IMG/VR virus record: IMGVR_UViG_3300021399_000004
Coordinates: 105,339-169,338 of that record
From: a virus
Direction: 5' to 3' (one strand)
DNA: 64,000 nucleotides
Shown here: in pieces, positions 1 to 64,000 of the stretch
Position numbering within the stretch: the first letter of the stretch is position 1
Layout: the number at the start of each line of letters is the position of its first letter
Program-made: the position numbers and the translations under genes
Notes under the pieces: model-generated
Databases searched by the model: none
The model's input: the letters and a program-made list of their open reading frames with translations, nothing else
Told to the model about the DNA's origin: nothing

Positions 1-860
1 GGGGTTTTGCGGCGAGTGACAAAATCTACGGTGTCGCCAAGATCACGGAATGGGAAATATTTGATACCAATTGATACGGCGTGACGCTTTGCAATGCGGG
101 AAAGAATATAAGTTTCAATAATGGCATCGTCCAGGGCTGTGTGACTCTCTATGAAATCATATTTGTTACAGAGATATTGATAAGTAGTTTCGGCGCTGGT
201 CTTGAAATAAGTTCCGGAGGCGGTCAGTAGGCCATGTTTGAGGCACTCGGTTTTATAGGTGGCATTATTCAGAAGATGAGAAGTAGCAAGCCCCCAAAGG
301 TCAAAGAGCGGATAGGTTTCGCCGCGGAAAGTGAAGGCGTCCGGGTTAAAGTCTTTGTCAGAATCTTTCTTGTAGGGTTCATTCGCAATCTTCCGGCAGA
401 GATTTTTTTGAATCTGTTCCCACTTCTGATAGTCGGGGCTGTACAGTTTGCGAATATACAATTCAGTGAACGGGATGGCCTTCTTAAAGTCAAACATTGC
501 GTTAAAGGCTCCAACAGCGTCAACTTTGTGCAAGTCGTTAATGAAAATTTCCATGACCGTATCCCACGGGGCAAGAACGGTTTCTTTATTTTCCAGCATT
601 GCCAGATACCGAGGGCGCTTTTCCGCATAATAGGCGGTATTGAATACGGCGGGAACGGCGAACGTTTCGGCAATCAGAAATTGCTTGTTTTCCAGAATAT
701 CGCCCTGCCGGTTAGTAATAGTCCAGCCAATATCGTAAATGAGCGGCCTTGCAATAGCGATCTTCTTCTTCTTTTCGGGATCACCGTCGGCAATTTCAGA
801 GGCGAACGGGAGGGTAGCGGTTTCGGTATCGACAACCATGTACAGACGGCGCTTGCTCAT
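1..860 (-). CDS. DnaQ-like DEDDh 3'-5' exonuclease; 3' end runs off the window
   Basis: Not in the ORF track because there is no stop inside the window. ATG at 858-860 with SD GGAAAGGA upstream. I read the frame open down to position 3. Motifs VVDTETATL, AFNAMFDF and HTALDDA match Exo I/II/III. Paralog of 8803..9564. Confidence 0.75.
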   Translation of the reverse strand, partial: MSKRRLYMVVDTETATLPFASEIADGDPEKKKKIAIARPLIYDIGWTITNRQGDILENKQFLIAETFAVPAVFNTAYYAEKRPRYLAMLENKETVLAPWDTVMEIFINDLHKVDAVGAFNAMFDFKKAIPFTELYIRKLYSPDYQKWEQIQKNLCRKIANEPYKKDSDKDFNPDAFTFRGETYPLFDLWGLATSHLLNNATYKTECLKHGLLTASGTYFKTSAETTYQYLCNKYDFIESHTALDDAIIETYILSRIAKRHAVSIGIKYFPFRDLGDTVDFVTRRKT

Positions 861-970
861 ACGGCAGAAGTCCTTTCCGGTTTGAAGTGTTTTCCTTCAC
901 TTGATGGGTACAGTATAACATAAGCGGTGATAAAAGTCAATAGGGAAATTTGATGGGCATAGCCGTATTA

Positions 971-990
971 TTAGATGTTCAAACATCTAA
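971..990. repeat. 20-bp palindrome copy 1 (centre CA), shared by divergent promoters
   Basis: ttagatgttCAaacatctaa. 30 bp from -35 935..940 (-10 912..917, gene 1..860). 29 bp from -35 1020..1025 (-10 1042..1047, gene 1074..1583). Confidence 0.95.
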
Positions 991-1019
991 AAATGTTGAA
1001 GGAAAATTAAAAATATGGA

Positions 1020-1047
1020 TTGACTTTTTTATAAAGTCGAGTATAAT
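1020..1047 (+). promoter_or_regulatory. Promoter of the inverted cassette 1074..1583
   Basis: TTGACT (1020..1025), 16-bp spacer, TATAAT (1042..1047). Confidence 0.7.
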
Positions 1048-1073
1048 ATAATTGTACCAAGAGAAAGGAGCCA

Positions 1074-1583
1074 ATGAAGATGACTGATTACAAGCAGGAA
1101 GCCCGTAAATTTTTGAAAGAATTTTCTCCTGCGTTAGAAAACTATAATGGTTCACTGACGTATATGTGGCAGAAAGCCAAAGAATATAATAAAGGTAGAA
1201 CGAAAATAAATCAAATTGTTTGTAGAAATGGTGCTACTCGGATAGCTCTTATCGGCAAGGATTTTGTTGTAAAGATGGATTATGATGCTGATGATGATAT
1301 AAAAATGTTTGGTGGATGCGGGAAAGAATACGCTTTGTATAGAAAATGTGTTCGTGAAAATTCGCCTTATTTGCATTGTTTATTGGAAATTGCTAAAATT
1401 AAAGTAGGCAATCATTTCTATTACATCATGCCAAAAGCAAACTATTGCGGGCATACTTCCTTCTTAAATTTCAATTGTGAAGAAAGAAACTGGCTGTATA
1501 GTCATGTAAATGATTTACATAATGGAAATATTGGAAAATATAACGGTAAACCTGTGGTTATTGATTATGCCTGTCAGTTCTGA
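1074..1583 (+). CDS. Small protein-kinase-like phosphotransferase (putative)
   Basis: Only plus-strand gene of the left arm. SD AAAGGAG, TGA stop inside the terminator stem. Motifs: FVVKMD (beta3 Lys), EYALY (alphaC Glu), NDLHNGNIG (D-x-H-x-x-N catalytic loop), VVIDYA (metal-binding Asp). Call rests on motif recall only. Confidence 0.45.
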   Translation: MKMTDYKQEARKFLKEFSPALENYNGSLTYMWQKAKEYNKGRTKINQIVCRNGATRIALIGKDFVVKMDYDADDDIKMFGGCGKEYALYRKCVRENSPYLHCLLEIAKIKVGNHFYYIMPKANYCGHTSFLNFNCEERNWLYSHVNDLHNGNIGKYNGKPVVIDYACQF

Positions 1584-1588
1584 CAGGC
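1569..1588 (+). terminator. Intrinsic terminator of 1074..1583 (stop codon inside the stem)
   Basis: GCCTGTCA-gttc-TGACAGGC followed by ATTTTCATT. Confidence 0.65.
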
Positions 1589-1606
1589 ATTTTCATTATT
1601 TGTAGA

Positions 1607-1626
1607 TTAGATGTTTGAACATCTAA
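1607..1626. repeat. Palindrome copy 2 (centre TG)
   Basis: Lies between the convergent terminators of 1074..1583 and 1670..2002. No promoter is adjacent. Confidence 0.95.
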
Positions 1627-1643
1627 CCTCTCTGGAAAAAAAG

Positions 1644-1665
1644 AAAAGCGGCCGAAGCCGCTTTA
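1644..1665 (-). terminator. Intrinsic terminator of 1670..2002
   Basis: AAAAGCGGC-CGAA-GCCGCTTT; symmetric A/T flanks. Confidence 0.7.
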
Positions 1666-1669
1666 AGTG

Positions 1670-2002
1670 TTAGCCCTTCACCGTGTAGGTGTTGGGCTTG
1701 CCCTCGGTCTTGACAAGCTCGTCAGCCCACAGGCGGGTAATGGCGTACTGCACATTGCCACGGGTTACGCCGGTGGGCAGGTCATTCTGGCAAGCCTCGT
1801 AAACCTCGCTAACCGTCAGCGACACAGGAGTGGACTTGAACACGTTGAACACAATGTCCTTCATAGTCGTATACATGTCGGACTTGGCAGCCTTGACCTC
1901 GGCGCCACGGTTCAGCTCCTTGTCAACGGCGGCAAGCAGCTCGGTCTGATCGGGCATGGTAGACAGGATGTTGCGGATAGCAGTCAGAGAAGCCTTCGTC
2001 AT
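1670..2002 (-). CDS. Small early protein, family A (winged-helix-like C-terminal half)
   Basis: 110 aa, TAA stop. Paralogs at 5385..5723 and 8294..8638 share SE(V/I/L)YE..LP.G.T(R/K)G.V.YA.TR.W.DE. Two tandem promoters upstream. Confidence 0.7.
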   Translation of the reverse strand: MTKASLTAIRNILSTMPDQTELLAAVDKELNRGAEVKAAKSDMYTTMKDIVFNVFKSTPVSLTVSEVYEACQNDLPTGVTRGNVQYAITRLWADELVKTEGKPNTYTVKG

Positions 2003-2024
2003 ATGGATACCCTTTCTGGTTTGT

Positions 2025-2040
2025 GGGGTTTTCCTTCCCC
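2025..2040 (-). promoter_or_regulatory. Conserved leader hairpin 2, example (mRNA: GGGG-AAGGAAAA-CCCC)
   Basis: The same loop with different complementary stems occurs at 887..900, 2688..2700, 3627..3642, 4831..4846, 5246..5261, 5748..5761, 6896..6909, 7968..7981 and 8661..8676. Confidence 0.7.
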
Positions 2041-2052
2041 TGTTTTGTTGTT

Positions 2053-2064
2053 GTCCCTTGGGAC
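2053..2064 (-). promoter_or_regulatory. Conserved 5'-proximal leader hairpin 1, example (GTCCC-NN-GGGAC)
   Basis: Lies just downstream of the -10. Variants GTTCC..GGAAC (12661..12674, 13272..13285) and GTACC..GGTAC (11239..11253) keep complementarity. Confidence 0.65.
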
Positions 2065-2070
2065 ACTCTT

Positions 2071-2099
2071 ATTGTACCACACTTTAGTGTGCTTGTCAA
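2071..2099 (-). promoter_or_regulatory. Proximal promoter of 1670..2002
   Basis: TTGACA (2094..2099), 17-bp spacer, TGG-TACAAT (2071..2076). Confidence 0.75.
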
Positions 2100-2228
2100 G
2101 GGAGTTTGGAAACTTTTTTTGAGTTTCAACTACGACCTTGCAACGGTGGTGTGGCTTGGAGTTCCCTCCTGACAGTATTTATTATAGCAAAGGTTTAAGA
2201 AAAAGTCAAGCAGACTCTTTTTAATGCT

Positions 2229-2248
2229 TTAGATGTTTAAACATCTAA
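2229..2248. repeat. Palindrome copy 3 (centre TA), gap 19
   Basis: -35 2204..2209, -10 2181..2186. Distal promoter of 1670..2002. Confidence 0.95.
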
Positions 2249-2255
2249 AATGGCT

Positions 2256-2275
2256 GGGAGGGCGTTAGCCCTCCC
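2256..2275 (-). terminator. Terminator hairpin with TAA in its loop (2265..2477)
   Basis: GGGAGGGC-gTTA-GCCCTCCC. The last codons G-E-G form the stem. Confidence 0.65.
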
Positions 2276-2477
2276 CAATAATAGCCTCAACCAGAGGATG
2301 CCACGTCTTGATATGAGTCACAATCTGTACATCATCAGGATCAATGAAGCCACCGCAACAGCCGCAGATAATGGTCTGAATTTCATCGCCCTTGTAGATA
2401 GCGATACCCGCAATCTCCTGCCGCAATTCGGCAGGCACAGTCAAGTCGTAGAAGGTAATTTGTTCAGTGTACATCAT
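2265..2477 (-). CDS. Hypothetical small early protein (70 aa)
   Basis: Start lies 2 nt after the stop of 2480..2665, so the two form an operon. The TAA sits in the loop of hairpin 2256..2275. Confidence 0.65.
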   Translation of the reverse strand: MMYTEQITFYDLTVPAELRQEIAGIAIYKGDEIQTIICGCCGGFIDPDDVQIVTHIKTWHPLVEAIIGEG

Positions 2478-2479
2478 AA

Positions 2480-2665
2480 TTAGTCATCCTCCTCTACAAT
2501 GTAGTCCATCTCAATCAGGTGCTTGGTCGTGGCGGAGTAGGTCAGGAACTGAATGGTGTTGCCCATGTACAGGCAGATCTGCCAGTAGTCGTCACGCTTG
2601 ACCTCAATGAAGTTGGTCTTGGGGTTATTCAGAAGGGCATGAATCATGTTTTCGTATTCGGTCAT
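2480..2665 (-). CDS. Hypothetical small early protein (61 aa)
   Basis: SD AAAGGAGA then ATG. First gene of the cassette served by palindrome copy 4. TAA stop. Confidence 0.65.
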   Translation of the reverse strand: MTEYENMIHALLNNPKTNFIEVKRDDYWQICLYMGNTIQFLTYSATTKHLIEMDYIVEEDD

Positions 2666-2770
2666 CGTGAATCTCCTTTGGTTTGGTGGGTGTCCTTCCC
2701 TTGGTACGGTCTTATTATACCATAGCGGGATTTTATTGTCAAGAGATATATGCAGGAAAGTTAAAGAATA

Positions 2771-2790
2771 TTAGATGTTTGAACATCTAA
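2771..2790. repeat. Palindrome copy 4 (centre TG), gap 28
   Basis: -35 2737..2742, -10 2714..2719. Operon 2480..2665 plus 2265..2477. Confidence 0.95.
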
Positions 2791-2805
2791 TATAAATAAG
2801 GCCCA

Positions 2806-3096
2806 TTAGGGCCGTAGGTAATCAACAATGATTTCACCAGTATCAGCAGCGATGACTTGCACTCTCGTGCAGTCTTTATCTCCAAGATAAATAGCAACAG
2901 AATGAAGTGCAGATACAATATCAGTAGTAAATTCTTCATAGTATTCTTCGCCATAATAGCGAAGGAGACAATAGCCTGGAAGGTAACTCAGAGTAATAGT
3001 TTCAGTTGGTTTACAATTGTGAATGAAGTCCATGGCAGATTCACGGGTCGCAAACTCTCGGTCAAGTCCTGTCGTCTCATTTGTAATCTTCCACAT
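2806..3096 (-). CDS. Hypothetical small early protein (96 aa)
   Basis: SD GAAGGAGG then ATG. TAA sits in the loop of GGCCC-ATTA-GGGCC. The C-terminus DTGEIIVDY resembles GTGEIVAIF of 12171..12362. Confidence 0.65.
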   Translation of the reverse strand: MWKITNETTGLDREFATRESAMDFIHNCKPTETITLSYLPGYCLLRYYGEEYYEEFTTDIVSALHSVAIYLGDKDCTRVQVIAADTGEIIVDYLRP

Positions 3097-3170
3097 ATTT
3101 GTGTACCTCCTTCGTACAATGGTATTATACTATGAGATTAGGCGTGTGTCAAGAGGAGTTCTAATGGCTA

Positions 3171-3190
3171 TTAGATGTTTGAACATCTAA
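3171..3190. repeat. Palindrome copy 5 (centre TG), gap 18
   Basis: -35 3147..3152, -10 3124..3129. Gene 2806..3096. Confidence 0.95.
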
Positions 3191-3209
3191 TCCAGAAAGG
3201 CGGTGGCGG

Positions 3210-3602
3210 TTACACCGCCACCTCACGGTCGAGATACTGGTTAGGGTCGTCCTTCTCTTCTTCTTCCTGAGCCTTGGCGGCCTTGGCGGCCCGGCGGGCC
3301 TTGTCAGCGGCAATCTTAGCCGCCTTTTCCTTAGCCTTGGCTTCGGCCTTCGCCGCCTTGGCGGCCTTTTCCTCTTTCCACGCTTCAGCCTCCACAAAGG
3401 GGTCAAACACACCGCCCTTGGCAGTCTCGGTGAAGGACTTGGACTTAACCGTGATCTCAGTCCAAACCTCCTGACCGTCTACCTCCTGCAACACGGCGAA
3501 CGAGGCATCACCAAACTGCACAGCGGCAAGCTGTTCCAGAACGTCATGCAGGGCAGTCAGGGTCATGGCACGAGCGGCGGACTTGGCTTCCAGAATCTTC
3601 AT
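3210..3602 (-). CDS. Early protein family B: globular N-domain plus Lys/Ala-rich (histone H1-like) tail
   Basis: ATG at 3602; the track's TTG start at 3608 is less likely. SD AGAAAGGG. Tail AAKAAKAEAKAKEKAAKIAADKARRAAKAAKA. Paralog 7582..7947. DNA binding is an inference. Confidence 0.65.
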   Translation of the reverse strand: MKILEAKSAARAMTLTALHDVLEQLAAVQFGDASFAVLQEVDGQEVWTEITVKSKSFTETAKGGVFDPFVEAEAWKEEKAAKAAKAEAKAKEKAAKIAADKARRAAKAAKAQEEEEKDDPNQYLDREVAV

Positions 3603-3703
3603 AGGCAATTCCCTTTCTGGTTTTTTGGGGTTTTCCTTCCCCTTGGTACATGCTTATTATACAGGATTCTTTGGTAAAAGTCAAGAATTTTTAGGGAGAT
3701 AAA

Positions 3704-3723
3704 TTAGATGTTTGAACATCTAA
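3704..3723. repeat. Palindrome copy 6 (centre TG), gap 19
   Basis: -35 3679..3684, -10 3656..3661. Gene 3210..3602. Confidence 0.95.
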
Positions 3724-3755
3724 TTTAGGTTTTAGGTAAAAGCCCTTGCGGGCTT

Positions 3756-4808
3756 TTACTTAATAAATTCTTCAAGATGATTTTGATATTCAATAGCAAA
3801 TTGCTTCTGGGCCGGGTCGGTCACGTCAGCATTGAAACGAGTAAGATACTGGATAATTTTGCCTTTGTGCGAAACTTCACATGTAATGCAGGGGGTATCT
3901 GGGGCAGAAATTTTCCGTACAGTAACAATGTAAGTTTCGTTATGAAATACTTTCGACATATAGAGATCTTCTACACAATTCTCTTGCGCCTTTGCTTCAA
4001 TATGAAATGCTTCTTTGTTAAGAATTGGGCGCGCTTCATAATCCCGATATTGGAAGTAGAGGAATGGCTTGTCATTATTTTTAGTTAAAATAGAATCATA
4101 ATTTTCTTGCTTATAAATTTTATAAAGATAGACCATTTTAGCATAAGCGGTTAAGAAATTATGCGGCACTTTCACTTCATTATACATCATTATACTCATT
4201 TTATAATAGTTAATAATCAATTCTTCAAATTTAGGCTGGGCATAATATACATATGGATTATCATCAATATTAGCAGAGAATGAATCAACATTTTCAAGAA
4301 TCATTCGTTGTAGTATGGAGATAACGTAAGTACCGGGGATTTCTTGATGATGATATGCGATAGAACGAGCAATCTTTTTTGCCCAGTCGGGAAATCTTTC
4401 ATGAGCAGGATAATTTTTAGAAAAGTTATAGGCGGCGACGGCGTTATCGCTATACATGCCATTATAGTTATCTTTGATAAAGCTAACAAGCTCTTTAGTC
4501 AGACGGGAAGAGGAATCTAAAGCACTAAAACTTTCCGGAACTAATCCAACGGATATAAGCTGTTCAAGCCTGTTTGCTCTTGCTCGGGTGTACTTTTCTT
4601 TATAAGTTGATTCGTTCATTCTATACATATAGATAACACGAGCAAAAATATTATTACATGTAAGATTATTATAAGTAAATACTTGTGGAATGGTCTTAAC
4701 AGGTTTATTAGACTTGCCGATGAAATTTCCAGTAGTGATATGCCACTTGCCCATCATCTCATTCGCATGATATGCTACAATGTAATCTTTCTCTTTGATG
4801 AACTCCAT
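3756..4808 (-). CDS. PcfJ-like domain protein (putative)
   Basis: 350 aa and AT-richer than its neighbours. The C-terminal region NCVEDLYMSKVFHNETYIVTVRK...CITCEV.HKGKIIQ resembles my recollection of the PcfJ family. Own cassette. Confidence 0.5.
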   Translation of the reverse strand: MEFIKEKDYIVAYHANEMMGKWHITTGNFIGKSNKPVKTIPQVFTYNNLTCNNIFARVIYMYRMNESTYKEKYTRARANRLEQLISVGLVPESFSALDSSSRLTKELVSFIKDNYNGMYSDNAVAAYNFSKNYPAHERFPDWAKKIARSIAYHHQEIPGTYVISILQRMILENVDSFSANIDDNPYVYYAQPKFEELIINYYKMSIMMYNEVKVPHNFLTAYAKMVYLYKIYKQENYDSILTKNNDKPFLYFQYRDYEARPILNKEAFHIEAKAQENCVEDLYMSKVFHNETYIVTVRKISAPDTPCITCEVSHKGKIIQYLTRFNADVTDPAQKQFAIEYQNHLEEFIK

Positions 4809-4903
4809 GCCGGCAACCTTTCTGGTTTGAGGTGTTTTCCTTCACCTTTCGAGAGTAGTATACCACCGATTCAAAGGATTGTCAATAAGGAAAAATTCAT
4901 AGA

Positions 4904-4923
4904 TTAGATGTTCAAACATCTAA
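4904..4923. repeat. Palindrome copy 7 (centre CA), gap 18
   Basis: -35 4880..4885, -10 4857..4862. Gene 3756..4808. Confidence 0.95.
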
Positions 4924-4927
4924 CCTT

Positions 4928-4947
4928 AAAAGCCCGTTAGGGCTTTT
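4928..4947 (-). terminator. Terminator hairpin with TAA in its loop (4937..5224)
   Basis: AAAAGCCC-gTTA-GGGCTTTT. Confidence 0.7.
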
Positions 4948-5224
4948 TCGAGAAGTTCTTTTTTACATATGCCCGCAAGGTTTTTTCTGCCTGTTCGGGC
5001 GTGCGGCGACGAGTTGTGACAACATTCCAACAATCAAATGCCCCTGCTTCTTCACCGTATTCATATATATCAGCGGCGCGCCAGGTATCATCGCCCCACC
5101 ATTCTGTCATGGCATTTGCGTCAAACAAAGCGTAAGCTCCTTCCCACCCACAGTCCCAAGTGTCTACTACGGAAAGACAAACATACTGATGATTAGGAGT
5201 GCGGATTACTTCATGAAGATACAT
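4937..5224 (-). CDS. Hypothetical small early protein (95 aa, Trp-rich)
   Basis: ATG at 5224 preceded by the conserved leader and SD. The longer track ORF to 5338 would run through the promoter. TAA sits in the loop of AAAAGCCC-GTTA-GGGCTTTT. Confidence 0.65.
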   Translation of the reverse strand: MYLHEVIRTPNHQYVCLSVVDTWDCGWEGAYALFDANAMTEWWGDDTWRAADIYEYGEEAGAFDCWNVVTTRRRTPEQAEKTLRAYVKKNFSKKP

Positions 5225-5322
5225 TTTGAATCCTTTCTGGTTTTCGGGATTTTCCTTTCCCTTTGGAACGCTTTTAGTATAGCATAAGATGATTTGGAAA
5301 TCAAGTCTAATTTTTGATGAGT

Positions 5323-5342
5323 TTAGATGTTTTAACATCTAA
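5323..5342. repeat. Palindrome copy 8 (centre TT), gap 18
   Basis: -35 5299..5304 (TTGATT), -10 5276..5281. Gene 4937..5224. Confidence 0.95.
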
Positions 5343-5384
5343 TTAGAAGGCAAAGAAAAAGCGCCCGTAGGCGCTTTGCAGGGA

Positions 5385-5723
5385 TTACGCCCTGCGGTAG
5401 CAGTTGACGCCCTTGACGCCCTCAACCTTGACGATGGCGTCACCCCACAGGCGGGTCAGACCATAGCTGACCTTGCCCTTGGTAAAGCCCTCGGGGAGCT
5501 TGTCAGCGCACTCGTCATAGATCTCAGCGGCAGTCAGCGGGGCAGTGGTCATCGCAAGGACTTCCAGCACAGCGGCCTTCGCTTCGTCATAGGCGGACTT
5601 GCGCTCAGCCTTGGCGGCTTCGCCACGGTGCAGTTCGGCGTTGAGTTCGTCCATGATGGCGGTATCAGAGTAGCCAGTCTCGGTCAGGTAAGCAACAACA
5701 GCGGACAGAGTAGCCTTCTTCAT
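5385..5723 (-). CDS. Small early protein, family A
   Basis: 112 aa, paralog of 1670..2002 and 8294..8638. Tandem promoters upstream, and the distal one shares a 27-nt identical segment with the 1670..2002 upstream region. Confidence 0.7.
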   Translation of the reverse strand: MKKATLSAVVAYLTETGYSDTAIMDELNAELHRGEAAKAERKSAYDEAKAAVLEVLAMTTAPLTAAEIYDECADKLPEGFTKGKVSYGLTRLWGDAIVKVEGVKGVNCYRRA

Positions 5724-5775
5724 ACGGGAATCTCCTTCTGGTTTGGTGGGTTTTCCTTCCCTTGATTACGTGGTA

Positions 5776-5804
5776 ATTATACCACAGATTTTGTTGGCTG
5801 TCAA
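5776..5804 (-). promoter_or_regulatory. Proximal promoter of 5385..5723
   Basis: TTGACA (5799..5804), 17-bp spacer, TGG-TATAAT (5776..5781). Confidence 0.75.
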
Positions 5805-5954
5805 GAGGAAGTTTTAAGTTTCGCAAACTTTTTTTTAGCACTTTGCGAAGGTAGAATTTTTAAGGCGCGGTGTCAAGGTGCTCGCTTGTCTTGTGCCCTT
5901 CCCTCCTGACAGTATTTATTATAGCCGATTCTTTGATAAAAGTCAAACAGTTAA

Positions 5955-5974
5955 TTAGATGTTTAAACATCTAA
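5955..5974. repeat. Palindrome copy 9 (centre TA), gap 8
   Basis: -35 5941..5946, -10 5918..5923. Distal promoter of 5385..5723. Confidence 0.95.
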
Positions 5975-5988
5975 CTAGAAGAGGCACC

Positions 5989-6180
5989 TTAAAGGTGCTC
6001 TGCATGAACTTTGCGGCAGTATGGGCAATAAATATCAACGAAGTCATCATCTCCGTCAATGCAGACAGGTTTCAAATAAGTATAATCTACCATGAAGTAA
6101 TGGCCACAATGGGGGCAACTGGTTTCATCATAGTAATAGGTAACTTCTTCGTAGTTCTTCTTCTGATACTTGCTCATCAT
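5989..6180 (-). CDS. Small zinc-ribbon protein (63 aa)
   Basis: CPHCGH...CPYCRK pairs. SD GGAGGG. Appears co-transcribed with 6231..6419 because no promoter lies between them. Confidence 0.6.
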   Translation of the reverse strand: MMSKYQKKNYEEVTYYYDETSCPHCGHYFMVDYTYLKPVCIDGDDDFVDIYCPYCRKVHAEHL

Positions 6181-6230
6181 TTGTTAAGCCCTCCGTGTTT
6201 TCATTTGATTTTTAAGATACATAATTGTCA

Positions 6231-6419
6231 TTACGTTTTCCCGTTAATGCAGATAATTTCATTTACGGTAGGATCAGTAACTATGAGGACTTTCTTGCAA
6301 TTAATCAGAGCGCCATGCCCAGACAGGGCAATCTTGAGAATATTGAAAGGCATGGGGTTTGGCGACCGAACAATGAACTTGTCTGCAAATTCATACACAT
6401 ACTTGATATGATTCTCCAT
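6231..6419 (-). CDS. Hypothetical small early protein (62 aa)
   Basis: The track starts at 6431, but that ATG abuts the SD. The ATG at 6419 has about 11-nt spacing. TAA stop. Confidence 0.55.
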   Translation of the reverse strand: MENHIKYVYEFADKFIVRSPNPMPFNILKIALSGHGALINCKKVLIVTDPTVNEIICINGKT

Positions 6420-6503
6420 TCGGGATTCCATCCTTTCTGTTCCCTTGGAACAATTGCATTATAGCATAAAATTAAATTGCTGTCAAGAGGCCTGGAAATA
6501 ATA

Positions 6504-6523
6504 TTAGATGTTAAAACATCTAT
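6504..6523. repeat. Palindrome copy 10 (centre AA, 19/20 match), gap 17
   Basis: ttagatgttaaaacatctaT. -35 6481..6486, -10 6458..6463. Operon 6231..6419 plus 5989..6180. Confidence 0.9.
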
Positions 6524-6564
6524 ATAATTTAGACTCGTTCTACAACAAGTCTAAATTTATTTCT

Positions 6565-6873
6565 TTATACTGTGCGCCTTTCAATAAAGTTCTTAAGTAG
6601 TTCTGCCAACTCATGAGCAGTATGCATACTCACATCATCATAATCCCATGGGAATCCCATAGTTTCCCACATTCCTATAGCATTACCATATGAGCCATCA
6701 TGGAGGATCGCATCTCCAGGAAGTCCTTCAAAGGTAATTTGAAAACCATTCTGGTAAAACCAAATGTCTTCAATCTTAATATTATATCGATCGAGTTCAG
6801 TGAGAAAAGTATGCAGACTATTGACATAAGTCATGTTAAGGGGAACACGAGTAAATTCAGAGTAAGTACGCAT
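6565..6873 (-). CDS. Hypothetical early protein (102 aa)
   Basis: SD AAAGGAGAA then ATG; conserved leader; TAA stop. Confidence 0.65.
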   Translation of the reverse strand: MRTYSEFTRVPLNMTYVNSLHTFLTELDRYNIKIEDIWFYQNGFQITFEGLPGDAILHDGSYGNAIGMWETMGFPWDYDDVSMHTAHELAELLKNFIERRTV

Positions 6874-6959
6874 AGATTTTTCTCCTTTTGGTTTAGAGTT
6901 TTCCTTCTCCTAATTACAATTGGAGTATACTATATTTATGGTATTTTGTCAACATAAAA

Positions 6960-6979
6960 TTAGATGTTCAAACATCTAA
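6960..6979. repeat. Palindrome copy 11 (centre CA), gap 7
   Basis: -35 6947..6952, -10 6924..6929. Gene 6565..6873. Confidence 0.95.
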
Positions 6980-6991
6980 TCTACAAGGCCC

Positions 6992-7429
6992 TCACAAGAG
7001 GGTCTTGAGAATTTCAATAATACGGTCAGGGGTATAAGCCGTGTCATGCCAATCATCACGGTTTTTCTGTTCATCATCGAACAGGATTCCGCCGCCGCAA
7101 GTTAAATATTTATTAGTTCCATATCTGACAACTTTGATCTCGTCCCATTCAACCGAGGGCAAGTGATGAATCAGCCATTCCCTTTTTGCCATTTCTACGG
7201 CGGTATTAAATGCTTCGCTTCCGGTTTTAGAAGTCCAGCTAATAATACCAATTTTCCAGCCCTTGTCCTGCAAGCGATTGAGCAGCCTTGCAAGAAGGCT
7301 AAAGTTCAGCATGACTTTAGCGTTTTTGTAGGGGAAAGTATCCTCTCTATTCAGATAGTCAAGCCACCCTTCCACCTCATACAGGGCGGCGATTGTCCCA
7401 TCCATGTCAAACCAAATTTCTTTCTTCAT
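6992..7429 (-). CDS. HAD-superfamily hydrolase, 5'(3')-deoxyribonucleotidase-like
   Basis: N-terminal FDMDGTIA matches HAD motif I. 145 aa. SD AGAAAGGA. TGA stop. Confidence 0.55.
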   Translation of the reverse strand: MKKEIWFDMDGTIAALYEVEGWLDYLNREDTFPYKNAKVMLNFSLLARLLNRLQDKGWKIGIISWTSKTGSEAFNTAVEMAKREWLIHHLPSVEWDEIKVVRYGTNKYLTCGGGILFDDEQKNRDDWHDTAYTPDRIIEILKTLL

Positions 7430-7528
7430 CTTGTTTATCCTTTCTGGCTTTAGAGATTCTTTCCTTTTGGGAACAATGACAGTATAGCATACATTAAAAA
7501 AGAAGTCAAGGTAGAAAATGAAATAAGA

Positions 7529-7548
7529 TTAGATGTTTGAACATCTAA
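7529..7548. repeat. Palindrome copy 12 (centre TG), gap 19
   Basis: -35 7504..7509, -10 7481..7486. Gene 6992..7429. Confidence 0.95.
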
Positions 7549-7581
7549 ATTTTAGGACGAGGCGTTAGACGCCTCTAATGG

Positions 7582-7947
7582 TTACTGAGTATTTTCCTTC
7601 AACTTCTGCTTGGCAGCACGCTTGGCATTGTCGGCCGCAATTTTCGCCGCTTTCTTGGCGTCGGCTGCCGCCTTCTTCGCCTTCTTCTCTTCCATGTCAA
7701 GGCGGTACTCTTCGGCGGCGGCGTAGGCATCGTACTCAATGTAACCGCCCTGTCCGTCACGAGTACCACGGGGGATAGATACCTTGACAAGTGCAAACTT
7801 CTCATTCTGTGCGCTGTCAAGTACGGGGATGGCGATTTCGTTTCCGCTAACGTCAATAGCGTCTACGTCAAAGTGGGCGGCAAGCGCCTGGCGGATCACG
7901 TCAAGAACCTCATTGCGGATGGGGGTGTTCAGTTCTTCCTTGCTCAT
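7582..7947 (-). CDS. Early protein family B with Lys/Ala-rich tail
   Basis: Paralog of 3210..3602. Tail EKKAKKAAADAKKAAKIAADNAKRAAKQK. Its -35 (8016..8021) overlaps the stop of 8018..8167, and no palindrome sits in front. Confidence 0.65.
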   Translation of the reverse strand: MSKEELNTPIRNEVLDVIRQALAAHFDVDAIDVSGNEIAIPVLDSAQNEKFALVKVSIPRGTRDGQGGYIEYDAYAAAEEYRLDMEEKKAKKAAADAKKAAKIAADNAKRAAKQKLKENTQ

Positions 7948-7992
7948 ACGTTACTCCTTTTGGTTTAGAGTTTTCCTTCTCTCATCGTGTAC

Positions 7993-8021
7993 AGTATACC
8001 ATAGTTAGAAAGAAAAGTCAA
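7993..8021 (-). promoter_or_regulatory. Promoter of 7582..7947, the only cassette promoter without its own palindrome
   Basis: TTGACT (8016..8021, overlapping the TGA of 8018..8167), 17-bp spacer, TGG-TATACT (7993..7998). Confidence 0.7.
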
Positions 8022-8167
8022 GGGGTATCGTCGCAAAAGCTGGTGAAAATTCCAAAGATACCCAGCATTATAAATGCAAGCACGCCGAAGATGGTGTCTC
8101 CAAAGATTGCAAATGCGGCCAATAGTGCAACGATGATCCCAAAGATCAAGTACCCGATAGCGTTCAT
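8018..8167 (-). CDS. Small membrane protein (49 aa, two hydrophobic helices)
   Basis: ATG at 8167 after SD AGGAGGAG. The longer track ORF to 8224 runs into the promoter. Sequence MNAIGYLIFGIIVALLAAFAIFGDTIFGVLAFIMLGIFGIF. Confidence 0.55.
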   Translation of the reverse strand: MNAIGYLIFGIIVALLAAFAIFGDTIFGVLAFIMLGIFGIFTSFCDDTP

Positions 8168-8231
8168 ACTTGACTCCTCCTTTATTTTCATGTATATTAT
8201 AGCATAAAATTTTATAGTTGTCAAATAATTA

Positions 8232-8251
8232 TTAGATGTTTAAACATCTAA
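8232..8251. repeat. Palindrome copy 13 (centre TA), gap 7
   Basis: -35 8219..8224, -10 8196..8201. Gene 8018..8167. Confidence 0.95.
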
Positions 8252-8293
8252 CTACTGCTGATTAAAAAAAGAGGGCCGAAGCCCTCTTGTGGA

Positions 8294-8638
8294 TTACGCC
8301 TTGCGGCTATACAGGGTGGCGCCCTTGCTACCCTTGTCCGCAATCAGTTCGTCTACCCAATAGCGGGTCATGGCGTACTGCATCTTGCCCTTGGTGAAAC
8401 CATCGGGCAGCTGGTCAGCAATGCTCTCATACAGCTCACTGACCGTTACGGGGCCAACAGCATCCGCAAGACCATTCATCACGACATCATGCGCCTCAGC
8501 GTACAGCTCGCGATTCGCCTGCGCCTTGACGGCGTTCTTGTTCAGCTCAGCCTCCAGCTCAGCCTTGATTTCATCGAGGTTGGTCACAGTCTCGCCGTTG
8601 AGGTAGGAAACGAGGGACATCATGGTGGACTTCTTCAT
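8294..8638 (-). CDS. Small early protein, family A
   Basis: ATG at 8638 after the conserved leader. The track ORF to 8743 would include the promoter. Paralog of 1670..2002 and 5385..5723. Confidence 0.7.
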   Translation of the reverse strand: MKKSTMMSLVSYLNGETVTNLDEIKAELEAELNKNAVKAQANRELYAEAHDVVMNGLADAVGPVTVSELYESIADQLPDGFTKGKMQYAMTRYWVDELIADKGSKGATLYSRKA

Positions 8639-8758
8639 ATGGGGTTCTCCTTTGGTTTGTGAGGTTTTCCTTCCTCTATTTTTTCTGTCCCCTCTCTTGG
8701 GAACAATTGTATTATAGCAAAAGTCATAGTAAAAGTCAAGCAATAAATCAAGAAATAA

Positions 8759-8778
8759 TTAGATGTTTAAACATCTAA
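8759..8778. repeat. Palindrome copy 14 (centre TA), gap 19
   Basis: -35 8734..8739, -10 8711..8716. Gene 8294..8638. Confidence 0.95.
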
Positions 8779-8794
8779 CCTAAGAGAGAAAAGG

Positions 8795-8815
8795 GGCGGA
8801 GGTTAGCCCTCCGCC
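8795..8815 (-). terminator. Terminator hairpin with TAA in its loop (8803..9564)
   Basis: GGCGGAGG-TTAgc-CCTCCGCC, followed on the mRNA by TTTTCTCTCTT. Confidence 0.65.
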
Positions 8816-9564
8816 GTAGTAAATGAATATGTATCATTCTTTACATACTTTTTAATATATCGTCCTTTGATAACCTGTACTCCGTCAATTTTAATTGTGA
8901 AGGGTTTAATCTGTTGCCGTTTCAAAATCTTTTTTACTTCATAATCATGATTCCATTCTGCGCCACGTTTGATACATTCAAGCAAAATATTGCTTTCAAT
9001 TTGTGCATCATACAGGCCCATGTGCTTTTCTATAAAATCATATTTGCTTTGGATATATTGATATACAGATTCAGCGCTGCCGCTATAATTGCCCGTATCT
9101 GTAAAGCGCTGATTTACTTCACAAAATTGCTTGTACTCGTCTGTATTTGTGATAAAAGCGCTTGCATAGCCCCAAATATCATGAATGGCTACCGTATCAA
9201 AAGGATTCATTGTTCTGAACCAATCACAATTATAGGTTAAGACTTTATCATCGAAAGTTGAGTTATAGGCATATGCATCAGTGATATTAAATGCTTTAAT
9301 ATCTCGTCTGATAGCTTGCATGATATAGCCCCACTTGTCCATGATCGCCAGCTTGCTTCTCATTAGCGTGATATAGTCGGGGCGCTTGTCTTTATAATAG
9401 GCGCTTTCAAAAAGAGGGAGATTGTGCCAGACCTGTTCTACAATGTAATGCGCCTGCTTGACCAGCTCATTCGATTCAGTATTGATTATTACATAACCAA
9501 TATCATAGCAGAAGCATTTTTCGAGGCCGGTTGTCTCCGTGTCAAATACCATGATGAATCCCAT
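8803..9564 (-). CDS. DnaQ-like DEDDh 3'-5' exonuclease
   Basis: FDTETTGL, AYNSTFD and HMGLYDAQ match Exo I/II/III. SD GAAAGGAG. TAA sits in the terminator loop. Paralog of 1..860. Confidence 0.75.
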   Translation of the reverse strand: MGFIMVFDTETTGLEKCFCYDIGYVIINTESNELVKQAHYIVEQVWHNLPLFESAYYKDKRPDYITLMRSKLAIMDKWGYIMQAIRRDIKAFNITDAYAYNSTFDDKVLTYNCDWFRTMNPFDTVAIHDIWGYASAFITNTDEYKQFCEVNQRFTDTGNYSGSAESVYQYIQSKYDFIEKHMGLYDAQIESNILLECIKRGAEWNHDYEVKKILKRQQIKPFTIKIDGVQVIKGRYIKKYVKNDTYSFTTAEG

Positions 9565-9654
9565 ATTGTGTAGCTCCTTTCAAGTATATGGTTTTGGGGA
9601 ACGGTAGTATTATAACATGACTAAAGATATGTGTCAATAGCCTGGAAGATTAAA

Positions 9655-9674
9655 TTAGATGTTTAAACATCTAA
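9655..9674. repeat. Palindrome copy 15 (centre TA), gap 16
   Basis: -35 9633..9638, -10 9609..9614 (18-bp spacer). Gene 8803..9564. Confidence 0.95.
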
Positions 9675-9697
9675 CTCTATGTTAAAGGCTGGGGTGG

Positions 9698-9895
9698 TTA
9701 ATCCCAGTCTTCGTCGTCCGCGTTCAGTACAACATAACCATTGCAATCCTGCACATCGGTGACACGCGGCCACAGCAATTCAAAATCATTGTAGTGCGGG
9801 CCATATCCCTCATTCTGCCAAAAGGTATCGGGGATCCGAACAATGCTGTCCTGGGGCAGCTTGAGCAGGGAAGCAATCAGTTCACGTACAGTCAT
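9698..9895 (-). CDS. Hypothetical small early protein (65 aa)
   Basis: SD AAGAGG then ATG. The leader contains an 11-bp stem hairpin at 9921..9987. TAA stop. Confidence 0.6.
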   Translation of the reverse strand: MTVRELIASLLKLPQDSIVRIPDTFWQNEGYGPHYNDFELLWPRVTDVQDCNGYVVLNADDEDWD

Positions 9896-10050
9896 CTTTT
9901 TTTACCTCTTTCTTTTTCTTTGTCGGGAGGGAGCGTGAGTCTCATCCACACTGTAGGCTTCCGAGGAATGCGTTTTCCCTCCCGACAATGGTATAATACC
10001 ATATTACGGGAAAATTGTCAAGAGGTTTTTTGAACTCGGAAAAAGGCTGT

Positions 10051-10070
10051 TTAGATGTTCAAACATCTAA
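10051..10070. repeat. Palindrome copy 16 (centre CA), gap 29
   Basis: -35 10016..10021, -10 9993..9998. Gene 9698..9895. Confidence 0.95.
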
Positions 10071-10111
10071 CCTGGTAAAATGGAATGGGCGGCTTTTCGC
10101 CGCCCGGTATC

Positions 10112-10348
10112 TTATCGATAATAATTCTGATTGTAGCGCTCATAAGCGCTCATTTTGCGGTATTCATTGTATTCCAGCTCACTAATTTCTTTGCCCTGGA
10201 TAATGGCGCGGGTGTGCTTAACGCTGGGCATCCGCTTGGCCCTGTCCATAGCTTCCAGCAGGTTTTCAGCTTTGATGGCGAAGGTGATTTCAGTGCTGTG
10301 GCCAATGCCGCAATGCCCCCGGTGGCAAGTAACCTTGTAATACTTCAT
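10112..10348 (-). CDS. Hypothetical small early protein (78 aa)
   Basis: SD GAAAGGAGAA then ATG; TAA stop; own cassette. Confidence 0.6.
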   Translation of the reverse strand: MKYYKVTCHRGHCGIGHSTEITFAIKAENLLEAMDRAKRMPSVKHTRAIIQGKEISELEYNEYRKMSAYERYNQNYYR

Positions 10349-10441
10349 GGTTTTTTCTCCTTTCTTTCGGTGGGTTTCCTCTCACCGTGATTAGAGTATA
10401 ACATAATGGAGGATAAAAGTCAATAGTGCATATTGAGTTCA

Positions 10442-10461
10442 TTTAGATGTTTGAACATCTA
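10442..10461. repeat. Palindrome copy 17 (centre TG), gap 18
   Basis: -35 10418..10423, -10 10395..10400. Gene 10112..10348. Confidence 0.95.
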
Positions 10462-10490
10462 ACCTAAAGGAAACAAAAAGGGGCGGAGGT

Positions 10491-10796
10491 TTATCCCTCC
10501 GCCTCAATCTTTTTGATCTTATTTCGCAATTCATTAATCTGCTGGTTCAACGCTTTAATCTGTGCTTGCTTGAGTCTTTTTGCCCGTTCCTTTTCCCAAA
10601 AATCCCACGTCATAACGATTTTATAATCTACGTCATGCGTCAACACTTTTGCGCGGAACAGCGTCATCAAAGAACAGGCGTGATTTTCATGCAGAATGTT
10701 TTCAGCTTCTTTTAAGTTCATCGTGCCTTTTTCAAGGCGGGGCAGCAGCAGGGCCATGCCGTAGGCAACAGCGGGGTTATTGTTTTTCTCTACCAT
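10491..10796 (-). CDS. Hypothetical early protein (101 aa, coiled-coil C-terminus)
   Basis: SD AAAGGAGA then ATG. TAA sits in the loop of the GGCGGAGG/CCCTCCGCC hairpin. Confidence 0.6.
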   Translation of the reverse strand: MVEKNNNPAVAYGMALLLPRLEKGTMNLKEAENILHENHACSLMTLFRAKVLTHDVDYKIVMTWDFWEKERAKRLKQAQIKALNQQINELRNKIKKIEAEG

Positions 10797-10882
10797 CGTT
10801 CCAATCTCCTTTTATGTATTTTCTGGGAACGTCTATAATATAGCATAAAGTCATAAGATTGTCAAGACTTTTTTATGGCAGA

Positions 10883-10902
10883 TTAGATGTTCAAACATCT
10901 AA
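10883..10902. repeat. Palindrome copy 18 (centre CA), gap 17
   Basis: -35 10860..10865, -10 10837..10842. Gene 10491..10796. Confidence 0.95.
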
Positions 10903-10932
10903 CTTGGAGAAGAATAAAAAAAGGGTGGAGGG

Positions 10933-11211
10933 TCACCCCTCCACCTTCTGAATCTCACCGGTAAAAATGTTGTAACGCTGACCGGTAGTGTACAGCTCTT
11001 TCGCCAGCTGATAGGTCAGACCACGTTCCTGCATGAACCACCGAATGTGGTTAATAGTAGTGCGGCTATACAGCCCGTTGCAATACAGCCACCCGTTAGA
11101 ATCAATCTCAATTACAGTGGTGGTGTAGCTGACCAGCTTTCCGGAAAAGCCGTCATTGTTCACGTACTCACGCGCCTGCGCATACTCGTGACCGTTCAGT
11201 TTCTTCATCAT
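10933..11211 (-). CDS. Hypothetical early protein (92 aa)
   Basis: SD GGAGGA then ATGATG. TGA sits in the loop of GGTGGAGGG-TCA-CCCCTCCACC. Confidence 0.6.
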   Translation of the reverse strand: MMKKLNGHEYAQAREYVNNDGFSGKLVSYTTTVIEIDSNGWLYCNGLYSRTTINHIRWFMQERGLTYQLAKELYTTGQRYNIFTGEIQKVEG

Positions 11212-11307
11212 TGTTGTGATCCTCCATTTTTTTATTCTGTACCTCTTTGGTACGGTTATATATTAGCATATACGGTTAAAAAAGTCAATAGGATTTTTCG
11301 CCTGATT

Positions 11308-11327
11308 TTAGATGTTCAAACATCTAA
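11308..11327. repeat. Palindrome copy 19 (centre CA), gap 19
   Basis: -35 11283..11288, -10 11260..11265. Gene 10933..11211. Confidence 0.95.
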
Positions 11328-11368
11328 AAGAGTTTAATAAAGAGTAGGCGCAAAGCCTACTCTTTTTA

Positions 11369-11533
11369 TTACTTAATGGCGCAATTGGTATGGCTGTAAT
11401 GCAACCGCCAATTGAGATATTCGCAGCTGCAAGGGTCAAGAATGTCATCATACCCGCACTCTTCGGCGTCTTCCCACAGTTCGTCATACGTTACCAAGTT
11501 GCCCATCTCTTTGTTCATGTAGTAGAATTCCAT
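11369..11533 (-). CDS. Hypothetical small early protein (54 aa)
   Basis: Below the ORF-track size cut-off and found by hand. SD GGAGGT then ATG at 11533, TAA at 11369. Complete cassette with promoter, palindrome copy 20 and terminator 11341..11367. Confidence 0.5.
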   Translation of the reverse strand: MEFYYMNKEMGNLVTYDELWEDAEECGYDDILDPCSCEYLNWRLHYSHTNCAIK

Positions 11534-11611
11534 TGTAGTGACCTCCATTTTTTATTATCCCCTCGGGACGATTATAGTTTACCATACATATGATATATTG
11601 TCAAGATGGAA

Positions 11612-11631
11612 TTTAGATGTTTGAACATCTA
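11612..11631. repeat. Palindrome copy 20 (centre TG), gap 7
   Basis: -35 11599..11604, -10 11576..11581. Gene 11369..11533. Confidence 0.95.
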
Positions 11632-11723
11632 ATAATGTTTTGGGTTTGTGGCGGAGGTATTTTATACTAAAATGTTTAAGTATATTAAAAATGAAATAGG
11701 AGGGAATACCCTCCTATTTCATC

Positions 11724-12026
11724 TTAGCAGTAGGCAAGGCTCATGTTCGCCCACTTGAGAACCGAAATCTGATTGTGCTTGCGGCCGATCTCCATCGCCT
11801 GCCGCTTAGTCTTGACGCGGAAGCTGTGATCGATGTAGTAAACGCCGTCGCTGTACCAGATCCCGCAGCTGCCGTTCATCTTCTTTACAGCTTCCGCAGC
11901 TTCCGCAGCCGTCTTGCATTCAACCCCGTGATCGGCCACCTGCCAACCCGTCTTGTAGGTGATGACCTTGCCGTTCTTCAGGGTGAGACCATCGTTGTTC
12001 TTGAGCGCCTTGAGCATTTCCAACAT
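11724..12026 (-). CDS. Hypothetical early protein (100 aa)
   Basis: SD-like AAGAGGATG then ATG; own cassette; TAA stop. Confidence 0.6.
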   Translation of the reverse strand: MLEMLKALKNNDGLTLKNGKVITYKTGWQVADHGVECKTAAEAAEAVKKMNGSCGIWYSDGVYYIDHSFRVKTKRQAMEIGRKHNQISVLKWANMSLAYC

Positions 12027-12118
12027 TGTTGCATCCTCTTTTCTTTTTATTCTGTCCCTTCGGACAAGTATATATTACCATATAGCAAGCAAAAAGTCAA
12101 GGGCATTTTTGAGAGGAA

Positions 12119-12138
12119 TTAGATGTTTAAACATCTAA
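12119..12138. repeat. Palindrome copy 21 (centre TA), gap 18
   Basis: -35 12095..12100, -10 12072..12077. Gene 11724..12026. Confidence 0.95.
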
Positions 12139-12170
12139 CATAAGGAAGGCCCTAACAGGGCCGTAGATAA

Positions 12171-12362
12171 TTAACAATTCCACTGGATATTGCCAGGCTC
12201 GAAAATCGCTACGATCTCGCCGGTGCCCTCACGCATGACGTCGGTAGCAAGGTTGCACTCATGAAACATGCGGAAGGCCATGATCTTAGCGGCCCATTCG
12301 CTATTGAACTTGATACCATAGGTGAAGGGCTGCCGGTTGATGTAGTAAGTCACAGTGTACAT
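12171..12362 (-). CDS. Hypothetical small early protein (63 aa)
   Basis: ATG at 12362 lies 8 nt after GGAGG. The track's TTG start at 12368 is less likely. TAA stop. Confidence 0.6.
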   Translation of the reverse strand: MYTVTYYINRQPFTYGIKFNSEWAAKIMAFRMFHECNLATDVMREGTGEIVAIFEPGNIQWNC

Positions 12363-12439
12363 AATCAATGCCTCCTTTTCTTGGAACGATTATAGTATAT
12401 CATACTTGTTTTTGTTTGTCAATAGGAAAATAAAAAAGA

Positions 12440-12459
12440 TTAGATGTTGAAACATCTAA
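12440..12459. repeat. Palindrome copy 22 (centre GA), gap 17
   Basis: -35 12417..12422, -10 12394..12399. Gene 12171..12362. Confidence 0.95.
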
Positions 12460-12486
12460 CCCTGGAGAGAAAAAAGGTAAACCGCC

Positions 12487-12642
12487 TTAGCGGTCTACCT
12501 CAACAATGACGTATTTCCAAGTCCGGCCCAGTTGCTGCCCACGTTCCACATAATGCTTGCCAATTTTCTCAGCTTCTTCGCGGGTAGAGAACGTATCGGC
12601 CATGTTGCACGTGTACTTGCCAATGATGTAAAGCTCGAACAT
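12487..12642 (-). CDS. Small early protein, family D (51 aa)
   Basis: Hand-found. SD GAAAGGAAGG. Paralog of 13089..13253 (LYI.GKY...F.T.EEAE..GK.YV.RG..LG..W.Y). TAA stop. Confidence 0.55.
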   Translation of the reverse strand: MFELYIIGKYTCNMADTFSTREEAEKIGKHYVERGQQLGRTWKYVIVEVDR

Positions 12643-12727
12643 GTTGATTCCTTCCTTTCTGTTCCCTTTGGAACGATTACATTATAGCATACTTGTGAAG
12701 AAAAATCAAGTGGTTTGCACTATTTCA

Positions 12728-12747
12728 TTAGATGTTGAAACATCTAA
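12728..12747. repeat. Palindrome copy 23 (centre GA), gap 18
   Basis: -35 12704..12709 (TTGATT), -10 12681..12686. Gene 12487..12642. Confidence 0.95.
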
Positions 12748-12772
12748 CCTTGGTGGAGGATGGGCGGGCCGA

Positions 12773-12934
12773 TTAGCCCGCCATTTCCTTAACCCACGCC
12801 GCGGCGTCCTTCCAATTATCAAAGCTAAGCCGTCCAAAATCATAGTTGAATACTACCCATGTGCTATGCGAATCAAGGTCATCATAGTAATAGCCCATCT
12901 TTTCCATCCGTGCAATGATAGTCCGCTTTGCCAT
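12773..12934 (-). CDS. Hypothetical small early protein (53 aa)
   Basis: Hand-found. SD AAAGGAGAA then ATG at 12934. TAA sits in the loop of GGGCGGGC/GCCCGCC. Confidence 0.5.
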   Translation of the reverse strand: MAKRTIIARMEKMGYYYDDLDSHSTWVVFNYDFGRLSFDNWKDAAAWVKEMAG

Positions 12935-13040
12935 CGTACATTCTCCTTTCTTTATCCCCTTGGGACAATATCATTATATAGGATTTTAGTATGTTTGTCA
13001 ATAGGCATTGTAAAAAAATTAATAGAAAATAAAATTAAGA

Positions 13041-13060
13041 TTAGATGTTTAAACATCTAA
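13041..13060. repeat. Palindrome copy 24 (centre TA), gap 39
   Basis: -35 12996..13001, -10 12973..12978. Gene 12773..12934. Confidence 0.95.
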
Positions 13061-13088
13061 CCTTCAATTGTTAAAGTGTCTCCCGCGA

Positions 13089-13253
13089 TTAAGCGGGAGC
13101 GGAAAGAACGAAGTAATCCCAATCATGGCCCAGCTCGGTGCCCCGGTTAACGTACTGCTTGCCGGTGTTTTCAGCTTCTTCATTGGTGGAGAACTTACCA
13201 ATCAAGTAGAAGCTATACTTGCTAACGATGTACAATCTGTAAATGGTGTCCAT
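13089..13253 (-). CDS. Small early protein, family D (54 aa)
   Basis: Hand-found. SD GGAAGGAAAA then ATG at 13253. TAA sits in the loop of CTCCCGC/GCGGGAG. Confidence 0.55.
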   Translation of the reverse strand: MDTIYRLYIVSKYSFYLIGKFSTNEEAENTGKQYVNRGTELGHDWDYFVLSAPA

Positions 13254-13338
13254 ATGTTTTCCTTCCTTTCCGTTCCTCTTGGAACGTCTATATTATAGCA
13301 TACTCGCAATTACTTGTCAACGTGTTTATGAAAATGAA

Positions 13339-13358
13339 TTAGATGTTCAAACATCTAA
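13339..13358. repeat. Palindrome copy 25 (centre CA), gap 18
   Basis: -35 13315..13320, -10 13292..13297. Gene 13089..13253. Confidence 0.95.
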
Positions 13359-13369
13359 CTCTTGGAGGC

Positions 13370-13513
13370 TCACGCCTCCTCTTCTACCCGTTCAAAGTTA
13401 TCACGGCAGAACGATTCATAGGAATCATACCACTTAGAGAAATATTTATACTGCTCATACATTTCTTCTTCCGTAATGTATCTTTCCATTTCCCAATCAT
13501 ACCATTTAGCCAT
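13370..13513 (-). CDS. Hypothetical small early protein (47 aa, acidic)
   Basis: Hand-found. SD AGGAGGAAAA then ATG at 13513. TGA sits in the loop of GGAGGC-TCAC-GCCTCC. Confidence 0.5.
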   Translation of the reverse strand: MAKWYDWEMERYITEEEMYEQYKYFSKWYDSYESFCRDNFERVEEEA

Positions 13514-13602
13514 TTTCTTTTCCTCCTTTTTTGTTCGTTCCTTTGGAACAGTTATATTATATCATGGTAGGATAGTCCTGTCAACAGAGTGAGAAAAATA
13601 AA

Positions 13603-13622
13603 TTAGATGTTCAAACATCTAA
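13603..13622. repeat. Palindrome copy 26 (centre CA), gap 18
   Basis: -35 13579..13584, -10 13556..13561. Gene 13370..13513. Confidence 0.95.
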
Positions 13623-13638
13623 CAACGTTGGTGGGCCG

Positions 13639-13764
13639 TTAGGCCCACCGCATCAATTCATCAAATTCCTCAAAAGTCATGGGGTCGTCCTCATCAGTAT
13701 TCGCCTGATACTCCCAGAACAGATAGATCTGCTCCGCGTCGGTCAGTTCATCCCAATTAATCAT
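13639..13764 (-). CDS. Hypothetical small early protein (41 aa, acidic)
   Basis: Hand-found. SD GAAGGAGAA then ATG at 13764. TAA sits in the loop of GGTGGGCC/GGCCCACC. Confidence 0.45.
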   Translation of the reverse strand: MINWDELTDAEQIYLFWEYQANTDEDDPMTFEEFDELMRWA

Positions 13765-13858
13765 TTTTGTTTTCTCCTTCGTTTCTTTATTTTGTCCCTC
13801 CGGACAAGTATAGTATACTGTATGTTCAATAAAAAGTCAACATGAATTTTTCAGAGGA

Positions 13859-13878
13859 TTAGATGTTTAAACATCTAA
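13859..13878. repeat. Palindrome copy 27 (centre TA), gap 18
   Basis: -35 13835..13840, -10 13812..13817. Gene 13639..13764. Confidence 0.95.
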
Positions 13879-13993
13879 CTTTTGAAAAAAACGATGATAA
13901 GTTTCTTTGCTATTTTTTTACCGATAAGTCATGCGGAAGAAATAGCAGAAAGTACTGCCTGATTTGATAGAAAAGTCATCACATTCAAATCTA

Positions 13994-14161
13994 TTAAATA
14001 ATTATTCTAGCTTGTCGGTGTCCAGCTGGCGCCCAGCTGGTGTCCAGCTGGCTGGCCCGTAGGGCGCGAGTTGCGCCGCGGCGAGCCTCAAAAAATTTAT
14101 AGGTAACTATGATAAACAGATCTTCTTGATTCTCTTTTTTAGGTGGTAGTTGGAGAGACAT
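13994..14161 (-). CDS. Doubtful 55-aa ORF in an otherwise complete cassette
   Basis: SD GGAGGGG then ATG at 14161, TAA at 13994. The product is low-complexity and the body contains three phased CCAGCTGG palindromes, so the cassette may be non-coding. Confidence 0.3.
   Translation of the reverse strand: MSLQLPPKKENQEDLFIIVTYKFFEARRGATRALRASQLDTSWAPAGHRQARIII
14022..14051. repeat. Three CCAGCTGG palindromes phased at 11 bp
   Basis: CCAGCTGG at 14022..14029, 14033..14040 and 14044..14051. Confidence 0.85.
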
Positions 14162-14226
14162 TGCCCCTCCAATGATGATAGTATACTACATTACACGTTC
14201 ATTGTCAATCATGATAGCGTGGATAA

Positions 14227-14246
14227 TTAGATGTTCAAACATCTAA
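14227..14246. repeat. Palindrome copy 28 (centre CA), gap 18
   Basis: -35 14203..14208, -10 14180..14185. Cassette 13994..14161. Confidence 0.95.
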
Positions 14247-14264
14247 CTACCATGGGCATCCGGA

Positions 14265-14284
14265 CATCTAACTACTGTTAGATG
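14265..14284. repeat. Everted arrangement of the palindrome half-sites
   Basis: CATCTAAC-tact-GTTAGATG, 18 bp from palindrome copy 28. Confidence 0.8.
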
Positions 14285-14315
14285 CGAAAAAAGGGGGGGC
14301 TTGCGCCCCTCCTTT

Positions 14316-14627
14316 TTACTTCATTGTTTTGAACCAGTAGTTTTCATTGGTGTTCCAGTAGTGCAGGCGGCACAGTCGGCTGTTCCAGCTCTTAACAATA
14401 GCGTCCGGCGGGCAATCCGTCAAGTGGCGGCTCAGCCCTTCACCGCAGGCAATCTCAACCTTGAGATAGAACCCTTCGGCGGTCTTACCCTCCCGCGTGA
14501 TCTTTACCATGGGAGTGGCGCCGCGCCCGCCCTTCAAGTAGTAGTGGCGCGCGGTCTTTTCCAGCAGGCGAACCATGGTCAGCAGGTTGAAGTAGTCGGG
14601 AGCGAAGACGGCGATCAGAATCATCAT
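14316..14627 (-). CDS. Early protein family E (103 aa)
   Basis: ATGATG at 14627 after GGAGGTG; the track ORF to 14690 is an over-extension. The C-terminus HYWNTNENYWFKTMK matches HAWNTNDDYWYETKAE of 18406..18717. Confidence 0.65.
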   Translation of the reverse strand: MMILIAVFAPDYFNLLTMVRLLEKTARHYYLKGGRGATPMVKITREGKTAEGFYLKVEIACGEGLSRHLTDCPPDAIVKSWNSRLCRLHYWNTNENYWFKTMK

Positions 14628-14731
14628 GATGGACACCTCCAAATTTTTTTCTGTTCCCCCTTGGAACAATTGTATTATAGCATACATCATTCATCCTGTC
14701 AACCCCTATTTTACATCTAAAAATGCATTAG

Positions 14732-14751
14732 TTAGATGTTGAAACATCTAA
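14732..14751. repeat. Palindrome copy 29 (centre GA), gap 29
   Basis: -35 14697..14702, -10 14674..14679. Gene 14316..14627. An extra half-site ACATCTAA lies at 14713..14720 inside the gap. Confidence 0.95.
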
Positions 14752-15090
14752 TTACTGTTTAAGGATTTAACTAATATTTAAACATCTAACTAATATTTAA
14801 ACATTTAAGAATAAAATTCATCGCTGGAAGAGTTGATTAAAAACTGTAAAATAAAGTCAAGCGCGCAAAAATTATAATAGTTAAGTTCGTCAAATAAGGT
14901 CTTAATTTCACTTATTATGGCACAGATTTTAAAATAGAATGCGATGGCTACTGGTAGATAGGTGTAATAAAAAGATTTCCTTGATAATATATTTTTCTAA
15001 CTGTGGGTGCTATCTTGGAAATGATATTATATTATAGTTTACAATTATTGTTAATTGAGTTTTGGGAAAATTAAATATGTTAAGATTAGA

Positions 15091-15110
15091 TTAGATGTCT
15101 AAACATCTAA
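15091..15110. repeat. Palindrome copy 30 (imperfect)
   Basis: ttagatgtCtaaacatctaa. The neighbouring promoter-like sequence is degenerate. Confidence 0.85.
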
Positions 15111-15389
15111 CATGAAATAGTTAAATGTTGTAAAATTTTATATTAGTTGAGGGGGAAATGAATGATATTTAAAATTAATAAAATATTATATAGATATGGG
15201 AATTGATTATTTGAAAATTTTTATTCCAAATAAAATAGCATTGAAAATGAAATATGCCCAGCTCGCATATAATTATAAAAATAATATTTTTTCTTCGGTC
15301 GATGCAAGCAGTTGGCGATAACAAAATATAATAATAAATGATAATAATAATTATTATACCACATTTTGGGATAAAAGTCAAGAGACTAA

Positions 15390-15409
15390 TTAGATGTTAA
15401 AACATCTAA
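15390..15409. repeat. Palindrome copy 31 (centre AA), gap 8, orphan promoter
   Basis: -35 15376..15381, -10 15353..15358 (TGGTATAAT). No SD or ORF downstream. Confidence 0.95.
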
Positions 15410-15625
15410 CTTGAAAATGAAATTGTAGGATTTTAAATTAGGAATTTTTATAATTTTATTTGAATAATAATTTAAAATAAAATTATGTTATTTTGCCAGC
15501 TCGCATTATTATGTTTATAGGAAAACATTCTTCGTTAATAATATTAAGTATCTGATATGAAAAGAAAATAAAATTAAAGATATTATTTATTATACCACGT
15601 TTCAGGAAAAAAGTCAAGTCTTAAA

Positions 15626-15645
15626 TTAGATGTTTAAACATCTAA
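15626..15645. repeat. Palindrome copy 32 (centre TA), gap 8, orphan promoter
   Basis: -35 15612..15617, -10 15589..15594. No SD or ORF downstream. Confidence 0.95.
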
Positions 15646-15881
15646 CTTGGAAATGAAATAAGACTGTTATGGGAGAAAATTTTTTATATATTCAACTTAT
15701 ATATTTTGTCTATTTAAAAATAAAATAATAATGTAATTAAAATAATACGAGCTTCAGCTTGCATATCATTTCGGGTTTTACTCTTGCTTTCGTGGATCAA
15801 TGATAACATTTGAAAACTAAATTGAAATCAAAAAGTAATTATCTATTATACCATATTTTGGGAAAAAAGTCAACCTTAAAA

Positions 15882-15901
15882 TTAGATGTTCAAACATCTA
15901 A
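15882..15901. repeat. Palindrome copy 33 (centre CA), gap 8, orphan promoter
   Basis: -35 15868..15873, -10 15845..15850. No SD or ORF downstream. Confidence 0.95.
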
Positions 15902-16805
15902 CTTCAAAATGAAATAACATCTAACTAAATATTTAAACATCTAACTAGACATATAAATATTAAAATAATTTAAAACTGCTTTAAGAATTTTAGGATTATG
16001 GCAAATGAAAAGAACATTCCAAAATAAAATAGTGATTGAAATGAAATTAACATTTAATATTTGGGATTTTTATTATTTAATTTTATCTAAGAGAAAAAAT
16101 AGTGCTAGAAAATAAAATTATATTAAATTTTTAGAGTAAAAATTATTTCAAAGACATCTAACAAGGCAGATGTATTATGGGATCTATAGTTGTAATATTT
16201 TGTTATATAAAAATATTACAATTAAATTTCAAATTGATAGAATTTAAAGAGTGCTTTCAGTTTTATTTTTAAAATATAATTATGGGTTTTGGTCTGTTTA
16301 AAAATATATTAATAAAAATAAAATAAAATGAAATGAAATTAAATCATGATTAATTAAAGTTGTATACTATTTAATTTATTATATAGAATTTATACTTCAT
16401 TTTAAATTTAGAAGTTTTAGGACTACTATTATAAAATAAAATGAATAGAAAAAATAAATAAAACAAAACGAAATTAGAATTAATTTTAAAATACTAATTT
16501 ACATTATAATATTGGGATTTAAAAGATAGCATATTAGTTATAATTTTTAAATATTTTATAAAATGAAATTGTAAAAATTTAGTTTTGGGTTTTTTCTTTT
16601 TCTTTTTTTAATTCTAAAAAATATTTAAAAATAAAAATGAAATTATAGGATTAAGCAAAAGGTTTAAAATAATTATTTTTTTATAGTTTTTAAAAATGAA
16701 ATTGTGTTTTGGGATTTAGCATTTTTTTTATAATCTTAATAAAAATAATAAAAATAAAATAAAATTACTTTACTATGTTTTGATTTAACTATACATTATT
16801 TTACT

Positions 16806-17175
16806 GTATATTATATATACACATATATGTATATACATATGTATATATGTATATATGTATATATGTATATGTATATGTATATATGTATTATATGTATATA
16901 TGTATGTATATATGTATACATATATGTGTATATGTGTATATATATGTATATGTATATATGTATATGTATATATGTATATATGTATGCATGCATTATATGT
17001 ATATGTATATGTATATGTATATATAGACTTGTATAAATATATGTATATACATATAAATATATTTGTACATACATGTATATATAAGTATATTTAATTATAT
17101 GTATATATTTATGTATACTTACATCTAACTATGTATAAATGCATAAAAAGATCTATATGTATATATGTATAAATA
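16806..17175. repeat. Imperfect (TATATG/TATACA)n alternating pyrimidine-purine tract
   Basis: About 250 nt of almost unbroken TA/TG/CA alternation (16806 to about 17060), then patchier TATATG-rich sequence. No coding potential. Confidence 0.85.
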
Positions 17176-17250
17176 TAAATAATTATCAATATTTTTATTT
17201 ATTTATATGTAAGGAATGAATAAATATATTAATAATCATAAACAATATAC

Positions 17251-17287
<37 letters not shown>

Positions 17288-17858
17288 TCTTTTATTGTAA
17301 AATCTATCATTATTATAAAGCGACAAATATTATAATGTTTATTATAAATATTAATATTACTTATTATATTTTGATTATTTAATTTATTTTAATTAGCAGC
17401 TGCGAAAATTTTATTAATAATATATTATTATCGCTGATCTATTTATCTCTTGTTCATTAATATATTATAATAACTCACGTGCCTGACACTGGCTATGTAT
17501 AAAGTTAAGAAACTTTTCCATAAAGGCGCCCTTCCTACATAGTTCTTTGAAGAAGAAGAAGATGAATAACTAAATAATCTTAACATCTAAAAAGATACAT
17601 CTAAAAATTCTGAGTTTGTTTAGCTCTTTTATTTATAAACATAAAGTAGCTTGCTCTTTTGGATATAAATGTAATGTGGCTTATCGGTTATTGTTAGATG
17701 TGTTAAAAATTATATGATGGTTATTTTTCAGCTCGTTTTTAGATCATTTTTTATTGCGACTTTATTCAACTGTATATGCACACATCTAAATAATGAGTTA
17801 GAAGAACCATACAAAAAGTCCCTCTGCCCGGCGGGGCAGAGGGTGGAAGGGAAGGGGC

Positions 17859-18062
17859 TCACCCCTTCCTGCAGCAGAAGTGAGTGGTCACGGGGTAGAG
17901 CCGCATGATATGCTTAACGATTTCGTAGGTGCCGCGGTAGGACGTCTCGTCATTGACTTCCCACTCTTCACCGGTTTCAACGACGCGGAGGCGGTAACCG
18001 AGGCAGAGGTAGTTGGTGGCAGTGGCATAGTCGCCATGGGAAATCTTGAATTCCTTCATCAT
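17859..18062 (-). CDS. Hypothetical small protein (67 aa), GC-rich block
   Basis: ATGATG at 18062 after GAAAGGAAGG. The 139-aa track ORF is an over-extension across the upstream gene. TGA sits in the loop of GAAGGGG-CTCA-CCCCTTC. Confidence 0.55.
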   Translation of the reverse strand: MMKEFKISHGDYATATNYLCLGYRLRVVETGEEWEVNDETSYRGTYEIVKHIMRLYPVTTHFCCRKG

Positions 18063-18126
18063 TGTATGTACCTTCCTTTCATTTGATGGGTCGGGCGGGG
18101 AGGGGGTGTGCCCCTCCCCGTTCGTC

Positions 18127-18345
18127 TTACCACAACCACTGGCGGATTTCCTGCATGATGCCGCGGTTCCAGTTGCGGCGGTCTTCGAAGTAGAACCCGC
18201 GCGCCTCGGGGTAGTGTTCGCGCGCCTTGCTGTACTTGCGCTCCTTCCACAGGTCAAGTTCGTCTTCGTCGAGGTCAAGGTTCAAGGTGTAGCGGTCGAT
18301 CTCGATCTCGTCGCCGCACTCGTCAATCATAATCAGTACCATCAT
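18127..18345 (-). CDS. Hypothetical small protein (72 aa, acidic)
   Basis: SD AAAGGAGGA then ATGATG; TAA stop; flanked by GC-rich hairpins. Confidence 0.55.
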   Translation of the reverse strand: MMVLIMIDECGDEIEIDRYTLNLDLDEDELDLWKERKYSKAREHYPEARGFYFEDRRNWNRGIMQEIRQWLW

Positions 18346-18405
18346 TTTTGTATCCTCCTTTTTTGTGGTGGGGAGGGGAGGGCTTGCGCCCTCCCCCGAG
18401 GGGCT

Positions 18406-18717
18406 TTACTCGGCTTTGGTCTCGTACCAGTAATCGTCGTTGGTGTTCCAGGCGTGGAACTTGTGCAACCACTCATTGTTCCAGAACTTGATCACGTCCT
18501 TGTAGTTCCAGTAACCGCGGTACCACGCATACAGGTGGGTGGTGTAGGTGAAGGAAACGGTGGCGGTGTAACCGGTGCTGTCCTTCGCGTCGCCCTCGAA
18601 GCGGAGGGTCAGCGGGCGGCGGTCGGTGTAGAAGAAGGAGCAAGCGGTGGCGAGCCAGCGGAGCATGTTGATCAGGTCGGTGTAGCAGGGGGCATGGACG
18701 GTGATGGTGCACTTCAT
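18406..18717 (-). CDS. Early protein family E (103 aa)
   Basis: SD GAAAGGAGAA then ATG. Paralog of 14316..14627 on the other side of the AT-rich island. Confidence 0.65.
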   Translation of the reverse strand: MKCTITVHAPCYTDLINMLRWLATACSFFYTDRRPLTLRFEGDAKDSTGYTATVSFTYTTHLYAWYRGYWNYKDVIKFWNNEWLHKFHAWNTNDDYWYETKAE

Positions 18718-18787
18718 GGTGTTTTCTCCTTTCGTGGTTGAAGAGATTTGAGGTGGGTGGGGAGGGCTCGCGCCCTCCCCGTGGGAA

Positions 18788-19444
18788 TTACCCCAGCAGG
18801 TTGTACGGGTTCTCAGCGATCCAGCGGGTCTTGGCCGGGGCCTTGGGGTTGAGCCAGTTCTGAATGGACATCGTGGTGGTGCCCTTGCTGCTCACCTTGA
18901 AGGTGTCCGTGCGGAACCAGTAGAGGGGGTCGCCCTTGGCCCGAGGGAACTCGGCGAGCCAGTCCATCCAGTCGCACCAGCGGGCGAGGACGAACACATC
19001 GTTGGCGGGGTTGAACACGACCAGCAGGGACGTCCGGGCGGCGAAGTTGTTGACGAGCGCCTCCGGGGAAGGCAGGACCCCGTGATAGGTCAACCACGTC
19101 CCGCCGCCGCTCTTGCACTCGACCGGACGACCTTCCCAGTACAGGTCGGTCTTGCCCTGCGAGCGGGGGAACAGGTCGCCCCAGTGGCAGGTGGTGGCCT
19201 TGCGCCAGTACAGGCGCAGCATCGCCTCGGCCGTCTTGCCGCCCCGGCCCCAGTCCGCGGTGTTCCACAGACCGCTGACCCAATTGATGGCGGGCATCCA
19301 CAGGTCGCGGGGCACGATGGTCTTGTTGAAGTCGAGGCCCTGTTCGGCCAGCCACTCCCACGCCTTGCCACCGCACAGGTCGGCGGGCAGGGTGGACTGC
19401 AGAGTGGCGAGAATCTCGGGGGTCAGGCGGGTGATCATGGACAT
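18788..19444 (-). CDS. Hypothetical protein (218 aa)
   Basis: ATG at 19444 after AAAAGGAGG. The track ORF to 19636 is an over-extension through the leader. TDLYWEGRPVECKSGGG loosely resembles a D..ExK nuclease motif, which is speculative. Confidence 0.55.
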   Translation of the reverse strand: MSMITRLTPEILATLQSTLPADLCGGKAWEWLAEQGLDFNKTIVPRDLWMPAINWVSGLWNTADWGRGGKTAEAMLRLYWRKATTCHWGDLFPRSQGKTDLYWEGRPVECKSGGGTWLTYHGVLPSPEALVNNFAARTSLLVVFNPANDVFVLARWCDWMDWLAEFPRAKGDPLYWFRTDTFKVSSKGTTTMSIQNWLNPKAPAKTRWIAENPYNLLG

Positions 19445-19468
19445 GGAATAGCCTCCTTTTTCGGTCGT

Positions 19469-19495
19469 CCTGCCGGTTTTCCTAATTCCGGCAGG
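19469..19495 (-). promoter_or_regulatory. Leader hairpin of 18788..19444 with AGGAAAA-containing loop
   Basis: CCTGCCGG (19469..19476) pairs with CCGGCAGG (19488..19495). mRNA loop is AAUUAGGAAAA. A second hairpin, GCCG/CGGC, lies at 19539..19556. Confidence 0.55.
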
Positions 19496-19738
19496 GGGGG
19501 TGGGGGATGTCCGGGAGGCGGTGGGGCTTGCCTGCCCTGCCGTTTTCCCTCCCGGCAACCATAGTATAGCACACCGCCCCCAAATCCCGGTTTTTTCTTT
19601 TTTCCCAGCCGGGGGTATGGATTTGGGAGGCATCACCCCCGGAAAACGGTTCTCGCGCGCACCTGCACTTTTTCCACCAACTTTTTATTTTCACAACTTT
19701 TATTCCAAAACTTTTATTTCAACAAACACCTCAAAGAC

Positions 19739-19768
19739 TTGACATCCCTAATCCCCACGTGCTATAAT
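19739..19768 (+). promoter_or_regulatory. Host-type promoter at the head of the plus-strand (right-arm) gene train
   Basis: TTGACA (19739..19744), 18-bp spacer, TGC-TATAAT (19763..19768). Preceded by three ACTTTTATT-type A/T tracts (19681..19720). Confidence 0.7.
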
Positions 19769-19794
19769 ATAAATATCAGGAGGTGTTAACATGT

Positions 19795-21090
19795 ATGAAA
19801 AAACCCTATTCATTGGACTTTAGCATAGAACGTGATATCGACCGCGTAACCGCCGTGGCTGACATCCTTGACCAATTACCAAAAACGCCATCCGATACCG
19901 AACTCGAACAGATGGCTTCCTATATTCTTTGGGGCAAAGACGAAGACGGCTATAATGCCGTCCAACGGGGAGAAGTTACAAACGGTAATACCCGCTTCTC
20001 AAGCTACCGCCGCAAAGACGACAAACTTCTCTCCCTTGACGAAATCGTTGATAACCCACTTTCCGACCAACAAGCTCTCGCTTCTCCTCACGTCCGCACC
20101 GTTTATACCAATAAAAAACCCCAAATTGTGCGGCCGCACCGTGGCAAGGGCGGGGTATGGGATCCAGGAGATAGCGAAATTCCTGGCATGACAGAACTTT
20201 GGGAACGTATAGACCGCCTTGATCATTAGCTTGCCGTCCTCGAAGGAAAAGTTCCCCCAGATGAAACCGTCCAAGTTTGGTTGGATAGTTACCGCATTTA
20301 CCAACTTAAACATATTTTAATTGACTTACGGCGTCACCAATACTATCTTAAAGATAGCTACAAGCCAACCCTTCATTTCCTCAATATCGACCACCCAAAA
20401 CCCCAATTTGTTGATTGGGACTCGGATTCCTTTTACTGGATTCCATACGAAGAATGGTCCGCGCGCGTAACCTCTTCCCTCCTCCCTATCTCCCAAAACC
20501 TAGAAGATTATGAAACAAAAGATTGCGGCGGGAAAATTTTTGTTAAATGGATTGTATCTCGTCACCACTTTAATTGGGAAGATCCACTTCATGTGCGCGC
20601 GCTCATCAACAACTACGATGCGCTTTACGATTAGCTTTACGAAAAGCTAGACACAAGCGGCCGCACCCTTATCTTTGACTTTGAACGCTACCGTGAAATG
20701 GCACATTTTAGCGAAATTCGCAATTATTTGCTTGACCTAAAAATCGCCCGCTATTCTTACGCCACCATCTCCCAAATGCTTTTATCTACCTACGGCCTTT
20801 ACTATAATGAAAATCACCTAAGTACAATTTTTGCCAAAGAAATCCCTCAACAATTGGCAGACACGGCAAAGAAACACCGCCTTATCTTGGAAACACCGCC
20901 AGATCAACTAAAAACATGTTTCCGTTGCGGCCGTGCCTTACCCCGTGACCCATTATTCTTTACACGTAACCGCAGCCGCAAAGATAAATTTTCCTCCAAT
21001 TGTAAAGAATGTGAGCGATTGAGGCGTATAAAAGGAGGTTAGCCGCAACATGACAGAAGAAGTAAAGAAGCGACTTTGCATTCGTTGTAA
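19795..21090 (+). CDS. Hypothetical protein, possible DNA-binding regulator (HTH-like segment plus CxxC..CxxC zinc ribbon at the C-terminus); full length needs TAG read-through
   Basis: ATG at 19795 after CAGGAGG. Track pieces 19783..20229, 20281..20634 and 20698..21042 share frame 1 and are joined only by TAG at 20227 and 20632. A third TAG at 21040 is followed by TAA at 21088. Confidence 0.55.
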
Positions 21091-21997
21091 GCAAGAACGC
21101 GACCCTAGTCAATTTTAGTATACGCCTTCTCCATTCTTCCCTCGTCATCGCTCTTTAATTTGCACGCCTTGCTTAGAAGCAATGGTTAAACCAGATAACT
21201 TCAATTAGGTTGACGCACTTTGCCGCTATTTAGACCTGCCCTTCGATTTAAACAAATGGACTGCATTGTATGCTACCCATAAGGAGCATACACTTACCGC
21301 CTATTTTAATACAATTCTTGATACCCACTATCAAGCATTAAGTTGGGAAGATGAGAATGAACGGTGGAAGCTCGCCAAGGAAGAAGGCACCATTGATGAT
21401 GAAATTAAAGCAATTAGTGAAGCAAAAATGCGGCAACTCAAGAAAACATGGTCTGCCGCCTACACTCCAGAAGAACTTATATTCCTTGATACCTTCTATA
21501 ACCAAATTATAACAACCCAAAATGTTTCTACTCCAATTTTATAGCATTACGCGCGCGACCTTTGCGAAATTGAGTTAAGAATTAAAAAGGGCTTGCGCGA
21601 AGGCGTAGATGTAAAGAAAGACATGGATGCCCGCGACAACATTATTAAAATTGCCCACTTCGAGGCAAGTAATGCTAAAAACGCGGCTGACTTTGAATCT
21701 GTCGGAGAGCTAATGGTTTATTATGGAAAGAAGGGGTGGCATCCGCAATGGCATACCGAGCCTAAAGACTCTATTGACTTTATGATGGAAAACATTCAAA
21801 ATTATTTGAAGAGACTGGCTATAAATGAAGGAAACTTTGCTGAACAAGTAGAAGATAAAAAATAGAGATATAATATGACGGAGCGCTTAGAGGCTATTGA
21901 AAATGAGCAAGTTGAATTTGATGAAAGCGCAGGCATTACATATGAAGGGGAAGATGAATTTGCAGCAGAATTAACAGGAGGCACTGCCGATGGATAA
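21050..21997 (+). CDS. Putative terminase small subunit (N-terminal zinc ribbon)
   Basis: SD AAAGGAGG then ATG at 21050. The frame-2 pieces are joined only by TAG at 21116, 21206, 21542 and 21863; TAA at 21995. Overlaps the terL start by 8 nt. Function is inferred from position only. Confidence 0.45.
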
Positions 21998-23765
21998 TTC
22001 AGTACAAGAAACTATCCCAATTGAAAAAGGTGTCGTCCTTAGTAAAGAATTTTTGGATAAAAACGAAAAACTTTTCACTAAATATTTAAACTATTGGCTT
22101 TTATATCCAGACGCCTTCTTAGACGCAATTCAAAAAAAGGATGATGCAAAAAATTTTCACCTACTTCCATATTAGCGTATAGCTTTGCGCGCGTCCCTAC
22201 GTTACAGATACCACTATTGGACTGCAACGCGCGCGGCATCTAAATCTTTTACCGCATATTTAGCAAGCTACGTCCGAGCAACTCTATTACCAAATTCTAC
22301 TATAATGATTGCCTCTGATACGAAAGGCACCGTTATCAAAATTGCGCAAGCAAAATTTGAGGAGATTTTTACACATTGGCCGCTATTACGTAACGAACTC
22401 ACTACTAGGGTAGATGATGGAAAAACAGGACAAAAAACCAGCGGCAACTACTATGAGCTATATTTAAAAAATGGTTCTATGATTTCTGTCGTTTCTAAGG
22501 ATACAAGCCGTGGTTTGCGCGCGAACGCCGCAATTCTTGAAGAGGCCGCTCAAATTTCCGAAGAAGCATATACAGAAGTTCTTTTGCCGCAAATGAACGT
22601 AAAAAGAAGAGAAGTAGATGGCACATTAAATTAGGAAGAGCCATCTAGCCCTCAAATTTTTATAACAACAGCCACTGACCGCACTGCCTTTATGTATAGC
22701 AAACTAATAGAATGTGCAGTAAATATGGTTTTGCGGCCGAAGGAGTACTTTGTCTGGGGTTTAAGTTACGAAGTACCACTACATTATGGCCTTATCGATC
22801 GCGCAACAATAATGGACCAAAGATATTCAAATAATGTAAGCGATGAATCGTTTTTGCGCGAGAATATGAGTGTTTGGACTGGCAACAATAAGGAGGCTTG
22901 GCTCGATTCTAAGCGCCTTGTCAATCGACGTACTTTATTAAAATGTGAGCGAAAAGCGCAAGAGAATCCATAGAATCCAGATACTTTTTATTTACTAAGC
23001 TGTGACGTAGGCCGCTATAATGCGAATACAGCAATAATGGTTTTTAAGGTTTTACCGCGCGAAAACTATTTCCAAAAAAATCTTATCTATACAGAAGTCA
23101 TCCATGGCGCAAATTATATAACCGAATAGGCGCCAAGAATTAAAAAATTAATTGAGTTATATCATCCACGAGAGGTTGTGATCGATGGAAACGGGCCAGG
23201 AATTGGTCTACTCGACGCGATGGCGCTTCCCTCTTTTAATGCTAAAACTGGTGAGCAATTCCCGGCTTATTATGTCTTTAATAATGATCATCACTTGCCG
23301 CCAGAGATGAAAGCAGGAGCAGAAGAGCCAAAGCCAGAATATAGCGCAATTATTTATGACATAAAAGCTGGCGCGACTAATGATGATGAAATCCATTCTA
23401 ATTTCTTTACTCAAATTAATAATGGTACGGTATCATTACTGGCGAATGAGCGCATTGTAAAAGATAAATTATTATAGACAAAAAAGGGATAGCGGATGAG
23501 TCTATATGATAGAAGAGTATTTTTGTTACCCTATGAAATGACTTCTCGTTTAATAGACGAATTAAATAATTTAAAATTAAAGCCAACTGGAGTTTAGAAT
23601 CAATTTAAAATTGAAAGAATCTCACATTCCTTAGAGAAAGACCGCTTTAGCTCTATGGAATATGGTTTATATAGAATTAAACATTATGAAGAGAAAGCAT
23701 ATTAGAAGAAACGCCGCTTTGACGGTAAAAGATTTGCTTTCTTCTCTCCTAAAAAGAGGGGGTGA
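21990..23765 (+). CDS. terL: Terminase large subunit
   Basis: Four track pieces (21990, 22185, 22692, 23178) share frame 3 and are joined only by TAG; TGA at 23763. Motifs: LLPY-[TAG]-R (P-x-Q motif), ATRAASKS (Walker A-like), AAILEEAA (Walker B), SCDVGRY and VVIDGNGPG (nuclease). Confidence 0.85.
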
Positions 23766-23770
23766 TAATC

Positions 23771-25324
23771 TTGAGCCATGATAAAAATTAGTTCCATTAG
23801 TTTCGAGTGGCACTAAAACCTATTATGCGCGCGCCCTTAACTACCCGAGCATATACAACTCGTAATGGCTATAGGATAACTGAGCCCGTAGCCGAAGACT
23901 TTACTATTGAACAAATTGAAGAGATAATTCGATCTGGAAATTTAGAAGCGATTCGTGAACTTTCTAGATATTATTATCGGACAAATAGCGAGTATAAGAA
24001 TAATATAGATTTCCTTGCACACTTATCTCTATATGACTGGGCAATTATCCCATTGTTTTCTGAAGATGAGAAAGGTTCACGTACATAGATTCTAAAAACC
24101 TTTTATAACGCATGTAATTTCATAGAGAAATTAGATTTACCTGTTACTCTTGCGCGAATAACTACTGAATGGTTAATATCCGGAGTATATTATGGTATTT
24201 TAAGGACAACTGGCAATAAAGTTACCATACAAGATTTACCTATTGAGTATTGCCGTAGCCGTTTTAAGGATTTCAATAATTTAAACATTCTCGAATTTAA
24301 TTTACGTTATTTCGAGCAAATTCGTGATGAAGTAATGCGCGAGGAAGCTATATCAACCTTCCCGCAAATCGTTCAGAAAGCATGGAAGTTGTATATTGCA
24401 CATAAGCGCAAAGAAGGTGAATGGGTCGCAATTCCTCCAACTGAAGGAGGGATAAGTTTTAGTTTTGTTAATGACCCGATTCCTGCACTTATTGCCGCGT
24501 TACCAGAACTAAAAAAGTTAGACGATGCAACTAAACGAGAAGGCAAACGTGATGAAAATGAGCTATATAAATTATTAATTTAGCGCATGCCTATTGATAG
24601 CAATGGAGAGTTAGTATTTTAGCTAGATGAGGTCGCTGAAATCCATTCTTCAGTTGCTGAAATGTTGGCAGATACTGACACTGTTGATGTTTTGACCACT
24701 TTTGGTGAGACAAGTCTAGAAAGTTTACAAGATTCTTCTGCCGCAACGTAGTCTAATGATCGTATGGCAAAATATAAAACTAATGCTTATGGTGCATTAG
24801 GGCGTGGAGAAATTTTATTTAATGCAACTAATAGCACTTCTTTAGGATTATAGATTAAAAAAGATGAAGCACTAATACGAGCATATTTAGACGTGTACGA
24901 AGCCTTTATTAGATTTTACCTTAATGACAATTTTATTAGAAAAGGAGTTACCTTTTCTTTCTAGATTTTGCCAACCACTGTATTTAACCGTAATGAAATA
25001 CAGACTAGCTATTTCCGTGGAGCACAGTATGGTTATTCTAAAATGCTTGCTGGTGTTTCCATGGGAGTATCTTAGATGGAGCAATTAAGTTTGATGCACC
25101 TAGAGAATGAATTTTTGGAAATGTCTGCAAAGATGGTTCCTCTTCAATCTTCATATACTACTTCTGGCACGGCAGTATCTGAAGAAGAAAAAACTCAATC
25201 TTCGGTGAAAAAAACATCAACTACATAGACAATAAATGACATAACTAATACAGGGGGACGTCCTGAGCTTCCTGACGATCAAAAATCGGAAAAAACTCAG
25301 GCTAATATTGAAGCTATTTAGTAA
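23771..25324 (+). CDS. Portal protein (putative)
   Basis: TTG at 23771, 8 nt after AGAGGGGG (GTG at 23807 is an alternative start). I read frame 2 through every gap and found only TAG interruptions. It ends TAG-TAA at 25319-25324. Lies directly after terL. Confidence 0.65.
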
Positions 25325-25338
25325 GGGGGTGAAGAAAA

Positions 25339-26556
25339 ATGGAAAAGAAAATTCCGGTATATTTTGATGGAGCTATTCTTTCTTCTCCTCTTGAATAGAT
25401 TACCCCAAATATTGGGCGGGCAAAAGTTAGAGTATTTACAAAATATGGAAATCGCAATGGTTCTTATATAACCGACGCAGTAGCTGAATAGCTTATAAAA
25501 AGTGCAATTAACGCGCCAGTCATCGGGTTCTTTGATCCTAGCACTCAGTAGTGGGCATCACATACGGGCCCAACATTAGCGAGTGCCTATGGCTTTATTG
25601 AGTCATTTGTGGGTTGGGAGCCATATGAGGACACAGATGGCGTAAGCCGTGACTATGCAGTTTTCACTACTGTATTATTTACTAAATATTTTGATGAAGC
25701 TAATAAAATTATTGGTCAAAATCAAAGTATGGAGTTAGATATCAACACCATTACTGGTGATTGGGCAGATATTGATGGCCAAGAATATTTTGTATATACT
25801 ACGGCAGAGATTCTAGGATGCTGTGTTATTGGTAATCACGAACCGTGTTTCTCTGTTTCGACTTTCTTTGCCCTGAACGATCAAGAATATAAAACATAGT
25901 ATGATAAATTTTCTGCCTTATGTGCTTCTATGGCAGAAGAGTTGAAAAATAACATGCTAAAAGGAGGGGAAGCGACAATGGACGAGCTTGAAAAGACCAC
26001 TCCCGTAGAAGAGCAAAATGACGTGGAGCCTAGCGTGGAATATGAGGCTCCTGTTGATACAGATAAAGTTGATGATGAGCCTTCTGTGGAAGAGGAAAAA
26101 GATGAAGTAAATAATTTTGAGGTCGCTCTGAATGAATTGCAGGCTAAGTTTGATGAACTTACTGCTAATTATCAAACTCTAGAAAATAATTATAATGAAG
26201 CGATTAATCGTATTAATGAGTTAGAAACAAATAATGCTAATGAAGTAAATACGCTTAATCAGACAATTTCTGATCTCCGTGCGGCAGTAGCTACTTATGA
26301 GCAGAAGCAAAATGAGCTAGACGCGAGCCGCAAGGAAATGCTAATAGAAAAATATGAAAAAATAATTAACGACGCAGAAGAAATTAATAATATTAAAGCG
26401 TCTTCTAGTGACTTTTCATATGAAGAATTGGAGAGCAAATTGGCGATAGCTTTTGCAAATCAAGCTATTAATGAAACCAATGAACAAAAGATCCCGCTAC
26501 CTGATCCTCAGGTATCTCAATTTGCTTTATTCATGAAAAAATATAAGAAGAATTAA
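25339..26556 (+). CDS. Prohead protease/scaffold-like protein (putative fusion)
   Basis: ATG at 25339 after AAGGGGG. Frame 1 is joined by TAGs through 25609..25899 and 25930..26556. The C-terminal half is acidic coiled coil, which looks like a scaffold. Lies between portal and capsid. Confidence 0.5.
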
Positions 26557-26569
26557 GGAGGAAACTATT

Positions 26570-27184
26570 ATGGGTATGAACAGGTTTCCATTGACCACTA
26601 GCGACAGTTATTCTAGTGTATATCGTCATGGAGAAAAGTTATATGCTACTTTAGAGCTAAATCAGGTAGCTTTCCCTAAGACCGGCATGGTTGTTTCTCA
26701 GGTCCCTCTAGGCAGTGCCTTTACTGAGGCTGCTCCTTGTGAGAACGGAATGTGGGTCGTGGCTGATAAGGCCAAGGGCGTAATTGAGGCTCCCGCTGCT
26801 GTCGGCGATAAGCCTATTGGTATTGTTTACACTACTGAGAAGGAATATGATAATTATCATTATGGCCTTCAGACCTTTGGTCGCAAGATTGCTGGCGACT
26901 ACCCTCGTGTTGGTTTGCTTGGCGTAGGCGATACTGTAACCACAAATTGCTTACAGTATAACACCGATAATTTCGCTAACGACGCTGCTTTAGATACTTA
27001 TCTAAAGGGTGATCTAACTGCTGCTGCCACTGCTGCTTATGTAGTAATAAAGGCTGGTTCTGCAATTCCTGAAATTGTTAAGGCTCTACCGCAGAATTAT
27101 GCTGGCGCTTATGGCAGAGTTGTAAAATATTACACCGTGCCGAACGGTGCTCCTGGTGTAAAATACCAGATGATAAGAGTATAA
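26570..27184 (+). CDS. Hypothetical head protein (decoration/auxiliary?), TAG-free
   Basis: SD AAGGAGG then ATG. 204 aa. Immediately upstream of the major capsid gene. Confidence 0.55.
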   Translation: MGMNRFPLTTSDSYSSVYRHGEKLYATLELNQVAFPKTGMVVSQVPLGSAFTEAAPCENGMWVVADKAKGVIEAPAAVGDKPIGIVYTTEKEYDNYHYGLQTFGRKIAGDYPRVGLLGVGDTVTTNCLQYNTDNFANDAALDTYLKGDLTAAATAAYVVIKAGSAIPEIVKALPQNYAGAYGRVVKYYTVPNGAPGVKYQMIRV

Positions 27185-27199
27185 TAGGAGGTGCGAACT

Positions 27200-28267
27200 A
27201 TGGATAATTTAAGTATTTTAATGAATGGTGTATTCGGCCGCAAGGTTCCCGCAGAGTTCGCTGCCGCCGATTATGATTATGAAGCTGCTCTACATGATGA
27301 GCTAGTAAAGCTTCTATGCGATGATAAGGGCAAGTTTAATCGTTATAAGTTTGAGAAGAACAAGTATGACTTGTTTGCCCTATTGACTGAGAATCTAGAT
27401 GAGGTTCTCCCTCAGAGTCTAAGCTCTGCCTTAGATATGTTTACTGAGGTTATTCGTTTCCCTCAGGGTTCTCGTCCTGAGTTTGTTGTAAAGCGTGGTA
27501 AGCAACGCGGCAAGCAGTTTGTAACTCGTGCTACCGAGTCTGGTAACTATGAGACCTTCAGACTAGACCGCGATCGCTTTGATGTATATATTCAGGCTAT
27601 TGGCGGCGCTGGCTATGTAGACTTTGAGCGCTATCTAGATGGTCTAGAGAGTCTAACTGACATTTATGAAGTTATTACCGAGGGCATGGTTGACCGTATT
27701 TTCGAGATGGTTATGGAAGCTCTAATGAGCACTTGGAAGCTAGTTCCTACTGCTAACAAGATTGCCAGCAACCAGTTCGACCCAACCGCCATGGTAAAGC
27801 TTTGCAATGTTGTGGCTGCTTATGGTGTGCCTACTATCTATTGCTCTCCTCAGTTCGCTGCTGAGATGACCAATGCGATTGTATATAACAATACCACCAA
27901 GATTTCTGATCAGGATATGGTGGATGTGCGCGAGCGCGGCTACATTGGTAAGTTCCATGGCGTGAATGTAGTATTGCTACCTCAGTCCTTTAAGGATGAG
28001 ACCAATTCTGAGCTAGTGATGAACCCCGCTTTGGCTTTCGTTATCCCAAGCGGCCGCGAGAAGCTAGTTCGTCTTGCTTTCGAGGGCAATTCTTATTTCC
28101 GTGAGTGGGATGACCATGAGGGTGATAACTCTATTACTCTACAAGCTTACACTAAGGTTGGTGTTGGTATTGTTGGCACTCCTAATTATTGGGGTCTATA
28201 TTACAATAAGGCTCTAAATAATGCTGATACAGCATGGGGCACTTATAATACTACCAATTTAATTTAA
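27200..28267 (+). CDS. Major capsid protein (putative, HK97-fold class)
   Basis: ATG at 27200, 8 nt after TAGGAGG (the track uses GTG at 27191). 355 aa and TAG-free. A strong hairpin (28276..28302) follows. Supported by position in the head module. Confidence 0.7.
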   Translation: MDNLSILMNGVFGRKVPAEFAAADYDYEAALHDELVKLLCDDKGKFNRYKFEKNKYDLFALLTENLDEVLPQSLSSALDMFTEVIRFPQGSRPEFVVKRGKQRGKQFVTRATESGNYETFRLDRDRFDVYIQAIGGAGYVDFERYLDGLESLTDIYEVITEGMVDRIFEMVMEALMSTWKLVPTANKIASNQFDPTAMVKLCNVVAAYGVPTIYCSPQFAAEMTNAIVYNNTTKISDQDMVDVRERGYIGKFHGVNVVLLPQSFKDETNSELVMNPALAFVIPSGREKLVRLAFEGNSYFREWDDHEGDNSITLQAYTKVGVGIVGTPNYWGLYYNKALNNADTAWGTYNTTNLI

Positions 28268-28275
28268 TATAATAA

Positions 28276-28302
28276 GGGGATGGATGGCATCCATCCATCC
28301 CC
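28276..28302 (+). terminator. Strong hairpin after the major capsid gene
   Basis: GGGGATGGATGG-cat-CCATCCATCCCC then AATTTT. Probably a partial terminator or attenuator. Confidence 0.6.
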
Positions 28303-28331
28303 AATTTTGAGGTAAAAGGAGGATTATTATT

Positions 28332-28769
28332 ATGAAAGACATTAGCATTAAGAATGTTAGTACAGCAACAGTTGTAATAACATTGCCTGATTTGCACTTC
28401 CGCCGCGAATTAACTCCTGGCAGAAGCGCTACGATACCTGAAGAGATTTATAATGAACTACGATTTGATCCTGGCACCGCAGGACTATTAGATGATCATT
28501 ATTTAGTTATTAGCGGCATTGACGATGAAGGTGTAAAGATTACAACAGATGCAGTTGATAGCACCGAAATTAGTCGCATGTTTGATGAGCAAGATATAAC
28601 TGCTTTTGCTAAATTTATTCCTAACGCCGCTCAGGCTGAACGTGATACTGTAATTCGTCTTGCTATTGATAAGGGCGTAACTGCTCCTGCATTTGTAAGC
28701 CTTATTAAAAAGTATTGCGGTACAGATATTATTCAGGCAATTAATTTTAAGCATCTTGCTGAGGAGTAA
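28332..28769 (+). CDS. Hypothetical head-module protein (145 aa), TAG-free
   Basis: SD AAAGGAGG then ATG at 28332; TAA stop. Confidence 0.6.
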   Translation: MKDISIKNVSTATVVITLPDLHFRRELTPGRSATIPEEIYNELRFDPGTAGLLDDHYLVISGIDDEGVKITTDAVDSTEISRMFDEQDITAFAKFIPNAAQAERDTVIRLAIDKGVTAPAFVSLIKKYCGTDIIQAINFKHLAEE

Positions 28770-28771
28770 TA

Positions 28772-29272
28772 ATGGCTACTTCTTTTTTGAAAGTGTATGA
28801 TGCCTTTTTGGCTCGTATTACTGCTGATGAATGGACATTGGAAGAAGAGTTAGCCATTGTTGAGCGGGATTGGCAAGAGCTTTTGAAAATGGCCATCTTC
28901 AGATTTAAATATCCAAGGGTTGGGCTTGAAGTAGAAGAAGTAACAGTTGATGATAATAATCCGCCAACCTTGGCTTCTGAGACAATTAGTGCCTATGAAT
29001 TTGTAAATGATTTAACAAATGATGAAATTTAGCTCTTAGCTTTATATATGAAACATGAATGGGTAAAACGTTGTATTGCTAGTTGGGAAAATATTAGATA
29101 GCTTTATGCTGATAAAGATTTTAGCCAGGCAAATCATTTAGCAAAGCTAAACGATTTGCAAGAGGCTGTCGCTTTAGAAGTGCATAAGGCAGAAGGAATA
29201 TATGATCGTTCACGAGAAAAGCGTCCAGCAAATTTGTTTAAAAAGTTGGCAGGTAAGAAGAATGTCGTATGA
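28772..29272 (+). CDS. Head-tail connector/adaptor candidate
   Basis: ATG at 28772. Frame 2 continues through TAG at 29030 and 29099 to TGA at 29270. Function inferred from position only. Confidence 0.45.
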
Positions 29273-29537
29273 TGTCACTTTTGATGGATATAAGAATAAA
29301 TTAAAAGGACGTTTATATGGATTACTCTGTGAAAAAGAAAAAGACGGAGAATGGGAAAAATTCTTAGATGCAATTATTATTGAAATAATGGGCATGAAAG
29401 GTGACTCTATTAATTGGTGGCCTTTAATAGGAAAATTACATTCTCTACGTTTCTTATCATATGAGTATTTTAGAAAGACAATTTTTGAATGTATGAATTT
29501 AATTGGTGGACTAGAGGTGCCAAATGAGTTATCTTAA
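29262..29537 (+). CDS. Hypothetical neck/tail-module protein
   Basis: ATG at 29262; the alternative ATG at 29202 used by the track has a 3-nt SD spacing. TAA at 29535. TAG-free. Confidence 0.45.
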   Translation: MSYDVTFDGYKNKLKGRLYGLLCEKEKDGEWEKFLDAIIIEIMGMKGDSINWWPLIGKLHSLRFLSYEYFRKTIFECMNLIGGLEVPNELS

Positions 29538-30786
29538 TAATGTATATTATTAGAGATTGAATCATATGGGTGAAACAACTGGCGAGCGCATCCGTAGCGG
29601 AGGAATTAGATCTTTTGAAAAATGGATGGCTGAATCGCCTCATACTGTTCAAAATTTATCTGTTGAACGAGGCATATATTTTCCTGGACTAATCCTAACT
29701 AGTAAAGATAAAGAATACGAAAAAATCATGTTTTTAAATGTAAGCAATAATATCCCAATAAAAGTAGGAGATATTATGACTTGGCCATTAGAAGATGGTA
29801 CAAATGAAAAATGGTTATTAATTCAAGAAGAAAAAAAGGTAAATGGGACTTACAGAACATTTTGGATAATTCGTTGTAATTATTTTATTAAATGGATTGA
29901 TGGACTAGGGCATATATAGAAATCATGGGCATATGCAGTAAGTTCAGTGGATTCTAAGGTAAAAGGTAATTTTAGAACGTGGAATAATTTAATAACTCCA
30001 CAACCAAATAAATATATGGAGATTATTTTACCACGATATAATATTAATAGATCTACAAACTTCCTTATAGAAGATGAATCTTGGCTATTAGTAGAGTACG
30101 ATTATACCAGCGTTCCTGGAGTAATATATTTATCATTAACTGAAAATAAAGTTAATACTGAATATGATAAACCAGATATAGATTTGGCTGACACAGATAA
30201 ATTAGCTGTTTATAAATTAGCCGTGCCTGCCGAGCATGAAACATTTAAGGTAAATGAACCAATCATTCCTACTTGTACATTGCTCAAATCTGGGCAATTA
30301 ATAAATCTAGAATTGACTTATACCTCTACTGATACTAAAAAGGCAAAAGTGATTGATGGCGTTTTAACAGCTATCGCGCCAGGAGAAGTTACTTTAATAG
30401 TATCTACAAAAGAATTTCCTCACATTCAGCAAGAATGTGTTATTGAAATAATTAATAATGATGAATTTGTAGAATCTGCTTATATTGAAGGCCCAGACTG
30501 GATTCGTCTTGGAAGGGTCGCAGAATATAAATTAATAATTACACCTGAACCAAATGAACCTACAATTGTTTTCTCTATAGATCCATTGGTTGAATAGAAA
30601 TAGAATTATGATGGAGAAAAGGTGCATTATTTCTCAATCAATAATTTAATTAGTGGCGAATAGACTAAGAATAATTTATATGTAGTAACAGCAAACGAAA
30701 CAAATACATTAGGAAGTTGTAAACTTTTAGCAACATATAACGGACATACTTATGAAAAAGAAATAACAATTAAACCATTATGGTGA
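29524..30786 (+). CDS. Structural protein with bacterial Ig-like (Big_2-type) domain
   Basis: ATG at 29524 after GAGGTG. Frame 1 continues through TAG at 29551, 29917, 30595, 30601 and 30661 to TGA at 30784. KAKVIDGVLTAIAPGEVTLIVS is Big_2-like. Confidence 0.55.
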
Positions 30787-30797
30787 GGTGATTTTAA

Positions 30798-31307
30798 ATG
30801 GGAACGAATAAAGAGCCAACTTAGCGGCATTTCTCGGTTATGGGAGAAAATACATTTAAAATTGCCAATAAAATTCTAGAAGATCAAACTATTTGTAGAT
30901 TATTAAAATATCAAGTAAGAGATCCTCTGGATAAAAATAAGTATGCTGAGGTTGATGGAACTGATTTAATTAATAAACAAATTTTAATCGTGCCTAAAAT
31001 ATATGATGACAGTATTGAAAAGATGTCATATTTAGTTATTATTTTTAACGATTATGTTGTAAATTAGTTAAACCCAGAGTTTAAAACTTCTACTATTAGA
31101 TTCGATATTGCTTGTCCGTATGATGAATGGTTACTGGATGCATAGACTTTACGCCCGTATTTAATAATGCAACGAATTGATGATTTATTCAATGAAAGTA
31201 AGTTGGCTGGAATTGGAACTTTACAATTTTGGCGGGCTGACCCATTGGTTCTATCTCCGCAAATTGGCGGTTACTCTATGAGGTATAGAATAGATGAATT
31301 TAACTGA
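30798..31307 (+). CDS. Hypothetical tail-module protein
   Basis: ATG at 30798 after GAGGTG. Frame 3 continues through TAG at 30822, 31065 and 31143 to TGA at 31305. Confidence 0.5.
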
Positions 31308-32067
31308 TGACGATACCTTACGATTTTAGTTTGGTATACCAGTCTTTCTTGAAGATGTATGTGCTATTTACCCGGCAACATTAAGAGAGATCGCAGAAGT
31401 TGGTTATAGCAATTTCCAAAAGTATCTTGGATTATTAACTATGGAAAAACCTGCTAAATTTGATAACATGGATAAAGAACTCGGACAAATGTTTCGTGAT
31501 ATGACAGATTTTTAGTATTTTTTAAGTTTAACACTCTTAGATCCTACTTTAATCTCTACTATTTAGCAAGCTTTTAAATTTTTTATCCATGAAGATATAA
31601 TTTTTTTAATGGAGCCGCCGCAAATTATGGTTGGCCCCAAAGAAGAAAAACACATAATTGATGAACATAATTTCTATGATTTTTAGAGAATTTTAAAGCG
31701 GATGTATTTCATAGAGCAAGATGGCGAAGAAATTATTATTGAGGAGAGCGATGATCCAAAAGTGCGGCAATTAAAAATGAAAATGAAGGAGAATCGTGAA
31801 AAAGTTAGGCGCGCCAAAGCTAATAAAGCAGCTCGTGAAAAAAGTGATTTAAAATTTTCTGATTTGATTGGAAGTGTGACTTTAAACAACTGTAATCTAA
31901 ATATGAAAAATATTTAGGATATTACTTATTATGCTTTTCATGATTAGCTTAAGCGCATGGGTTGGCGTGATGCATTTAATATTAATCATTAGGCTGCTTT
32001 AGCCGGGGCTAAGATGAAAAAAGATGAATTAAAACATTGGATACGAACTATATCTAATGATAAATAA
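31294..32067 (+). CDS. Hypothetical tail-module protein
   Basis: ATG at 31294. Frame 1 was read by hand and has only TAG interruptions, including 31915, 31945 and 31990. TAA at 32065. Confidence 0.5.
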
Positions 32068-32083
32068 AAAGGGGGTAACTCTT

Positions 32084-33067
32084 ATGGCTGTAAATATTTT
32101 TGATAAATATGGTATAAAAGAGGTTGCCAATGTATATTTTGAGGCTCTAGACGATGATGAAGCCGCTGGTGTATACAAGGGCGATATCGTACTATTCTTG
32201 GATACTCTAAAAGTTTCTACCATAGAGACTACTGCTGAAAATACCGCGGCACAAGGTGGCTGGGGCAATCCTAAATTAATTCAGTGGGACTATGGCAAGG
32301 AAATCAATATTACTCTAGAGGACGCTTTAATGTCTCTAGAATCTTTACGTTTCATGCTTGGTGGCGCCATTAAGCGCCCTGGCGCTGACAGCAATAAAAT
32401 TTATGTACGGCATACTGAGGAAGTCGTATGTGGCTCTAATGGTGAAGTACGTCTCCCTGAAGACCACTTAACGGGTCAAATTCTTCATCCAGTAGCAACT
32501 TATGAACATCCTATTCGTCTTATTAACCTAACTACTGGTGCTCGTACTCAATTAGTAGCGGAGTCTAAGGGAGCGACTATTGCTTTAACTGGAGAAAAAC
32601 CAATTACATTTAAAAATCCTTCTATGATTAGTGGTAAAGACCATGAGCAAGTTACCGCTGCTAATGACCACATTCGTATTTTCTGGGAGGAAGAGATTTC
32701 TACGGAAGCAGGGAAAGAACTTGGAAGCAACAGCGGAGTTGTAGAAAATGCAGTCGAAGTTACTATTTCTCCTAGTACTTTCCCAGGCACTTATCGTGTA
32801 ATTGGTGATACATTCATACGTTCTGAAAAGACTGGTAAGAATGAAGCATTCCAGTTTATTATTAATAAAGCTAAGGTAGCTTCTGAGGTTACTCTAACTC
32901 TAGAAGCTGAAGGCGATCCTACCACTTTTGAGATGACTCTAAATGTATTACGCTCTACTAATGATGCTGGTAAGGACGAGATGATGAAGCTTGTTCGTTA
33001 TACTATTACAAAGGCGAGCAGCGGAATCGCTGATAATGACTATGGTTCCATACCTGGTGGATCTTAA
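32084..33067 (+). CDS. Major tail (tube) protein, putative; TAG-free
   Basis: ATG at 32084 after AAAGGGGG. 327 aa. Terminator 33083..33114 follows. Lies upstream of the tape measure gene. Paralogous to 33127..34038. Confidence 0.55.
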   Translation: MAVNIFDKYGIKEVANVYFEALDDDEAAGVYKGDIVLFLDTLKVSTIETTAENTAAQGGWGNPKLIQWDYGKEINITLEDALMSLESLRFMLGGAIKRPGADSNKIYVRHTEEVVCGSNGEVRLPEDHLTGQILHPVATYEHPIRLINLTTGARTQLVAESKGATIALTGEKPITFKNPSMISGKDHEQVTAANDHIRIFWEEEISTEAGKELGSNSGVVENAVEVTISPSTFPGTYRVIGDTFIRSEKTGKNEAFQFIINKAKVASEVTLTLEAEGDPTTFEMTLNVLRSTNDAGKDEMMKLVRYTITKASSGIADNDYGSIPGGS

Positions 33068-33082
33068 TTTAATAATTTTAAT

Positions 33083-33114
33083 GAGGGCATATGAAAATAT
33101 GCCCTCTTTTTTTT
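33083..33114 (+). terminator. Intrinsic terminator after the tail tube gene
   Basis: GAGGGCATAT-gaaa-ATATGCCCTC followed by T8. Confidence 0.75.
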
Positions 33115-33126
33115 ATAGGTGATTTT

Positions 33127-34038
33127 ATGATTGATCAATATTTTGGTATAAAAGAATTATCAGAAGTTACCTTACGTGCACAAAGTCAAATGCAATTTGG
33201 CTAGCGTGTATTGGAGATTGGTGAGCCAGTTTTATATTTTGAAAATGTAAGTATGGCAGTTTTAAATGAAGGAAACCGTCCGATAATGGCTCGTGGTGGC
33301 TGGGCAAATATGCCACATGTAATTTGGGATAGTAGATCAGAAGTAACCTTCACTCTTTCTGAAGGCGTCATGTCTTCAGTTGGTATGGGTATATTACTTG
33401 GTACTAATATATTAACTGAGAAAGAGGAAGAAGAAGTTTTAATTAACAAGAGAATTGGGCCGCAAGAAGCAGAAGAATGCCCATGGAATAACCTTTAGTT
33501 AAATAATAATGAACCTTATCCAGTTGGTTTTATTATCCCAGAAATTCCAATTCCATATCCAAAGAAAAAAACATTCATATTTGAATATACAAGAGATACA
33601 ATTTAGAAAAAGGTATACGGTAAAATTTTTACACGTAATACTGATTTTGGACCACAATATTTTCTTGGTATTTATGAAGATAAAAACTGTAGTGTTCCGG
33701 TGAAAGAAGGCACAACTTATTTGGTAGACTACTACTATAAATATGAGGACAAAGCGCTAACTTATAGTTTACAGAAAGAGCGCTTTAATGGATTATTTTC
33801 TTTAGAAGGAAAATTCTATTCTAAAGATGAGAATGAGGGTAAAAATTATACAAATATAATTTATATGCCTCGTGTACGAGTTGTAAGTGATATAAATTTA
33901 CACTTGGGAGAAAGGGCGAATCCTACAGTTGGAGTATTTAATATTATTGGTCTACCTGAAACTACTGCAACTGGAAAAAATGGATTAATTGTAGATATAA
34001 GACGTTTGAACACAGACGTTGATGAAGAAATAATTTAA
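33127..34038 (+). CDS. Tail tube paralog / tail protein
   Basis: ATG at 33127. Frame 1 continues through TAG at 33202, 33496 and 33604 to TAA at 34036. Shares GIKE..G(D/E).VL(F/Y)...GGW.N....WD...E...TL with 32084..33067. Confidence 0.5.
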
Positions 34039-34068
34039 GGCCGCTCCTAATTGGAGCGGCCTATTTTT
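34039..34068 (+). terminator. Hairpin plus T-run between the tube paralog and the tape measure gene
   Basis: GGCCGCTCC-taatt-GGAGCGGCC then TATTTTT. Confidence 0.65.
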
Positions 34069-34095
34069 GTTTATGCGGAAAAGGAGATGAGGGGT

Positions 34096-37000
34096 ATGGC
34101 GGATACAGTTGTATCAGTTGGTGTTAAATTTGAAGCTTTGTAGAGTTCGATTAATAATTTGAAATCTATATTGGCAAATTTAGAGCCGAAAAGTGGAGGA
34201 TATAAAAATTTTTCTAAGGTAATAAATGGAATTATCAGTGATTTTTAGTCATTACAGGTAGCGATGAGCAAGCCCTTTATAGATTAGAAGCAATTTGATA
34301 ATGTTGATCGTCGTATAGACTTATTAACTGATAAAGTTAATGGTCTGTAGTTAAAGGCGACAGATTTAAATTTTAAAGATTTAAAGCTGAATGATTCTGA
34401 ATTAGCGAAATATAAAGAATTGGCTGCCGCCATTGATGGCGCAAAAACTGCTATTAAAGATTTAAAAGATGAAGAACAAAAAGCTTTTAGGCGCAATAAT
34501 GCGAGTTCATTGGAAAAATTCTTGCCTAATGCAGAGAATATGTCTTTAGACAAAATTATTAGTTAGTTAACTAAAGACGAGCAGACTATAGGGAAAAAAG
34601 TTAAATCAATGAATGAATAGCTTGCTACCATAGGCCAAAATTAGAATAAGCGTAGTTTAGCTGAAACATTGTCTACTGAGTCTTTAAAGACAGCTATGGG
34701 AGACTTATATAAAACAGTTGGTACGTAGACAGAGTAGGCTTATGTTAGAGGTGGCAGAGATAATCTTGTAAAATTTTTATCTGAATAGTTTGGATTAAGT
34801 GGCCCCGAATGGGATGACTTAATAGCAAAAATTAATGATAAGAAAAACTCAATAAAAGTTATTTAGAAAGAGATTAATAGCTTTTTTACAAATTTTACTT
34901 CTAATCAAAAAAATAGTCAGTTTGAAGCCTGGGGAAATGCAATTAATAGGACTCTCGCTAAATTTGATGATGGCAGTATTACTAACGTTGAAGATGCAAA
35001 AAAGAGACTATTAGAATTACAATCAACATTAACTGAACTATAGAATTTAAAAGCTAACGCAGCTTCTACTAGAACAAGGGTAGAAGGTATCGGAAAAGAA
35101 GGTACTGTCGAAAAAAGTGCTGTGGACAGCGCGACTGCTGCATTAGAAAAATATTATCAAGAGTTAGTTAAAATTCGTTAGGGACATATTCAAACTAATA
35201 CTACTCAACTTACGAGTCAATTATAGCAGTTAAAAGATGCTGCTGCGAACGCGAATGTTGAATTTTTAAAATTAGAGCGGACTAATCGTACATTAAGTTC
35301 TATGAAAATGACTGTCTCTAACTTTTTAGGGTTTACATAGGTTTTAAATTTAGTCAGACGGGCAGTCAGAGAAGCAGCTAATCATATTAAAGAATTAGAT
35401 AATGTTATGAATAGCATAGCTATTGTTACAAATATGACTACTGCTGACTTATGGGCTTAGGTAGATGTCTATACATAGATTGCACAAAAATTTGGTGTAA
35501 CGATTTAGGGTGCATATGAAGTTTCTAAAATTTATTATCAGCAAGGTCTATAGACAAATGATGTTTTAAATTTAACTAATGAAACATTAAAGTTGGCAAA
35601 AATTTCTGGTTTAGATTATGCAACAACAACAGACTATATGACCACAGCTCTTCGTGGTTTTAAAATGGAAATGTCTGATGCCGCGCATGTAGTTGATGTA
35701 TATAGTAACTTGGCTTCACATACTGCTGTTAACCAGCAAGAGCTTGCAGAAGCAATGACAAGAACAGCTTCTTCTCTTGAATCAGTTGGAACAAGTTTTG
35801 AAGAAGCCTCTTCTATGATTGCTACGATTGTAGCTGTTACTCGTGAAACTGCAAATAATATTGGTAGTGCTCTAAAATCAATTGCATCACGTTATGGTGA
35901 ATTAACTAAAGACCCAATGAAGTTAATTGATGAAGAGGGCGAAGCTGTAAGCTTCAATAAAGTAGATGAAGCTTTACAATCTGTAGGCATTTCATTGTAG
36001 GATTCTGACCATTAGTTTAGAAAGTTCACTGACGTTGTTAGAGAATTGGCGAAAGCTTGGGATACTCTAGATTCAACTCAACAGCGTTATATCGCAACAC
36101 AATTTGCAGGAAATAGACAGCAATCTCGTTTCTTAGCCTTAGTTAGCAACTCAGAATTATTTGAAGAGAACCTAGAATATGCAAATGCAAGTGAAAATGT
36201 TGGTACATTATAGGCTATTGAGAGCTTAGATACAGTTAGCGCTAAATTAAATCAGGTTTAGGTTGCGTATCAACAATTTTATACTACTATTGGCGCAGAA
36301 TCAGCTTGGAAAACTGTGCTAGATAATGTAACTTCTATTATTAATACTTTAAATTCTCTACCTAAAGTATTTGGGAAAATACCTACTGGAGCAATTGTAG
36401 TTATTTATGATATTATTACATTAGTTAAATCTATTGCATTAAGAGGCTTAACTAATATCACAAAAATAATGGTTGATACAATTACTCAGACGGCATTAGC
36501 GGCTAAAGAGAAGGCAGCCTAGACTGGCGGAAGCGCGGCAGATGAGGCGACACGTGAGGTAAATGCTCGTTCTTCAGCTATGGAAGCGGCCGGTCAGACT
36601 TTCTGGGGTAAATTTTTCCATCCTCTTTCAGAAATGAAAAATAGAATGAAAGCTGAATGGAATGACATACAAACATTCGGAAAAGAATATAATAATGCAA
36701 AGAACTAGTCCCCAGTAACTGAAAATAAAAAAGAGGAAGAAAGGGCTCAGGGAGAGTCTGCAAATGCTGCAGAGAATGCAAATGAACGTGTTGCAAAAGC
36801 GGAGCAAGACGCTGGAACAGCAGTAGCAGAAACTAATAAAACGATAGAAACGTAGAGTGAGGTTCTTTCTTCTGTTGGCTCAGCCGCTGAGACAACTACT
36901 CAATAGGTAATAAAAGGTGAACAAGAAAAACAAGAAGCGATTCAAAAAACTGCTGAGGTTGCTCAATAGTCTAATCCTAATGGAAATACAGCTTACAATC

Positions 37001-40000
37001 CGCCCTTAACCTTTGAGTCACCAAAAGAACAACAAGAAAGAAGGAGTCAAGAACTAGTGGCGACTCAACAGAGAGAAGCAAAGCAGGAGGCTATAAAAGA
37101 AAAATATATTAAGGATAATAATTTATATCCGTTACTTACAGCGCCGTCTGCGACACCTTTTTCTGCATTAACGTCTAATCCCGAAGCTATGAAATGGCTA
37201 TTAGCTTCTGAATATAATCCTATTCAAGATCCAAAACAGATTTAGGAAATGTTTGGTAAGATGGATAAAAGTATGCCAGGCTTTTTCTTTGGCACTGGTT
37301 TGTCTGGTAGTACGGCTACACCACTTGCAGGAAAAACCGATGCGTATGATATTTACTAGAGATGGCACGACTTTGCCGCAAAAATGACAGATCCAAAAAT
37401 ATTAAAGAGCTTTGACGAACTTGGTTTGTTTAGCCAAACAGAATAGTTCCTCGGACGAATGAGGGCTAAATATTCTGATGCAAAATATCCTCAATACCCT
37501 AACCCGGAGACAATACCAAAGTATTAGGAGGAGTAGAGAAAATTTTAGGATGAAATAGAGCCACAATTTAGACGATTTTTATCTGATAACGGGTTAAAAA
37601 ATGATTTTCCATTAAATGGTGGTTTAAGCGAGCTTGTTAAAAATATTTATGCTTTTTAGCAAGCACTCCAATATATTTCACAATAGCAGCCATAGACTCC
37701 ATCGCCTGCTTCTACTCCTACTCCTACTCAAGCTACTTAGGTACAGCAAACCGCTGAAGAAAATGCTGCACAAGGCAAGAGTAACTTAGCTGAGGCAAAT
37801 AAAGAAGTAGCAAATTCCGAGTAGGAAGTAACATAGGCTGTAAATGGCACAGTCGATGCTTTGAATAAACAGGGAGAAGCTATAGAAAATGTTACTTCTG
37901 CTTCTTCACAGCAGGCACTGAATTCTCCTGCTGACGCTTAGGCGGTATGGAACGAGATTGGGCCAACAACTCTTTTGAATATACAAGACTTGTAGACAGC
38001 TTTAGAGTTATTAAAAGAATAGAGCAATGTAGATATTAAAATTAGTAATAGCTCTTTAAATGCTGAAGAACTAGAAAAAGTTAAAGAAAAGATAGCTCAG
38101 ATTCTAGCGTAGAGCGAGCAGTTAAATAATTAGAAAATTATAATAACAATTGATTCTAAAGCGGTTGAATAGGTTGAACAATAGGCAAAATAGGCTAATG
38201 AAGAGTTACAAAAAATGGAAGATACTAGTTAGTAGGCAATGGCGGCAACTAGCTAGACAGGAAATTAGCAGATATTAAATAATCAATATCCTAATTAGGC
38301 TGCCGCGCGTGAAGCGGCGCTTGCTAGTGCAGAAGCATCTTTAAATAAGCTACATGCAGATGATGCAGCAGGTAATGGTCCTGCTACAGCAGAAGAACGC
38401 ATGCAATAGTTGCTAGCAATTGTTAATTAGATTAAAGCGATTGCTCCTGGGATGCTAAAGCCTGGGATCGACACTATGCAAGATGTTGATAAATTAGAAG
38501 AAACTCTAACTAAGATTATTAGTATATCAAAAACTAACGGTTCGGAAACTAAATTTATCTGGAGCGACTTAACAGTAACTAGGAATCAGTTAGATGAATT
38601 GGGTTATTCTTATGATGCTGCTAGCGGGAAAATTTAGGCTTTAAATTTTGCAAATTAGCAATATCAAATTACACAAGAATAGCTCCAATATTTAATCTAG
38701 AATCATATATCATCAGAATAGGCAATCCCAGCATTATTATAGGCACATGAGCAGGGTGTATTAAAACTAACATAGGCTGAAAAGGAACGTCTTGAAACAC
38801 TTATGGCCTTAAATGCAGAATAGGAGCGTTTAAGCAAGGGAGCGCCTGCAGGCGGCGCACCTGTAGGTGATGCTAATGGAGGCAATGAAAAGGCAGGATG
38901 GTGGGCTGCTCTTCGTGGTGCTGCAAAAGGTGGGCGACTCGCTTCTTACGGTAGCGCTGCACGTATGGCCGGAAATTTCTTAGGATCTATACAGGACACA
39001 TCCACAAGAGCAGGTCAATAGGCTAGCGGATTTTTTTAGGGAGCTGGCGCTATAGCTTCTATTGCTATGAATCCATATAATCCAGTAAACTGGATAATGG
39101 GTATATAGTCACTCTGGAGTGCAGTAGAAACTTTTAATGAAAGTGCAAAAGAAGAAGCGGAGCGCTTAAAGAAAGAAGCCGAAGAAGCACGAACTGCCGC
39201 AAAAACTGCAGCAACTGAAGTTAGAAGTTTAGAAGAAGGATAGAAAAAAATAAAGAAGTTAGCTGAATCACGTTATGACTCAGAAGAAGCTGCGCAAGAA
39301 TACTAGGATACGGTTGACTCATTAGTAGATCAATTTCCATAGCTAATTGCCGGGTATGATGCAATGAATAATGCTGTTATAACCGAAACTTCTCTTACTT
39401 TAGCGTTAAGCGAGGCTAGACGTGAATCAGCGGAGGCAACTTATGATGCTTTATAGGCTGAACGAAAGGCGGCAGATAAACGAGCTGAATCAGCTGAAAA
39501 AGAAATTATTGCTGCTAATGAATTAAGCCCTTATTCTGGTACGAATGACCAGCTTGCTGAGTTTGACTATGAACTTAGTAATTCATTAGCCAGGTATCTT
39601 GATTCTTCTAATGATTTAAAGGGAGCTTTATAGCAGTTAACTATAGAGAGACAAGGCAATGAAGATGTATCATGGAGCGATTTAATAAATCAGTTAGAGC
39701 CTGAGAATATAGCATAGGTAAATAATTTAAAGGAAAACGTCGCTCTTTTAATGGGGCTAGCAAGTGGCAGTGAAATTAGCAATGATTGGTTTAACTCTTT
39801 CATGGATTTATACTTGAGTCAAAAGGATGATACGAGTGCATTTAGTTCTCGCGCAGGAATTTTTGATATATTGTTTATGACTGATAAATAGTAGGATGAG
39901 TCACAATTAAATGATGTTATAAAGAACTTTAATAAGGCTAAATAGGAAAAAAAATATTCGGATTTAATTGATTATGGTAATCAACTTATTACGTTAATTC

Positions 40001-43000
40001 AAACTACTGAAGCTAGAGACCAAAACGAACAAGAGTGGCGTACTAATATTATTGGTGAAGTATAGTCAATATTAGAAGATGCTATTACATATCAAAAAGA
40101 ATCTGGAACTGCAGCTTCATTAACATAGGCTGAATTAGTTGCATGGCAACGTAAAAATATTAATTCTAAAACTTATGTTAAAGATAATGATGTCACAGCA
40201 TTTACAGATCTAGCGGCAATAGACTTATAGTAGTAGGCACAAGCAAGTACAAAATCAGTTTCTGATTTAGAAGCAGATTGGCTTGCATAGCCACCAGCGA
40301 TTTTAACTACTATACAAGAATTTTATGAAAAATTAGAAATAATAGATGCTGAAACAGGGAAACGTGCAAATATATTATTTGATCAATATTATAATGATAT
40401 GCAGCATTGGACCGGTACAGATTTGATTAGTAGATTTGGTCTTGACGAAGACGAAGATAAAGAAATCATTGAGTTATTGAGAAAGCGTTATACGGAATCT
40501 TCAACTACTTTTATTAATAATATAAATAAAAAAATAAATGACCTTGATTTTATAACCAATAAAGATGAGTATTTATTAACAACTATCGAAAAAGGCGGCT
40601 AGTAGATATCAGGTATATAGTACGATCTATATATTAGTGCTATAAATCAAGCACAAAAATTTGCTTAGCGCGGTTTAACTGCTACTGCTAATTCATACTT
40701 AGGTTAGACTTTATCATTATTAGGATGGATTGAAGAACATATTACTGATCCTGAACAATAGAATCAAATTTATGATATTTTAGTAAAAAATGAAGCTTTT
40801 ACAAGCAAAGAAGGCTGGGCTAAGGCTGCACAGGCTTTAACAGATGCCGGTTTTGATGATACAGGTTTAATTGAACAAGTGACGGCAGCTGGTAAAACAT
40901 TTTTAACAAATGTTTCTTTAAGTTTGCAAGCGGCTACATCTAGCTTATTTGAATCGCTAGAAGATTAGAGTAAAAATCTATCTAAAGCATTTTCTGGGAT
41001 GTCTGTTAAAGAAGCTAATGATTTTCTAGACACATTAAAAAATTATAATATAAATACGTTTAGCTGGTCTGATCTTGAATTAAATAGTAGTGGGAAATTA
41101 GCATTAAAATCGAGTAGCGTTAGTGGCTATAGAAATGCAGTATAGACATGGGTTGATAAATAGTTAGAATAGGCAGCAACTGCTAGAGATGATGTATATA
41201 GACAACTTTTTGACATTGATAATAGGGGTAATATTACTGGAAATATATCAGATAGAGCTTCTGAATTGATTCGACAAACATTGGGTACAGAACTTGAAAC
41301 AATTCCAGAGAATAATAAATAGTATATTGAATCATTAATTGAATATGGATTTTTAAGTGTTGATGATAAAGGTAAAGTATAGATAGCTAAAGAATATAAT
41401 AAAAATAACAATGTAGCAGAGTCAATTAAGGAGTTCAGAACTGCAACTGATAAATCATATAATGTCCTAGCTCAGGGCGCTCAAACAATTGTGGATATGG
41501 TTACTTATTCTGCAGAATGGGCGCAGGGTATTTATACTTCATTGTTTAGAAACTTCGGTGAAGGCGCAAATAAAGATTAGCTGTTGTTACAAGCTTTAAC
41601 TGGCACTCTTAGTTCAACTGACTATGATAAACTTACTGATTTTGATAAGGCAGGTATTAAAAATGCGGCTAGCGCTGCAGAACAAGCGGTTTAGGATTTT
41701 ATTTCTAAACGCGGCCAAAATATGCATGTGAGTGATTACGCCGCGGCACCACAATATATAAAGAAAAACTTAAAGTCGGCATTAGATAATTTAGGGAAAA
41801 GCTATGACAATTTTGAATTATATGTATTAAATTTAACAAAAGATTATACTTCAGAAATTCAAACTATCGTTAATAACTAGGTTTCTGCAATAAACTCTTT
41901 ATATGAGGTAGGCAATTAGGGTCTTTATGCTATTAATGGAAAAACTGCGATTTCAGCTGATGAAGCTGGTAAGTTAGCATCATTTTTAGGCTATAAGGGC
42001 GATGGAACTTTAAGAGAATATTTAGCTGCTCAAGGTTTAGTTTATAATTCTTTAACAAATGAGTTCGATATAACATCTGGTTTTATTACTGATGTTGTAA
42101 TTCCTGCTTATTAGAAAATTGCTGAAACTGCTAGTAATGAGCAAGAGAAGGAGCAAGCCCAAGCTTAGATTGATAAATATACTAATTTAATGAAAAAAAA
42201 TGGACAATCAGCTATCGCTACATTAATTAAAAATCGCAAAAATGTTTCTGAAGAAGATATATCAAATGTTGCTAATGCTTTTGAAGGATTAGACTATAAT
42301 CAAGTTTCAAGTGTTGTCCATGATGGCGTTCTCAATATCGGAGAATTGATAAGTTTATTTTCACAAATTGATAAGCAAACAGCTAAAGAACTCTATACTG
42401 CCTATGGGGCAGATCTGGATGAAAGTTTAGGTTTTTTAAATAAAGCGGTTGGCTATGTAGCTAATGGAACGACTAATTAGAGTGAAATTGCAGCTTTTAC
42501 TAGTGAATATTTAGACGTTGTAGGAGAAGTGCTCGAAGCAGGGAATTGGGTCTATGATAGCGTATTAAAAACTACGACGTTAAGCGGTGATGCTGCATAG
42601 AGATACATTTAGGCAAAGCGGGCTAAATTAACAAAAGAGTATGGTGAAGGAAACAAATAGTTTATTGATGAATATTTAAAGAATAATATCATAAGTTAGA
42701 TGGTTGATACTGGTACTTTAGTTAATGTTGCCACTGGCAAGAGCACTCCATTAGATTCTTATAAATTAGAAAAAAATTTAATGGCCGCATATAGCGCATT
42801 AGGGTATGGACCTGGCTTAGCAGCTGGTAGAGCTTCTTGGGCTAAGACAGCGTTATCAGAAGCATCAGGGACTAAACGAGTTGAGGCTTTAAAGAGCCTT
42901 TCAGAAGAATTAAGTTTACAAATTACTCCCGAACAATACCAGTAGGTATATGAAGCTCGAACTTAGTCATTGATGGATCTTCAAAATAGTATACATGACA

Positions 43001-46000
43001 TTGAAGCAGGTACTATAATAACTTCTTAGGCAAATGCTCAATTATTAGCTAAAGCTGGATATTAGATTAAAAATAATCAAGATGGTACATATCTAATAGA
43101 AACTGTTGGTGGCATGGTCGAAGCATATTATTTAATGTATTAGGAATTATCACAAGAAGCAAGTTCTACGACAGCCCAATTAAATTCAGTTTATGCAGCA
43201 ATGTTAAGTGAACGAGAAAAATCATAGAGTACTGCAATTGAAGCTTTATAGAATGCTGCTAAAATGTCTTATGAACAATTAGGAACATTATTAGCTTCTA
43301 TGGGTATGAAACTTGAGGATGTAGCCAAAAATTTTGAAGAGTATGGAATTAAATAGCTTGGTGCTGGGCAGATTCGTATTTATGATTTTGAGGCGTTCGC
43401 GGGCAAATTAAACTTAAGTAAGGATTCTGAAGAATATTTATCTGCTTATTCAACCTGGGTAGATTCTATGATTACTGTTAATAAAACAGTAGAAGAATAG
43501 ATTCTCTCTGAAGTAGATAAAATTAAAGAGGCAAAAATTGGTGATCAAATTAATGTCACTTATTTAGTAGATGCATTTGGTGAAGAACTTCTAGAACTTT
43601 TATTCGGTGAGAATAGTATTGCTAATGGTATTTTAACAGTTACCAGCCAATTCACACGTGAGTCTATGGTTGGTTTATACCATGCGCTTAAATCCAGTGA
43701 TAAAGTTAACTTTAACGAACGCGATTTGGCTAAATTTAAAGATGATTTTTAGACTAATTTTATTAACAAATTATCTGAAGGTATTAATAAGGCTTTAGCA
43801 GGAACGTTAACAAATGTTGAAATGCAAGAATTAATTGAAAATCATACTGGTATAACTTCAGATTATTTTATTAAAACTGAATAGGGCTTAAAACTAACAA
43901 TTGCTCAAGCTACAAAGTTATATTTCTAGTTAAAAGAGATTGATACTATTGCATCTAATATTGTATTAAAAGAATTAATTAAGAGTATGCAAGAAACTGA
44001 TTCTAATTATAAGACAATGGAATCTACTTTAAGAAGAATCGCTGAGTTACATGAATTAATTAATGCTGCAGATAGTGAAAAAAATAGTGCTAAAAAAGAA
44101 TAGTATGAAGAAGAATTGAATCTTGCGTTAGAAATTCAACGTGTACGCGCAACTACTCGTGATGATGAATCTTGGGATTTCATGAGTCGTAAAATGCCAG
44201 AAGTATTAAATAATCCATTTAATGCTCTCAAGAGCGTTGGCGCAATGATGACGAATTTCAGAAATTCTTGGAAAGAAACAACACAATATTTTGATTTAAA
44301 TAGCGGACGATGGACTAAGAGTAAGGGCATGATGGGCTTTGATTAGTTCTATAGTATGGCTAACATGATGAATGAACTAGCTCTTAAGACTGGAAATAAA
44401 TTAGTATTAGCAGGCCATACATTAGACGGTGGCGCCTAGGAATTTGCTAAATTAGTCACTTCTACATATAAGACTTTGGGCATGTTAGAAGATGGCTCAG
44501 CTGTAGTTAATTTAGGTGCAATTGGATTAAATTTTGAAACTGGCGCGGATCAAATGCGGCTGGGAATTGAAAATGGTCTTCAAGAGGCAGCAAAGGGTCA
44601 AGTACAGATGCTTGATGGAATGATCCAAGTTGTCGAGACTATGGCCGCTATGGAAGAGCTTGGTCAGATTGCTGGCGAAGATATAATGTTGCAATTACCG
44701 ACAATTGATTTCGATGCCGAAGAAAATCAAGATACTTTAGCCAAGATGAATGAATGGCGTCTAAAATATGTACAAAAATTTATTGAAGGTAGCGAAGAAT
44801 ACGATGAAGATGTAGCAAAAGCTGTAAATAACATTAAATATAAAAATGAAAAAGGCGCAACAATAGCATTAGCAGATATATTTAAGAAAGACATTGCAGA
44901 TTGGACTGAATTAGAAAAAGCAATAATGTCAGGCTATTATAAAGCTGCTAAATCAGGTAAATTAAATGATCAAAATTAGATCTGGGAAAGTATTCAAGAA
45001 GCCTTAGCAGGTGCCGGTCTTGACGGTCAAACAATTACTTTACCTCTTGGTGAGAATGGAACCGAGATTACTTATTTTTATAAAGATGGCTTTGCTATTG
45101 AAGTTACTAGTAACGGATTTAAAGTTGGCGATAAGACTTATCCTAGTGAGAAGCAGGCAATTCAGGCTGCTATTCTAAAAAATTTAGGGCAAGTTAACTT
45201 AGATGAGGTAACAGATGATAAAACTCCAGTTACTGGCACACTAAAATTGGGCAGTCAAGGTATCAAAGTTAGTTTTGACGATAATGAGCATGTTTAGTAT
45301 GAATATAATGGAGTAACTTCTAACTCTATTAATGGTTTATTAACGGAACTTTGGAAGCAGGATGAAACGAAAGGCGAGCTAACACTTGAAGAGTGGAAAA
45401 TTCAATAGGAGTTTACTATTGTTCCTGAGTTCAATAAGGATATTGAATTAACAAATGCTTAGAAAGCAAATCTGGCGGGAAAGTCGGCATTAAATTTACA
45501 ACAGGAGTGGGCTGATGCCGTAGAAAAAAATACAACAGTTCAATTTGAAGCTAAATATGGCTTTAAGTTAACCAACAGTAGTCAACTTACTGATGAAGCT
45601 TTAGAATAGCTATTAGCAGGGAATAAAATAACTGAAACTACAACAGATTTAACTGTTAAACTAAATTCTAATAGCTCACCTATTGCATCCGTGTTAGAAG
45701 CTGGTAAAACTACCGTCGATGTTACACTGAATGTAGCGGTAGTAGGCCCTGGTGCGGGCTTAGCTCAAGCCATGTTCGGAGGATAGACGACTTCTGAACA
45801 ATAGTAGCCACAAAAACCAGCGCCAGGTAAATAGCCTCCACCAAGTTAGCAGCCACCTTCTGGCGCAATATATGATACACCAGATTCATATCGTACTACG
45901 CCAACAGTTACTACTAAGTCTGTCGGTGTTGAAGGCGCAGTTATTGTTGGCACCTTTACTACTGAAAGTATGGTGGCTAATTTTGTTTAGCCAGATGGTA

Positions 46001-49000
46001 GTATTTCACAAACAATAACTATCCTTGGTGTACCAGTGGCTGTCGAAGGCGGAGCTACTAGCGAAGATGTAACATTAGTATATACTGGAGAAACAACTGG
46101 CTTTACATTATATAAAGGTGGCGTGCCGGTTGCATAGTTCACGACCGAACAAATTCTAACAGCATTGAATGTAGCTGACTTAGGTGAGTATTAGGGCCAT
46201 CGTCTTGTATATAATTTTTAGACAGAAGAATTTGAATTATGGAAGGGTAGTACTCGTATAACTGCTTTTTCTACAGAAGAAATTGCTTCTAAATTACTCC
46301 TTGATAAAAATGTCACGCCTCTATCAAGAAATACTGTATTACAATACAGAGGCGAGACAGAAGGCTTCCAAGTTATTGATCAAACAACTGGTTAGCCTCT
46401 TGTAATTTTGGGTACTGGCGAAGGAAAAATTGAAGAAGTTGAAGGAACTATAGTTAAAGATGCTGATGGTAATGTTCACTTTGAATTTACTGATGATACT
46501 GGTACTATATACACTGTAGATTTATCTCAATTTTCTGGTTTAGTAGGCACTGGCGCTACAATTGATCCTACAAAATGTAAAGCGAAATTTAATAGTGACA
46601 CTGGCACAATAACATTTTCATATGAAGCCGGTGGCGAAACTATAAGTGAAGAAGTACCAATAACTGGTGTTAATTTAACTGGTACTGCTGCATTAACTGA
46701 TGCAAAAGTTACAGAAATAAAGGCAGCTATCGCTAATGCTAAAGGGTTAACTCCAGACGAAAAATTAGCATTGTTAAATGCATTAGGTGTAGATAGTTCA
46801 GATTATACAATAGATTTAGGAACAGTGACGCCAATCGCAACGGTAGGAACTCCTGAATTTTACGGCTTATCTGAAGGTGATAGGTTCTTAGCGAGTATGA
46901 CTTCTGCTAATTGGACAGAAAGTGCTGCTTAGAGTCATGTGGCAAGTAAAGTATATAGTCCGTTAAATGGCACTTTATCACATGAGCTCACTCCAGAAGC
47001 AACAGCCGCCTATCATGATATTGAAACAAAAGTTAGAAATGGACAAACTCTAACATCCACAGAAAAAAAGTTTTTAAACTATTTAACACATTCACAACGG
47101 CAAAATTCACATTATAAAAATGAAAAAGGTGAAAACGTATTCGTAAGTAAACAAGCTCAAGATTTATTAAATGCTAACGCTCTTATTGAGGAAGAATTAA
47201 TGACATCTTTAATTCCAGCTTTAGCTGGCCTAACAGATATTAATTATGATAAAATTCTTTCTTTAAGTCAAGCTTTAGGAACAATTGCTATGTCTGGTAT
47301 GGATATTCAAAAAATTAATTGGCAAGACATAGTTACAAATTTAAGTGCATTGTCTGGTATTAATATTGCTCCTAAAGCGCTACAAGATCTAGGTTAGCTT
47401 GCAGGCGTGATGGCTTTAATCAGCGGTGGCACCGTAAAAAACCAATTTGGTGTGGAAGTACAATCAAACGGTTTACCAGCATTGGCTACTAGTTTAGGTA
47501 ATTTATCTAATATTTCTTATCCAAAAATTAGTGAAGGTTTAAATAGTATTGCCACTGCATTAAGTAAAATATCATCTGTTTTATATCCAGTTGATAATAA
47601 AGTACCTTTTAAGTCTACTTAGACTGATACCACTAATACTAAAAAATAGGAATTATAGGCACTCTTAGATGGCGACTGGAGTGAGCTTGATCCAAGTCAA
47701 TTAGAATCAGCTGTTGAGGATATGAATCATATTCTAGATGAATAGGCCGCTGAGGATACATCATTCTCTGACCGTTTTTAGACAGCTACTGAGAAGTTTA
47801 CAATAAATGCAAAAATGTTTAACCATATGATTCAATTAGCTAATGATGCACTTGGTTCTACTCAAATGCCACAAGGTTTAATTGATCTCAAAGGTATGAT
47901 TTTACAGTTAGTTGGTATTGCTCCAGATACTGAAGAAGCAAAGCATTTAACTGATTTATTCAAAGGTAGTGTAGAAGATTTCGCTAATACGCCAATCGGA
48001 CAAATTAATGCTGGCTTTAATGAGTTATAGAAGTCAATTGATAAATTATCTAGTGCAAACTTTAACGGCGGTTCTAGTGGATTAATTGACGTAAGAGGCG
48101 CTATATCATTATTAGCAAAAGCTAGTTTTGGTGCAGTAGCTAGTGGATTAAGTAGTATAAAGAGCGCTTTAGCAGGATGGAGCTTCCCACAAATACCAGC
48201 CTCTTCTGGCGGCAATACGGCTTCTTCTAATGCAAGTCAATCTGCTTAGATGCATACTGCTGTAGATGCAAAAGGAACAATTGGCCCCGCACAAGCAACT
48301 GGCACTCTAATGGGCGAACTCGGCCCTGAACTTTATGTATCAGGTGGCCGGTATCATATCGCTGGTCAAAATGGTGCAGAATTTGTTGATTTACCTGATG
48401 ATGCAATTGTCTTTAATCATTTACAAACTAAGAAATTATTACAAACTGGCGTGGCTGGACGCGGAACGGCTATTACTAATGAACGTACAGCAGTAGCCTA
48501 TGCAAAAGGCACTGGCCCTGCGATGGCTAGCGCAAGTGCTGTATTGGCTACATTAAAAGAATTGCGTGATGCATGGTAGCGTTTAACTGATTTACCACTA
48601 AGTTAGCTAGCTGGCATGGGCGGCGGCGGTGGTGGCGGCGGTGGCAGCCAATTCACTAAAGACCTCGAACGGTGGTTTAATATACTTTAGAGAATTGCAC
48701 GCCTTGAAAAACTTATTACGCACGAAGAACAATTATAGTCAAAATTAGAGAATGATCGTTTAATTCATGGAAATTAGATATATGCTAGTTAGCAGCGAGA
48801 GGCTCAAGCGTTACAGTAGACAATCAATGAAAATCGTGAATTACTTTCTTTATAGCAAGGTCGTTATCAAGAGCGTATTGACTAGCTCATGCGAGATAAT
48901 GCATTCTTCCAACGTGTATATACTATTGATTAGAATACCGGAGCTATTTAGTTAAGAAATAGAGAAAATACACCAGAAGGTGAAGCAATTACATATAATG

Positions 49001-50922
49001 GTAGAACTTATGATGATGCGTATGCTATTTTAGCTGAAATTGCTGGTGTTAATCCAAACACAAATGAACCATTACATAATGCTAAAGAACAACTAGCTAT
49101 GCTACGCGAAGTATTTGGTGATGCATTAGTAGATTAGTATACTACTTATGATTCTTCTGGCAAGAAGATTACAAGTGATGAAGAGCGTGTACGCGCTTTC
49201 TTTGACATGGCTGATGGATTAAAAACTGAAGTAACTACTTTATAGGATACTTTAGAAGAAACCGAAAATGGTATTTTAGAGAATCAACAAAAATTATCTG
49301 AAATTCTTTAGAAATATGTAGATAACTAGTTGGCGGTGGAATAGGAGCTTACTGAGGCTATTGAATCACGTGAATAGGCTGCAATTGATGAAGCATAGAA
49401 AGAACGTGATGCATTTAGTAAGCAATAGACAGCATTAATTGATGGTTTAAGTGCATAGTTAGATAAAGAGCGTAAAATGTATGAACGGCAACAAGCCGGA
49501 GAAGATTTAAATAAAATGCGGCGTTAGCTAGCTATTTTATAGAGATCTGGCGGCTCTCAATCTCAAATTCGTTCTTTGCAAGATCAAATCAATTCTGCTT
49601 CTTAGGAAGCATATTTTACTGCACAGCAAGATCAAATTGATGCAATTAAAGAAGCCTCTGATTTATAGTTAGAGCGTATGGATACTCAAATTGAATTAAT
49701 GACAGAAACATTGGAATATTAGAAAGAAAATGGATTATTCTGGCCCGAAGTTACTTAGATTATGCAGCAAAGTCCAGAAGAAATTATGAATTTTATTTAG
49801 ACTTATAAGCCTAATTATCGTAGTGATTCTGAGTTGCAAATTGAAGAGAATTTACGTCAATTAAGGAATATTGTAGAGCAATGGACAACAAGGAGAGATG
49901 ACCCGAATGCTCTTGACGTTAATGGCAATATTACTGAAACTCCAAATGACGTCTATTCAATGTATAGTAACTGGTATACAAATACAGCATATCGTCAATT
50001 TAGTACCGCATTGTTCTCTGAGAATTATGCTGAACGAGATAAATTAAATTAGGATGCTATTAATGCATTCTACGAAACTTGGAATAGAACAGGCGATTTA
50101 CGGTCTGCACAAGACGCGGCTGCCGCGGTATTCTAGTCACATGAGGATAGATTGAGTGAGAGCGATAGGAATAATCATGCATGGTAGATTGAGTAGAGGA
50201 ATAATCCTCCTGGTGGCGGAAGCAGTGGAAGCAGTGACTCTGGAGCTTCAGATAACAATGCAACTCTCAAGGTAATCGTATATGTAGATGGAGAAATAGA
50301 GTCAAGAAAAGCATATGTATATGCTGAACCTTTTATTGTCATGCCAAGGTTCTTCGGGATGCCTCGTGAAGGGTATGATGTTAGTATTACTCCATCAGAA
50401 GGCTTTACAATTTTACCTGGAGAGACAAAACAACTTACAGTTAAGTATACTAAAAATGCAACAACTTCTTATTCGACTGTTACAGAAACACCGCCTACGG
50501 ATGAGTTAACTCCTCATACATTCCAGGGGCAAAAAGATAACACCATTGCATCAAAAGGAATAGGATATACTGCAACATAGAGTTATGCTAGTGGTAATAG
50601 TGATTATAGAACTCGATTAAATAATTTACTAAATCGTCTCAATTCTTCTTCAACATCGTTCGCACCAGACTTAAATAATTTAACAACAGGTATTGTTATG
50701 CAATCTTTCCTCAACTCTTTAGCGTCTTTAGATAATTTTTCTACTTCAATGGAAGTTTTGCGACAATTGCAACAAGAGGCTGGTAATTAGGTCACTAATA
50801 TAGTGAACGTAAATAATCCTGTTATCAGAGATGAAGATGATATATAGAAAATTTCTGATACTATTGAATAGAAATTATTATCAATAGCTAAGAAAACTGG
50901 AGCTTACATGAACGTGCGTTAA
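34096..50922 (+). CDS. Tail tape measure protein, 5,608 aa
   Basis: ATG at 34096, 8 nt after AAGGAGA. All 16 frame-1 track ORFs from 35593 to 50580 belong to it. I read every intervening line in frame 1 and found about 180 TAG, with no TAA or TGA until 50920. TP901-type TMP core at about 35400-36150 (LKLAKISGLDYATTTDYMTTALRGF...ATQFAGNRQQSRFLAL). C-terminal GELGPELYV...IVFNHLQT motif. Confidence 0.85.
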
Positions 50923-50935
50923 AGGAGGAGTTAAG

Positions 50936-52591
50936 ATGGCTATGAATACATTAATAGGGCAAGAAATTCCCTAGACCGGACCTAAACGAACTTAGGTCTG
51001 GCAAGCGACTCATTATGAGGGAGGCAATCGCCTCCCTCTAATGAACCGCTCTTTTATTAGTTTTAATTATGATAATCATTGGTGTGAAGATATGGGAGTA
51101 ATCGCTACAATAGATGGAGATATGATGTCAAAATCTATTTACGGCAATTTTAATGATGTTGTAAGCGATTTAGAAGGAGTCGATGGCCAATTATATTGGA
51201 GCACGCATTTTACTAATAATACTTTATCTTTTACATTATCTACTGACGCCGTGACTGAGCGCCAATTGGATGAAATTAAAAGGTGGTTAAAACCGGGAAA
51301 GATTGCCCCTTTAGTACTTGCAGAGAATCCTAATCGAGAAATTTTAGCTCGTATTAGTGATAATCCTCCTGAATATAATATGTTGCCTTTTGAACAAAAA
51401 GAAAAAATTAAGCTTGGCGGATATGAATATACAACAAGCACAACGGTATATCGGGGAAGCTTTTCGGTGACTTTTATAATGGATGAACCGTTCTGGCATG
51501 CTAAAAAAAATATTCTAGATATGGATAAGATTTTATATTGGAATAACGCTAATGATAATAGAAGTGAAATTATTAAAGATAAGGATGCATTAAAAATTAT
51601 TTTAGAAGATGGTATCCCATTTGGCTCTGTTATGTTAGAGAATGAAAATATGTTATATGGCGTTCCAAAGAAATATAAAGAAGCATCGAATGATCCGGGC
51701 ACTCTTCCAATTGTCGGAAAAGCAAAGGTCGGCTTAGCGAAGTTAGGCAGCTGGTTCCATTCCTATGACAATATAGAAAATTTCAAATTTTTAGGCGGGG
51801 AAAGCCAAGCTCAATATTTTTATTATCCTGGAACTGCGCCTTCCGCGCCGACTCTTAAATTTAAACTAACTCCAGTTTTTGATTTAAATGGTTATATTAC
51901 AATGCCAAATAATTCTTATTCTAGCCTTAATAATAAAGGATATAATACAATCACAATTGAAGGGTATAATAAAAAAGAATTGCATTTAACAACGCCGACA
52001 GTTTATACTGCTTATAATTAGGCTATTGCTATTGTGAAGTAGGCTGTTGAAGGGCAAAGTAATATTAATAATAAAATTAAAATTGATGCTGGCGAATTAC
52101 GTTAGCTATTAAGAGATGGCGTTAATCATTGGGCTGTACGAAGTTATGCAATTGCAACTTTTGATAGAATAAAAAGTACGGCTCAAGAGGGTGAAGATTG
52201 GTTATCTTCATTAATCGGAGAAATGAAGGGATTCTTTACAGATGACTCAAATGAATTGACTTCTGCATCTTTTGTCATTAATTGTGAGACTGGAGAAGCT
52301 CTTGGCACTTTTAAATATCGAGTATATAATGCGGCTTCTACTAAGAGTAATAAATTTGAGATTACAGAGCATACCGAGCAAGTTGGAGATATGATCTTAT
52401 CTAATAATTTTATTATTGAGGAACGTAATTACTTCTCAGAAGATGGCTTTATTCGCGCGTGGAGTAATGAGCATAAAAATTACAGCCATCGTATTTATCA
52501 TGATTTTGGAGTTATGTCTAATGGAGAATTAGTAGAATCAGAAATGGGGCTGCAAGATTTCTTAATTGAGTATAGATATTATTACTATTAA
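50936..52591 (+). CDS. Distal tail protein (Dit-like), 551 aa
   Basis: ATG at 50936, 7 nt after AAAGGAGG. Frame 2 continues through TAG at 50972, 50993, 52019, 52040 and 52103 to TAA at 52589. SFISFNYDN...DMGVIA is a Dit-type N-terminus. Lies directly after the TMP. Confidence 0.6.
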
Positions 52592-52610
52592 GAAAAAGGA
52601 GATGAAAGGA

Positions 52611-55600
52611 ATGAATATAGAGGAAAGAAAATATGAATTGTCTGTATGGACAATTTAGGATGAATACATTGTTACTTTGACTAAAGGGGCTGGTCAGGTA
52701 CAAAAGGCAGAATTTAAGAATAATGTTGATGGTACTATGAGCCTTAATTTTGAGATTCCTATGTATATTAGGAGAAATGGAGAACGAATTGAAAACCCCA
52801 TTTGGTGCAATACAATTAATGGTGTAATAATGGCAGACCTCAAAAAGATTAAATTAATTTTTAATAAACATACTGACGATGAAGCAATCTATGAATTTAT
52901 TATTACAAAAGTAACTGAATCACATGAAAAGGATATTTTAACCTGCAAAGTTGAATGTGAAGGATTAGCTTTCCATGAGTTAGGTAAGCGAGGATATAAA
53001 ATTTCTTTAACAACAGATGATTATATTAATGATGTAAATGATTGGTTTCATAATGTACCAAAAGAAGAATAGACAATTTTATTAGCCAATCCTGACGCCG
53101 ATTCTGTTACATTAACTTTTTCTTCTTTAGTTGCTAGTAAAAGATATTATAGCGTTGGGCAGTCTCCTACAACTGGGTAGGTTATTGATCCAGAACCAGT
53201 AGATGGTGAAACTTATCATCGTATTATAAAATTAACTGATTTGAAACCGGGCACTCAAATTAATATTAACAGTGAAGATGGCACACTTGCTCGGCCATGG
53301 ATTTTAATAGATCAAACTGATAATAGCATGATTACTTGCGCGCAAAGCAAACGCGCATATAATGAGACAATAGTAGTTCCTAGTGAATATGTTGTTAATA
53401 ATATTAAGAAAATAATTACAAAAGCAATTTTAATTGTTTAGTTTAGAGAAAATGTTGGCGGCATGACAATAAATGATGCTTTTGTTACAAAAATGATTAA
53501 TCAGAGCTATGGGCCACTTCCGCAGGCAAATATTGAATACTGGTTAAATAAATTTTTATCTCCATATCCAAGTTATGGTGTTAATTTATTATAGCCTAAT
53601 GTATCTTATGATAACATAACGGCTGGGATGAGTGTGCCAATCAATCCAAGAAAATGGTACTATACAATAAGAATGAATTGGGGCGGATTTTCAGAATATA
53701 CTGTTAGATAGCCTAATAAAATTTATGAAGAAGAATATGTTGGCTCATGGGAATACGACAGTGAGAATGAAGCAATTTATGCTAATGCAATGGTCGATAA
53801 GCAAGAAAAATATCGTTTAGTTGATCTACAAGAAAGCAATATTTATAACCTAACGCAAGACCTTGCAAAAACTTTTGGCGTGTTTTGCCGCTATGAATAT
53901 TTATATGATTAGCAATATCATATTATTGGGCGCTTAATTGTATTTTATAATAGTTTTTTTGAAGAACAGAATGGTTATTTAGATATAACTTATCCATATT
54001 CTACAGATACAATTACTCGTGAAATGGACGGCAGCGAAATAACTACTAAATTATTTGTAAAGCCAGTAAGTTTAGAAGAAAATGAAGAAGTAGATATAAT
54101 GAATTTAGATACTAATAAAACTTTAGAAGATTATATTCTTAACTTTAATTATTTAAAAACAATTGATTCGCTTACGGAAGAATAGAGACAAGGCATAGAT
54201 AATTTTGAAGTTTAGATGAGACAATTGAATAAAGAAATTATTAAATATAGTGAAATGGAAATTAGCTTTAATGAGCCATTGGTTGATCTTGAAGCAAAAC
54301 GAACAATAATTGAAAATTCTATCAATGAGAATACAAAAGCATTAGAAGAAATAGCACGTTCGCGCGCGGCATTAACATAGACAGGATACTTAACTGTTGG
54401 TTATGGTTTTGTCCTTTCTGAAGAAGATGACCCCCATTTTGCAGAACGCGGTAAATCTAACAAAATGCCTGAATTAACAATTATTACTGCAATGGAAGGG
54501 CAAGCAGAATTTGATGATTCGGCCTTTTAGGATGATGCAGTTGTTAGGTTTTCTTCGTCCTCAGTTACTGGGAAAAAAGAATATTATTCAGTTGGCGAAA
54601 GCCCAGTGGCTGGTCAAGAGATTACTAATGTTACACAAGATGCAGATCATACTCATTATATTATTAAGATGACTAAACTAAAGCCTGGTGAATAGGTTAT
54701 AGTAAATAGCCAAGAGGCTGGAACTGCTCGGCCATGGATTTTATTAGATTAGAGTAATAAATTAATAGCGTGTTCATAGGGTCTTGTATCTAATTATGAA
54801 GTTATTACAGTGCCAGATAAATATGTTGTAAACTCTACTACAAATTCTATAACAGGAGCAACTTTAATTATTCAGTATTAGGAGATAGAAAATGGTATCC
54901 CTAAAGATTCTGCTGAAATAATAAAAAAGGTCAACGTTGCAGTATATCCTTATAGATGGGAACTTAAGTTAAAAAATAAAGGAATACTATCTGATGTAAG
55001 CGTTTCGACATTATAGAGTTTAAATAATACAATGTTTAGCAATGAAGCTCTGAGCATAAAGCCAGTTGTTAAATTAGGGGTATATTATAACTATGATTCT
55101 AGAACAAAATTATTGGAAGATGAAATATAGAATTTTTAGATTGAATATGACGATTATGGGAATCCAATTCGTTTATATAATATAATTTTACCATATTCAC
55201 ATGCTGTATTGGATGCAAATGGAAATAATGTTTTAGATTCTGACGGAAATCCAGTATATGAGCCGCTAGATTTACATAAAAAAGTTTATCTTACATATAC
55301 TTATTGCCCTTCTCTTTACTTCGAGAAAGCTCGTATTATGCTAGAAAACAAGCAAGCAAAAGATATTAATGAGTTATCCGTTACTGAAGCTACTTTATCT
55401 AAACTAAAAAGTATAATTGATACCGTAGTAAAATATAAGGAAAATAGATTATCTCAGAAAGAAAGTTTGCTTGAAGATTTTGAGCATTTAATGGGGCCGG
55501 CGTTAAGAGAAGGATATTGGATGCCAGAAGATTATAAAGATTATGGTGACAGATATAATACAATCATGCCTATTAGTACTTATTATTATGATAATTGGGT

Positions 55601-58600
55601 ATATAATAATCAAGGTGAGCCAGAACGAATAACTGATATAAATGGTTTCCCGTTATAGGCATCTACTCCATATTTAAGTTTTATTTGGGATGAGCGGCCT
55701 TATGATCAAGAACAACTATCATATTATGAGGTTGGCGTACAATAGGATATTGAGTATTATCCATGTTATAATTTAAATCATCTGAATACTAAAATATATG
55801 ATTTTTGCAAAGAGCATGTCAAAGATTTAACTTTTAGTTTTAATACTCCTGGCGCAGATCAAACTGGTCAGGGCGCGCAAAGAACAAGTTTTAATATAGG
55901 CTCTTAGCTTGAATTTGGTTTTGTAAAAGCAACTTATCTAAATGAAGGATTTAGCTTTAAAATAGATAGCAATGGGTATGTCTTTAAAAATGGACATCCA
56001 GTTGTTTTAAATAGCTCAGGCAAAGAAGCATCTATGGGATATGATAGTGAAGGGAATCCTACTAAAAATATTAATTATGAGGCGGCGCCGTGCCTAATTT
56101 TAACAGGCGCAAAGGACGTCCTGCCGCCAGAAAAGAAATTCATTGATTATTTATAGATGCAAAAAGCATTGCCTGTATTAACAAGTACAAGTTTTTATAT
56201 GAAATGGCTTGAAGCTGTGCGCGCAGATCCTGTCAATGGCGTGCCACAAAATGAGAAAGATGATAACGGAAATGTCTATAAGACATATTACCTAGCATAT
56301 ACAAATAAAACGAATGTTAATGATACAGAAAGTGTAGATGTTAGTACATTAGCAAACGGTAGCGAGTATTATAGAGTTGCTACTGAAATTCATAGTGTAA
56401 CTACTACAAATGCAGGGCAAGTAGATAAAATTGAACTATTCTTTTTGAATAAAATGATCCATAAGTTCAAAAAGGTTAGCAATGATAGGATCGATTTTGT
56501 TTCGCGCGATGATGACGACAATTTAGAGACTTATGCGCCATATAAAGGATACATGTATCCAGATATTCTATTTAATAAAAAGCCGATGCTGGTTTATCCG
56601 CGCTTTAAAATTGATTCACTAAAATTAAAGAATACAGAAGATTGGCTACGCTTATCAATAGATGGAGTAGTACGAGAAACTGAAGATCATTAGTTCGTTC
56701 ATTAGTTAGCGAATTTCAGTGATTATACTGTCTTTACTCGTGGAGGACTAAAAGGAACAGTTGAGGATTTTGAAGATATAACCATTAATGAAAATACAAC
56801 AATGGATGATATTGATGATTGGTATGAAAAAACAGCATACTATATTACTTTAAAGCCCTCTGTTATTTTTGAAGCTGGCATTTAGCATGATGATAGTAGT
56901 GATCCTTAGATCCCAACAACCTTAAAACCAGTAGCCATTTCTTATGTTTTATCTAATGCTGATTTACATATTTATTTGGATGGGTTACAGGTCTCGAAAG
57001 AGAACGCTTTCCCAAAGGTTTCATATACAGTGACTCCGCGTTTTATTGATAAAACTGTGGCAATTAAGTCTTATCAGTGGCTAAATCGTATTGTACATAT
57101 TAATGATAATGATTTAAAATTTAAAAATGTTTTAGGTTATATATCTGAAATTACTTTAAACTTAAATAATCCGTCAGAGGATAGCTTTGAAGTTAAAAAT
57201 TATAAAACCAAATTTGAAGATTTATTCTCTACTATTATAGCATAGTCATAGGAAATGAAGAAGCGCGAGCATTCTTTTGAAACTGCCGCTTCTGCCTTTG
57301 CGGGAGATGGCACTTTAAATCCTGATTCTATGGGCAGCCTTAATGGAATTAATATAAGCTATAATGGAGGTCGATTAAGTTTAACTGAAAGAAATGGATT
57401 AATGGGAGAGAGCGATGCTGGCGCGGTAAGTTTTTAGTATAATGGAATTTTTATTGCAGATACTAAAAATAATGATGGCTGGGATTGGAGATAGGCAATA
57501 GGGCCAAAAGGAATTAGCGCCGAATAGATTACTCGCGGCCAGTTAGATTTATCAAAATTATCTATTTATTCTGGCGATAATATTTATATGCAAATGAATA
57601 ATGACGGTTTGTTTGCCTATAAAAATTATATGATTGACTCAAATAGATTAAATGGTGATAACATTGCGGCTAATTTTTCTAGATATACTACAACGCCTGA
57701 ATCTACATATGTTACTTTAGATGAACTAATCCGAAGCAATAATACAGAATCTTTATATAAGCAGTATGTACATTTTAGCGAGAATGGATTATTCTTAACT
57801 GCAGAAGAAGGCGCCATGATATTAAAAAGTAAGACTTAGGATGGCTCTCGACAAGAGAAAATTAGTTTTAAGTCTGAAGGAGAAAATATAGTTACTTCTA
57901 AAAAGTATTATGATTTGGGGTCGGCCGCGGTAGTAGGCGGTAGTCTGGGAGAGCAATAGACCGGTACTAAAAATCATACGATTATTACTGTTAGTGGATT
58001 AAAGCCAGGGCAGTAGATTGTTGTTAAGTCATATGATGGACCTAATGCAAGGCCATGGGTTCTAGTTGATCAAAATTAGAACATTATTTAGAAGTGTGCA
58101 AGCAGGAAAACTCCAGAGAACGGCGAATATATAGTGGTTCCTGAAACAGTAACAACTGCTACATTGATTGGACAATATTGCGACTATACCAGTACTGGTG
58201 GATACTCAATTGAAGACTGCTATATTTAGTTAGCGAGTGGAAATGAATATAAGTATGAAAGGTAGAATAAAGATGTTAACCGAGTAGAAATTAGTTGGGA
58301 TGGTTTGGTTTTAAGAAATTGGGCTGGAGAAACAACCTTTTATGCTAGTCCTGATACAGGTAATTTGTATATTTCTGGTACTTTAAATGGAAATACATTA
58401 CGCATTGCTGATGAAGCGGATTGGGAGTTAGGTAATGAAGGTAGGACTTTAGACGCTTATTTAGGGGCGAATTTTCCAACAAAAGATGAAGTAGAGCATA
58501 CATTAGGCGAGTTAAAACATGATACTGATTAGGCTCTTACTAATTTAAATACTACTATAACTAAGTTAGAAACTACTCTAAAAGAAGATAATGCTACTTT

Positions 58601-61600
58601 AAATACTAAGATAGAAGAAATTAATACCACTTATGGACGAAGTTCTTATCGTGGGCCATTACATCCTACTAATTTTAAAATTGGAGATATTTGGATTAAG
58701 ACAGAAATATTAGAAGATGACACTAATCCTTATAACTTAAAAGAAGAACCGGAAAATAGTGGTATTTATATTATTAATCCTAATGCAGAAAATAATTACG
58801 CTAACGCAAAAATTTTAGGGCAGTATACTGCGGTAAAAACATTTAATAAGACTACAGATAATTATCCTACAGGCATTTCAAGTGATACTGATTGGATAAG
58901 CAATGATAGCGGTGCATATTGGGTTGAAACATATGACGCCACTTTAACTAATATTACTGGAGCTGCAATTAATATCGACCAAGAAAATCAAACAATAGAT
59001 GTGCAAGCAAAAACAAAAATTTCTTTATTATCCCCAGGAGATATTAAAATAGTTGGTAATAATGTTAAGATCATTGGCAGTGATGTTAAGGATAGCAATA
59101 ATCCGGGTACTGTAACGATTGGTGGAACAAATATTAACCTTGCGGCTACTAGTGAATTAAATATTTTAAGTAACAGTGTGGATGCTATTAATAATATTTC
59201 TTTAAATTATGAGGGTATTAAATTATATTCAGATGTTGGTATTGATTTTACCGCATCTAGTGTAAAATATTGGTTTAAAGACATAACAGGCGAAAAGGCA
59301 TATTATAGCATTCCTACCACCCCTGGAGAATCTATTACTTATAATACTAATGCAACATATGAGCATCGTATTATTGTTATTGAAAATGTAACGCCTGGAT
59401 AGAAATTTATTATTAATGCAGCAGATGGCGATACCGCGCGGCCATGGGCACTCGTAGATACTAGTGGGAATGGTTTAAAAGTTATTGTCGCGGCCGCCAA
59501 TAAAAAAGCGAATGCTGTTGTTGTAGAGGTGCCTAGTAGTTATACAGCAGATGGAACGACGGTACAAGTAACTAGCGCGACACTCATCGTTTAGCATCGT
59601 ACTACCTCGACAGATATTTTATTGAATAAGGCATATGTAATAGATAATAATAATTTGAATACTATATCTCTTGGTAAAAATGGTTTATGGATGGGTAGCA
59701 GCAAAGAAATTAACTTGTTTTCTAATCGCCTGGGAGAGACCTCTGGAGGAGCAACCGTTTCTATTAATAGTGACCGTATATTATTGGGATTAGCTAATTC
59801 TAATAATGCTAGCACGATTAAACTAACACCAGAAGAAATTTTATTAGGCACTGGTTCTGTATCATTAATTGAAACAACTACTGGCACTGGAGTAGATATT
59901 AAAAATAATTCAATTATTTTAGCCACTGAATCCGAAAAAGAGAATGAAACTATTCGTAGCGGTATTATATTGGATAACAAAGGCTTTGCAACTTTTAGTG
60001 CAAAGAAAAATACATTATAGGGAAATGATTCTAATGTATTTTCTGATGGAAGTTATGTGAAAGTATATCATAATACATTTGAGATTGGTAGCTTAGCTAA
60101 TATTAATATTAATAGTAATAATTTTAAATTATACACAAATACTGATTCTACTAATCCTGTTACTAGGTTTGCGTTAGGGGTTGGATTAAATAATATTAAT
60201 GGGCTAGATTAGATAAGTGATGAGGCTGCTCGTTATACAGCATATATTGACGCAATGAATAGTGGCAGCAAAGTCGGTCTTGTTTTTAATGGTTCTACGT
60301 TATCAATTTGCGGCAACATTTACGCTCAAAGTGGTTATTTCAGTGGCCATGTGGAAGCTAGTAGCGGAACGTTCCATGGAGCAATTATTTCTACTAAAGG
60401 ATATTATCCTGATAAGGTTAATGATCCTACTAAATATTATTAGCCTTTCTTTAAAGCAGACTCAAATGATTTAGGTATGTACATAAATAGCGCAGATCAT
60501 TCTGAAGCATTAGATACGAATGTAAGAGATAAGTCACAAACTTGCAAAATTGAAATAAATAATTCTTCAGTAACAGCGAATCAATATGCTACTGAGAAAT
60601 TATTATGGTTTGAAAATGGTGAATTGCATGTTAAGGGAAGTATTACAGCTACTAGTTTTACTTTAAATGATAATACTTTATCACAAATTATTAACCCTGA
60701 AGAATATTAGTACTCATATTATGCATAGGAATAGCCTATTACATCTATTGGACAAAATTGGAGATGGTCTTCAACTATTGCAGAAGCTGAAGAATCTATA
60801 TCCAGGCCGTATTATCTCTGTACAAAACAAATTGGTTATAAAAATAATGGGGCCACAGAATTATTAACGACTTATGCTATTACATATGTTCCTGCTGCTG
60901 GATAGCAAGGTCCTCGTGGTGCTGATGGACAAGATGGCGCCGATGGACAAGATGGGCAAGATGGACAAGATGGCGTGTATGTTACTTCTATTACACCTTT
61001 ATATTTTTTAAAAATTGACAATAAAACAATATCGCCAAACCCTCCTGCAAGCTCTACCCCATCCGCTTATAATTAGGCAGCTACAGTGATTACTGACAGT
61101 AGGAATGCGCCTGGTATATGGGTAACTATTGTCCCAGATATTTATTATACTGTTCAGCAAGAGGGTGAAGACCCTTAGACGGCTATATATGATGGTAACT
61201 ATTATCGTTGTGAATAGTATGTCTGGTCTGATGATGTCTCAAGCGATCAAACACAACGACATATTACTTATTCGCAAGTATATATAGACTATGGGCTAAC
61301 CACTGCTGTATATACAGCTACCAGCGCTTCTGAATAGGCTACCTAGGCAAGTAATATTACTGAAGCTTTTACTAGCAATGGGTTACATTCTAATCTTAGC
61401 TGGGGAGGTCATAATTGGGGTGTTGCATTAACGTCTGCTACAAATTTATTGATTGGCGCAAATGGTATCGCAGACCCTAGTGGTTCTAGTAATGCTTAGC
61501 CAGGCGATTGGGGTATTTGGATAGCAAAGAGTGCGGCTTATAGTGATGGCGCTGCCATGGTATTAAATAGTAGCGGCATCGCATTAAATGCAGCTAATAT

Positions 61601-62744
61601 TATTTTAACAGCAACGGACAACAATGTTTCTACGCAAGTACTTGCTCTCAATAGTACCGGCTAGAATAAAGGCATTGTTTTAGGTAGTAGTGGTAATATT
61701 TCAATGTCCGGAGGAAGTATTTCTATGACTGGAGGGAACATTACTGCTACTGGTGGGAATCTTAGTCTTTATACTCAAGCTAGAGATGGTGATAGTAATC
61801 CAAAAGGAGCTTTTACATTAAGAACTTCCTGGGAAGAAAATGGTACTGATGTTGAAGGCGTAAGATTTGATATGACTAATACTAGTTCTTATATTACATT
61901 AACTGACAAAGGCTTAAATATAGCTAGTAAAGAGGATACTAATTATTATGCACATTTAGGGAGTTCTGATATTACATTCCACGCAGGAAATAATAATTCT
62001 ATTGTATTAAATGATAGTGGAATCTCATTAACTGGAGCAGATATTAATTTTAATGTAAGTTCGAGCGGTATTGCTCTTAATGGGGCAAATATTTGGGTTA
62101 ATGGGAAAAAAGTATGGAATGCTAGTACAATTAGGATTTTACGCCAAGGACAAACTAAGGAAGCCTTAGTAGCAGAAGTATATGATGATGATGATGTAGA
62201 TGACTGGGTTTTAATTACACCAAATTATGCCACTACCCTCTTATATAATTTTACGCCCAATAATCCTGGAGGGATAATGGAGGTTAATGGAACTAAAAGT
62301 GGTACTTGGACTAGTGCTTCCAATGCAGTTATTGCAGATACAAGTACTCCATTTAAATATACAATCTCTTTTAATTATAAAGTAACCTATAAGACGAGAG
62401 CTGGAGGAAATTATATCAAAATAGCTATTTCTTCTTCTAATGGTTCAAGCTCTCGAACACTTACACTGGGTGATTCGAATGAAATTTTATTAGGTGATTT
62501 TTCTAGTCCAACAAGTTTTTCATATACTTATGTCACTAGTAATGCTTTAGAAAATTTATTGGCTCAAGGGTATTCTTTAGGTGATATTACCTTAACTAAC
62601 CGAACAGGTACGGCAACATATAATATCACAGATTTTTCTTTGGCTATAGAGTCTAGTTTTAATTCTTCGTCTATGACCGCAGATTGCGCTGTTACTTATT
62701 ACACTCCAGGATGGAAAAAATTATATACCACTTCTTAGACATAA
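52611..62744 (+). CDS. Tail-associated protein (Tal-like N-terminus) fused to a fibre-like region, 3,377 aa
   Basis: ATG at 52611. All 12 frame-3 track ORFs from 52677 to 62738 belong to it, and I read every gap and found TAG only. It ends TAG-ACA-TAA at 62736-62744. The N-terminus (YELSVW..LNFEIP..NPIW..FIITKV) resembles siphophage Tal / minor structural protein. Contains four repeated modules and a collagen-like run. Confidence 0.75.
53121..53441 (+). repeat. Tail-protein repeat module R1 (about 107 aa)
   Basis: K.YYSVG..G....H.I..L.LKPG.QI...D...ARPWILIDQ...V.P..YV....ILIVQ. Alignable with R2-R4. Confidence 0.8.
54552..54875 (+). repeat. Tail-protein repeat module R2
   Basis: KEYYSVGESPVAGQEI...HYIIKMTKLKPGE[TAG]VIV..AGTARPWILLD[TAG]...TLIIQ. 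Confidence 0.8.
57873..58175 (+). repeat. Tail-protein repeat module R3
   Basis: KKYYDLGS...HTIITVSGLKPGQ[TAG]IVV..GPNARPWVLVDQN...TLIGQ. Confidence 0.75.
59262..59594 (+). repeat. Tail-protein repeat module R4
   Basis: KAYYSIPT...HRIIVIENVTPG[TAG]KFII..GDTARPWALVD...TLIV[TAG]. Confidence 0.75.
60900..60978 (+). repeat. Collagen-like G-X-Y run (9 triplets) inside the tail protein
   Basis: G[TAG]Q GPR GAD GQD GAD GQD GQD GQD GVY. Confidence 0.8.
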
Positions 62745-62783
62745 AAAATAGGGCCGACTCTTTTGAGTCGGCCCTTTATTTTT
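62745..62783. terminator. Bidirectional intrinsic terminator between convergent genes
   Basis: AAAAAATA-GGGCCGACTC-tttt-GAGTCGGCCC-TTTATTTTT. Confidence 0.8.
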
Positions 62784-63165
62784 ATGCCTTTAAATAAGGC
62801 ATTAGCGCAGTTAGCTCGTCAGGAGTAAAATCTATATTCCCTATATCGTCCATACTAACTGGTTCTACGTTTAAATTAATTTTATCTGTAATTAATGTAG
62901 TAATCTCTTGTTCAAATTGACGCTGCTTTTCAGGCTCAAATTGAATGTGTCCTTGCTCATTTTGAACAATATTACCATCATCGTCATACTTGCAATACTT
63001 ACGAATTAATTCATTCCTCTAAGAATCGAATAGTTCGCATTCATTTTTTACTTCTCTATTGATTCGAGCAATTTGAAACGCCACCTTGGCGGGGAAGCTT
63101 TTAGAAGAAACATTCTTTAAAGCATCAACGCTGCCAAGCATTTCATTAATACTAATTTCAATCAT
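62782..63165 (-). CDS. Hypothetical protein (127 aa)
   Basis: ATG at 63165 overlaps the TGA of the upstream gene (ATGA). One in-frame TAG (plus-strand cta at 63019-63021). TAA at 62782. Confidence 0.55.
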
Positions 63166-63905
63166 TCTATATCTTCTCCCCATGTTGATTTATTATTTCT
63201 TAATAAATGTACAAAATATTTTCCAATACAAATTGCATCCGCTTCATCTTGCGTGCAATCCTATTTATACCAAACTTTTACTTGTGCCTGCGCCAATTTC
63301 TTTTTGTTTTCGCGGCCGGCGCCAGTTCCTACATCGCAGTATTTTCGCCAAGCAGTTGAATAAACTAAATCATGCTTAATTCCTGCTTCATATATAGCAT
63401 CGAGTAGAACGCCTTGTAAATTAGCCAATGTTCTATAAGTCTCAACTTGATAATTATTATGGCCAAAACTTTGTAACTGAATATTTTCTATTCCTATGAA
63501 GTCTGGTTGGCTTTCTTGTATCATTGCAATGAGCCATTTCTTCACTTGATTAATTCTTACCTCAGATGGCAACTCTTTATCTTCTTTATGAGTACCATAA
63601 TTAATTAGTTCGCCATTATCAAAGATTGAGTATCCTGTGATACCAGTAGCAGCATCTAAAGCAAGGATTCTTTCTACTCCTTCTTGTTTTACTGGTATCT
63701 TATTCTTTTTTATTTTATAAGGATCTCCTGCCATACATATCTAGCAAATAGGATGTTTACGCCATTGGTCATATGTCTGTACTTGATAATGCCCTTTCGG
63801 GCACTCCATCTCTAATTCTGTTTTTAAATTTTTATATTCAGTACTAATCAATCTCCATCCTTCTTGATCAAGATGATTAGCTACTGAATATATATTAATT
63901 GGCAT
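63162..63905 (-). CDS. RuvC-like Holliday junction resolvase with N-terminal zinc-ribbon extension
   Basis: ILALDAATGITGY, FIGIENIQ and DEADAICIG are RuvC-type motifs. The track ORF 63261..63734 is only the middle part. In-frame TAGs at 63741-63743 and 63261-63263 join CPKGH..CQIC upstream and DEADAICIG downstream. TGA at 63162. Confidence 0.75.
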
Positions 63906-64000
63906 TACTTACCACTAGAGCCGAAGCCGCCATCATTCCTTTCTGTTTCATCTAAAGTATCTACAGGAACGGGTGCAAAACGATAACTAGGCATTACCAT
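63905..64000 (-). CDS. dut: dUTPase, C-terminal 31 codons only (5' part outside the window)
   Basis: The frame is open from the window edge and ends ...ERNDGGFGSSGK-TAA. GGFGS(T/S)G is dUTPase motif V. Its TAA overlaps the next ATG (TAATG). Confidence 0.55.
   Translation of the reverse strand: MVMPSYRFAPVPVDTLDETERNDGGFGSSGK

Follow-up and report, generated by a model that had tools for sequence, protein, structure and literature searches.

The early transcription units of this phage are separated by a helically phased palindrome, and the phased palindrome family points to a single undescribed protein switch over the whole early gene set. The source is an uncultured phage of the gut in which TAG, normally a stop codon, is translated as an amino acid. 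A motif search of the 64-kb window (the whole stretch of DNA analysed), allowing ≤2 mismatches, returned 33 matches to TTAGATGTTNNAACATCTAA between positions 971 and 15901. The consensus element is TTAGATGTT-NN-AACATCTAA, a 20-bp palindrome. Perfect palindromes account for 31 of the 33 copies, with one mismatch each at 6504 and 15091, and the count and coordinates are exactly those originally predicted. Shuffles give a chance expectation of 0.02 matches to the motif. Five further copies lie on the source contig just upstream of the window start, for a total of at least 38 in ~19 kb. The central dinucleotide had been thought to vary freely, but it is mostly a pyrimidine-purine step (CA/TG in 17 copies, TA in 10, GA in 3, and AA/TT in 3). 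Over the 48 kb of the window that form its late region, the motif search found no copy. With ≤3 mismatches allowed, the palindrome was also absent from 16 kb of sequence on a second contig, which comes from a different sample and runs 10 kb beyond the end of the window, reaching the replication module.

Each boundary is built in a constant order: the terminator of one small unit, 5-12 nt, the palindrome, a gap, and the promoter (TTGACA-17-TGnTATAAT) from which the following unit is transcribed. The boundary module thus consists of an intrinsic terminator, the palindrome, a sigma-A-type promoter, and a conserved leader, and it separates ~40 small early transcription units. The minus strand carries the genes and promoters of the early array, except for one plus-strand cassette (991-1606). 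Several promoters have no palindrome. The one at 19739-19768 (+) matches the consensus at 12/12 positions and precedes a sigma-factor-like gene, the first in the TAG-recoded late block; the others are at 2099-2071, 5804-5776, and 8021-7993 (-).

The gap from the palindrome edge to the -35 hexamer falls into discrete classes, and the measurements were confirmed by an independent promoter scan. All promoters below are on the minus strand unless marked. Seven copies have a gap of 7-8 bp. It is 7 bp at 6960-6979 (centre CA, promoter 6952-6924) and 8232-8251 (TA, 8224-8196), and 8 bp at 5955-5974 (TA, 5946-5918), 11613-11632 (TG, 11604-11576), 15390-15409 (AA, 15381-15353), 15626-15645 (TA, 15617-15589), and 15882-15901 (CA, 15873-15845). 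The copies at 15390 and 15626 belong to AT-rich units without an ORF, and 15882 is the final copy on that side of the array. Nineteen copies have a gap of 17-19 bp, with a mode of 18. The gap is 17 bp at 6504-6523 (AA, with its mismatch a T at the last base; 6486-6458), 9655-9674 (TA, 9637-9609), 10883-10902 (CA, 10865-10837), and 12440-12459 (GA, 12422-12394). It is 18 bp at 3171-3190 (TG, 3152-3124), 4904-4923 (CA, 4885-4857), 5323-5342 (TT, 5304-5276, TTGATT/TATACT), 12119-12138 (TA, 12100-12072), 12728-12747 (GA, 12709-12681), 13339-13358 (CA, 13320-13292), 13603-13622 (CA, 13584-13556), 13859-13878 (TA, 13840-13812), and 14227-14246 (CA, 14208-14180). It is 19 bp at 2229-2248 (TA, 2209-2181), 3704-3723 (TG, 3684-3656), 7529-7548 (TG, 7509-7481), 8759-8778 (TA, 8739-8711), 10443-10462 (TG, 10423-10395), and 11308-11327 (CA, 11288-11260). 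Four minus-strand promoters have gaps of 28-30 bp: 28 bp at 2771-2790 (TG, 2742-2714), 29 bp at 10051-10070 (CA, 10021-9993) and 14732-14751 (GA, 14702-14674), and 30 bp at copy 1 (971-990, CA; -35 at 940 to -10 at 912). Copy 1 also serves a divergent plus-strand promoter (1020-1047) at 29 bp, as had been noted. One copy has a gap of 39 bp (13041-13060, TA, 13001-12973). The sole out-of-phase case is the mismatched copy at 15091-15110 (TTAGATGTC), 36 bp from a weak TTAACA promoter (15054-15026).

The recomputed gaps cluster as originally described, with a best period of 10.4-10.5 bp (Rayleigh R 0.88), a result matched by 0/20,000 uniform-gap simulations. The 7-8, 28-30, and 39 bp classes of the original prediction stand; its 16-19 bp class narrows to 17-19 bp, and the 36-bp gap is added. 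For the 13 gaps that are not in the modal class, the mean deviation from the phase of 18 is 0.73 bp (0/20,000 simulations). With an assumed transcription start 7 nt downstream of the -10 hexamer, the site centres fall at about -53.5, -63.5, -74.5, and -84.5, which differ from the earlier values by no more than 1 bp. In the 17-19 bp class, pairwise identity among spacers is 0.31 compared to 0.29 expected. Their sequences are therefore unrelated while their lengths are quantised, which indicates selection on length and not on sequence. No phasing was found in the distances between neighbouring palindrome copies, so the phase constraint is promoter-specific.

Related phages carry a 19-bp version of the element, TTAGRTGT-WWW-ACAYCTAA. 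The motif scan of relatives proposed with the original prediction found arrays of it, with clustered gaps, on no fewer than 45 phage contigs of IMG/VR, and 791 unique sites were collected over 94 IMG/VR loci. The carriers number in the dozens and are related phages from rumen and gut. TTAGATGT-W-W-W-ACATCTAA is invariant, including the positions that the search left free, and the half-sites are invariant over ~800 copies in these contigs. The gap is 9 bp at 492 sites (62% of scored promoters), 8 bp at 77, and 10 bp at 30. Longer gaps are 17-21 bp (n = 30), 28-31 bp (n = 25), and 39-42 bp (n = 10), and most gaps other than 8-10 bp lie near 19, 29, and 40 bp. The 9-bp gap carries no sequence information. 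Sister phages that share early genes have UP-element-like tracts or a TTAAC repeat in the palindrome's slot; by sequence comparison, the canonical position of the palindrome is the UP-element slot. The centre is 2 nt long in 38/38 copies of this phage and 1 nt in the relatives, and this concerted change suggests co-evolution with a cognate protein. An array or multi-copy occurrence of the palindrome was not found in 185,579 species genomes searched with the 20-bp form; judged from these genomes, that form is not a common host motif. In agreement with the original prediction, literature and GenBank searches found no prior description of the motif or the arrangement.

Copies 1 and 2 mark the exact ends of the plus-strand cassette, which comprises a promoter (1020-1047), a gene (1074-1583), and a terminator (1567-1590). 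Copy 2 (1607-1626, TG) has no promoter and lies between the convergent terminators 1567-1590 (+) and 1664-1645 (-). Having two promoters at one cassette boundary and none at the other is the mark left by an inversion that broke within the palindromes, with copy 2 as the far breakpoint. Relatives repeat this pattern: 29 of their sites have two promoters and 109 have none, and all inspected examples of the promoterless kind lie between convergent terminators. Promoterless sites make up ~14% of sites in relatives, so promoter control would not be the sole reason for a copy unless these sites are recent inversion products. The copies also serve as breakpoints for cassette inversion and shuffling because each is a direct and inverted repeat of all the others. 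The widespread motif family, the UP-element slot, the copies at promoterless boundaries and inversion breakpoints, and the five extra copies go beyond the original prediction.

The palindrome could form a hairpin, but the evidence argues against this explanation. The bases of the half-sites are invariant. In one contig, 11/33 sites are hybrids (TTAGATG...CACCTAA) whose arms are unable to pair, and the predicted hairpin energy of hybrid-arm sites is weakened from -6.3 to -2.5 kcal/mol. Isolated half-sites also occur: 11 copies of ACATCTAA lie outside palindromes, 10 of them on one strand (14264-17789, +), clustered at the array border and in a 21% GC spacer, with none in 18-64 kb of the window. 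Divergent promoters use one palindrome symmetrically, with gaps of 30/29 in the window and canonical gaps of 9/9 and 8/10 in relatives. These data support the view that the palindrome acts as the recognition site of a dimeric DNA-binding protein, helically phased to the promoter. The invariant half-sites, hybrid arms, and isolated half-sites strengthen the dimeric site originally proposed, which is still read from sequence.

The winged-helix early protein family A is only a candidate for the binder. Its three minus-strand paralogs are encoded at 1670-2002 (110 aa), 5385-5723 (112 aa), and 8294-8638 (114 aa). The AlphaFold2 model of the 5385-5723 product (mean pLDDT 90.5) has a C-terminal half predicted to be a winged helix resembling the DNA-binding domains of Fur/Zur/PerR (Foldseek probability ~1.0, weak E-values of 0.02-0.3, rmsd 2.1-2.6 Å over ~64 residues), and the fold of the 1670-2002 product is taken from this paralog. 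An apparent covariation of a family A recognition helix with the A/G half-site variant does not hold up, since L357 and the hybrid sites break it. We found no protein family specific to palindrome-bearing phages in the phage DNA compared, and no integrase or repressor was seen in ~80 of the phage's 129 kb. We consider a phage-encoded binder more likely than a host-encoded one.

The sequences themselves establish the anatomy, the phasing, the conservation, the family-wide distribution, and the inversion signature; that a protein binds, that it contacts RNA polymerase, which way it regulates, and where it is encoded are points that we infer. Our tentative reading, given slightly less than an even chance, is that a dimeric regulator uses the palindrome as its operator and acts on RNA polymerase at the adjoining promoter, with coordinated early-gene repression favoured. 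Each subunit of the dimer would bind one 8-bp half-site, the centres of the two half-sites being separated by 11-12 bp. Sites are tolerated only near -54 or one, two, or three helical turns further out, so the dimer, once bound, would have to face RNA polymerase. The palindrome occupies the UP-element-like slot or the stretch immediately upstream of it, so action is most likely via the alpha C-terminal domains, either by blocking UP-type contacts or by holding the polymerase. Since the core promoters are near consensus and the copies essentially perfect, simultaneous repression of the early set is likeliest. Repression would cover all early genes (host-takeover or ORFan), either as shut-off after the early phase or as silencing in a lysogen, and would not reach palindrome-less promoters, for instance the one serving the sigma-like late-gene regulator. 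Two points count against repression: an upstream, face-dependent site is classical activator geometry, and the palindrome replaces the activating UP element of sister phages.

There is precedent for such an operator family in SPbeta, whose SPBRE sites are targets of the master repressor MrpR (PMC10516654). At the phi29 promoter A2b, Spo0A represses from upstream by denying the alpha C-terminal domain access to the UP element (PMC2731898). The CAP class I rule cited in the original prediction applies in periodicity only; the site sequence is different, and the class I centres at -61.5/-71.5 are offset from the palindrome centres by ~7-8 bp. The suggested likeness to stoperators holds as an analogy only. 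Stoperators are asymmetric, spread genome-wide, and act on elongation (PMC9283540), whereas the palindromes are symmetric, restricted to the early array, and upstream of promoters. The T4 PeSLs likewise mark inversion breakpoints, as the palindrome copies do here.

The palindrome TTAGATGTT-NN-AACATCTAA was recovered by an independent search of the window with TTAGATGTTNNAACATCTAA, allowing up to two mismatches. The search returned 33 matches, all within 971-15901 and 31 of them perfect, as the original prediction had it; the shuffled-sequence expectation is 0.02, and the other 48 kb of the window contain no copy. Five more copies lie beyond the window start on a 129-kb ENA metagenome scaffold (ERZ28612961 scaffold_147), which gives at least 38 copies in ~19 kb, and an overlapping contig from another sample that extends 10 kb past the window end has none. 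The palindromes are restricted to ~19 kb out of the ~80 kb read. Two other samples contain the array region at 100% identity, hence there is no strain-level variation to read. The early array genes are on the minus strand, and the region is a chain of small transcription units that follow one fixed plan. In minus-strand order, a GC-rich hairpin and T-run are followed after 5-12 nt by the palindrome, the gap between the palindrome edge and the -35 hexamer, a TTGACA-17-TGnTATAAT promoter, a leader, and one or two small ORFs. A generic promoter scan gave best matches of 10-12/12, mostly with the TG extension, and nearly all are on the minus strand and adjoin a palindrome. A generic terminator scan found 50 terminator-like sites compared to 16 expected. 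The terminator hairpins of no two units are alike, the GC content of the unit gene bodies ranges from 19 to 55% from unit to unit, and almost none of the early proteins scanned are assignable to a family. The center of the palindrome had been described as freely varying, and this is contradicted by the predominance of CA/TG (17 copies) and TA (10 copies). The center is usually a flexible pyrimidine-purine step. Four AT-rich promoter units in a row (19-25% GC; 14752-15881, minus strand) are without credible ORFs, and three of them are paralogous with a common GCGAGCTG box.

The gaps were recomputed for all copies, which are named here by their start coordinates. The gap is 7-8 bp in 7 copies, 17-19 bp in 19 copies, and 28-30 bp in 4 copies, plus the plus-strand promoter of copy 971 at 29 bp. 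Single copies have gaps of 36 bp (copy 15091, next to a weak promoter) and 39 bp, and copy 1607 is without a promoter. The circular concentration of these gaps is 0.88 and is maximal at a period of 10.4-10.5 bp, a value reached by 0 of 20,000 uniform-gap sets. The gaps outside the main class deviate by a mean of 0.73 bp from the main-class phase, which 0 of 20,000 simulated sets match. The predicted clustering at ~10.5-bp steps is borne out by this histogram, and gap classes about one turn apart recur in relatives of the phage. The 17-19 bp spacers have a mean pairwise identity of 0.31 compared to 0.29 expected from composition. Because the spacers have no common sequence, it is their length that is maintained and not an inherited sequence. 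Neighboring palindromes have no helical phasing with each other, and a looping or filament model was rejected on this ground.

The exact 20-bp motif occurs only as singletons in IMG/VR, the JGI metagenomes, and 185,579 species genomes. The singletons in the species genomes argue against a common host regulon for the 20-bp form. The sole two-copy match was set aside as an unrelated GC-rich contig (L013, JAAUYK010173138.1). Its two exact 20-bp copies (524-543 and 637-656) lie within a 113-bp direct repeat between a small ORF and an integrase-like ORF, and the pair is probably an independent operator or partition-type site. When the conserved leader of the units was used as the query, 118 IMG/VR loci, mostly from rumen samples, were retrieved with the early genes of the window, and many of these loci carry arrays of a 19-bp palindrome, TTAGRTGTWWWACAYCTAA. 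A direct scan detected 19-bp arrays in at least 45 contigs, with up to 37 copies in one 31-kb contig. Pooling the 19-bp form gives 791 unique sites across 94 loci: 653 sites are flanked by a single promoter, 29 by promoters on both sides, and 109 by none. The consensus TTAGATGT-W-W-W-ACATCTAA is invariant also where the search left positions free. The gap is 9 bp at 492 promoters, 8 bp at 77, 10 bp at 30, 17-21 bp at 30, 28-31 bp at 25, and 39-42 bp at 10, with a further small group at 4 bp (17) and scattered values. The 9-bp gap has zero sequence information, and the terminator T-run ends ~5 nt before the site. This distribution places the canonical family site with its center ~18.5 bp upstream of the -35 hexamer, near -54, and the other positions upstream of it by whole turns. 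Two features set the window phage apart. Its site has a center of 2 nt, compared to 1 nt in the relatives, and most of its copies stand one turn further upstream than the canonical position of the family. The closest named phage, phAss-1, lacks the motif. No GenBank phage record has the array, with a single chance-level match per record among the matches listed (30 of 79), and GenBank phages include no near-identical relative of the array or of the late region.

Several other elements accompany the units. The conserved 5' leader has the form GAAGGAAAAC-N3-8-AAACCAGAAAGG (for example at 2060-2003, 3640-3603, 4850-4809, 5265-5225, and 5765-5724, minus strand) and contains a covarying 4-bp stem (GGTG/CACC, GGGG/CCCC, GAG/CTC) around the loop AAGGAAAA, with a ribosome-binding site next. 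At least 118 IMG/VR phage loci (L149-L266) carry this leader, often several times per locus, and it has no Rfam match. A small hairpin is found just 3' of most -10 hexamers, at the predicted transcript start (for example at 13286-13271, 12066-12053, and 13549-13537, minus strand). Its stems covary (GTTCC-AAG-GGAAC, GTACC...GGTAC, GTCC-GAA-GGAC), and it may be a 5' stabilizer or a recognition element for a protein or RNase. At 2181-2100 and 5918-5805 (minus strand), a palindrome-linked promoter is followed by an ORF-less stretch of ~80-110 nt that has AAATACTGTCAGGAGGGAA at its start and a terminal hairpin whose loop is A-rich; another promoter (2099 and 5804), this one without a palindrome, then precedes a family A gene. 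Such a stretch could encode a small RNA or act as a regulatory leader. Beyond the window start, where the array ends, non-coding short tandem repeats (GCTGGATAAGCTGG and TAGTGAAAATCG; contig L146, 18020-18230) lie beside the last palindrome and precede a TAG-containing helicase-like gene.

The late region (19768-62744, plus strand) has continuous ORFs only if TAG is a sense codon, including ORFs of 5623 and 3392 aa (for example 34051-50922 and 52566-62744); the early array uses the standard code. The 5623-aa ORF contains 178 in-frame TAG codons, and its start is coiled-coil and tape-measure-like. No tRNA genes were found in the window. PHROG matches assign proteins of the late block as sigma-factor-like, portal, and virion proteins; the sigma-like protein is encoded at 19768-21090, with TAG read as Gln. 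Identity of the major-capsid-like protein is 36% to its counterpart in phAss-1, a gut phage already known to recode TAG (PMC10607447), and ~31% to those of Enterococcus phage EF1 and SPbeta-like phages. The overlapping contig past the window end encodes a replication module (Pol III alpha, NrdD, and dUTPase). The segment at 17800-19600 (minus strand) is a 58-65% GC insert of about four minus-strand genes with a GC-rich hairpin after each. It lacks the palindrome, has a weak promoter close to 19560, and in composition is foreign to a phage of 35% GC.

Whether the palindrome is a protein site or a nucleic acid structure is addressed by its variants. Position 5 of the half-site is A or G. IMG/VR contig 3300028888_000066 (loci L309 and L315) contains 12 A-type and 10 G-type copies, and 11 of its 33 copies are hybrids that pair one arm of each type; these counts show position 5 as one apparently read as a purine. 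The arms of the hybrids are unpaired at this position, and the predicted hairpin weakens from -6.3 to -2.5 kcal/mol. No compensatory changes were found in the palindromes, whose bases are invariant. Eleven isolated half-sites (ACATCTAA) occur outside palindromes, all within 14264-17789 at the array edge and in the adjacent spacer, and 10 are on one strand; within the array proper, promoters and leaders have no auxiliary half-sites. The palindrome is expected to be largely untranscribed because it stands after a separate terminator and before the promoter. The unpaired hybrids, the invariance, the isolated half-sites, and the position favor direct base recognition by a protein, with one putative subunit per 8-bp half-site. 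The half-site centers are 11 bp apart in the relatives and 12 bp apart in the window phage. A structural element, whether a terminator RNA hairpin, a DNA cruciform, or a hairpin promoter of the N4 type used by a virion RNA polymerase, is hardly credible. A DNA hairpin is possible (-6.3 kcal/mol, z -5 to -7), the terminator scan picks up four palindrome copies, and two giant proteins, of 5623 and 3392 aa, are encoded in the virion region. Against this, pairing is broken in the hybrids and never restored by compensation, the site is mostly untranscribed in its place between a separate GC-rich terminator and the promoter that follows, and a perfect palindrome would fire both ways. The giant ORF begins like a coiled-coil tape-measure protein and lacks the DFDGD motif, and an N4-like virion RNA polymerase was rejected for these reasons. 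Rfam has no matching RNA family; the only hits were spurious miRNA-model matches on a TA/TG microsatellite. This microsatellite, of (TATATG)n type at ~16800-17080, lies in the 21% GC non-coding spacer at 15902-17800 between the early array and the late block. Half-sites (ACATCTAA) are scattered through the spacer on the same strand, and it could be an origin or packaging region.

The arrangement of the promoters bears on rearrangements. The window has a single plus-strand cassette, 991-1606, and its two ends coincide exactly with copies 971 and 1607. Copy 971 has two promoters, at 30 and 29 bp, and copy 1607 has none and lies between convergent terminators. This pattern would be the exact product expected from an inversion with breakpoints inside the palindromes. 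Inversion-type patterns are common in the relatives, where two-promoter sites are mostly canonical on both sides (9/9, 8/10) and the promoter-less sites read as examples lie between convergent terminators. Gene order is shuffled and cassette content is mosaic between relatives. The module layout, the rearrangement pattern, and the mosaic content make the whole module similar to the PeSLs of T4-like phages (PMC2839356, PMC4122927). The array could be a recombination module of this kind with no dedicated binder, whose repeats persist by homologous shuffling, inversion, deletion, and import of promoter-gene-terminator cassettes while gene conversion keeps the copies identical. The architecture of a terminator stem-loop and strong early promoter between ORFan genes in a hyperplastic region fits this idea (PMC2839356, PMC4122927), as do the inverted cassette, the 29 two-promoter and 109 no-promoter sites of the relatives, their shuffled order and mosaic cassettes, and the 19 to 55% spread of unit GC. 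We consider it improbable, since recombination leaves the helically quantized distance to the -35 hexamer unexplained. Conversion should also homogenize the flanks, yet the 9-bp and 18-bp spacers and the flanks are unconserved while the palindrome is invariant. A length of 19-20 bp is at the lower limit of useful homology, and homologous exchange needs neither a palindromic shape nor clustered isolated half-sites.

A site-specific recombination site (integron-like or hix-like), with a phage recombinase cutting at the central dinucleotide, would account for copies that coincide with cassette boundaries and inversions. Serine-recombinase crossover sites resemble an even-length palindrome with a variable central dinucleotide, and the 20-bp form has this appearance. 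The 19-bp site of the relatives, with its single central base, does not allow a symmetric 2-bp staggered cut, the early proteins scanned yielded no recombinase domain, and the promoter phasing is unexplained. The palindrome thus differs from hix, gix, and res-type sites, which have an even length, a 2-bp overlap, and a recombinase gene, and we judge this reading very improbable. More speculative than established, and in our view doubtful, is a dual-purpose cassette junction. In this case, one protein, possibly a small winged-helix early protein or a virion-delivered factor, would switch ~40 promoters by a strictly phase-dependent contact with RNA polymerase, and the same protein-marked junctions would direct capture, inversion, and exchange of self-expressing cassettes throughout a large clade of gut and rumen phages, both TAG-recoded ones and their relatives. 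If true, the array would be a promoter-carrying, integron-like platform for shuffling anti-host genes, and should its binder also stimulate exchange there, a single element would unite regulation with the modular shuffling of genes.

The preferred reading of the palindrome as a protein site that acts on the promoter is informed by sister loci that have the early genes without the palindrome. In these loci, -38 to -60 is filled by one of two elements, which places the palindrome where the polymerase alpha subunits normally contact upstream DNA. The first element is an A-tract/T-tract/A-tract consensus that is UP-element-like, and the second is TTAACA-N5-TTAAC abutting the -35 hexamer, often with ACGT further upstream (one or the other is carried by loci such as L160, L172, L176, L197, L223, L264, L248, L212, L215, and L254). 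The palindrome occupies the same slot as a UP element. However, a UP element is an A/T tract at -38 to -60, fixed beside the -35 hexamer and without base-specific G/C, whereas the palindrome has invariant G and C, is symmetric, and can stand one to three turns further upstream; it does not have the makeup of a UP element. The early region of a cultured distant relative, Enterococcus phage EF1 (L365, MF001358, ~16195-25219), is built of the same modular promoter units and has six copies of TTGTGAA-N4-TTCACAA. This sequence presumably corresponds to the Rex repressor box of Firmicutes, and the boxes, if real, raise the possibility of host redox sensing by a phage early region.

The site would communicate with RNA polymerase at the adjacent promoter, as the geometry requires: it keeps to one helix face, lies in the slot of the alpha C-terminal domain or whole turns upstream, and is used symmetrically by flanking promoters. 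We lean toward coordinated repression over activation on the basis of sequence features. The core promoters are near consensus and as strong as palindrome-less ones, and essentially every copy is perfect, which fits tight simultaneous silencing. There are precedents in the master repressor that binds the SPBRE elements of SPbeta (PMC10516654) and in Spo0A, which acts from an upstream position to repress the phi29 A2b promoter and does so by denying the alpha C-terminal domain access to the UP element (PMC2731898). Under repression, palindrome-less promoters would escape, including the one at 19739-19768 before the sigma-like first gene of the recoded late block; others lie at 2099, 5804, and 8021. 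Activation is the main rival, and we regard it as possible, though somewhat unlikely. A pre-existing dimer, host-encoded or virion-delivered, would bind the site and bring in RNA polymerase by way of the alpha C-terminal domain, so that the site serves as a protein-mediated UP element, as in class I activation, and the early promoters would out-compete those of the host right after infection. The site is in the UP-element slot, which is occupied by UP-like A/T tracts in sister phages, and a position of ~-54 plus integral turns is a hallmark of activators that touch the flexibly tethered alpha C-terminal domain. The half-site is near-identical across at least 45 diverged phages, as expected of a constrained host reader, and relatives in the phage group carry host-factor sites (Rex-box-like in EF1; Spo0A boxes in phi29, PMC2731898). 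On the other hand, the core promoters already score 10-12/12 with an extended -10 and are matched in strength by palindrome-less promoters in the array, which gives no indication of weak promoters being rescued by the site. An individual accessory gene should be able to lose its activator site without harm, but 31 of 33 copies have no mismatch and ~800 sites show an unchanging core. None of the 185,579 species genomes is enriched for the 20-bp form, and a concerted 19-to-20 bp change in one phage is easier with a phage-encoded partner.

The identity of the binder was approached by phylogenetic profiling of the DNA fetched, and no protein family is specific to the palindrome-bearing contigs. 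The top "specific" families were rejected as antisense ORFs inside an exonuclease-like gene, and families 37, 39, and 7 were rejected since they are missing from the window. The families present in all well-covered arrays are family A, the exonuclease-like, the Lys/Ala-rich-tail, and the NT5C-like proteins, and palindrome-less sisters have them too. Lys/Ala-tailed proteins are encoded in the window at 3210-3602 and 7582-7947. Family A, with three paralogs in the window (1670-2002, 5385-5723, and 8294-8638, minus strand), has 162 homologs in a large protein collection, and the 120 listed have no functional name or Pfam domain. A sequence search of the PDB returned nothing significant. The family A model has a mean pLDDT of 90.5, and its C-terminal half superposes on the winged-helix DNA-binding domains of Fur/Zur/PerR, histone H1, and Z-alpha (Foldseek probability ~1, E 0.02-0.3, rmsd 2.1-2.6 Å). 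On this structural model, family A is a candidate binder and no more. An apparent covariation of its recognition helix (THLW or NNLW) with ATG or GTG half-sites was discarded because it is broken by locus L357 and by hybrid sites; A or G at position 5 is apparently simply tolerated. That all 38 sites of the window phage have changed together, from 19 to 20 bp, suggests a co-evolving, probably phage-encoded partner, and the clade-wide near-identity of the half-site would fit a host protein equally well.

The motif strings appear in the literature only in papers whose titles and abstracts concern unrelated subjects, and the phAss-1 paper (PMC10607447) mentions neither repeats nor promoters. Repeated operators (stoperators and SPBRE) and promoter-terminator cassettes (PeSL) are kinds of element already known. 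What is new is the combination of both kinds in one junction module, the strict helical quantization over hundreds of promoters, and the occurrence across a large clade of gut and rumen phages that are uncultured. The ~800 promoters are a natural spacing experiment on the distances permitted to an upstream regulator, and, for phages whose sigma-A promoters are of the Firmicutes type, they are direct evidence of a face-of-helix rule. All early genes, which are largely ORFan and probably devoted to host takeover or anti-defense, come under a single control point marked by the array. This control point is found across the clade, including one TAG-recoding member, and bears on how recoded phages separate their early and late programs. 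In metagenomic phage contigs, the motif is an annotation marker for early transcription units, promoters, and cassette boundaries.

Four known systems are closest to the array. Stoperators of Cluster A mycobacteriophages are 13-14 bp asymmetric sites for a monomeric repressor that are oriented with transcription, occur genome-wide, and stop elongation (PMC9283540, PMC6550527). The likeness to stoperators in the original prediction holds for the pattern of dozens of near-identical sites at about one per short intergenic region, which in stoperators serves genome-scale control by one regulator. It fails for symmetry, confinement, and placement: the palindromes are perfect over 19-20 bp, occupy the early array only (~19 kb of ~80 kb read), and stand after terminators and upstream of promoters to which they are phased. 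PeSLs are cassettes of a terminator stem-loop and a strong early promoter between ORFans in a hyperplastic region of T4-like phages (Arbiol et al. 2010, PMC2839356; Comeau et al. 2014, PMC4122927). The array shares the stem-loop terminator directly before a strong host-type (sigma-70-type) early promoter, the repetition between small, mostly ORFan genes in a hyperplastic region, the transcriptionally self-contained units, and the coincidence of repeats with shuffling and rearrangement breakpoints. In contrast to the PeSL repeat, which is terminator and promoter alone, the array adds an invariant, helically quantized 19-20 bp palindrome between the two, and its terminator hairpins all differ. 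The lineage is also unrelated to T4-like myoviruses; the phage is SPbeta/phAss-like and TAG-recoded with Firmicutes-type sigma-A promoters, and its structural genes relate to phAss-1, Enterococcus EF1, and SPbeta-like phages. The SPBRE elements of the Bacillus prophage SPbeta have a 15-bp motif in ~10 copies, to which the master repressor MrpR (YopR) binds (Kohm et al. 2023, PMC10516654). Both are short conserved elements that recur, within a large phage, in many promoter regions of early or lytic genes, the SPBRE is read by one phage-encoded protein that restrains the lytic program, and the window phage is a distant structural relative of SPbeta-like phages. The 20-bp palindrome differs in its length, its at least 38 copies at one per transcription unit, and its strict helical phasing. 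A query of GenBank phages with the palindrome gave one chance-level place per record and no SPbeta record among the matches listed (30 of 79), and the early proteins scanned gave no integrase-family match that would point to an MrpR-type (tyrosine-recombinase-fold) protein.

The fourth comparison is with face-of-helix regulators that act through the alpha C-terminal domain (CRP class I, phi29 p4, and Spo0A at phi29 A2b). CRP class I sites are centered at -61.5, -71.5, -82.5, and -92.5, whereas the palindromes are centered at ~-54, -64, -75, and -85. The predicted likeness to CAP class I sites stands for the periodicity and falls for the site sequence and the phase, which is ~7-8 bp off that of CRP. 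A CRP/CAP site is a 22-bp TGTGA-N6-TCACA read by a CRP/FNR protein, and the palindrome is TTAGATGT-N3/4-ACATCTAA; the recognition sequence is different, and ~40 promoters of one phage are involved compared to a few. What the array shares with these regulators is an upstream dimer-type site that keeps to one face of the helix and moves by whole turns. On positional evidence, the one-turn spacing is present both in the window (10.4-10.5 bp) and in the relatives (9, 19, 29, and 40 bp).

Follow-up and report, generated by a model that had tools for sequence, protein, structure and literature searches.

Reassignment of TAG from stop to glutamine (genetic code 15) has been described in several groups of gut phages (Borges 2021/22, Peters 2022, Babkin 2023), as the first-pass annotation of the present sequence had stated, and the novelty of a further case is therefore limited. 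A survey of such phages (bioRxiv 10.1101/2021.08.26.457843) describes recoding biased towards late genes, closely related phages that keep the standard code, and suppressor tRNAs in only ~40% of the TAG-recoded genomes. The clades of Borges et al. resemble the phage studied here in cattle or rumen origin, a genome in the 130-190 kb range, low GC, TAA-dominated stops, very close standard-code relatives, recoding that is found mainly in structural and lysis genes and is variable in replication genes, and a suppressor tRNA that is not always detectable. Among these clades "Agate", with large genomes, cattle samples and members using codes 11, 15 and 4, is our guess for the membership of this phage, from size, habitat and shared study accessions rather than sequence comparison; unlike in Agate, no TGA-recoded member occurs among 31 relatives. 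The crAss-like and Lak phages share the TAG-to-Gln reassignment, reported as proven for crAss-like phages by peptides from metaproteomics (PMC9523058), and both combine code-neutral early genes with recoded late genes, but they are unrelated lineages infecting Bacteroidota, and some encode RF2 plus suppressor tRNAs.

The nearest described group is phAss-1 ("Phassvirus" proposed; Babkin et al. 2023, PMC10607447; GenBank OQ749652), which carries the NCBI taxon "Caudoviricetes code 15 clade". Like the phage studied here, phAss-1 is large (136 kb), has a very long tape measure protein, contains in-frame TAG at conserved Gln positions and in terminase, portal, tape measure and fibre genes, and is without a dedicated aminoacyl-tRNA synthetase. 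The two terminases are detectably related, that of phAss-1 being split into three code-11 fragments in GenBank, but they are only 32% identical and there is no nucleotide similarity. phAss-1 comes from the human gut rather than the rumen, and its tape measure protein has 3149 aa against 5608 aa here. It also carries 36 tRNA genes, three of them tRNA-Sup-CTA (PMC10607447), with the tRNA cluster at 96-114 kb, whereas this phage has none in 124 kb.

The virion genes resemble those of SPbeta. Homologues of YonG, YonF, YonE (portal), YonD, YonB, YomW, YomV and YomU form a colinear SPbeta-like structural module, in which the Pfam families YonG, YonD, YonB, YomW, YomV and YomU follow in the same order as in SPbeta. 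A YorF family protein is present, and the YonF-type terminase matches SPbeta-like Bacillus phages and Brevibacillus phage Sundance ("YonF/YonG-like") by tblastn. Protein identities to SPbeta-like phages are ~30-35%, and the terminase genes of the cultured matches are annotated as intact and full-length, so that no TAG recoding is seen there. The SPbeta-like call is drawn from precomputed Pfam hits on source-contig products and from the terminase tblastn.

We are highly confident that the window, the whole 64-kb stretch of DNA analysed here, is part of a ~140-150 kb SPbeta-like tailed phage from a sheep-rumen metagenome that uses code 15, with TAG read as glutamine and TAA and TGA as stops, and that the gene classes and decoding model presented below apply to it.

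Coding capacity and gene content

According to the first-pass annotation, apparently shattered ORFs in the AT-rich arm of the window are whole genes interrupted only by TAG. Read with TAG as sense, the plus strand from 19795 to 62744 resolves into 18 contiguous genes and is 99.5% coding; under code 11, ORFs of 100 codons or more account for only 45% of it. For the frame 34096-50922, a hand count had given about 180 TAG and no TAA or TGA; the codon count is 178 TAG, no TGA and no internal TAA, with 276 and 644 TAA and TGA codons in the other two frames. The frame 52611-62744, said to behave likewise, does so by codon count: it contains 56 TAG, and its interior is free of TAA and TGA. Over the 14,476 codons of the late arm there are 289 in-frame TAG, which make up 40% of the 730 Gln codons; TAA and TGA were looked for inside the joined frames and were absent. 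Both still end genes, as had been proposed: all 18 late-arm genes stop at one or the other, as do all of the ~130 genes called on the phage, none of which terminates with TAG.

A reading of TAG as an ordinary stop, with the late arm read under the standard code and made of decayed or fragmented genes or produced by faulty assembly, would fit the shattered look of the arm under code 11 and the fragmentary genes that JGI called under code 11 on a 7.3 kb contig of identical sequence (L007). The frame statistics refute this reading, and we consider it virtually impossible. Independent assemblies of three data sets gave the identical sequence, many relatives show a like TAG pattern at other positions, and the alignments to families and relatives continue through every TAG. 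After retranslation, PHROG matches span TAG positions in the portal protein (residues 31-494 of 499), g2, g12 and the RuvC domain, and tblastn against eight TAG-free relatives met no stop at any window TAG position. Homology ending at TAG was thus not seen, and frames, family matches and relatives together uphold the original claim that TAG is a sense codon.

The genes are listed in Table 1. A consensus promoter precedes the first TAG-containing gene, g1, for which a Shine-Dalgarno sequence can be seen along with the ATG at 19795 and which is also called on the source contig. Public gene calls for that contig already translate TAG as Gln. The product of g2 is possibly the small terminase partner. 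In the portal gene the final sense codon is TAG, followed directly by TAA, and the RuvC-like gene is the first of a minus-strand replication module. The initial description of terL, portal, Dit and RuvC as TAG-interrupted genes agrees with the TAG counts, but the names Dit and Tal reflect gene position: neither label has family support in the PHROG and Pfam matches, and g16 itself has no PHROG or Pfam family match.

Table 1. Features of the window, with in-frame TAG codons and basis of assignment
Feature	Coordinates	Strand	In-frame TAG	Basis
Early arm, 24 small genes	1080-12362	23 on -; 1080-1583 on +	0	Source-contig gene calls
Consensus sigma70-type promoter	19739-19768	+		TTGACA, 18 nt spacer, TATAAT, TG extension; 12/12 matches
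g1, 431 aa, sigma-factor-like C-terminal part and zinc ribbon	19795-21090	+	3	phrog_5767 "sigma factor", E = 1e-14
g2, YonG-like protein	21050-21997	+	4	PF27269 YonG_N; phrog_3314 over residues 5-273, across TAG positions
Large terminase (YonF-like; terL), 591 aa	21990-23765	+	8	Terminases of SPbeta-like Bacillus, Geobacillus and Enterococcus phages, 30-35% identity
Portal protein, 499 aa	23825-25324	+	9	phrog_2739 "portal protein", E = 2e-67, residues 31-494
g5, YonD-like head protein	25339-26556	+	4	PF27290 YonD_N; codon counts
TAG-free block: g6, major capsid protein, g8	26570-28769	+	0	Codon counts
Major capsid protein (YonB family)	27200-28267	+	0	PF27364 YonB
Head-tail joining and tail genes g9, g9b, g10, g11 (YomW), g12 (YomV)	28772-32067	+	17 in total	Family matches
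Tail tube protein (YomU family)	32084-33067	+	0	PF27173 YomU_Tube; codon counts
g14, virion structural protein	33091-34038	+	3	phrog_2729
Tape measure protein, 5608 aa	34096-50922	+	178	Contig's own gene call, 5608 aa; PF10145 PhageMin_Tail
g16, 551 aa	50936-52591	+	5	Distal tail protein by gene position only
Giant tail protein, 3377 aa, four paralogous modules	52611-62744	+	56	Contig's gene call, 3377 aa
RuvC-like Holliday junction resolvase, N-terminal zinc finger	63162-63905	-	2	phrog_827 and phrog_159, residues 80-234

Identity of the inserted residue

Within the four modules of the giant tail protein, TAG had been aligned with CAA or CAG in the first-pass annotation, and all 11 coordinates quoted for that alignment (53178, 54615, 53256, 54693, 58014, 53313, 58071, 54750, 53439, 59592 and 54873) carry the codon and peptide context reported for them. 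Two terL TAG codons, at 22173 and 23127, fall on invariant columns with Gln in 120 of 120 homologues; the former, in the context LLPY-TAG-R, corresponds to the Gln of the P-Y-Q motif, as had been suggested, and is CAA in the standard-code relative L002. The RuvC reading WYK-TAG-DCTQDEADAICIG likewise bears out the placement of the catalytic DEADAICIG 3' of a TAG.

Eight TAG-free relatives cover 65 of the window's TAG positions, and Gln occupies 121 of the 245 aligned cells (49%), against a Gln background of 3.5%; ordinary Gln is conserved at 52%. The relative L002, likewise without in-frame TAG, employs TAG as a true terminator, ending a gene with it, and has Gln at 22 of 47 aligned TAG positions (17 CAA and 5 CAG). 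Since these relatives have no in-frame TAG, the assignment of Gln is not circular. Gln has a log-likelihood of -499 and its closest rival, Glu, one of -782; Gln is thus ahead of all other residues by more than 280 units, which supports the identity first proposed.

That TAG might instead encode another residue (pyrrolysine, lysine, glutamate, serine, tyrosine, leucine or tryptophan) is very unlikely. ARAGORN labels any CUA tRNA "Pyl" by default, the tRNA(CUA) of relatives has the long variable arm typical of Ser, Leu and Tyr tRNAs, and Lys and Glu are the next commonest partners at TAG columns. However, each residue other than Gln stays below 9% at these columns (Ser 4%), whereas Gln approaches the rate for ordinary Gln codons and leads in likelihood, and the partner codons CAA/CAG lie one transition from TAG. 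The long-armed tRNAs share a mismatched 1:72 pair and G73 with tRNA-Gln, whereas tRNA-Ser has G1:C72, and tRNA-Leu and tRNA-Tyr have A73. Pyrrolysine decoding in particular was rejected: the 289 TAG are spread over most late genes with Gln strongly preferred at their columns, the window has no tRNA, and no pyl genes were seen, nor any pyl family among the Pfam hits.

Distribution of TAG among genes

With TAG as glutamine, the genes fall into two classes, code-neutral and TAG-dependent. The labels "early" and "late" used below are inferred from what the genes encode, their strand and their promoters. The early arm has no TAG in 2657 codons, against 20 per 1000 in the late arm (Fisher p = 2e-16); its Gln codons are 58 CAG and 19 CAA, its stops 20 TAA and 4 TGA, and its genes are readable under either code. 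Each small early gene stands behind its own host-type promoter. The early promoters carry a repeated operator-like element, a 20-bp perfect palindrome with 34 copies in the window, which is analogous to the SPBRE of SPbeta, bound by the MrpR repressor, but differs from it in sequence and in number (about ten SPBRE sites).

Genes that use TAG neither as sense nor as stop comprise the small early genes and those for capsid, tube, DNA polymerase III alpha, NrdD, DnaB and gyrase; such genes can be translated by an unmodified host cell. TAG-dependent genes include those for terminase, portal, tape measure, tail, fibre, endolysin, the sigma-like regulator and some replication and repair functions. 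Recoding is concentrated in structural and lysis genes, the fibre and endolysin genes included; exceptions to the late/early split are the capsid and tube genes, which lack TAG, and some replication genes, which contain it. TAG use is not a simple property of the AT-rich arm to which the first-pass annotation referred: four late genes inside it (g6, the major capsid gene, g8 and the tube gene) are TAG-free, and TAG also occurs beyond the window, in genes of either strand.

Codon choice follows the same division. CAG is nearly gone where TAG is in use and is the preferred Gln codon where TAG is absent. The tape measure gene has 178 TAG, 179 CAA and 48 CAG. In the TAG-free block Gln is mostly CAG (g6, 6 CAG and no CAA; capsid gene, 8 CAG and 2 CAA), and the counterparts of g6, capsid and g8 are also TAG-free in recoded relatives. 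This mutual replacement suggests CAG as the probable origin of the TAG codons, through C-to-T change.

Source of the decoding tRNA

In E. coli, the supE tRNA, with a CUA anticodon and charged with Gln, reads UAG in competition with release factor 1, but suppressors of this laboratory type decode no more than a fraction of the UAG codons. Compared with supE, reassignment in this phage must be nearly complete: the tape measure gene contains 178 TAG, and for as little as 10% of its product to be full-length, read-through must be at least 98.7% per codon. During infection, a CUA-anticodon tRNA with glutamine identity would read TAG, and it would have to out-compete release factor 1 almost completely.

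The first-pass annotation had seen no suppressor tRNA, RF2 or GlnRS gene in the window, and our searches of it agree: ARAGORN gave no tRNA in the 64 kb, and Rfam gave none at gathering score nor at E <= 1. The ARAGORN check for a CUA-anticodon tRNA over 123.7 kb of contiguous sequence (31.8 kb left to 27.8 kb right of the window; ~147 kb assembled) also returned none, and no release factor, aminoacyl-tRNA synthetase or suppressor tRNA was found in the phage sequence scanned. In the relatives L071, L100, L112, L122 and L142, a tRNA(CUA) is present directly after the lysis genes, long-armed and Gln-like, with a mismatched 1:72 pair and G73; in this phage the site is occupied by the endolysin gene.

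These results are what would be expected if the phage used code 15 with no suppressor of its own, relying on a tRNA of the host, in normal or altered form, or on an RNA missed by tRNA finders: the scanned 123.7 kb includes the relatives' tRNA site, and nothing tRNA-like emerges from Rfam in the window even at the permissive cut-off. Borges et al. (bioRxiv 10.1101/2021.08.26.457843) detected TAG suppressors in just 40% of the genomes with TAG recoding, and Babkin et al. (PMC10607447) in one of three divergent recoded genomes. We nevertheless judge this arrangement unlikely, though its chance is appreciable, as relatives with the same fibre and lysis module do encode tRNA(CUA), the decoding efficiency demanded by 178 TAG in one gene is more readily obtained from a dedicated tRNA, and the scan covers 123.7 of ~147 kb, with relatives of 160-190 kb suggesting that assemblies may be incomplete.

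The missing suppressor in 124 kb could also indicate a host that itself reads TAG as glutamine, the phage merely matching it with no switch. This is extremely unlikely, since avoidance of TAG in early genes, set against its late frequency, would then be pointless. Close relatives terminate with TAG, which places standard-code phages within the lineage, and the sole host hint is one relative binned with an Acutalibacteraceae genome; for the TAG-recoded clades surveyed, Borges et al. predict standard-code hosts (Firmicutes, Bacteroidetes).

Biological implications

If late functions depend on this code switch, virion assembly and lysis may be delayed or gated by it. Gating by a code switch has already been proposed for other recoded phages. 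Here the idea is weakened by the distribution of TAG, with the most abundant virion proteins suppressor-free and several replication genes suppressor-dependent. Recoded and standard-code phages occur side by side in the SPbeta-like rumen lineage to which this phage belongs.

TAG as a sense codon in the late arm

The apparently shattered reading frames of the late arm are whole genes interrupted by TAG, as the first-pass annotation had proposed. With TAG taken as sense, 18 abutting plus-strand genes fill 99.5% of the late interval, and all 18 stop at TAA or TGA; under the standard code (code 11), open frames of 100 codons or more account for just 45% of the same interval. A frame-by-frame recount of stops found 178 TAG, no TGA and a single, terminal TAA in the tape measure gene, and likewise 56 TAG and a single, terminal TAA in the giant tail protein gene. 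The other two frames of the tape measure interval hold 276 and 644 TAA and TGA codons, so the absence of in-frame stops is not due to chance.

Homology also crosses the TAG positions. Family matches cover residues 31–494 of 499 in the portal, 5–273 in the YonG-like g2 and 5–253 in the YomV protein g12, and the RuvC domain match (residues 80–234) spans TAG positions as well. None of the approximately 130 genes of this phage ends in TAG, and the whole genome is thus consistent with code 15, in which TAG is read as Gln and TAA and TGA are kept as stops. The portal gene closes with TAG TAA, where TAG is either the last Gln or a vestigial stop. In the left arm, assigning an amino acid to TGA or TAA gave no gain pointing to real genes, and no TGA recoding was found in the terminase genes of 31 relatives.

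Assignment of TAG to glutamine

The case for Gln had been built on TAG aligning with CAA or CAG among paralogous modules of the giant tail protein, and on a TAG within a conserved motif of the terminase. The codon and peptide context at all 11 paralogue positions is exactly as described, and the terminase TAG lies within LLPY-TAG-R. Searching a large protein collection returned 120 full-length terminases (71–79% identity), in all of which two of the eight TAG columns are Gln. This evidence is partly circular because TAG had already been translated as Gln in some of the proteins, among them the database homologue P0119, with eight positions called in this way. The set was not relied on, and the clean test was confined to relatives whose DNA has no in-frame TAG.

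One such relative, L002 (183.8 kb contig; terminase 75% identical), has no in-frame TAG in 14 colinear genes and uses TAG as the terminator of one gene. It carries Gln at 22 of the 47 window TAG positions aligned to it (17 CAA, 5 CAG), the next residues being Lys (5), Ala (4), Glu (3) and Ser (3). Across eight TAG-free relatives, which cover 65 TAG positions, 121 of 245 aligned cells (49%) are Gln and none is a stop; the background Gln frequency is 3.5%, and the window's ordinary CAA/CAG Gln residues are conserved at 52%. A simple likelihood with an observed substitution table gave log-likelihoods of -499 for Gln, -782 for Glu, the next candidate, and -829 for Lys, which served as a proxy for pyrrolysine-like chemistry. 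The better-conserved TAG columns of the relative L071 favour Gln too. Judged from these codon comparisons, TAG is reassigned to Gln in this phage, and the original reading was correct and carefully argued.

Distribution of TAG and replacement of CAG

In the late arm, TAG accounts for 289 of 730 Gln-type codons (40%), or 20 per 1000 codons. Four late genes lack TAG (g6, g8 and the capsid and tube genes) and write Gln mainly as CAG; in TAG-containing late genes the Gln codons are CAA and TAG, and CAG is scarce. The same split between TAG-free capsid, g6, g8 and tube genes and TAG-using genes is repeated in the recoded relatives L003, L004 and L143. Where TAG is used CAG is nearly gone, and in L143 it is often zero, which points to CAG-to-TAG transitions as the likely origin of the sense TAG codons. 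Because capsid, g6, g8 and tube are TAG-free, the most abundant virion proteins would be independent of a suppressor.

The 24 early genes in the window (2657 codons, contig gene calls) contain no TAG, with 58 CAG and 19 CAA, and end in TAA (20) or TGA (4). TAG use differs between the early and late arms at Fisher p = 2e-16. TAG-containing and TAG-free genes also occur outside the window, and a subset of genes is readable in either code.

Features of the window, of the rest of the phage and of relatives, with coordinates on the sequence named
Feature	Sequence	Coordinates	Basis
Palindrome copies	window	971-15944	
Geneless stretch	window	14700-17800	
Tandem palindrome and promoter units	window	about 15353-15901	
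(TATATG)n microsatellite	window	16800-17200	
GC-rich island (minus strand)	window	17800-19560	
Promoter preceding g1	window	19739-19768	
Late plus-strand genes	window	19795-62744	
g1	window	19795-21090	
TAG within LLPY-TAG-R of terL	window	22173	
Portal gene 3' end (...TAG TAA)	window	25319-25324	
g6, YonB-family capsid, g8	window	26570-28769	
YomU-family tube	window	32084-33067	
Tape measure gene	window	34096-50922	
Giant tail protein gene	window	52611-62744	
TAG-containing: ResIII helicase, GIY-YIG nuclease, RecJ, AAA_24 protein	this phage, outside window		source contigs, codon counts
TAG-containing: 1739-aa fibre, 683-aa and 788-aa tail proteins, endolysin	this phage, outside window		source contigs, codon counts
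TAG-free: DNA polymerase III alpha (1319 aa), NrdD, DnaB, gyrase A and B, dUTPase	this phage, outside window		source contigs
cow-rumen-4 RNA (RF02948)	L071	12218-12280	
tRNA(CUA)	L071	12785-12874	
tRNA(CUA)	L100	13850-13937	
tRNA(CUA)	L112	5384-5472	
tRNA(CUA)	L122	5318-5410	
tRNA(CUA)	L142	2447-2539	

Promoters and regulatory repeats

The first late gene, g1, is preceded by a perfect sigma70-type promoter. Its product is sigma-factor-like with a zinc ribbon, and the gene holds three TAG behind this host-type promoter. If g1 controls late transcription, its suppressor-dependent translation would form a second layer of gating, which is speculation on our part.

Early genes run in the opposite direction, each with its own near-consensus promoter and a 20-bp palindrome 5' of it. 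This perfect palindrome, TTAGATGTTYRAACATCTAA, has 34 copies in the window (chance expectation 0.01), with about four more up to 3.2 kb to the left (L008, L048). Nearly every copy lies 7–40 bp 5' of a near-consensus minus-strand sigma70-type promoter, followed by a small GTTCC..GGAAC hairpin, a Shine-Dalgarno sequence and one small early gene. Each early gene would thus have an operator-plus-promoter cassette of its own. The promoter arrangement supports the early and late assignment, short of proof. A similar arrangement is seen in SPbeta, where the SPBRE sites are bound by the master repressor MrpR, but TTAGATGTTYRAACATCTAA is another sequence and far more numerous, and it is absent from the relatives' loci.

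Beyond the early genes lies a geneless 3 kb stretch of 21% GC, which might serve as a regulatory hub or replication origin, or give rise to small RNAs. It holds three tandem palindrome and strong-promoter units that drive no ORF, and a microsatellite to which the Rfam 'miRNA' matches at 16.8–17.1 kb were traced as artefacts.

The neighbouring minus-strand island has 58–66% GC, compared with 32–43% for the phage. Its four ORFs (67, 72, 103 and 218 aa) each have a strong Shine-Dalgarno sequence and, 3' of each, a GGGGAGGGC...GCCCTCCCC hairpin; searches of PHROGs, Pfam, PADLOC, PDB sequences and GenBank phages with the encoded proteins gave no match. A chimeric assembly was rejected as the source of the island, since the sheep-rumen samples SAMN02144230 and SAMN02144231 were assembled separately and both assemblies contain it. 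The GC-rich patches that relatives have at this position are different ones, suggesting a hot spot for the entry of foreign cargo.

Suppressor tRNAs in relatives and the decoding of UAG

Reading UAG as Gln requires a tRNA with a CUA anticodon that is charged with Gln; we infer this agent, while the reassignment is shown. The 178 TAG of the tape measure gene set a demanding standard, since computed read-through of 99% per codon leaves 17% full-length product and 95% leaves 0.01%. RF1 (release factor 1) would therefore have to be nearly fully out-competed or disabled at UAG.

The lack of a suppressor gene in the window, remarked on in the first-pass annotation, extends to all tRNAs: ARAGORN found none, and Rfam gave none at the gathering score or at E<=1. 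No tRNA gene was found in 123.7 kb of contiguous sequence from this phage, of roughly 147 kb assembled. Scanning with the ResIII helicase yielded no suppressor tRNA, the RuvC scan led to one standard-code relative, and a tRNA-Lys trail in some relatives ended at a lone tRNA-Lys(UUU).

Five phages with a common fibre and lysis module (L071, L100, L112, L122 and L142; 40–65% identity) each carry an 88–93 nt tRNA(CUA) directly after lysis-associated genes. At that position the window's phage has an endolysin gene and no tRNA. All five tRNAs have a mismatched 1:72 pair and a Gln-like G73 besides their long variable arm; that of L071 scores 56 bits against the Rfam tRNA model and has an A1·C72 mismatch. 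Just before it, 5' of a small gene, L071 has a match to cow-rumen-4 RNA (56.8 bits, above the gathering score). In viral contigs of rumen and human-gut origin, a search by pattern recovered about 50 tRNA(CUA) genes with the long arm. In a set of 33 distinct long-armed tRNA(CUA) genes from viral contigs, G73 is present in 25 and the 1:72 pair is weak or mismatched in most, features also present in phage tRNA-Gln genes at the same loci. We found no description of the long-armed form in the literature searched. In some contigs (L087, L121), 75-nt and 91-nt tRNA(CUA) genes are adjacent.

It is unlikely, yet conceivable, that a phage with 40% of its late Gln written as TAG, and 178 such codons in one gene, encodes no tRNA at all. 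If the remaining genome also lacked a suppressor, near-complete reassignment of TAG would proceed by another route: a host tRNA might be edited or redirected, RF1 might be neutralised, a helper phage might co-infect, or an undetected RNA might act.

Gene calls and annotation

The window is identical to ENA ERZ28612961 SHIW14-1_SAMN02144230 scaffold_147 (129,144 bp), without a mismatch over the 21 kb compared, and to ERZ12302813 NODE_103 (140,511 bp), without a mismatch over 10.7 kb; a JGI contig of 7.3 kb is identical as well. Stored ENA calls already read TAG as Gln and include a 5608-aa product matching the PF10145 tape measure family, so an automatic pipeline had recognised the reassignment for this sequence; JGI called this DNA in code 11, as fragments. 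The standard code leaves more than half of the 43 kb late region unreadable and its genes recorded in pieces, whereas code 15 yields a complete SPbeta-like virion module. PHROG families 15503 and 24618 cover only N-terminal residues 14–223 and C-terminal residues 353–585 of the terminase, and look like families built from terminase genes split by code-11 calling. For g1, the giant tail protein and g16, which has the position of a distal tail protein, the one Pfam match was a collagen repeat below threshold. Gln makes up 7.2% of the tape measure protein. Tail length in phage lambda follows 1.5 Å per tape measure residue, a rule by which this protein would specify a tail of about 0.84 µm.

Lineage and significance

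The virion module is of the SPbeta type, with Pfam YonG, YonD, YonB, YomW, YomV and YomU in order, and the terminase matches those of SPbeta-like Bacillus phages. The nearest described phage is phAss-1, whose terminase is 32% identical and is annotated in three fragments in GenBank, and whose tape measure has 3149 aa against 5608 aa here; NCBI files it under 'Caudoviricetes code 15 clade'. No near-identical phage was found in GenBank. Among 29 IMG/VR relatives (69–79% terminase identity), some are TAG-rich (9–16 TAG per 1000 codons), others intermediate or TAG-free, and none is TGA-recoded. One recoded relative, in a metagenome bin labelled Acutalibacteraceae, gives a weak hint of a host in that family. 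In the relatives L032, L035, L037 and L038, the terminase match is interrupted by about 1 kb or begins partway through the gene. TAG and TGA do not account for this, and the pattern suggests an intron, intein or homing-endonuclease insertion.

In the recoded phages reported by Borges et al. (bioRxiv 10.1101/2021.08.26.457843), recoding is concentrated in structural and lysis genes and varies among replication genes, standard-code phages can be very close relatives, and the use of stop codons is TAA-rich. Suppressor tRNAs were detected in only 40% of the TAG-recoded genomes, and cattle samples are represented in the large-genome 'Agate' clade. The general features of the present phage are all described there; placing it in the 'Agate' clade, by description, is a guess. 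The TAG recoding seen here is an instance of an established phenomenon, and lineages close to this one have been reported before.

This phage adds a well-documented case in which recoded and standard-code members are close enough for codon-by-codon comparison. Its value lies also in the clean replacement of CAG by TAG in dependent genes, the TAG-free abundant virion proteins and the lack of any phage tRNA seen. That apparent lack is the one point that could raise interest. The field's question is how cells are made to read TAG almost perfectly, and this phage bears on it only if the suppressor is truly absent. In that event, a lineage with both recoded and standard-code members at 70–79% terminase identity would be a good place to find the mechanism.

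Follow-up and report, generated by a model that had tools for sequence, protein, structure and literature searches.

A 5,608-residue tape measure protein gene in a TAG-recoded, SPbeta-like phage of the rumen or gut

Described giant tape measure proteins and nearer relatives

The longest tape measure protein (TMP) described is gp96 of Thermus phage P23-45, with 5,002 residues and a tail of ~800 nm (PMC10770324; 10.1101/2022.12.01.518664; PMC10034513), and an active RNA polymerase and a metallopeptidase lie inside it (PMC10770324). The protein analysed here falls in the same giant size class and, compared on generic TMP features, shares membrane segments with the TMPs of P23-45 and P74-26; the P23-45 tail is that of a non-contractile siphophage. 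In gp96, however, the virion RNA polymerase is N-terminal and bears the motif DFDGD, whereas neither this motif nor the polymerase or metallopeptidase family was found in the present protein. DxDGD occurs nowhere in it, and its N-terminus is an ordinary TP901-type core rather than a fused polymerase of the P23-45 type. P23-45 has a thermophile host and the standard code; here gut or rumen Clostridia are the apparent hosts and TAG is read as Gln. An initial estimate that this protein is several-fold longer than known TMPs does not hold, given the 5,002 residues of gp96 (PMC10770324) and a length of up to 6,244 residues within its own clade.

Among cultured SPbeta-like large siphophages, Psychrobacillus phage Perkons (TMP of 2,439 aa) and Enterococcus phages VRE9_3 and EF1 (2,673 aa) have a homologous TP901-type core (28–31% identity), the same structural gene order, and capsid, tube and neighbouring PHROG families in common with this phage. 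Their TMPs are half the present length or less, are written in the standard code and align over the core only, without blocks B–D, the GELGPE motif or the poly-Gly run described below; in VRE9_3 and Perkons several small genes separate the tube gene from the TMP, a place taken here by a paralogue of the tube gene. In phAss-1 and Phassvirus, a Caudoviricetes clade using code 15, late genes including the TMP are also TAG-recoded and Clostridia hosts are predicted. The phAss-1 capsid protein is 36% identical, and its TMP core 27–28% identical, to those of this phage. The long TMPs of Phassvirus (3,149–3,209 aa) are reportedly characteristic of a siphovirus morphology (PMC10607447). We recomputed the phAss-1 TMP at 3,150 aa; proteins of this group reach 56% of the present length, align by the core alone and lack the GELGPE C-module. 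The capsid, connector and tube families of the SPbeta-type module occur in order here, but no lysin domains like those of the SPbeta TMP were found; in SPbeta, YomI carries transglycosylase and peptidase domains. Orthologues with the four blocks colinear, and with the order tube, tube paralogue, TMP, form an uncultivated clade of IMG/VR and ENA contigs (23–190 kb). Its members differ from this phage in spacers, by up to thousands of residues, part of them use the standard code, and in some the gene is interrupted by introns. Our literature search found no paper on the TMPs of this clade.

Reading frame, genetic code and gene order

Within the window, that is, the whole 64-kb stretch of DNA analysed, the TMP gene occupies 34096–50922 on the + strand (16,827 nt). 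As the earlier note described, once TAG is read through one frame runs from a good Shine-Dalgarno sequence (AAGGAG, 34081–34086, +; 9 nt 5′ of the ATG at 34096) to a TAA stop, and it comprises 5,608 sense codons. It contains 178 TAG codons and no internal TAA or TGA, compared with 123–644 TAA and TGA codons in each of the remaining five frames; among 200 shuffled versions of the sequence, the longest stretch free of TAA and TGA had a mean of 126 codons and a maximum of 263. Position-1 purine bias and the codon-position GC pattern are even across the entire gene, and the N-terminus, MADTVVSVGVKFE..., is similar to homologue N-termini (MAEGIVIDVS..., MNEIRVPVKLE...). Under the standard code no ORF of the region is longer than 174 aa, and annotation with this code cuts the gene into dozens of pieces.

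Alignment to standard-code homologues placed Gln opposite TAG in 532 of 1,253 comparisons (42%, vs a background of 5.9%), and in 73 of 156 for this TMP gene alone. By this 7- to 8-fold enrichment (42–47% Gln), TAG is decoded as Gln in the TMP gene. The adjoining late genes are likewise repaired by TAG read-through, which makes the module at 19783–62744 contiguous, including the portal and the terminase-position gene. A search for a suppressor tRNA found no tRNA in the 64-kb window of this ~140-kb genome; phAss-1, a relative, encodes two tRNA-Sup-CTA. With 178 TAG codons, decoding of ~99% per codon would be needed for a full-length yield (0.99^178 = 17%), and so many in a single essential ORF place a bound on the per-codon efficiency that the phage must reach.

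The gene is intact and its synteny is clear. An ENA scaffold on which the gene is publicly called at 5,608 residues is 100% identical across window positions 22084–43067, and a contig from a different sample is 99.93% identical over the part fetched; the two assemblies that are full-length may come from the same reads, and base-by-base comparison covers ~9 kb from the start of the gene. Self-comparison of the gene at the DNA and protein levels revealed no repeats apart from the poly-Gly run.

Upstream of the TMP lies a TAG-free tail tube protein of the SPbeta YomU type (32057–33067, +; phrog_2729, E=3e-48). Precomputed Pfam assigns PF27173 (YomU_Tube) to an identical public protein, and matches to solved tail tube proteins are weak (E~0.08). 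It is followed by a paralogue (33091–34038, +) that resembles it at both ends in BLASTP (E=2e-8 and 4e-5), matches phrog_2729 (E=4.7e-16) and occupies the position expected for the G/GT chaperone pair. The order tube, paralogue, TMP recurs in 14 of 14 relatives checked. The claim that no frameshifting G/GT pair separates the tube genes from the TMP was borne out, since the upstream gene is the tube paralogue and leaves no room: 57 nt lie between its stop (34038) and the TMP start (34096), with no overlapping ORF of at least 100 aa in another frame. The same 14 relatives also lack the pair, which makes its absence a clade-wide trait, and assembly may therefore differ from the lambda model. Directly 3′ of the TMP is a 551-aa gene (50936–52591, +; 5 TAG) which found no match in family searches and which, by position, is a candidate distal tail protein; relatives have a gene of 448–713 aa in its place. 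Next comes a 3,392-aa tail-tip or fibre gene (52566–62744, +), which has 56 TAG codons, several repeated domains and a run resembling collagen. The whole follows the SPbeta-type order YonD_N, YonB, YomW, YomV, YomU_Tube, then TMP (precomputed Pfam on an identical public contig: PF27290, PF27364, PF27256, PF27211, PF27173), and the capsid protein is related to those of SPbeta-like phages of Enterococcus and Staphylococcus.

Conserved blocks and variable spacers

Four blocks are conserved along the protein. Block A (aa ~1–840), which is 46–73% identical to relatives, contains the TP901-type core (aa 433–775; 35392–36420, +), matched by TIGR01760 (E=4.8e-34, 117.9 bits vs a cutoff of 28.8) and, at aa 463–672, by PF10145 (E=2.7e-30, 106.2 bits vs a cutoff of 33.2). 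Eleven PHROG families match the N-terminal part, ten of them annotated as TMP. The core had been noticed before but assigned to the N-terminal quarter; it lies in the first seventh. Because these domain matches coincide with SPbeta-type synteny between tube and tail-tip genes, the ORF at 34096–50922 can be identified from sequence as a TMP gene. The sole 19-residue Kyte-Doolittle peak above 1.5 marks a strongly hydrophobic, transmembrane-like segment at aa ~755–790 (36358–36465, +). A Gly-rich segment that the earlier note had called hydrophobic, at 38880–39120, is present and conserved in relatives as a Gly/Ala-rich stretch (aa ~1595–1680; 38878–39135, +) that opens block B (aa ~1600–1830), but its hydrophobicity is moderate and the strong peak is the one at aa ~755–790. 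Block C (aa ~3210–3590; 43723–44865, +) is 27–33% identical to relatives and colinear with them.

Beyond block C lies a stretch that looks beta-rich (aa ~3640–4260; 45013–46875, +), the second half of which is within the variable C–D spacer and for which a protein-database search returned no homologues. An AlphaFold2 (AF2) model of aa 4101–4278 contains strands, predicted with low confidence (mean pLDDT 57.7), and crude propensities concur, suggesting that the stretch is probably not a helical ruler. A 3,539-aa relative is missing aa ~3890–4620 altogether. Block D (aa ~4620–5380; 47953–50235, +) has long predicted helices, is 36–48% identical to 52 database proteins, and yielded a profile that matched 4,305 cluster representatives; in an AF2 model of a homologous C-module, helices extend to 121 residues at pLDDT 80–90. 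It contains the motif GELGPELYV...DAIVFNHLQT (aa 4740–4778; 48313–48429, +), located ~830 residues from the C-terminus, with invariant columns in two homologue alignments and throughout the clade. The motif had been taken for the usual C-terminal signature of TMPs. Although it is there, "usual" is unsupported because it was found in no other TMP tested (TP901-1, Perkons, VRE9_3, phAss-1) and tblastn against 50,697 phage records gave no match; among these TMPs it is clade-specific. A poly-Gly run, reported earlier at 48616–48645 (+), consists of exactly ten Gly (aa 4841–4850) and is kept in homologues.

Outside the core, no Pfam, PHROG, NCBIfam or PDB-sequence match was obtained (PDB search of aa 800–5608), and neither a lysin family (Pfam, NCBIfam, PHROGs) nor an HExxH or HxH motif was found in the TMP. 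The protein has one Cys and 0.7% His and lacks HExxH and DxDGD, which argues against a metalloenzyme or RNA polymerase concealed within it. Helix amounts to ~51% of the whole TMP on a crude propensity scale, on which the secondary structure of aa 800–4600 was read.

A survey of TMP length in related phages covered 41 gap-free IMG/VR contigs. In 37 the homologue is one ORF spanning both anchors, at 3,539–6,244 aa (median 4,955), and seven of these are uninterrupted in the standard code, up to 5,995 aa (3300032038_000011). Eighteen of the 37 exceed 5,002 aa and seven have at least 5,608 aa, the longest being the 6,244-aa TMP of IMGVR_UViG_3300031994_000011. The four blocks keep their order while spacers vary from tens to thousands of residues. 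TMP gigantism is clade-wide at the sequence level, and the proteins gain their length in the spacers. In a library of 1.84 billion proteins the C-module is found at the C-terminus of proteins of 2,000–5,744 aa, and the two that were tested both have PF10145 near the N-terminus. PG_binding_1, SH3_3, choline-binding or Hint domains occur in the C-module of some homologues; those that bind the cell wall (PG_binding_1, SH3_3, choline-binding) point to functions beyond measuring. The four split homologues have insertions of 1.1–4.4 kb within or near the N-terminal core. Group I introns with HNH endonuclease genes interrupt the gene in some clade members. Clostridia of the gut or rumen are the apparent hosts of the clade.

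Predicted tail length and alternative readings

We consider it likely (probability about 0.75) that the ORF is the single TMP gene of a siphophage of ~140 kb whose structural module is of the SPbeta type and whose late genes use TAG for Gln. Following established siphophage biology, we infer that a few copies of a mostly helical TMP would be anchored by the C-terminal module in a tail-tip complex encoded at 50936–62744, and that the YomU-type tube protein (32057–33067) would polymerise around them until the N-terminus is reached, so that tail length would scale with TMP length. At infection the TMP would be ejected and, by analogy with other TMPs, the segments at aa ~755–790 and ~1595–1680 may help to form a channel across the envelope.

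Two systems calibrate the ruler: the cultured siphophage relative Perkons, whose tail measures 380.6 nm (PMC13245101), gives 0.156 nm/aa over 2,439 aa, and P23-45 gives 0.16 nm/aa (800 nm over 5,002 aa; 10.1101/2022.12.01.518664; PMC10770324). At 0.15–0.16 nm per residue, a reasonable extrapolation for this phage is a tail of ~0.84–0.90 µm, or ~0.72–0.77 µm should the ~800 least helical residues lie outside the ruler. The earlier note had made its estimate of ~0.8 µm conditional on a fully length-determining protein, which is unlikely: 600–800 residues (aa ~3640–4260 and ~5390–5500) look beta-rich in low-confidence AF2 output and on crude propensities, and a folded domain would fall short of 0.15 nm per residue and might be too large for the tube lumen.

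A rival reading, which we rate as unlikely though worth weighing, is that the gene is a genuine single TMP of which only part measures, with a tail well short of 0.8 µm. In that case the variable spacers, the C-terminal modules and the stretch that looks beta-rich would be folded cargo or tail-tip or cell-wall-interacting domains, comparable to the P23-45 polymerase or to the lysin domains of other TMPs. The look of aa ~3640–4260 and ~5390–5500, the relative without aa ~3890–4620, the PG_binding_1, SH3_3, choline-binding or Hint domains of homologues and the enzymes within gp96 (PMC10770324) all point this way. However, beyond the core we found no enzymatic family, catalytic motif or relative of solved structure, the protein has one Cys and little His, and the confident portion of the C-module model is long helix. 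P23-45 still yields 0.16 nm per residue despite its fused enzyme, and the ratio holds in Perkons too (PMC13245101).

An improbable alternative is that the ORF is a polyprotein or recent fusion from which post-translational cleavage would release a normally sized TMP (~3,000 aa) and a separate tail-tip protein of ~2,300 aa. TMPs are processed in other phages, lambda gpH and T5 pb2 among them, and in two ENA scaffolds (L004 and L005) the homologous region is divided between ORFs, the break falling near aa 3,280 of this protein. Both breaks, however, fall on runs of N and in L004 the sequence is duplicated on either side, which identifies a scaffold gap. In addition, one ORF is present in 37 of the 41 gap-free contigs, seven of them in the standard code, the four split cases break elsewhere, within or near the N-terminal core, and at the proposed junction we saw neither a start signal nor any boundary that is conserved. 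An artefact, in which misassembly, repeat expansion or undecoded TAG would conceal many short products, as the short standard-code ORFs and the window without a suppressor tRNA might suggest, is effectively refuted by 16.8 kb without TAA or TGA where other frames have hundreds, Gln aligned at TAG, four blocks colinear with unbroken standard-code ORFs along the gene, repeat-free self-comparisons, the other assemblies (100% or 99.93% identical over the parts fetched), restoration of neighbouring late genes and the tRNA-Sup-CTA genes of phAss-1.

A single giant TMP gene remains our preferred reading. It is not unique, as Thermus phages have TMPs of 5,002 residues and dozens of uncultivated relatives have TMPs of 3,500–6,200 residues. 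Our more tentative proposal, for which we would claim somewhat less than even odds, is that spacer-expanded TMPs of this clade set tails of ~0.85 µm here and up to ~1 µm in the 6,244-aa member, equalling or exceeding the Thermus record in mesophiles that have no G/GT pair, a tube paralogue in that role and more than 150 recoded stops. Should the length rule apply, the phage and its relatives would rank with the longest-tailed viruses known, and they would come from an ordinary anaerobic habitat, the gut or rumen, instead of a hot spring. With fixed blocks and variable spacers, the clade forms a natural length series of 3,539–6,244 residues that could test ruler scaling, identify the parts that measure and reveal how tails of such length are built when the usual frameshifted chaperone is missing.

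Reading frame, integrity and recoding of the tape measure gene

The earlier note described one uninterrupted frame from SD and ATG to TAA once TAG is read through, and this description held. [quoted passage not shown] The remaining five frames across this interval carry 123-644 TAA and TGA codons, and the longest run free of both in shuffled sequence (n = 200) averages 126 codons, with a maximum of 263. All eleven 1.5-kb blocks of the gene are uniform in codon-position GC pattern and in position-1 purine bias, and the N-terminus of the protein is similar to the N-termini of its homologues. With TAG read through, the late module (19783-62744) is made up of contiguous genes throughout.

A repeat artefact of assembly, which had been raised as a concern, was excluded as far as checked. 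In the gene, Tandem Repeats Finder returned nothing beyond the poly-Gly run and a single weak 46-nt array, and no internal repeats were found by self-BLAST of the protein or by BLAST within its beta-rich stretch. Over window 22084-43067, identity to ENA scaffold_147 of ERZ28612961 (SHIW14-1_SAMN02144230; 129 kb) is 100%, and the TMP called publicly on that scaffold likewise has 5,608 residues. A JGI 3300002641 contig (window 22084-43067) is also identical, a contig of ERZ12302852 with another sample accession is 99.93% identical over 6.1 kb that include the first 2.2 kb of the TMP gene, and the longest public contig carrying an identical tube protein measures 140,511 bp. Given these several identical or 99.93% identical contigs, the same phage has been assembled more than once; the two full-length assemblies may derive from shared reads.

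The meaning of TAG was read from an alignment of the window TMP and ten further recoded homologues against six standard-code homologues. Gln stood opposite TAG in 532 of 1,253 locally well-aligned comparisons (42%, versus a 5.9% background), and in 73 of 156 for the window gene alone. Judged by this alignment, the recoding of the TMP gene is genetic code 15. This agrees with phAss-1, a related genome that has two tRNA-Sup-CTA genes and is placed by GenBank in a "Caudoviricetes code 15 clade" (PMC10607447); ARAGORN detected no tRNA within the window. TAG is densest in the TMP gene, at 31.7 per 1,000 codons, and is absent from the capsid gene (27191-28267), the two unannotated ORFs that flank it (26570-27184 and 28332-28769) and the tube gene (32057-33067). 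Recoding thus appears to decrease as protein copy number increases. Translation through 178 TAG codons requires near-complete reassignment; the computed full-length yield is 17% at a per-codon efficiency of 99% and 0.01% at 95%. Upstream of the late module, window 1-19700 holds short ORFs on both strands and an ORF-poor stretch at about 14,700-18,000. Among the larger ORFs checked in this region, none contains in-frame TAG and a few terminate in TAG, a picture that fits early genes on the standard code.

Identity and genomic setting

The TP901-type core ascribed to the protein was borne out by profile searches: TIGR01760 aligns with aa 433-775 (E = 4.8e-34) at 117.9 bits, where the cutoff is 28.8, PF10145 aligns with aa 463-672 (E = 2.7e-30), and ten PHROG families annotated as TMP match inside aa ~85-1000. 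Past about aa 1000 there was no match in Pfam, PHROGs or NCBIfam. PDB sequences gave no significant match to aa 800-5608 or to a C-module profile (the C-module being the C-terminal part of the TMP), and no match was returned for aa 3601-4640 from a protein database or for aa 2401-3300, used as a lone query sequence, from IMG/VR. The protein contains one Cys and 0.7% His, and HExxH and DxDGD motifs are both absent.

In precomputed Pfam annotation of a public contig identical to the window in this region, YonD_N, YonB, YomW, YomV_2nd and YomU_Tube precede the TMP gene; the neighbouring genes had no match in the local Pfam copy. These annotations mark the surroundings of the TMP gene as a structural module of SPbeta type. 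Gene order and PHROG matches agree with those of Enterococcus phage VRE9_3, which has a TMP of 2,673 aa, and the window capsid protein has relatives in phAss-1, in ~140-kb Enterococcus phages and in Staphylococcus SPbeta-like phages. The gene is real, and domain content and position identify its product as a TMP.

The earlier note had also remarked, correctly, that no G/GT pair precedes the TMP gene, and we find a diverged tube paralogue in the place where such a chaperone pair would be expected (33091-34038, + strand), ending 57 nt upstream of the TMP gene. Both of its ends are similar to the tube protein, its C-terminus is acidic, and the order tube, paralogue, TMP is kept in 14 of 14 relatives; the paralogue may be a specialised subunit of the tube or the assembly chaperone. 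Another very large recoded ORF (52566-62744, + strand; 3,392 aa, 56 TAG) is located two genes further downstream than the TMP gene. A short run of collagen-like Gly-X-X and four copies of a roughly 130-aa domain (YYSVG...ARPW(I/V)L(I/V)DQ) are visible in it by eye. Its product is presumably a tail-tip or fibre protein.

Relatives and their interruptions

With the C-terminal 1,008 aa as query, 52 database proteins were recovered at 36-48% identity. Two standard-code ENA scaffolds that encode proteins of this set, L004 and L005, are colinear with the entire window ORF, yet their homologous regions are apparently broken into several ORFs. The window ORF could on this basis be read as a fusion of the TMP with a downstream gene, the two being separate in L004 and L005 with a break near aa 3,280. 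We rejected this reading because the breaks are scaffold gaps, seen as runs of N, on both sides of which the sequence is duplicated in the case of L004, and because gap-free relatives carry one ORF. Inside the remaining interruptions are HNH endonuclease genes, flanked in L005 by group I introns (RF00028, 70-88 bits); introns and HNH genes lie at 1091-1305, 1684-1876, 4674-4965 and 5905-6153 in L005 and at 3243-4109 in L004.

IMG/VR was scanned with profiles of the C-module and the N-terminal core, and the two loci were stitched for 41 contigs, with identical overlaps. A single ORF covers both anchors in 37 of the 41. Thirty of these are TAG-recoded, with 23-195 in-frame TAG, and seven are uninterrupted standard-code TMPs of 4,146, 4,363, at least 4,537, 5,129, 5,158, 5,612 and 5,995 aa. 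The four split cases all use the standard code and have insertions of 1.1-4.4 kb in or near the N-terminal TMP core. Interrupted relatives include IMG/VR 3300028048_000059, 3300021399_000107, 3300028048_000130 and 3300045988_158685. More generally, group I introns and HNH homing endonuclease genes interrupt the TMP gene and upstream structural genes in standard-code relatives, with recurrent insertion sites inside the TMP core at about aa 485 and 674 (window-protein numbering); Rfam had no match anywhere in the window. The tube gene of IMG/VR 3300031994_000011 and 3300031994_000013 aligns as two pieces roughly 0.7-0.8 kb apart, and this gap is probably another intron.

An independent search of 1.84 billion cluster representatives with the C-module profile agreed with this; it matched 4,305 proteins, 2,795 of them at E≤1e-10. 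In nearly all of the long proteins among the best 150 of the 4,305, which reach up to 5,744 aa in length, the C-module lies at the C-terminal end, and PF10145 lies near the N-terminus in both proteins tested. The few genome matches are to metagenome-assembled genomes of Clostridium, Acutalibacteraceae, Lachnospiraceae and Eubacteriales, taxa with which the host guess for phAss-1 agrees (PMC10607447).

Architecture and predicted tail length

All members share four conserved blocks in colinear order. Block A (aa ~1-840) comprises the TMP core and, at aa ~755-790, a transmembrane-like segment; in block B (aa ~1600-1830), a charged helical stretch comes after a segment rich in Gly and Ala; block C spans aa ~3210-3590; and block D (aa ~4620-5380) has long helices as well as the GELGPE motif and the poly-Gly run. 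The homologue consensus has a conserved C-terminal end, to which the final ~40 residues of the protein also correspond. The spacers range over 39-1,839 aa (A-B), 768-3,024 aa (B-C) and 384-2,077 aa (C-D), and compared with a 3,539-aa relative the window TMP has ~670, 550 and 730 additional residues in the three.

An AlphaFold2 model of P0024, a C-module homologue 39% identical to aa 4725-5370, consists of very long helices (pLDDT 80-90), one of 121 residues, with low-confidence hairpins at the GELGPE motif; Foldseek with the C-module model gave coiled-coil matches only, none significant. The TAG-free stretch aa 4101-4278 (178 aa), modelled without an alignment, is mostly strands at low confidence (mean pLDDT 57.7), and on a crude propensity scale aa ~3900-4200, 4400-4500 and 5400-5500 are non-helical. 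The view of the GELGPE motif as a usual feature is not supported: TP901-1, Perkons, VRE9_3 and phAss-1 all have TMPs that lack it, and INPHARED tblastn returned no match for its 66-aa region, for aa 1401-2900 or for aa 4201-5608. Some C-module homologues among P0002, P0017, P0018, P0024 and P0027, which are homologous to aa 4600-5608, have extra domains near the C-terminus, namely PG_binding_1, SH3_3, choline-binding repeats and, in one, Hint/intein-type domains. This suggests that the C-terminal end of the TMP meets the cell wall and is a domain-swapping hotspot.

The reading with the best support is that an ordinary tape-measure mechanism has been taken to an extreme: the conserved C-module would be docked in the tail tip, the YomU-type tube protein would polymerise along the TMP, and the spacers would set length. 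Perkons, a cultured siphophage whose 2,439-aa TMP has a core 31% identical to that of the window, has a tail of 380.6 ± 16 nm (PMC13245101), or 0.156 nm per residue. For Thermus phage P23-45, a TMP of 5,002 aa and a tail of 800 nm give 0.16 nm per residue (10.1101/2022.12.01.518664). At 0.15-0.16 nm per residue, 5,608 aa would predict a tail of 0.84-0.90 µm, or about 0.72-0.77 µm if ~800 probably non-helical residues are left out.

The claim that this TMP is several-fold longer than known ones did not stand beside P23-45 at 5,002 aa (PMC10770324) and phAss-1 at 3,149 aa (PMC10607447). The proposed survey of TMP length in relatives gave 3,539-6,244 aa (median 4,955) for the 37 homologues, 18 of them above 5,002 aa and seven of at least 5,608 aa. 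Within an incomplete coverage of the literature, we found no publication on TMPs longer than 5,002 aa or on the TMPs of this clade. The window TMP is known in kind, and in length it lies slightly above the published record and is itself surpassed by relatives. Giant TMPs are numerous in this SPbeta-like clade, which is abundant and uncultivated, and the window TMP is one of them.
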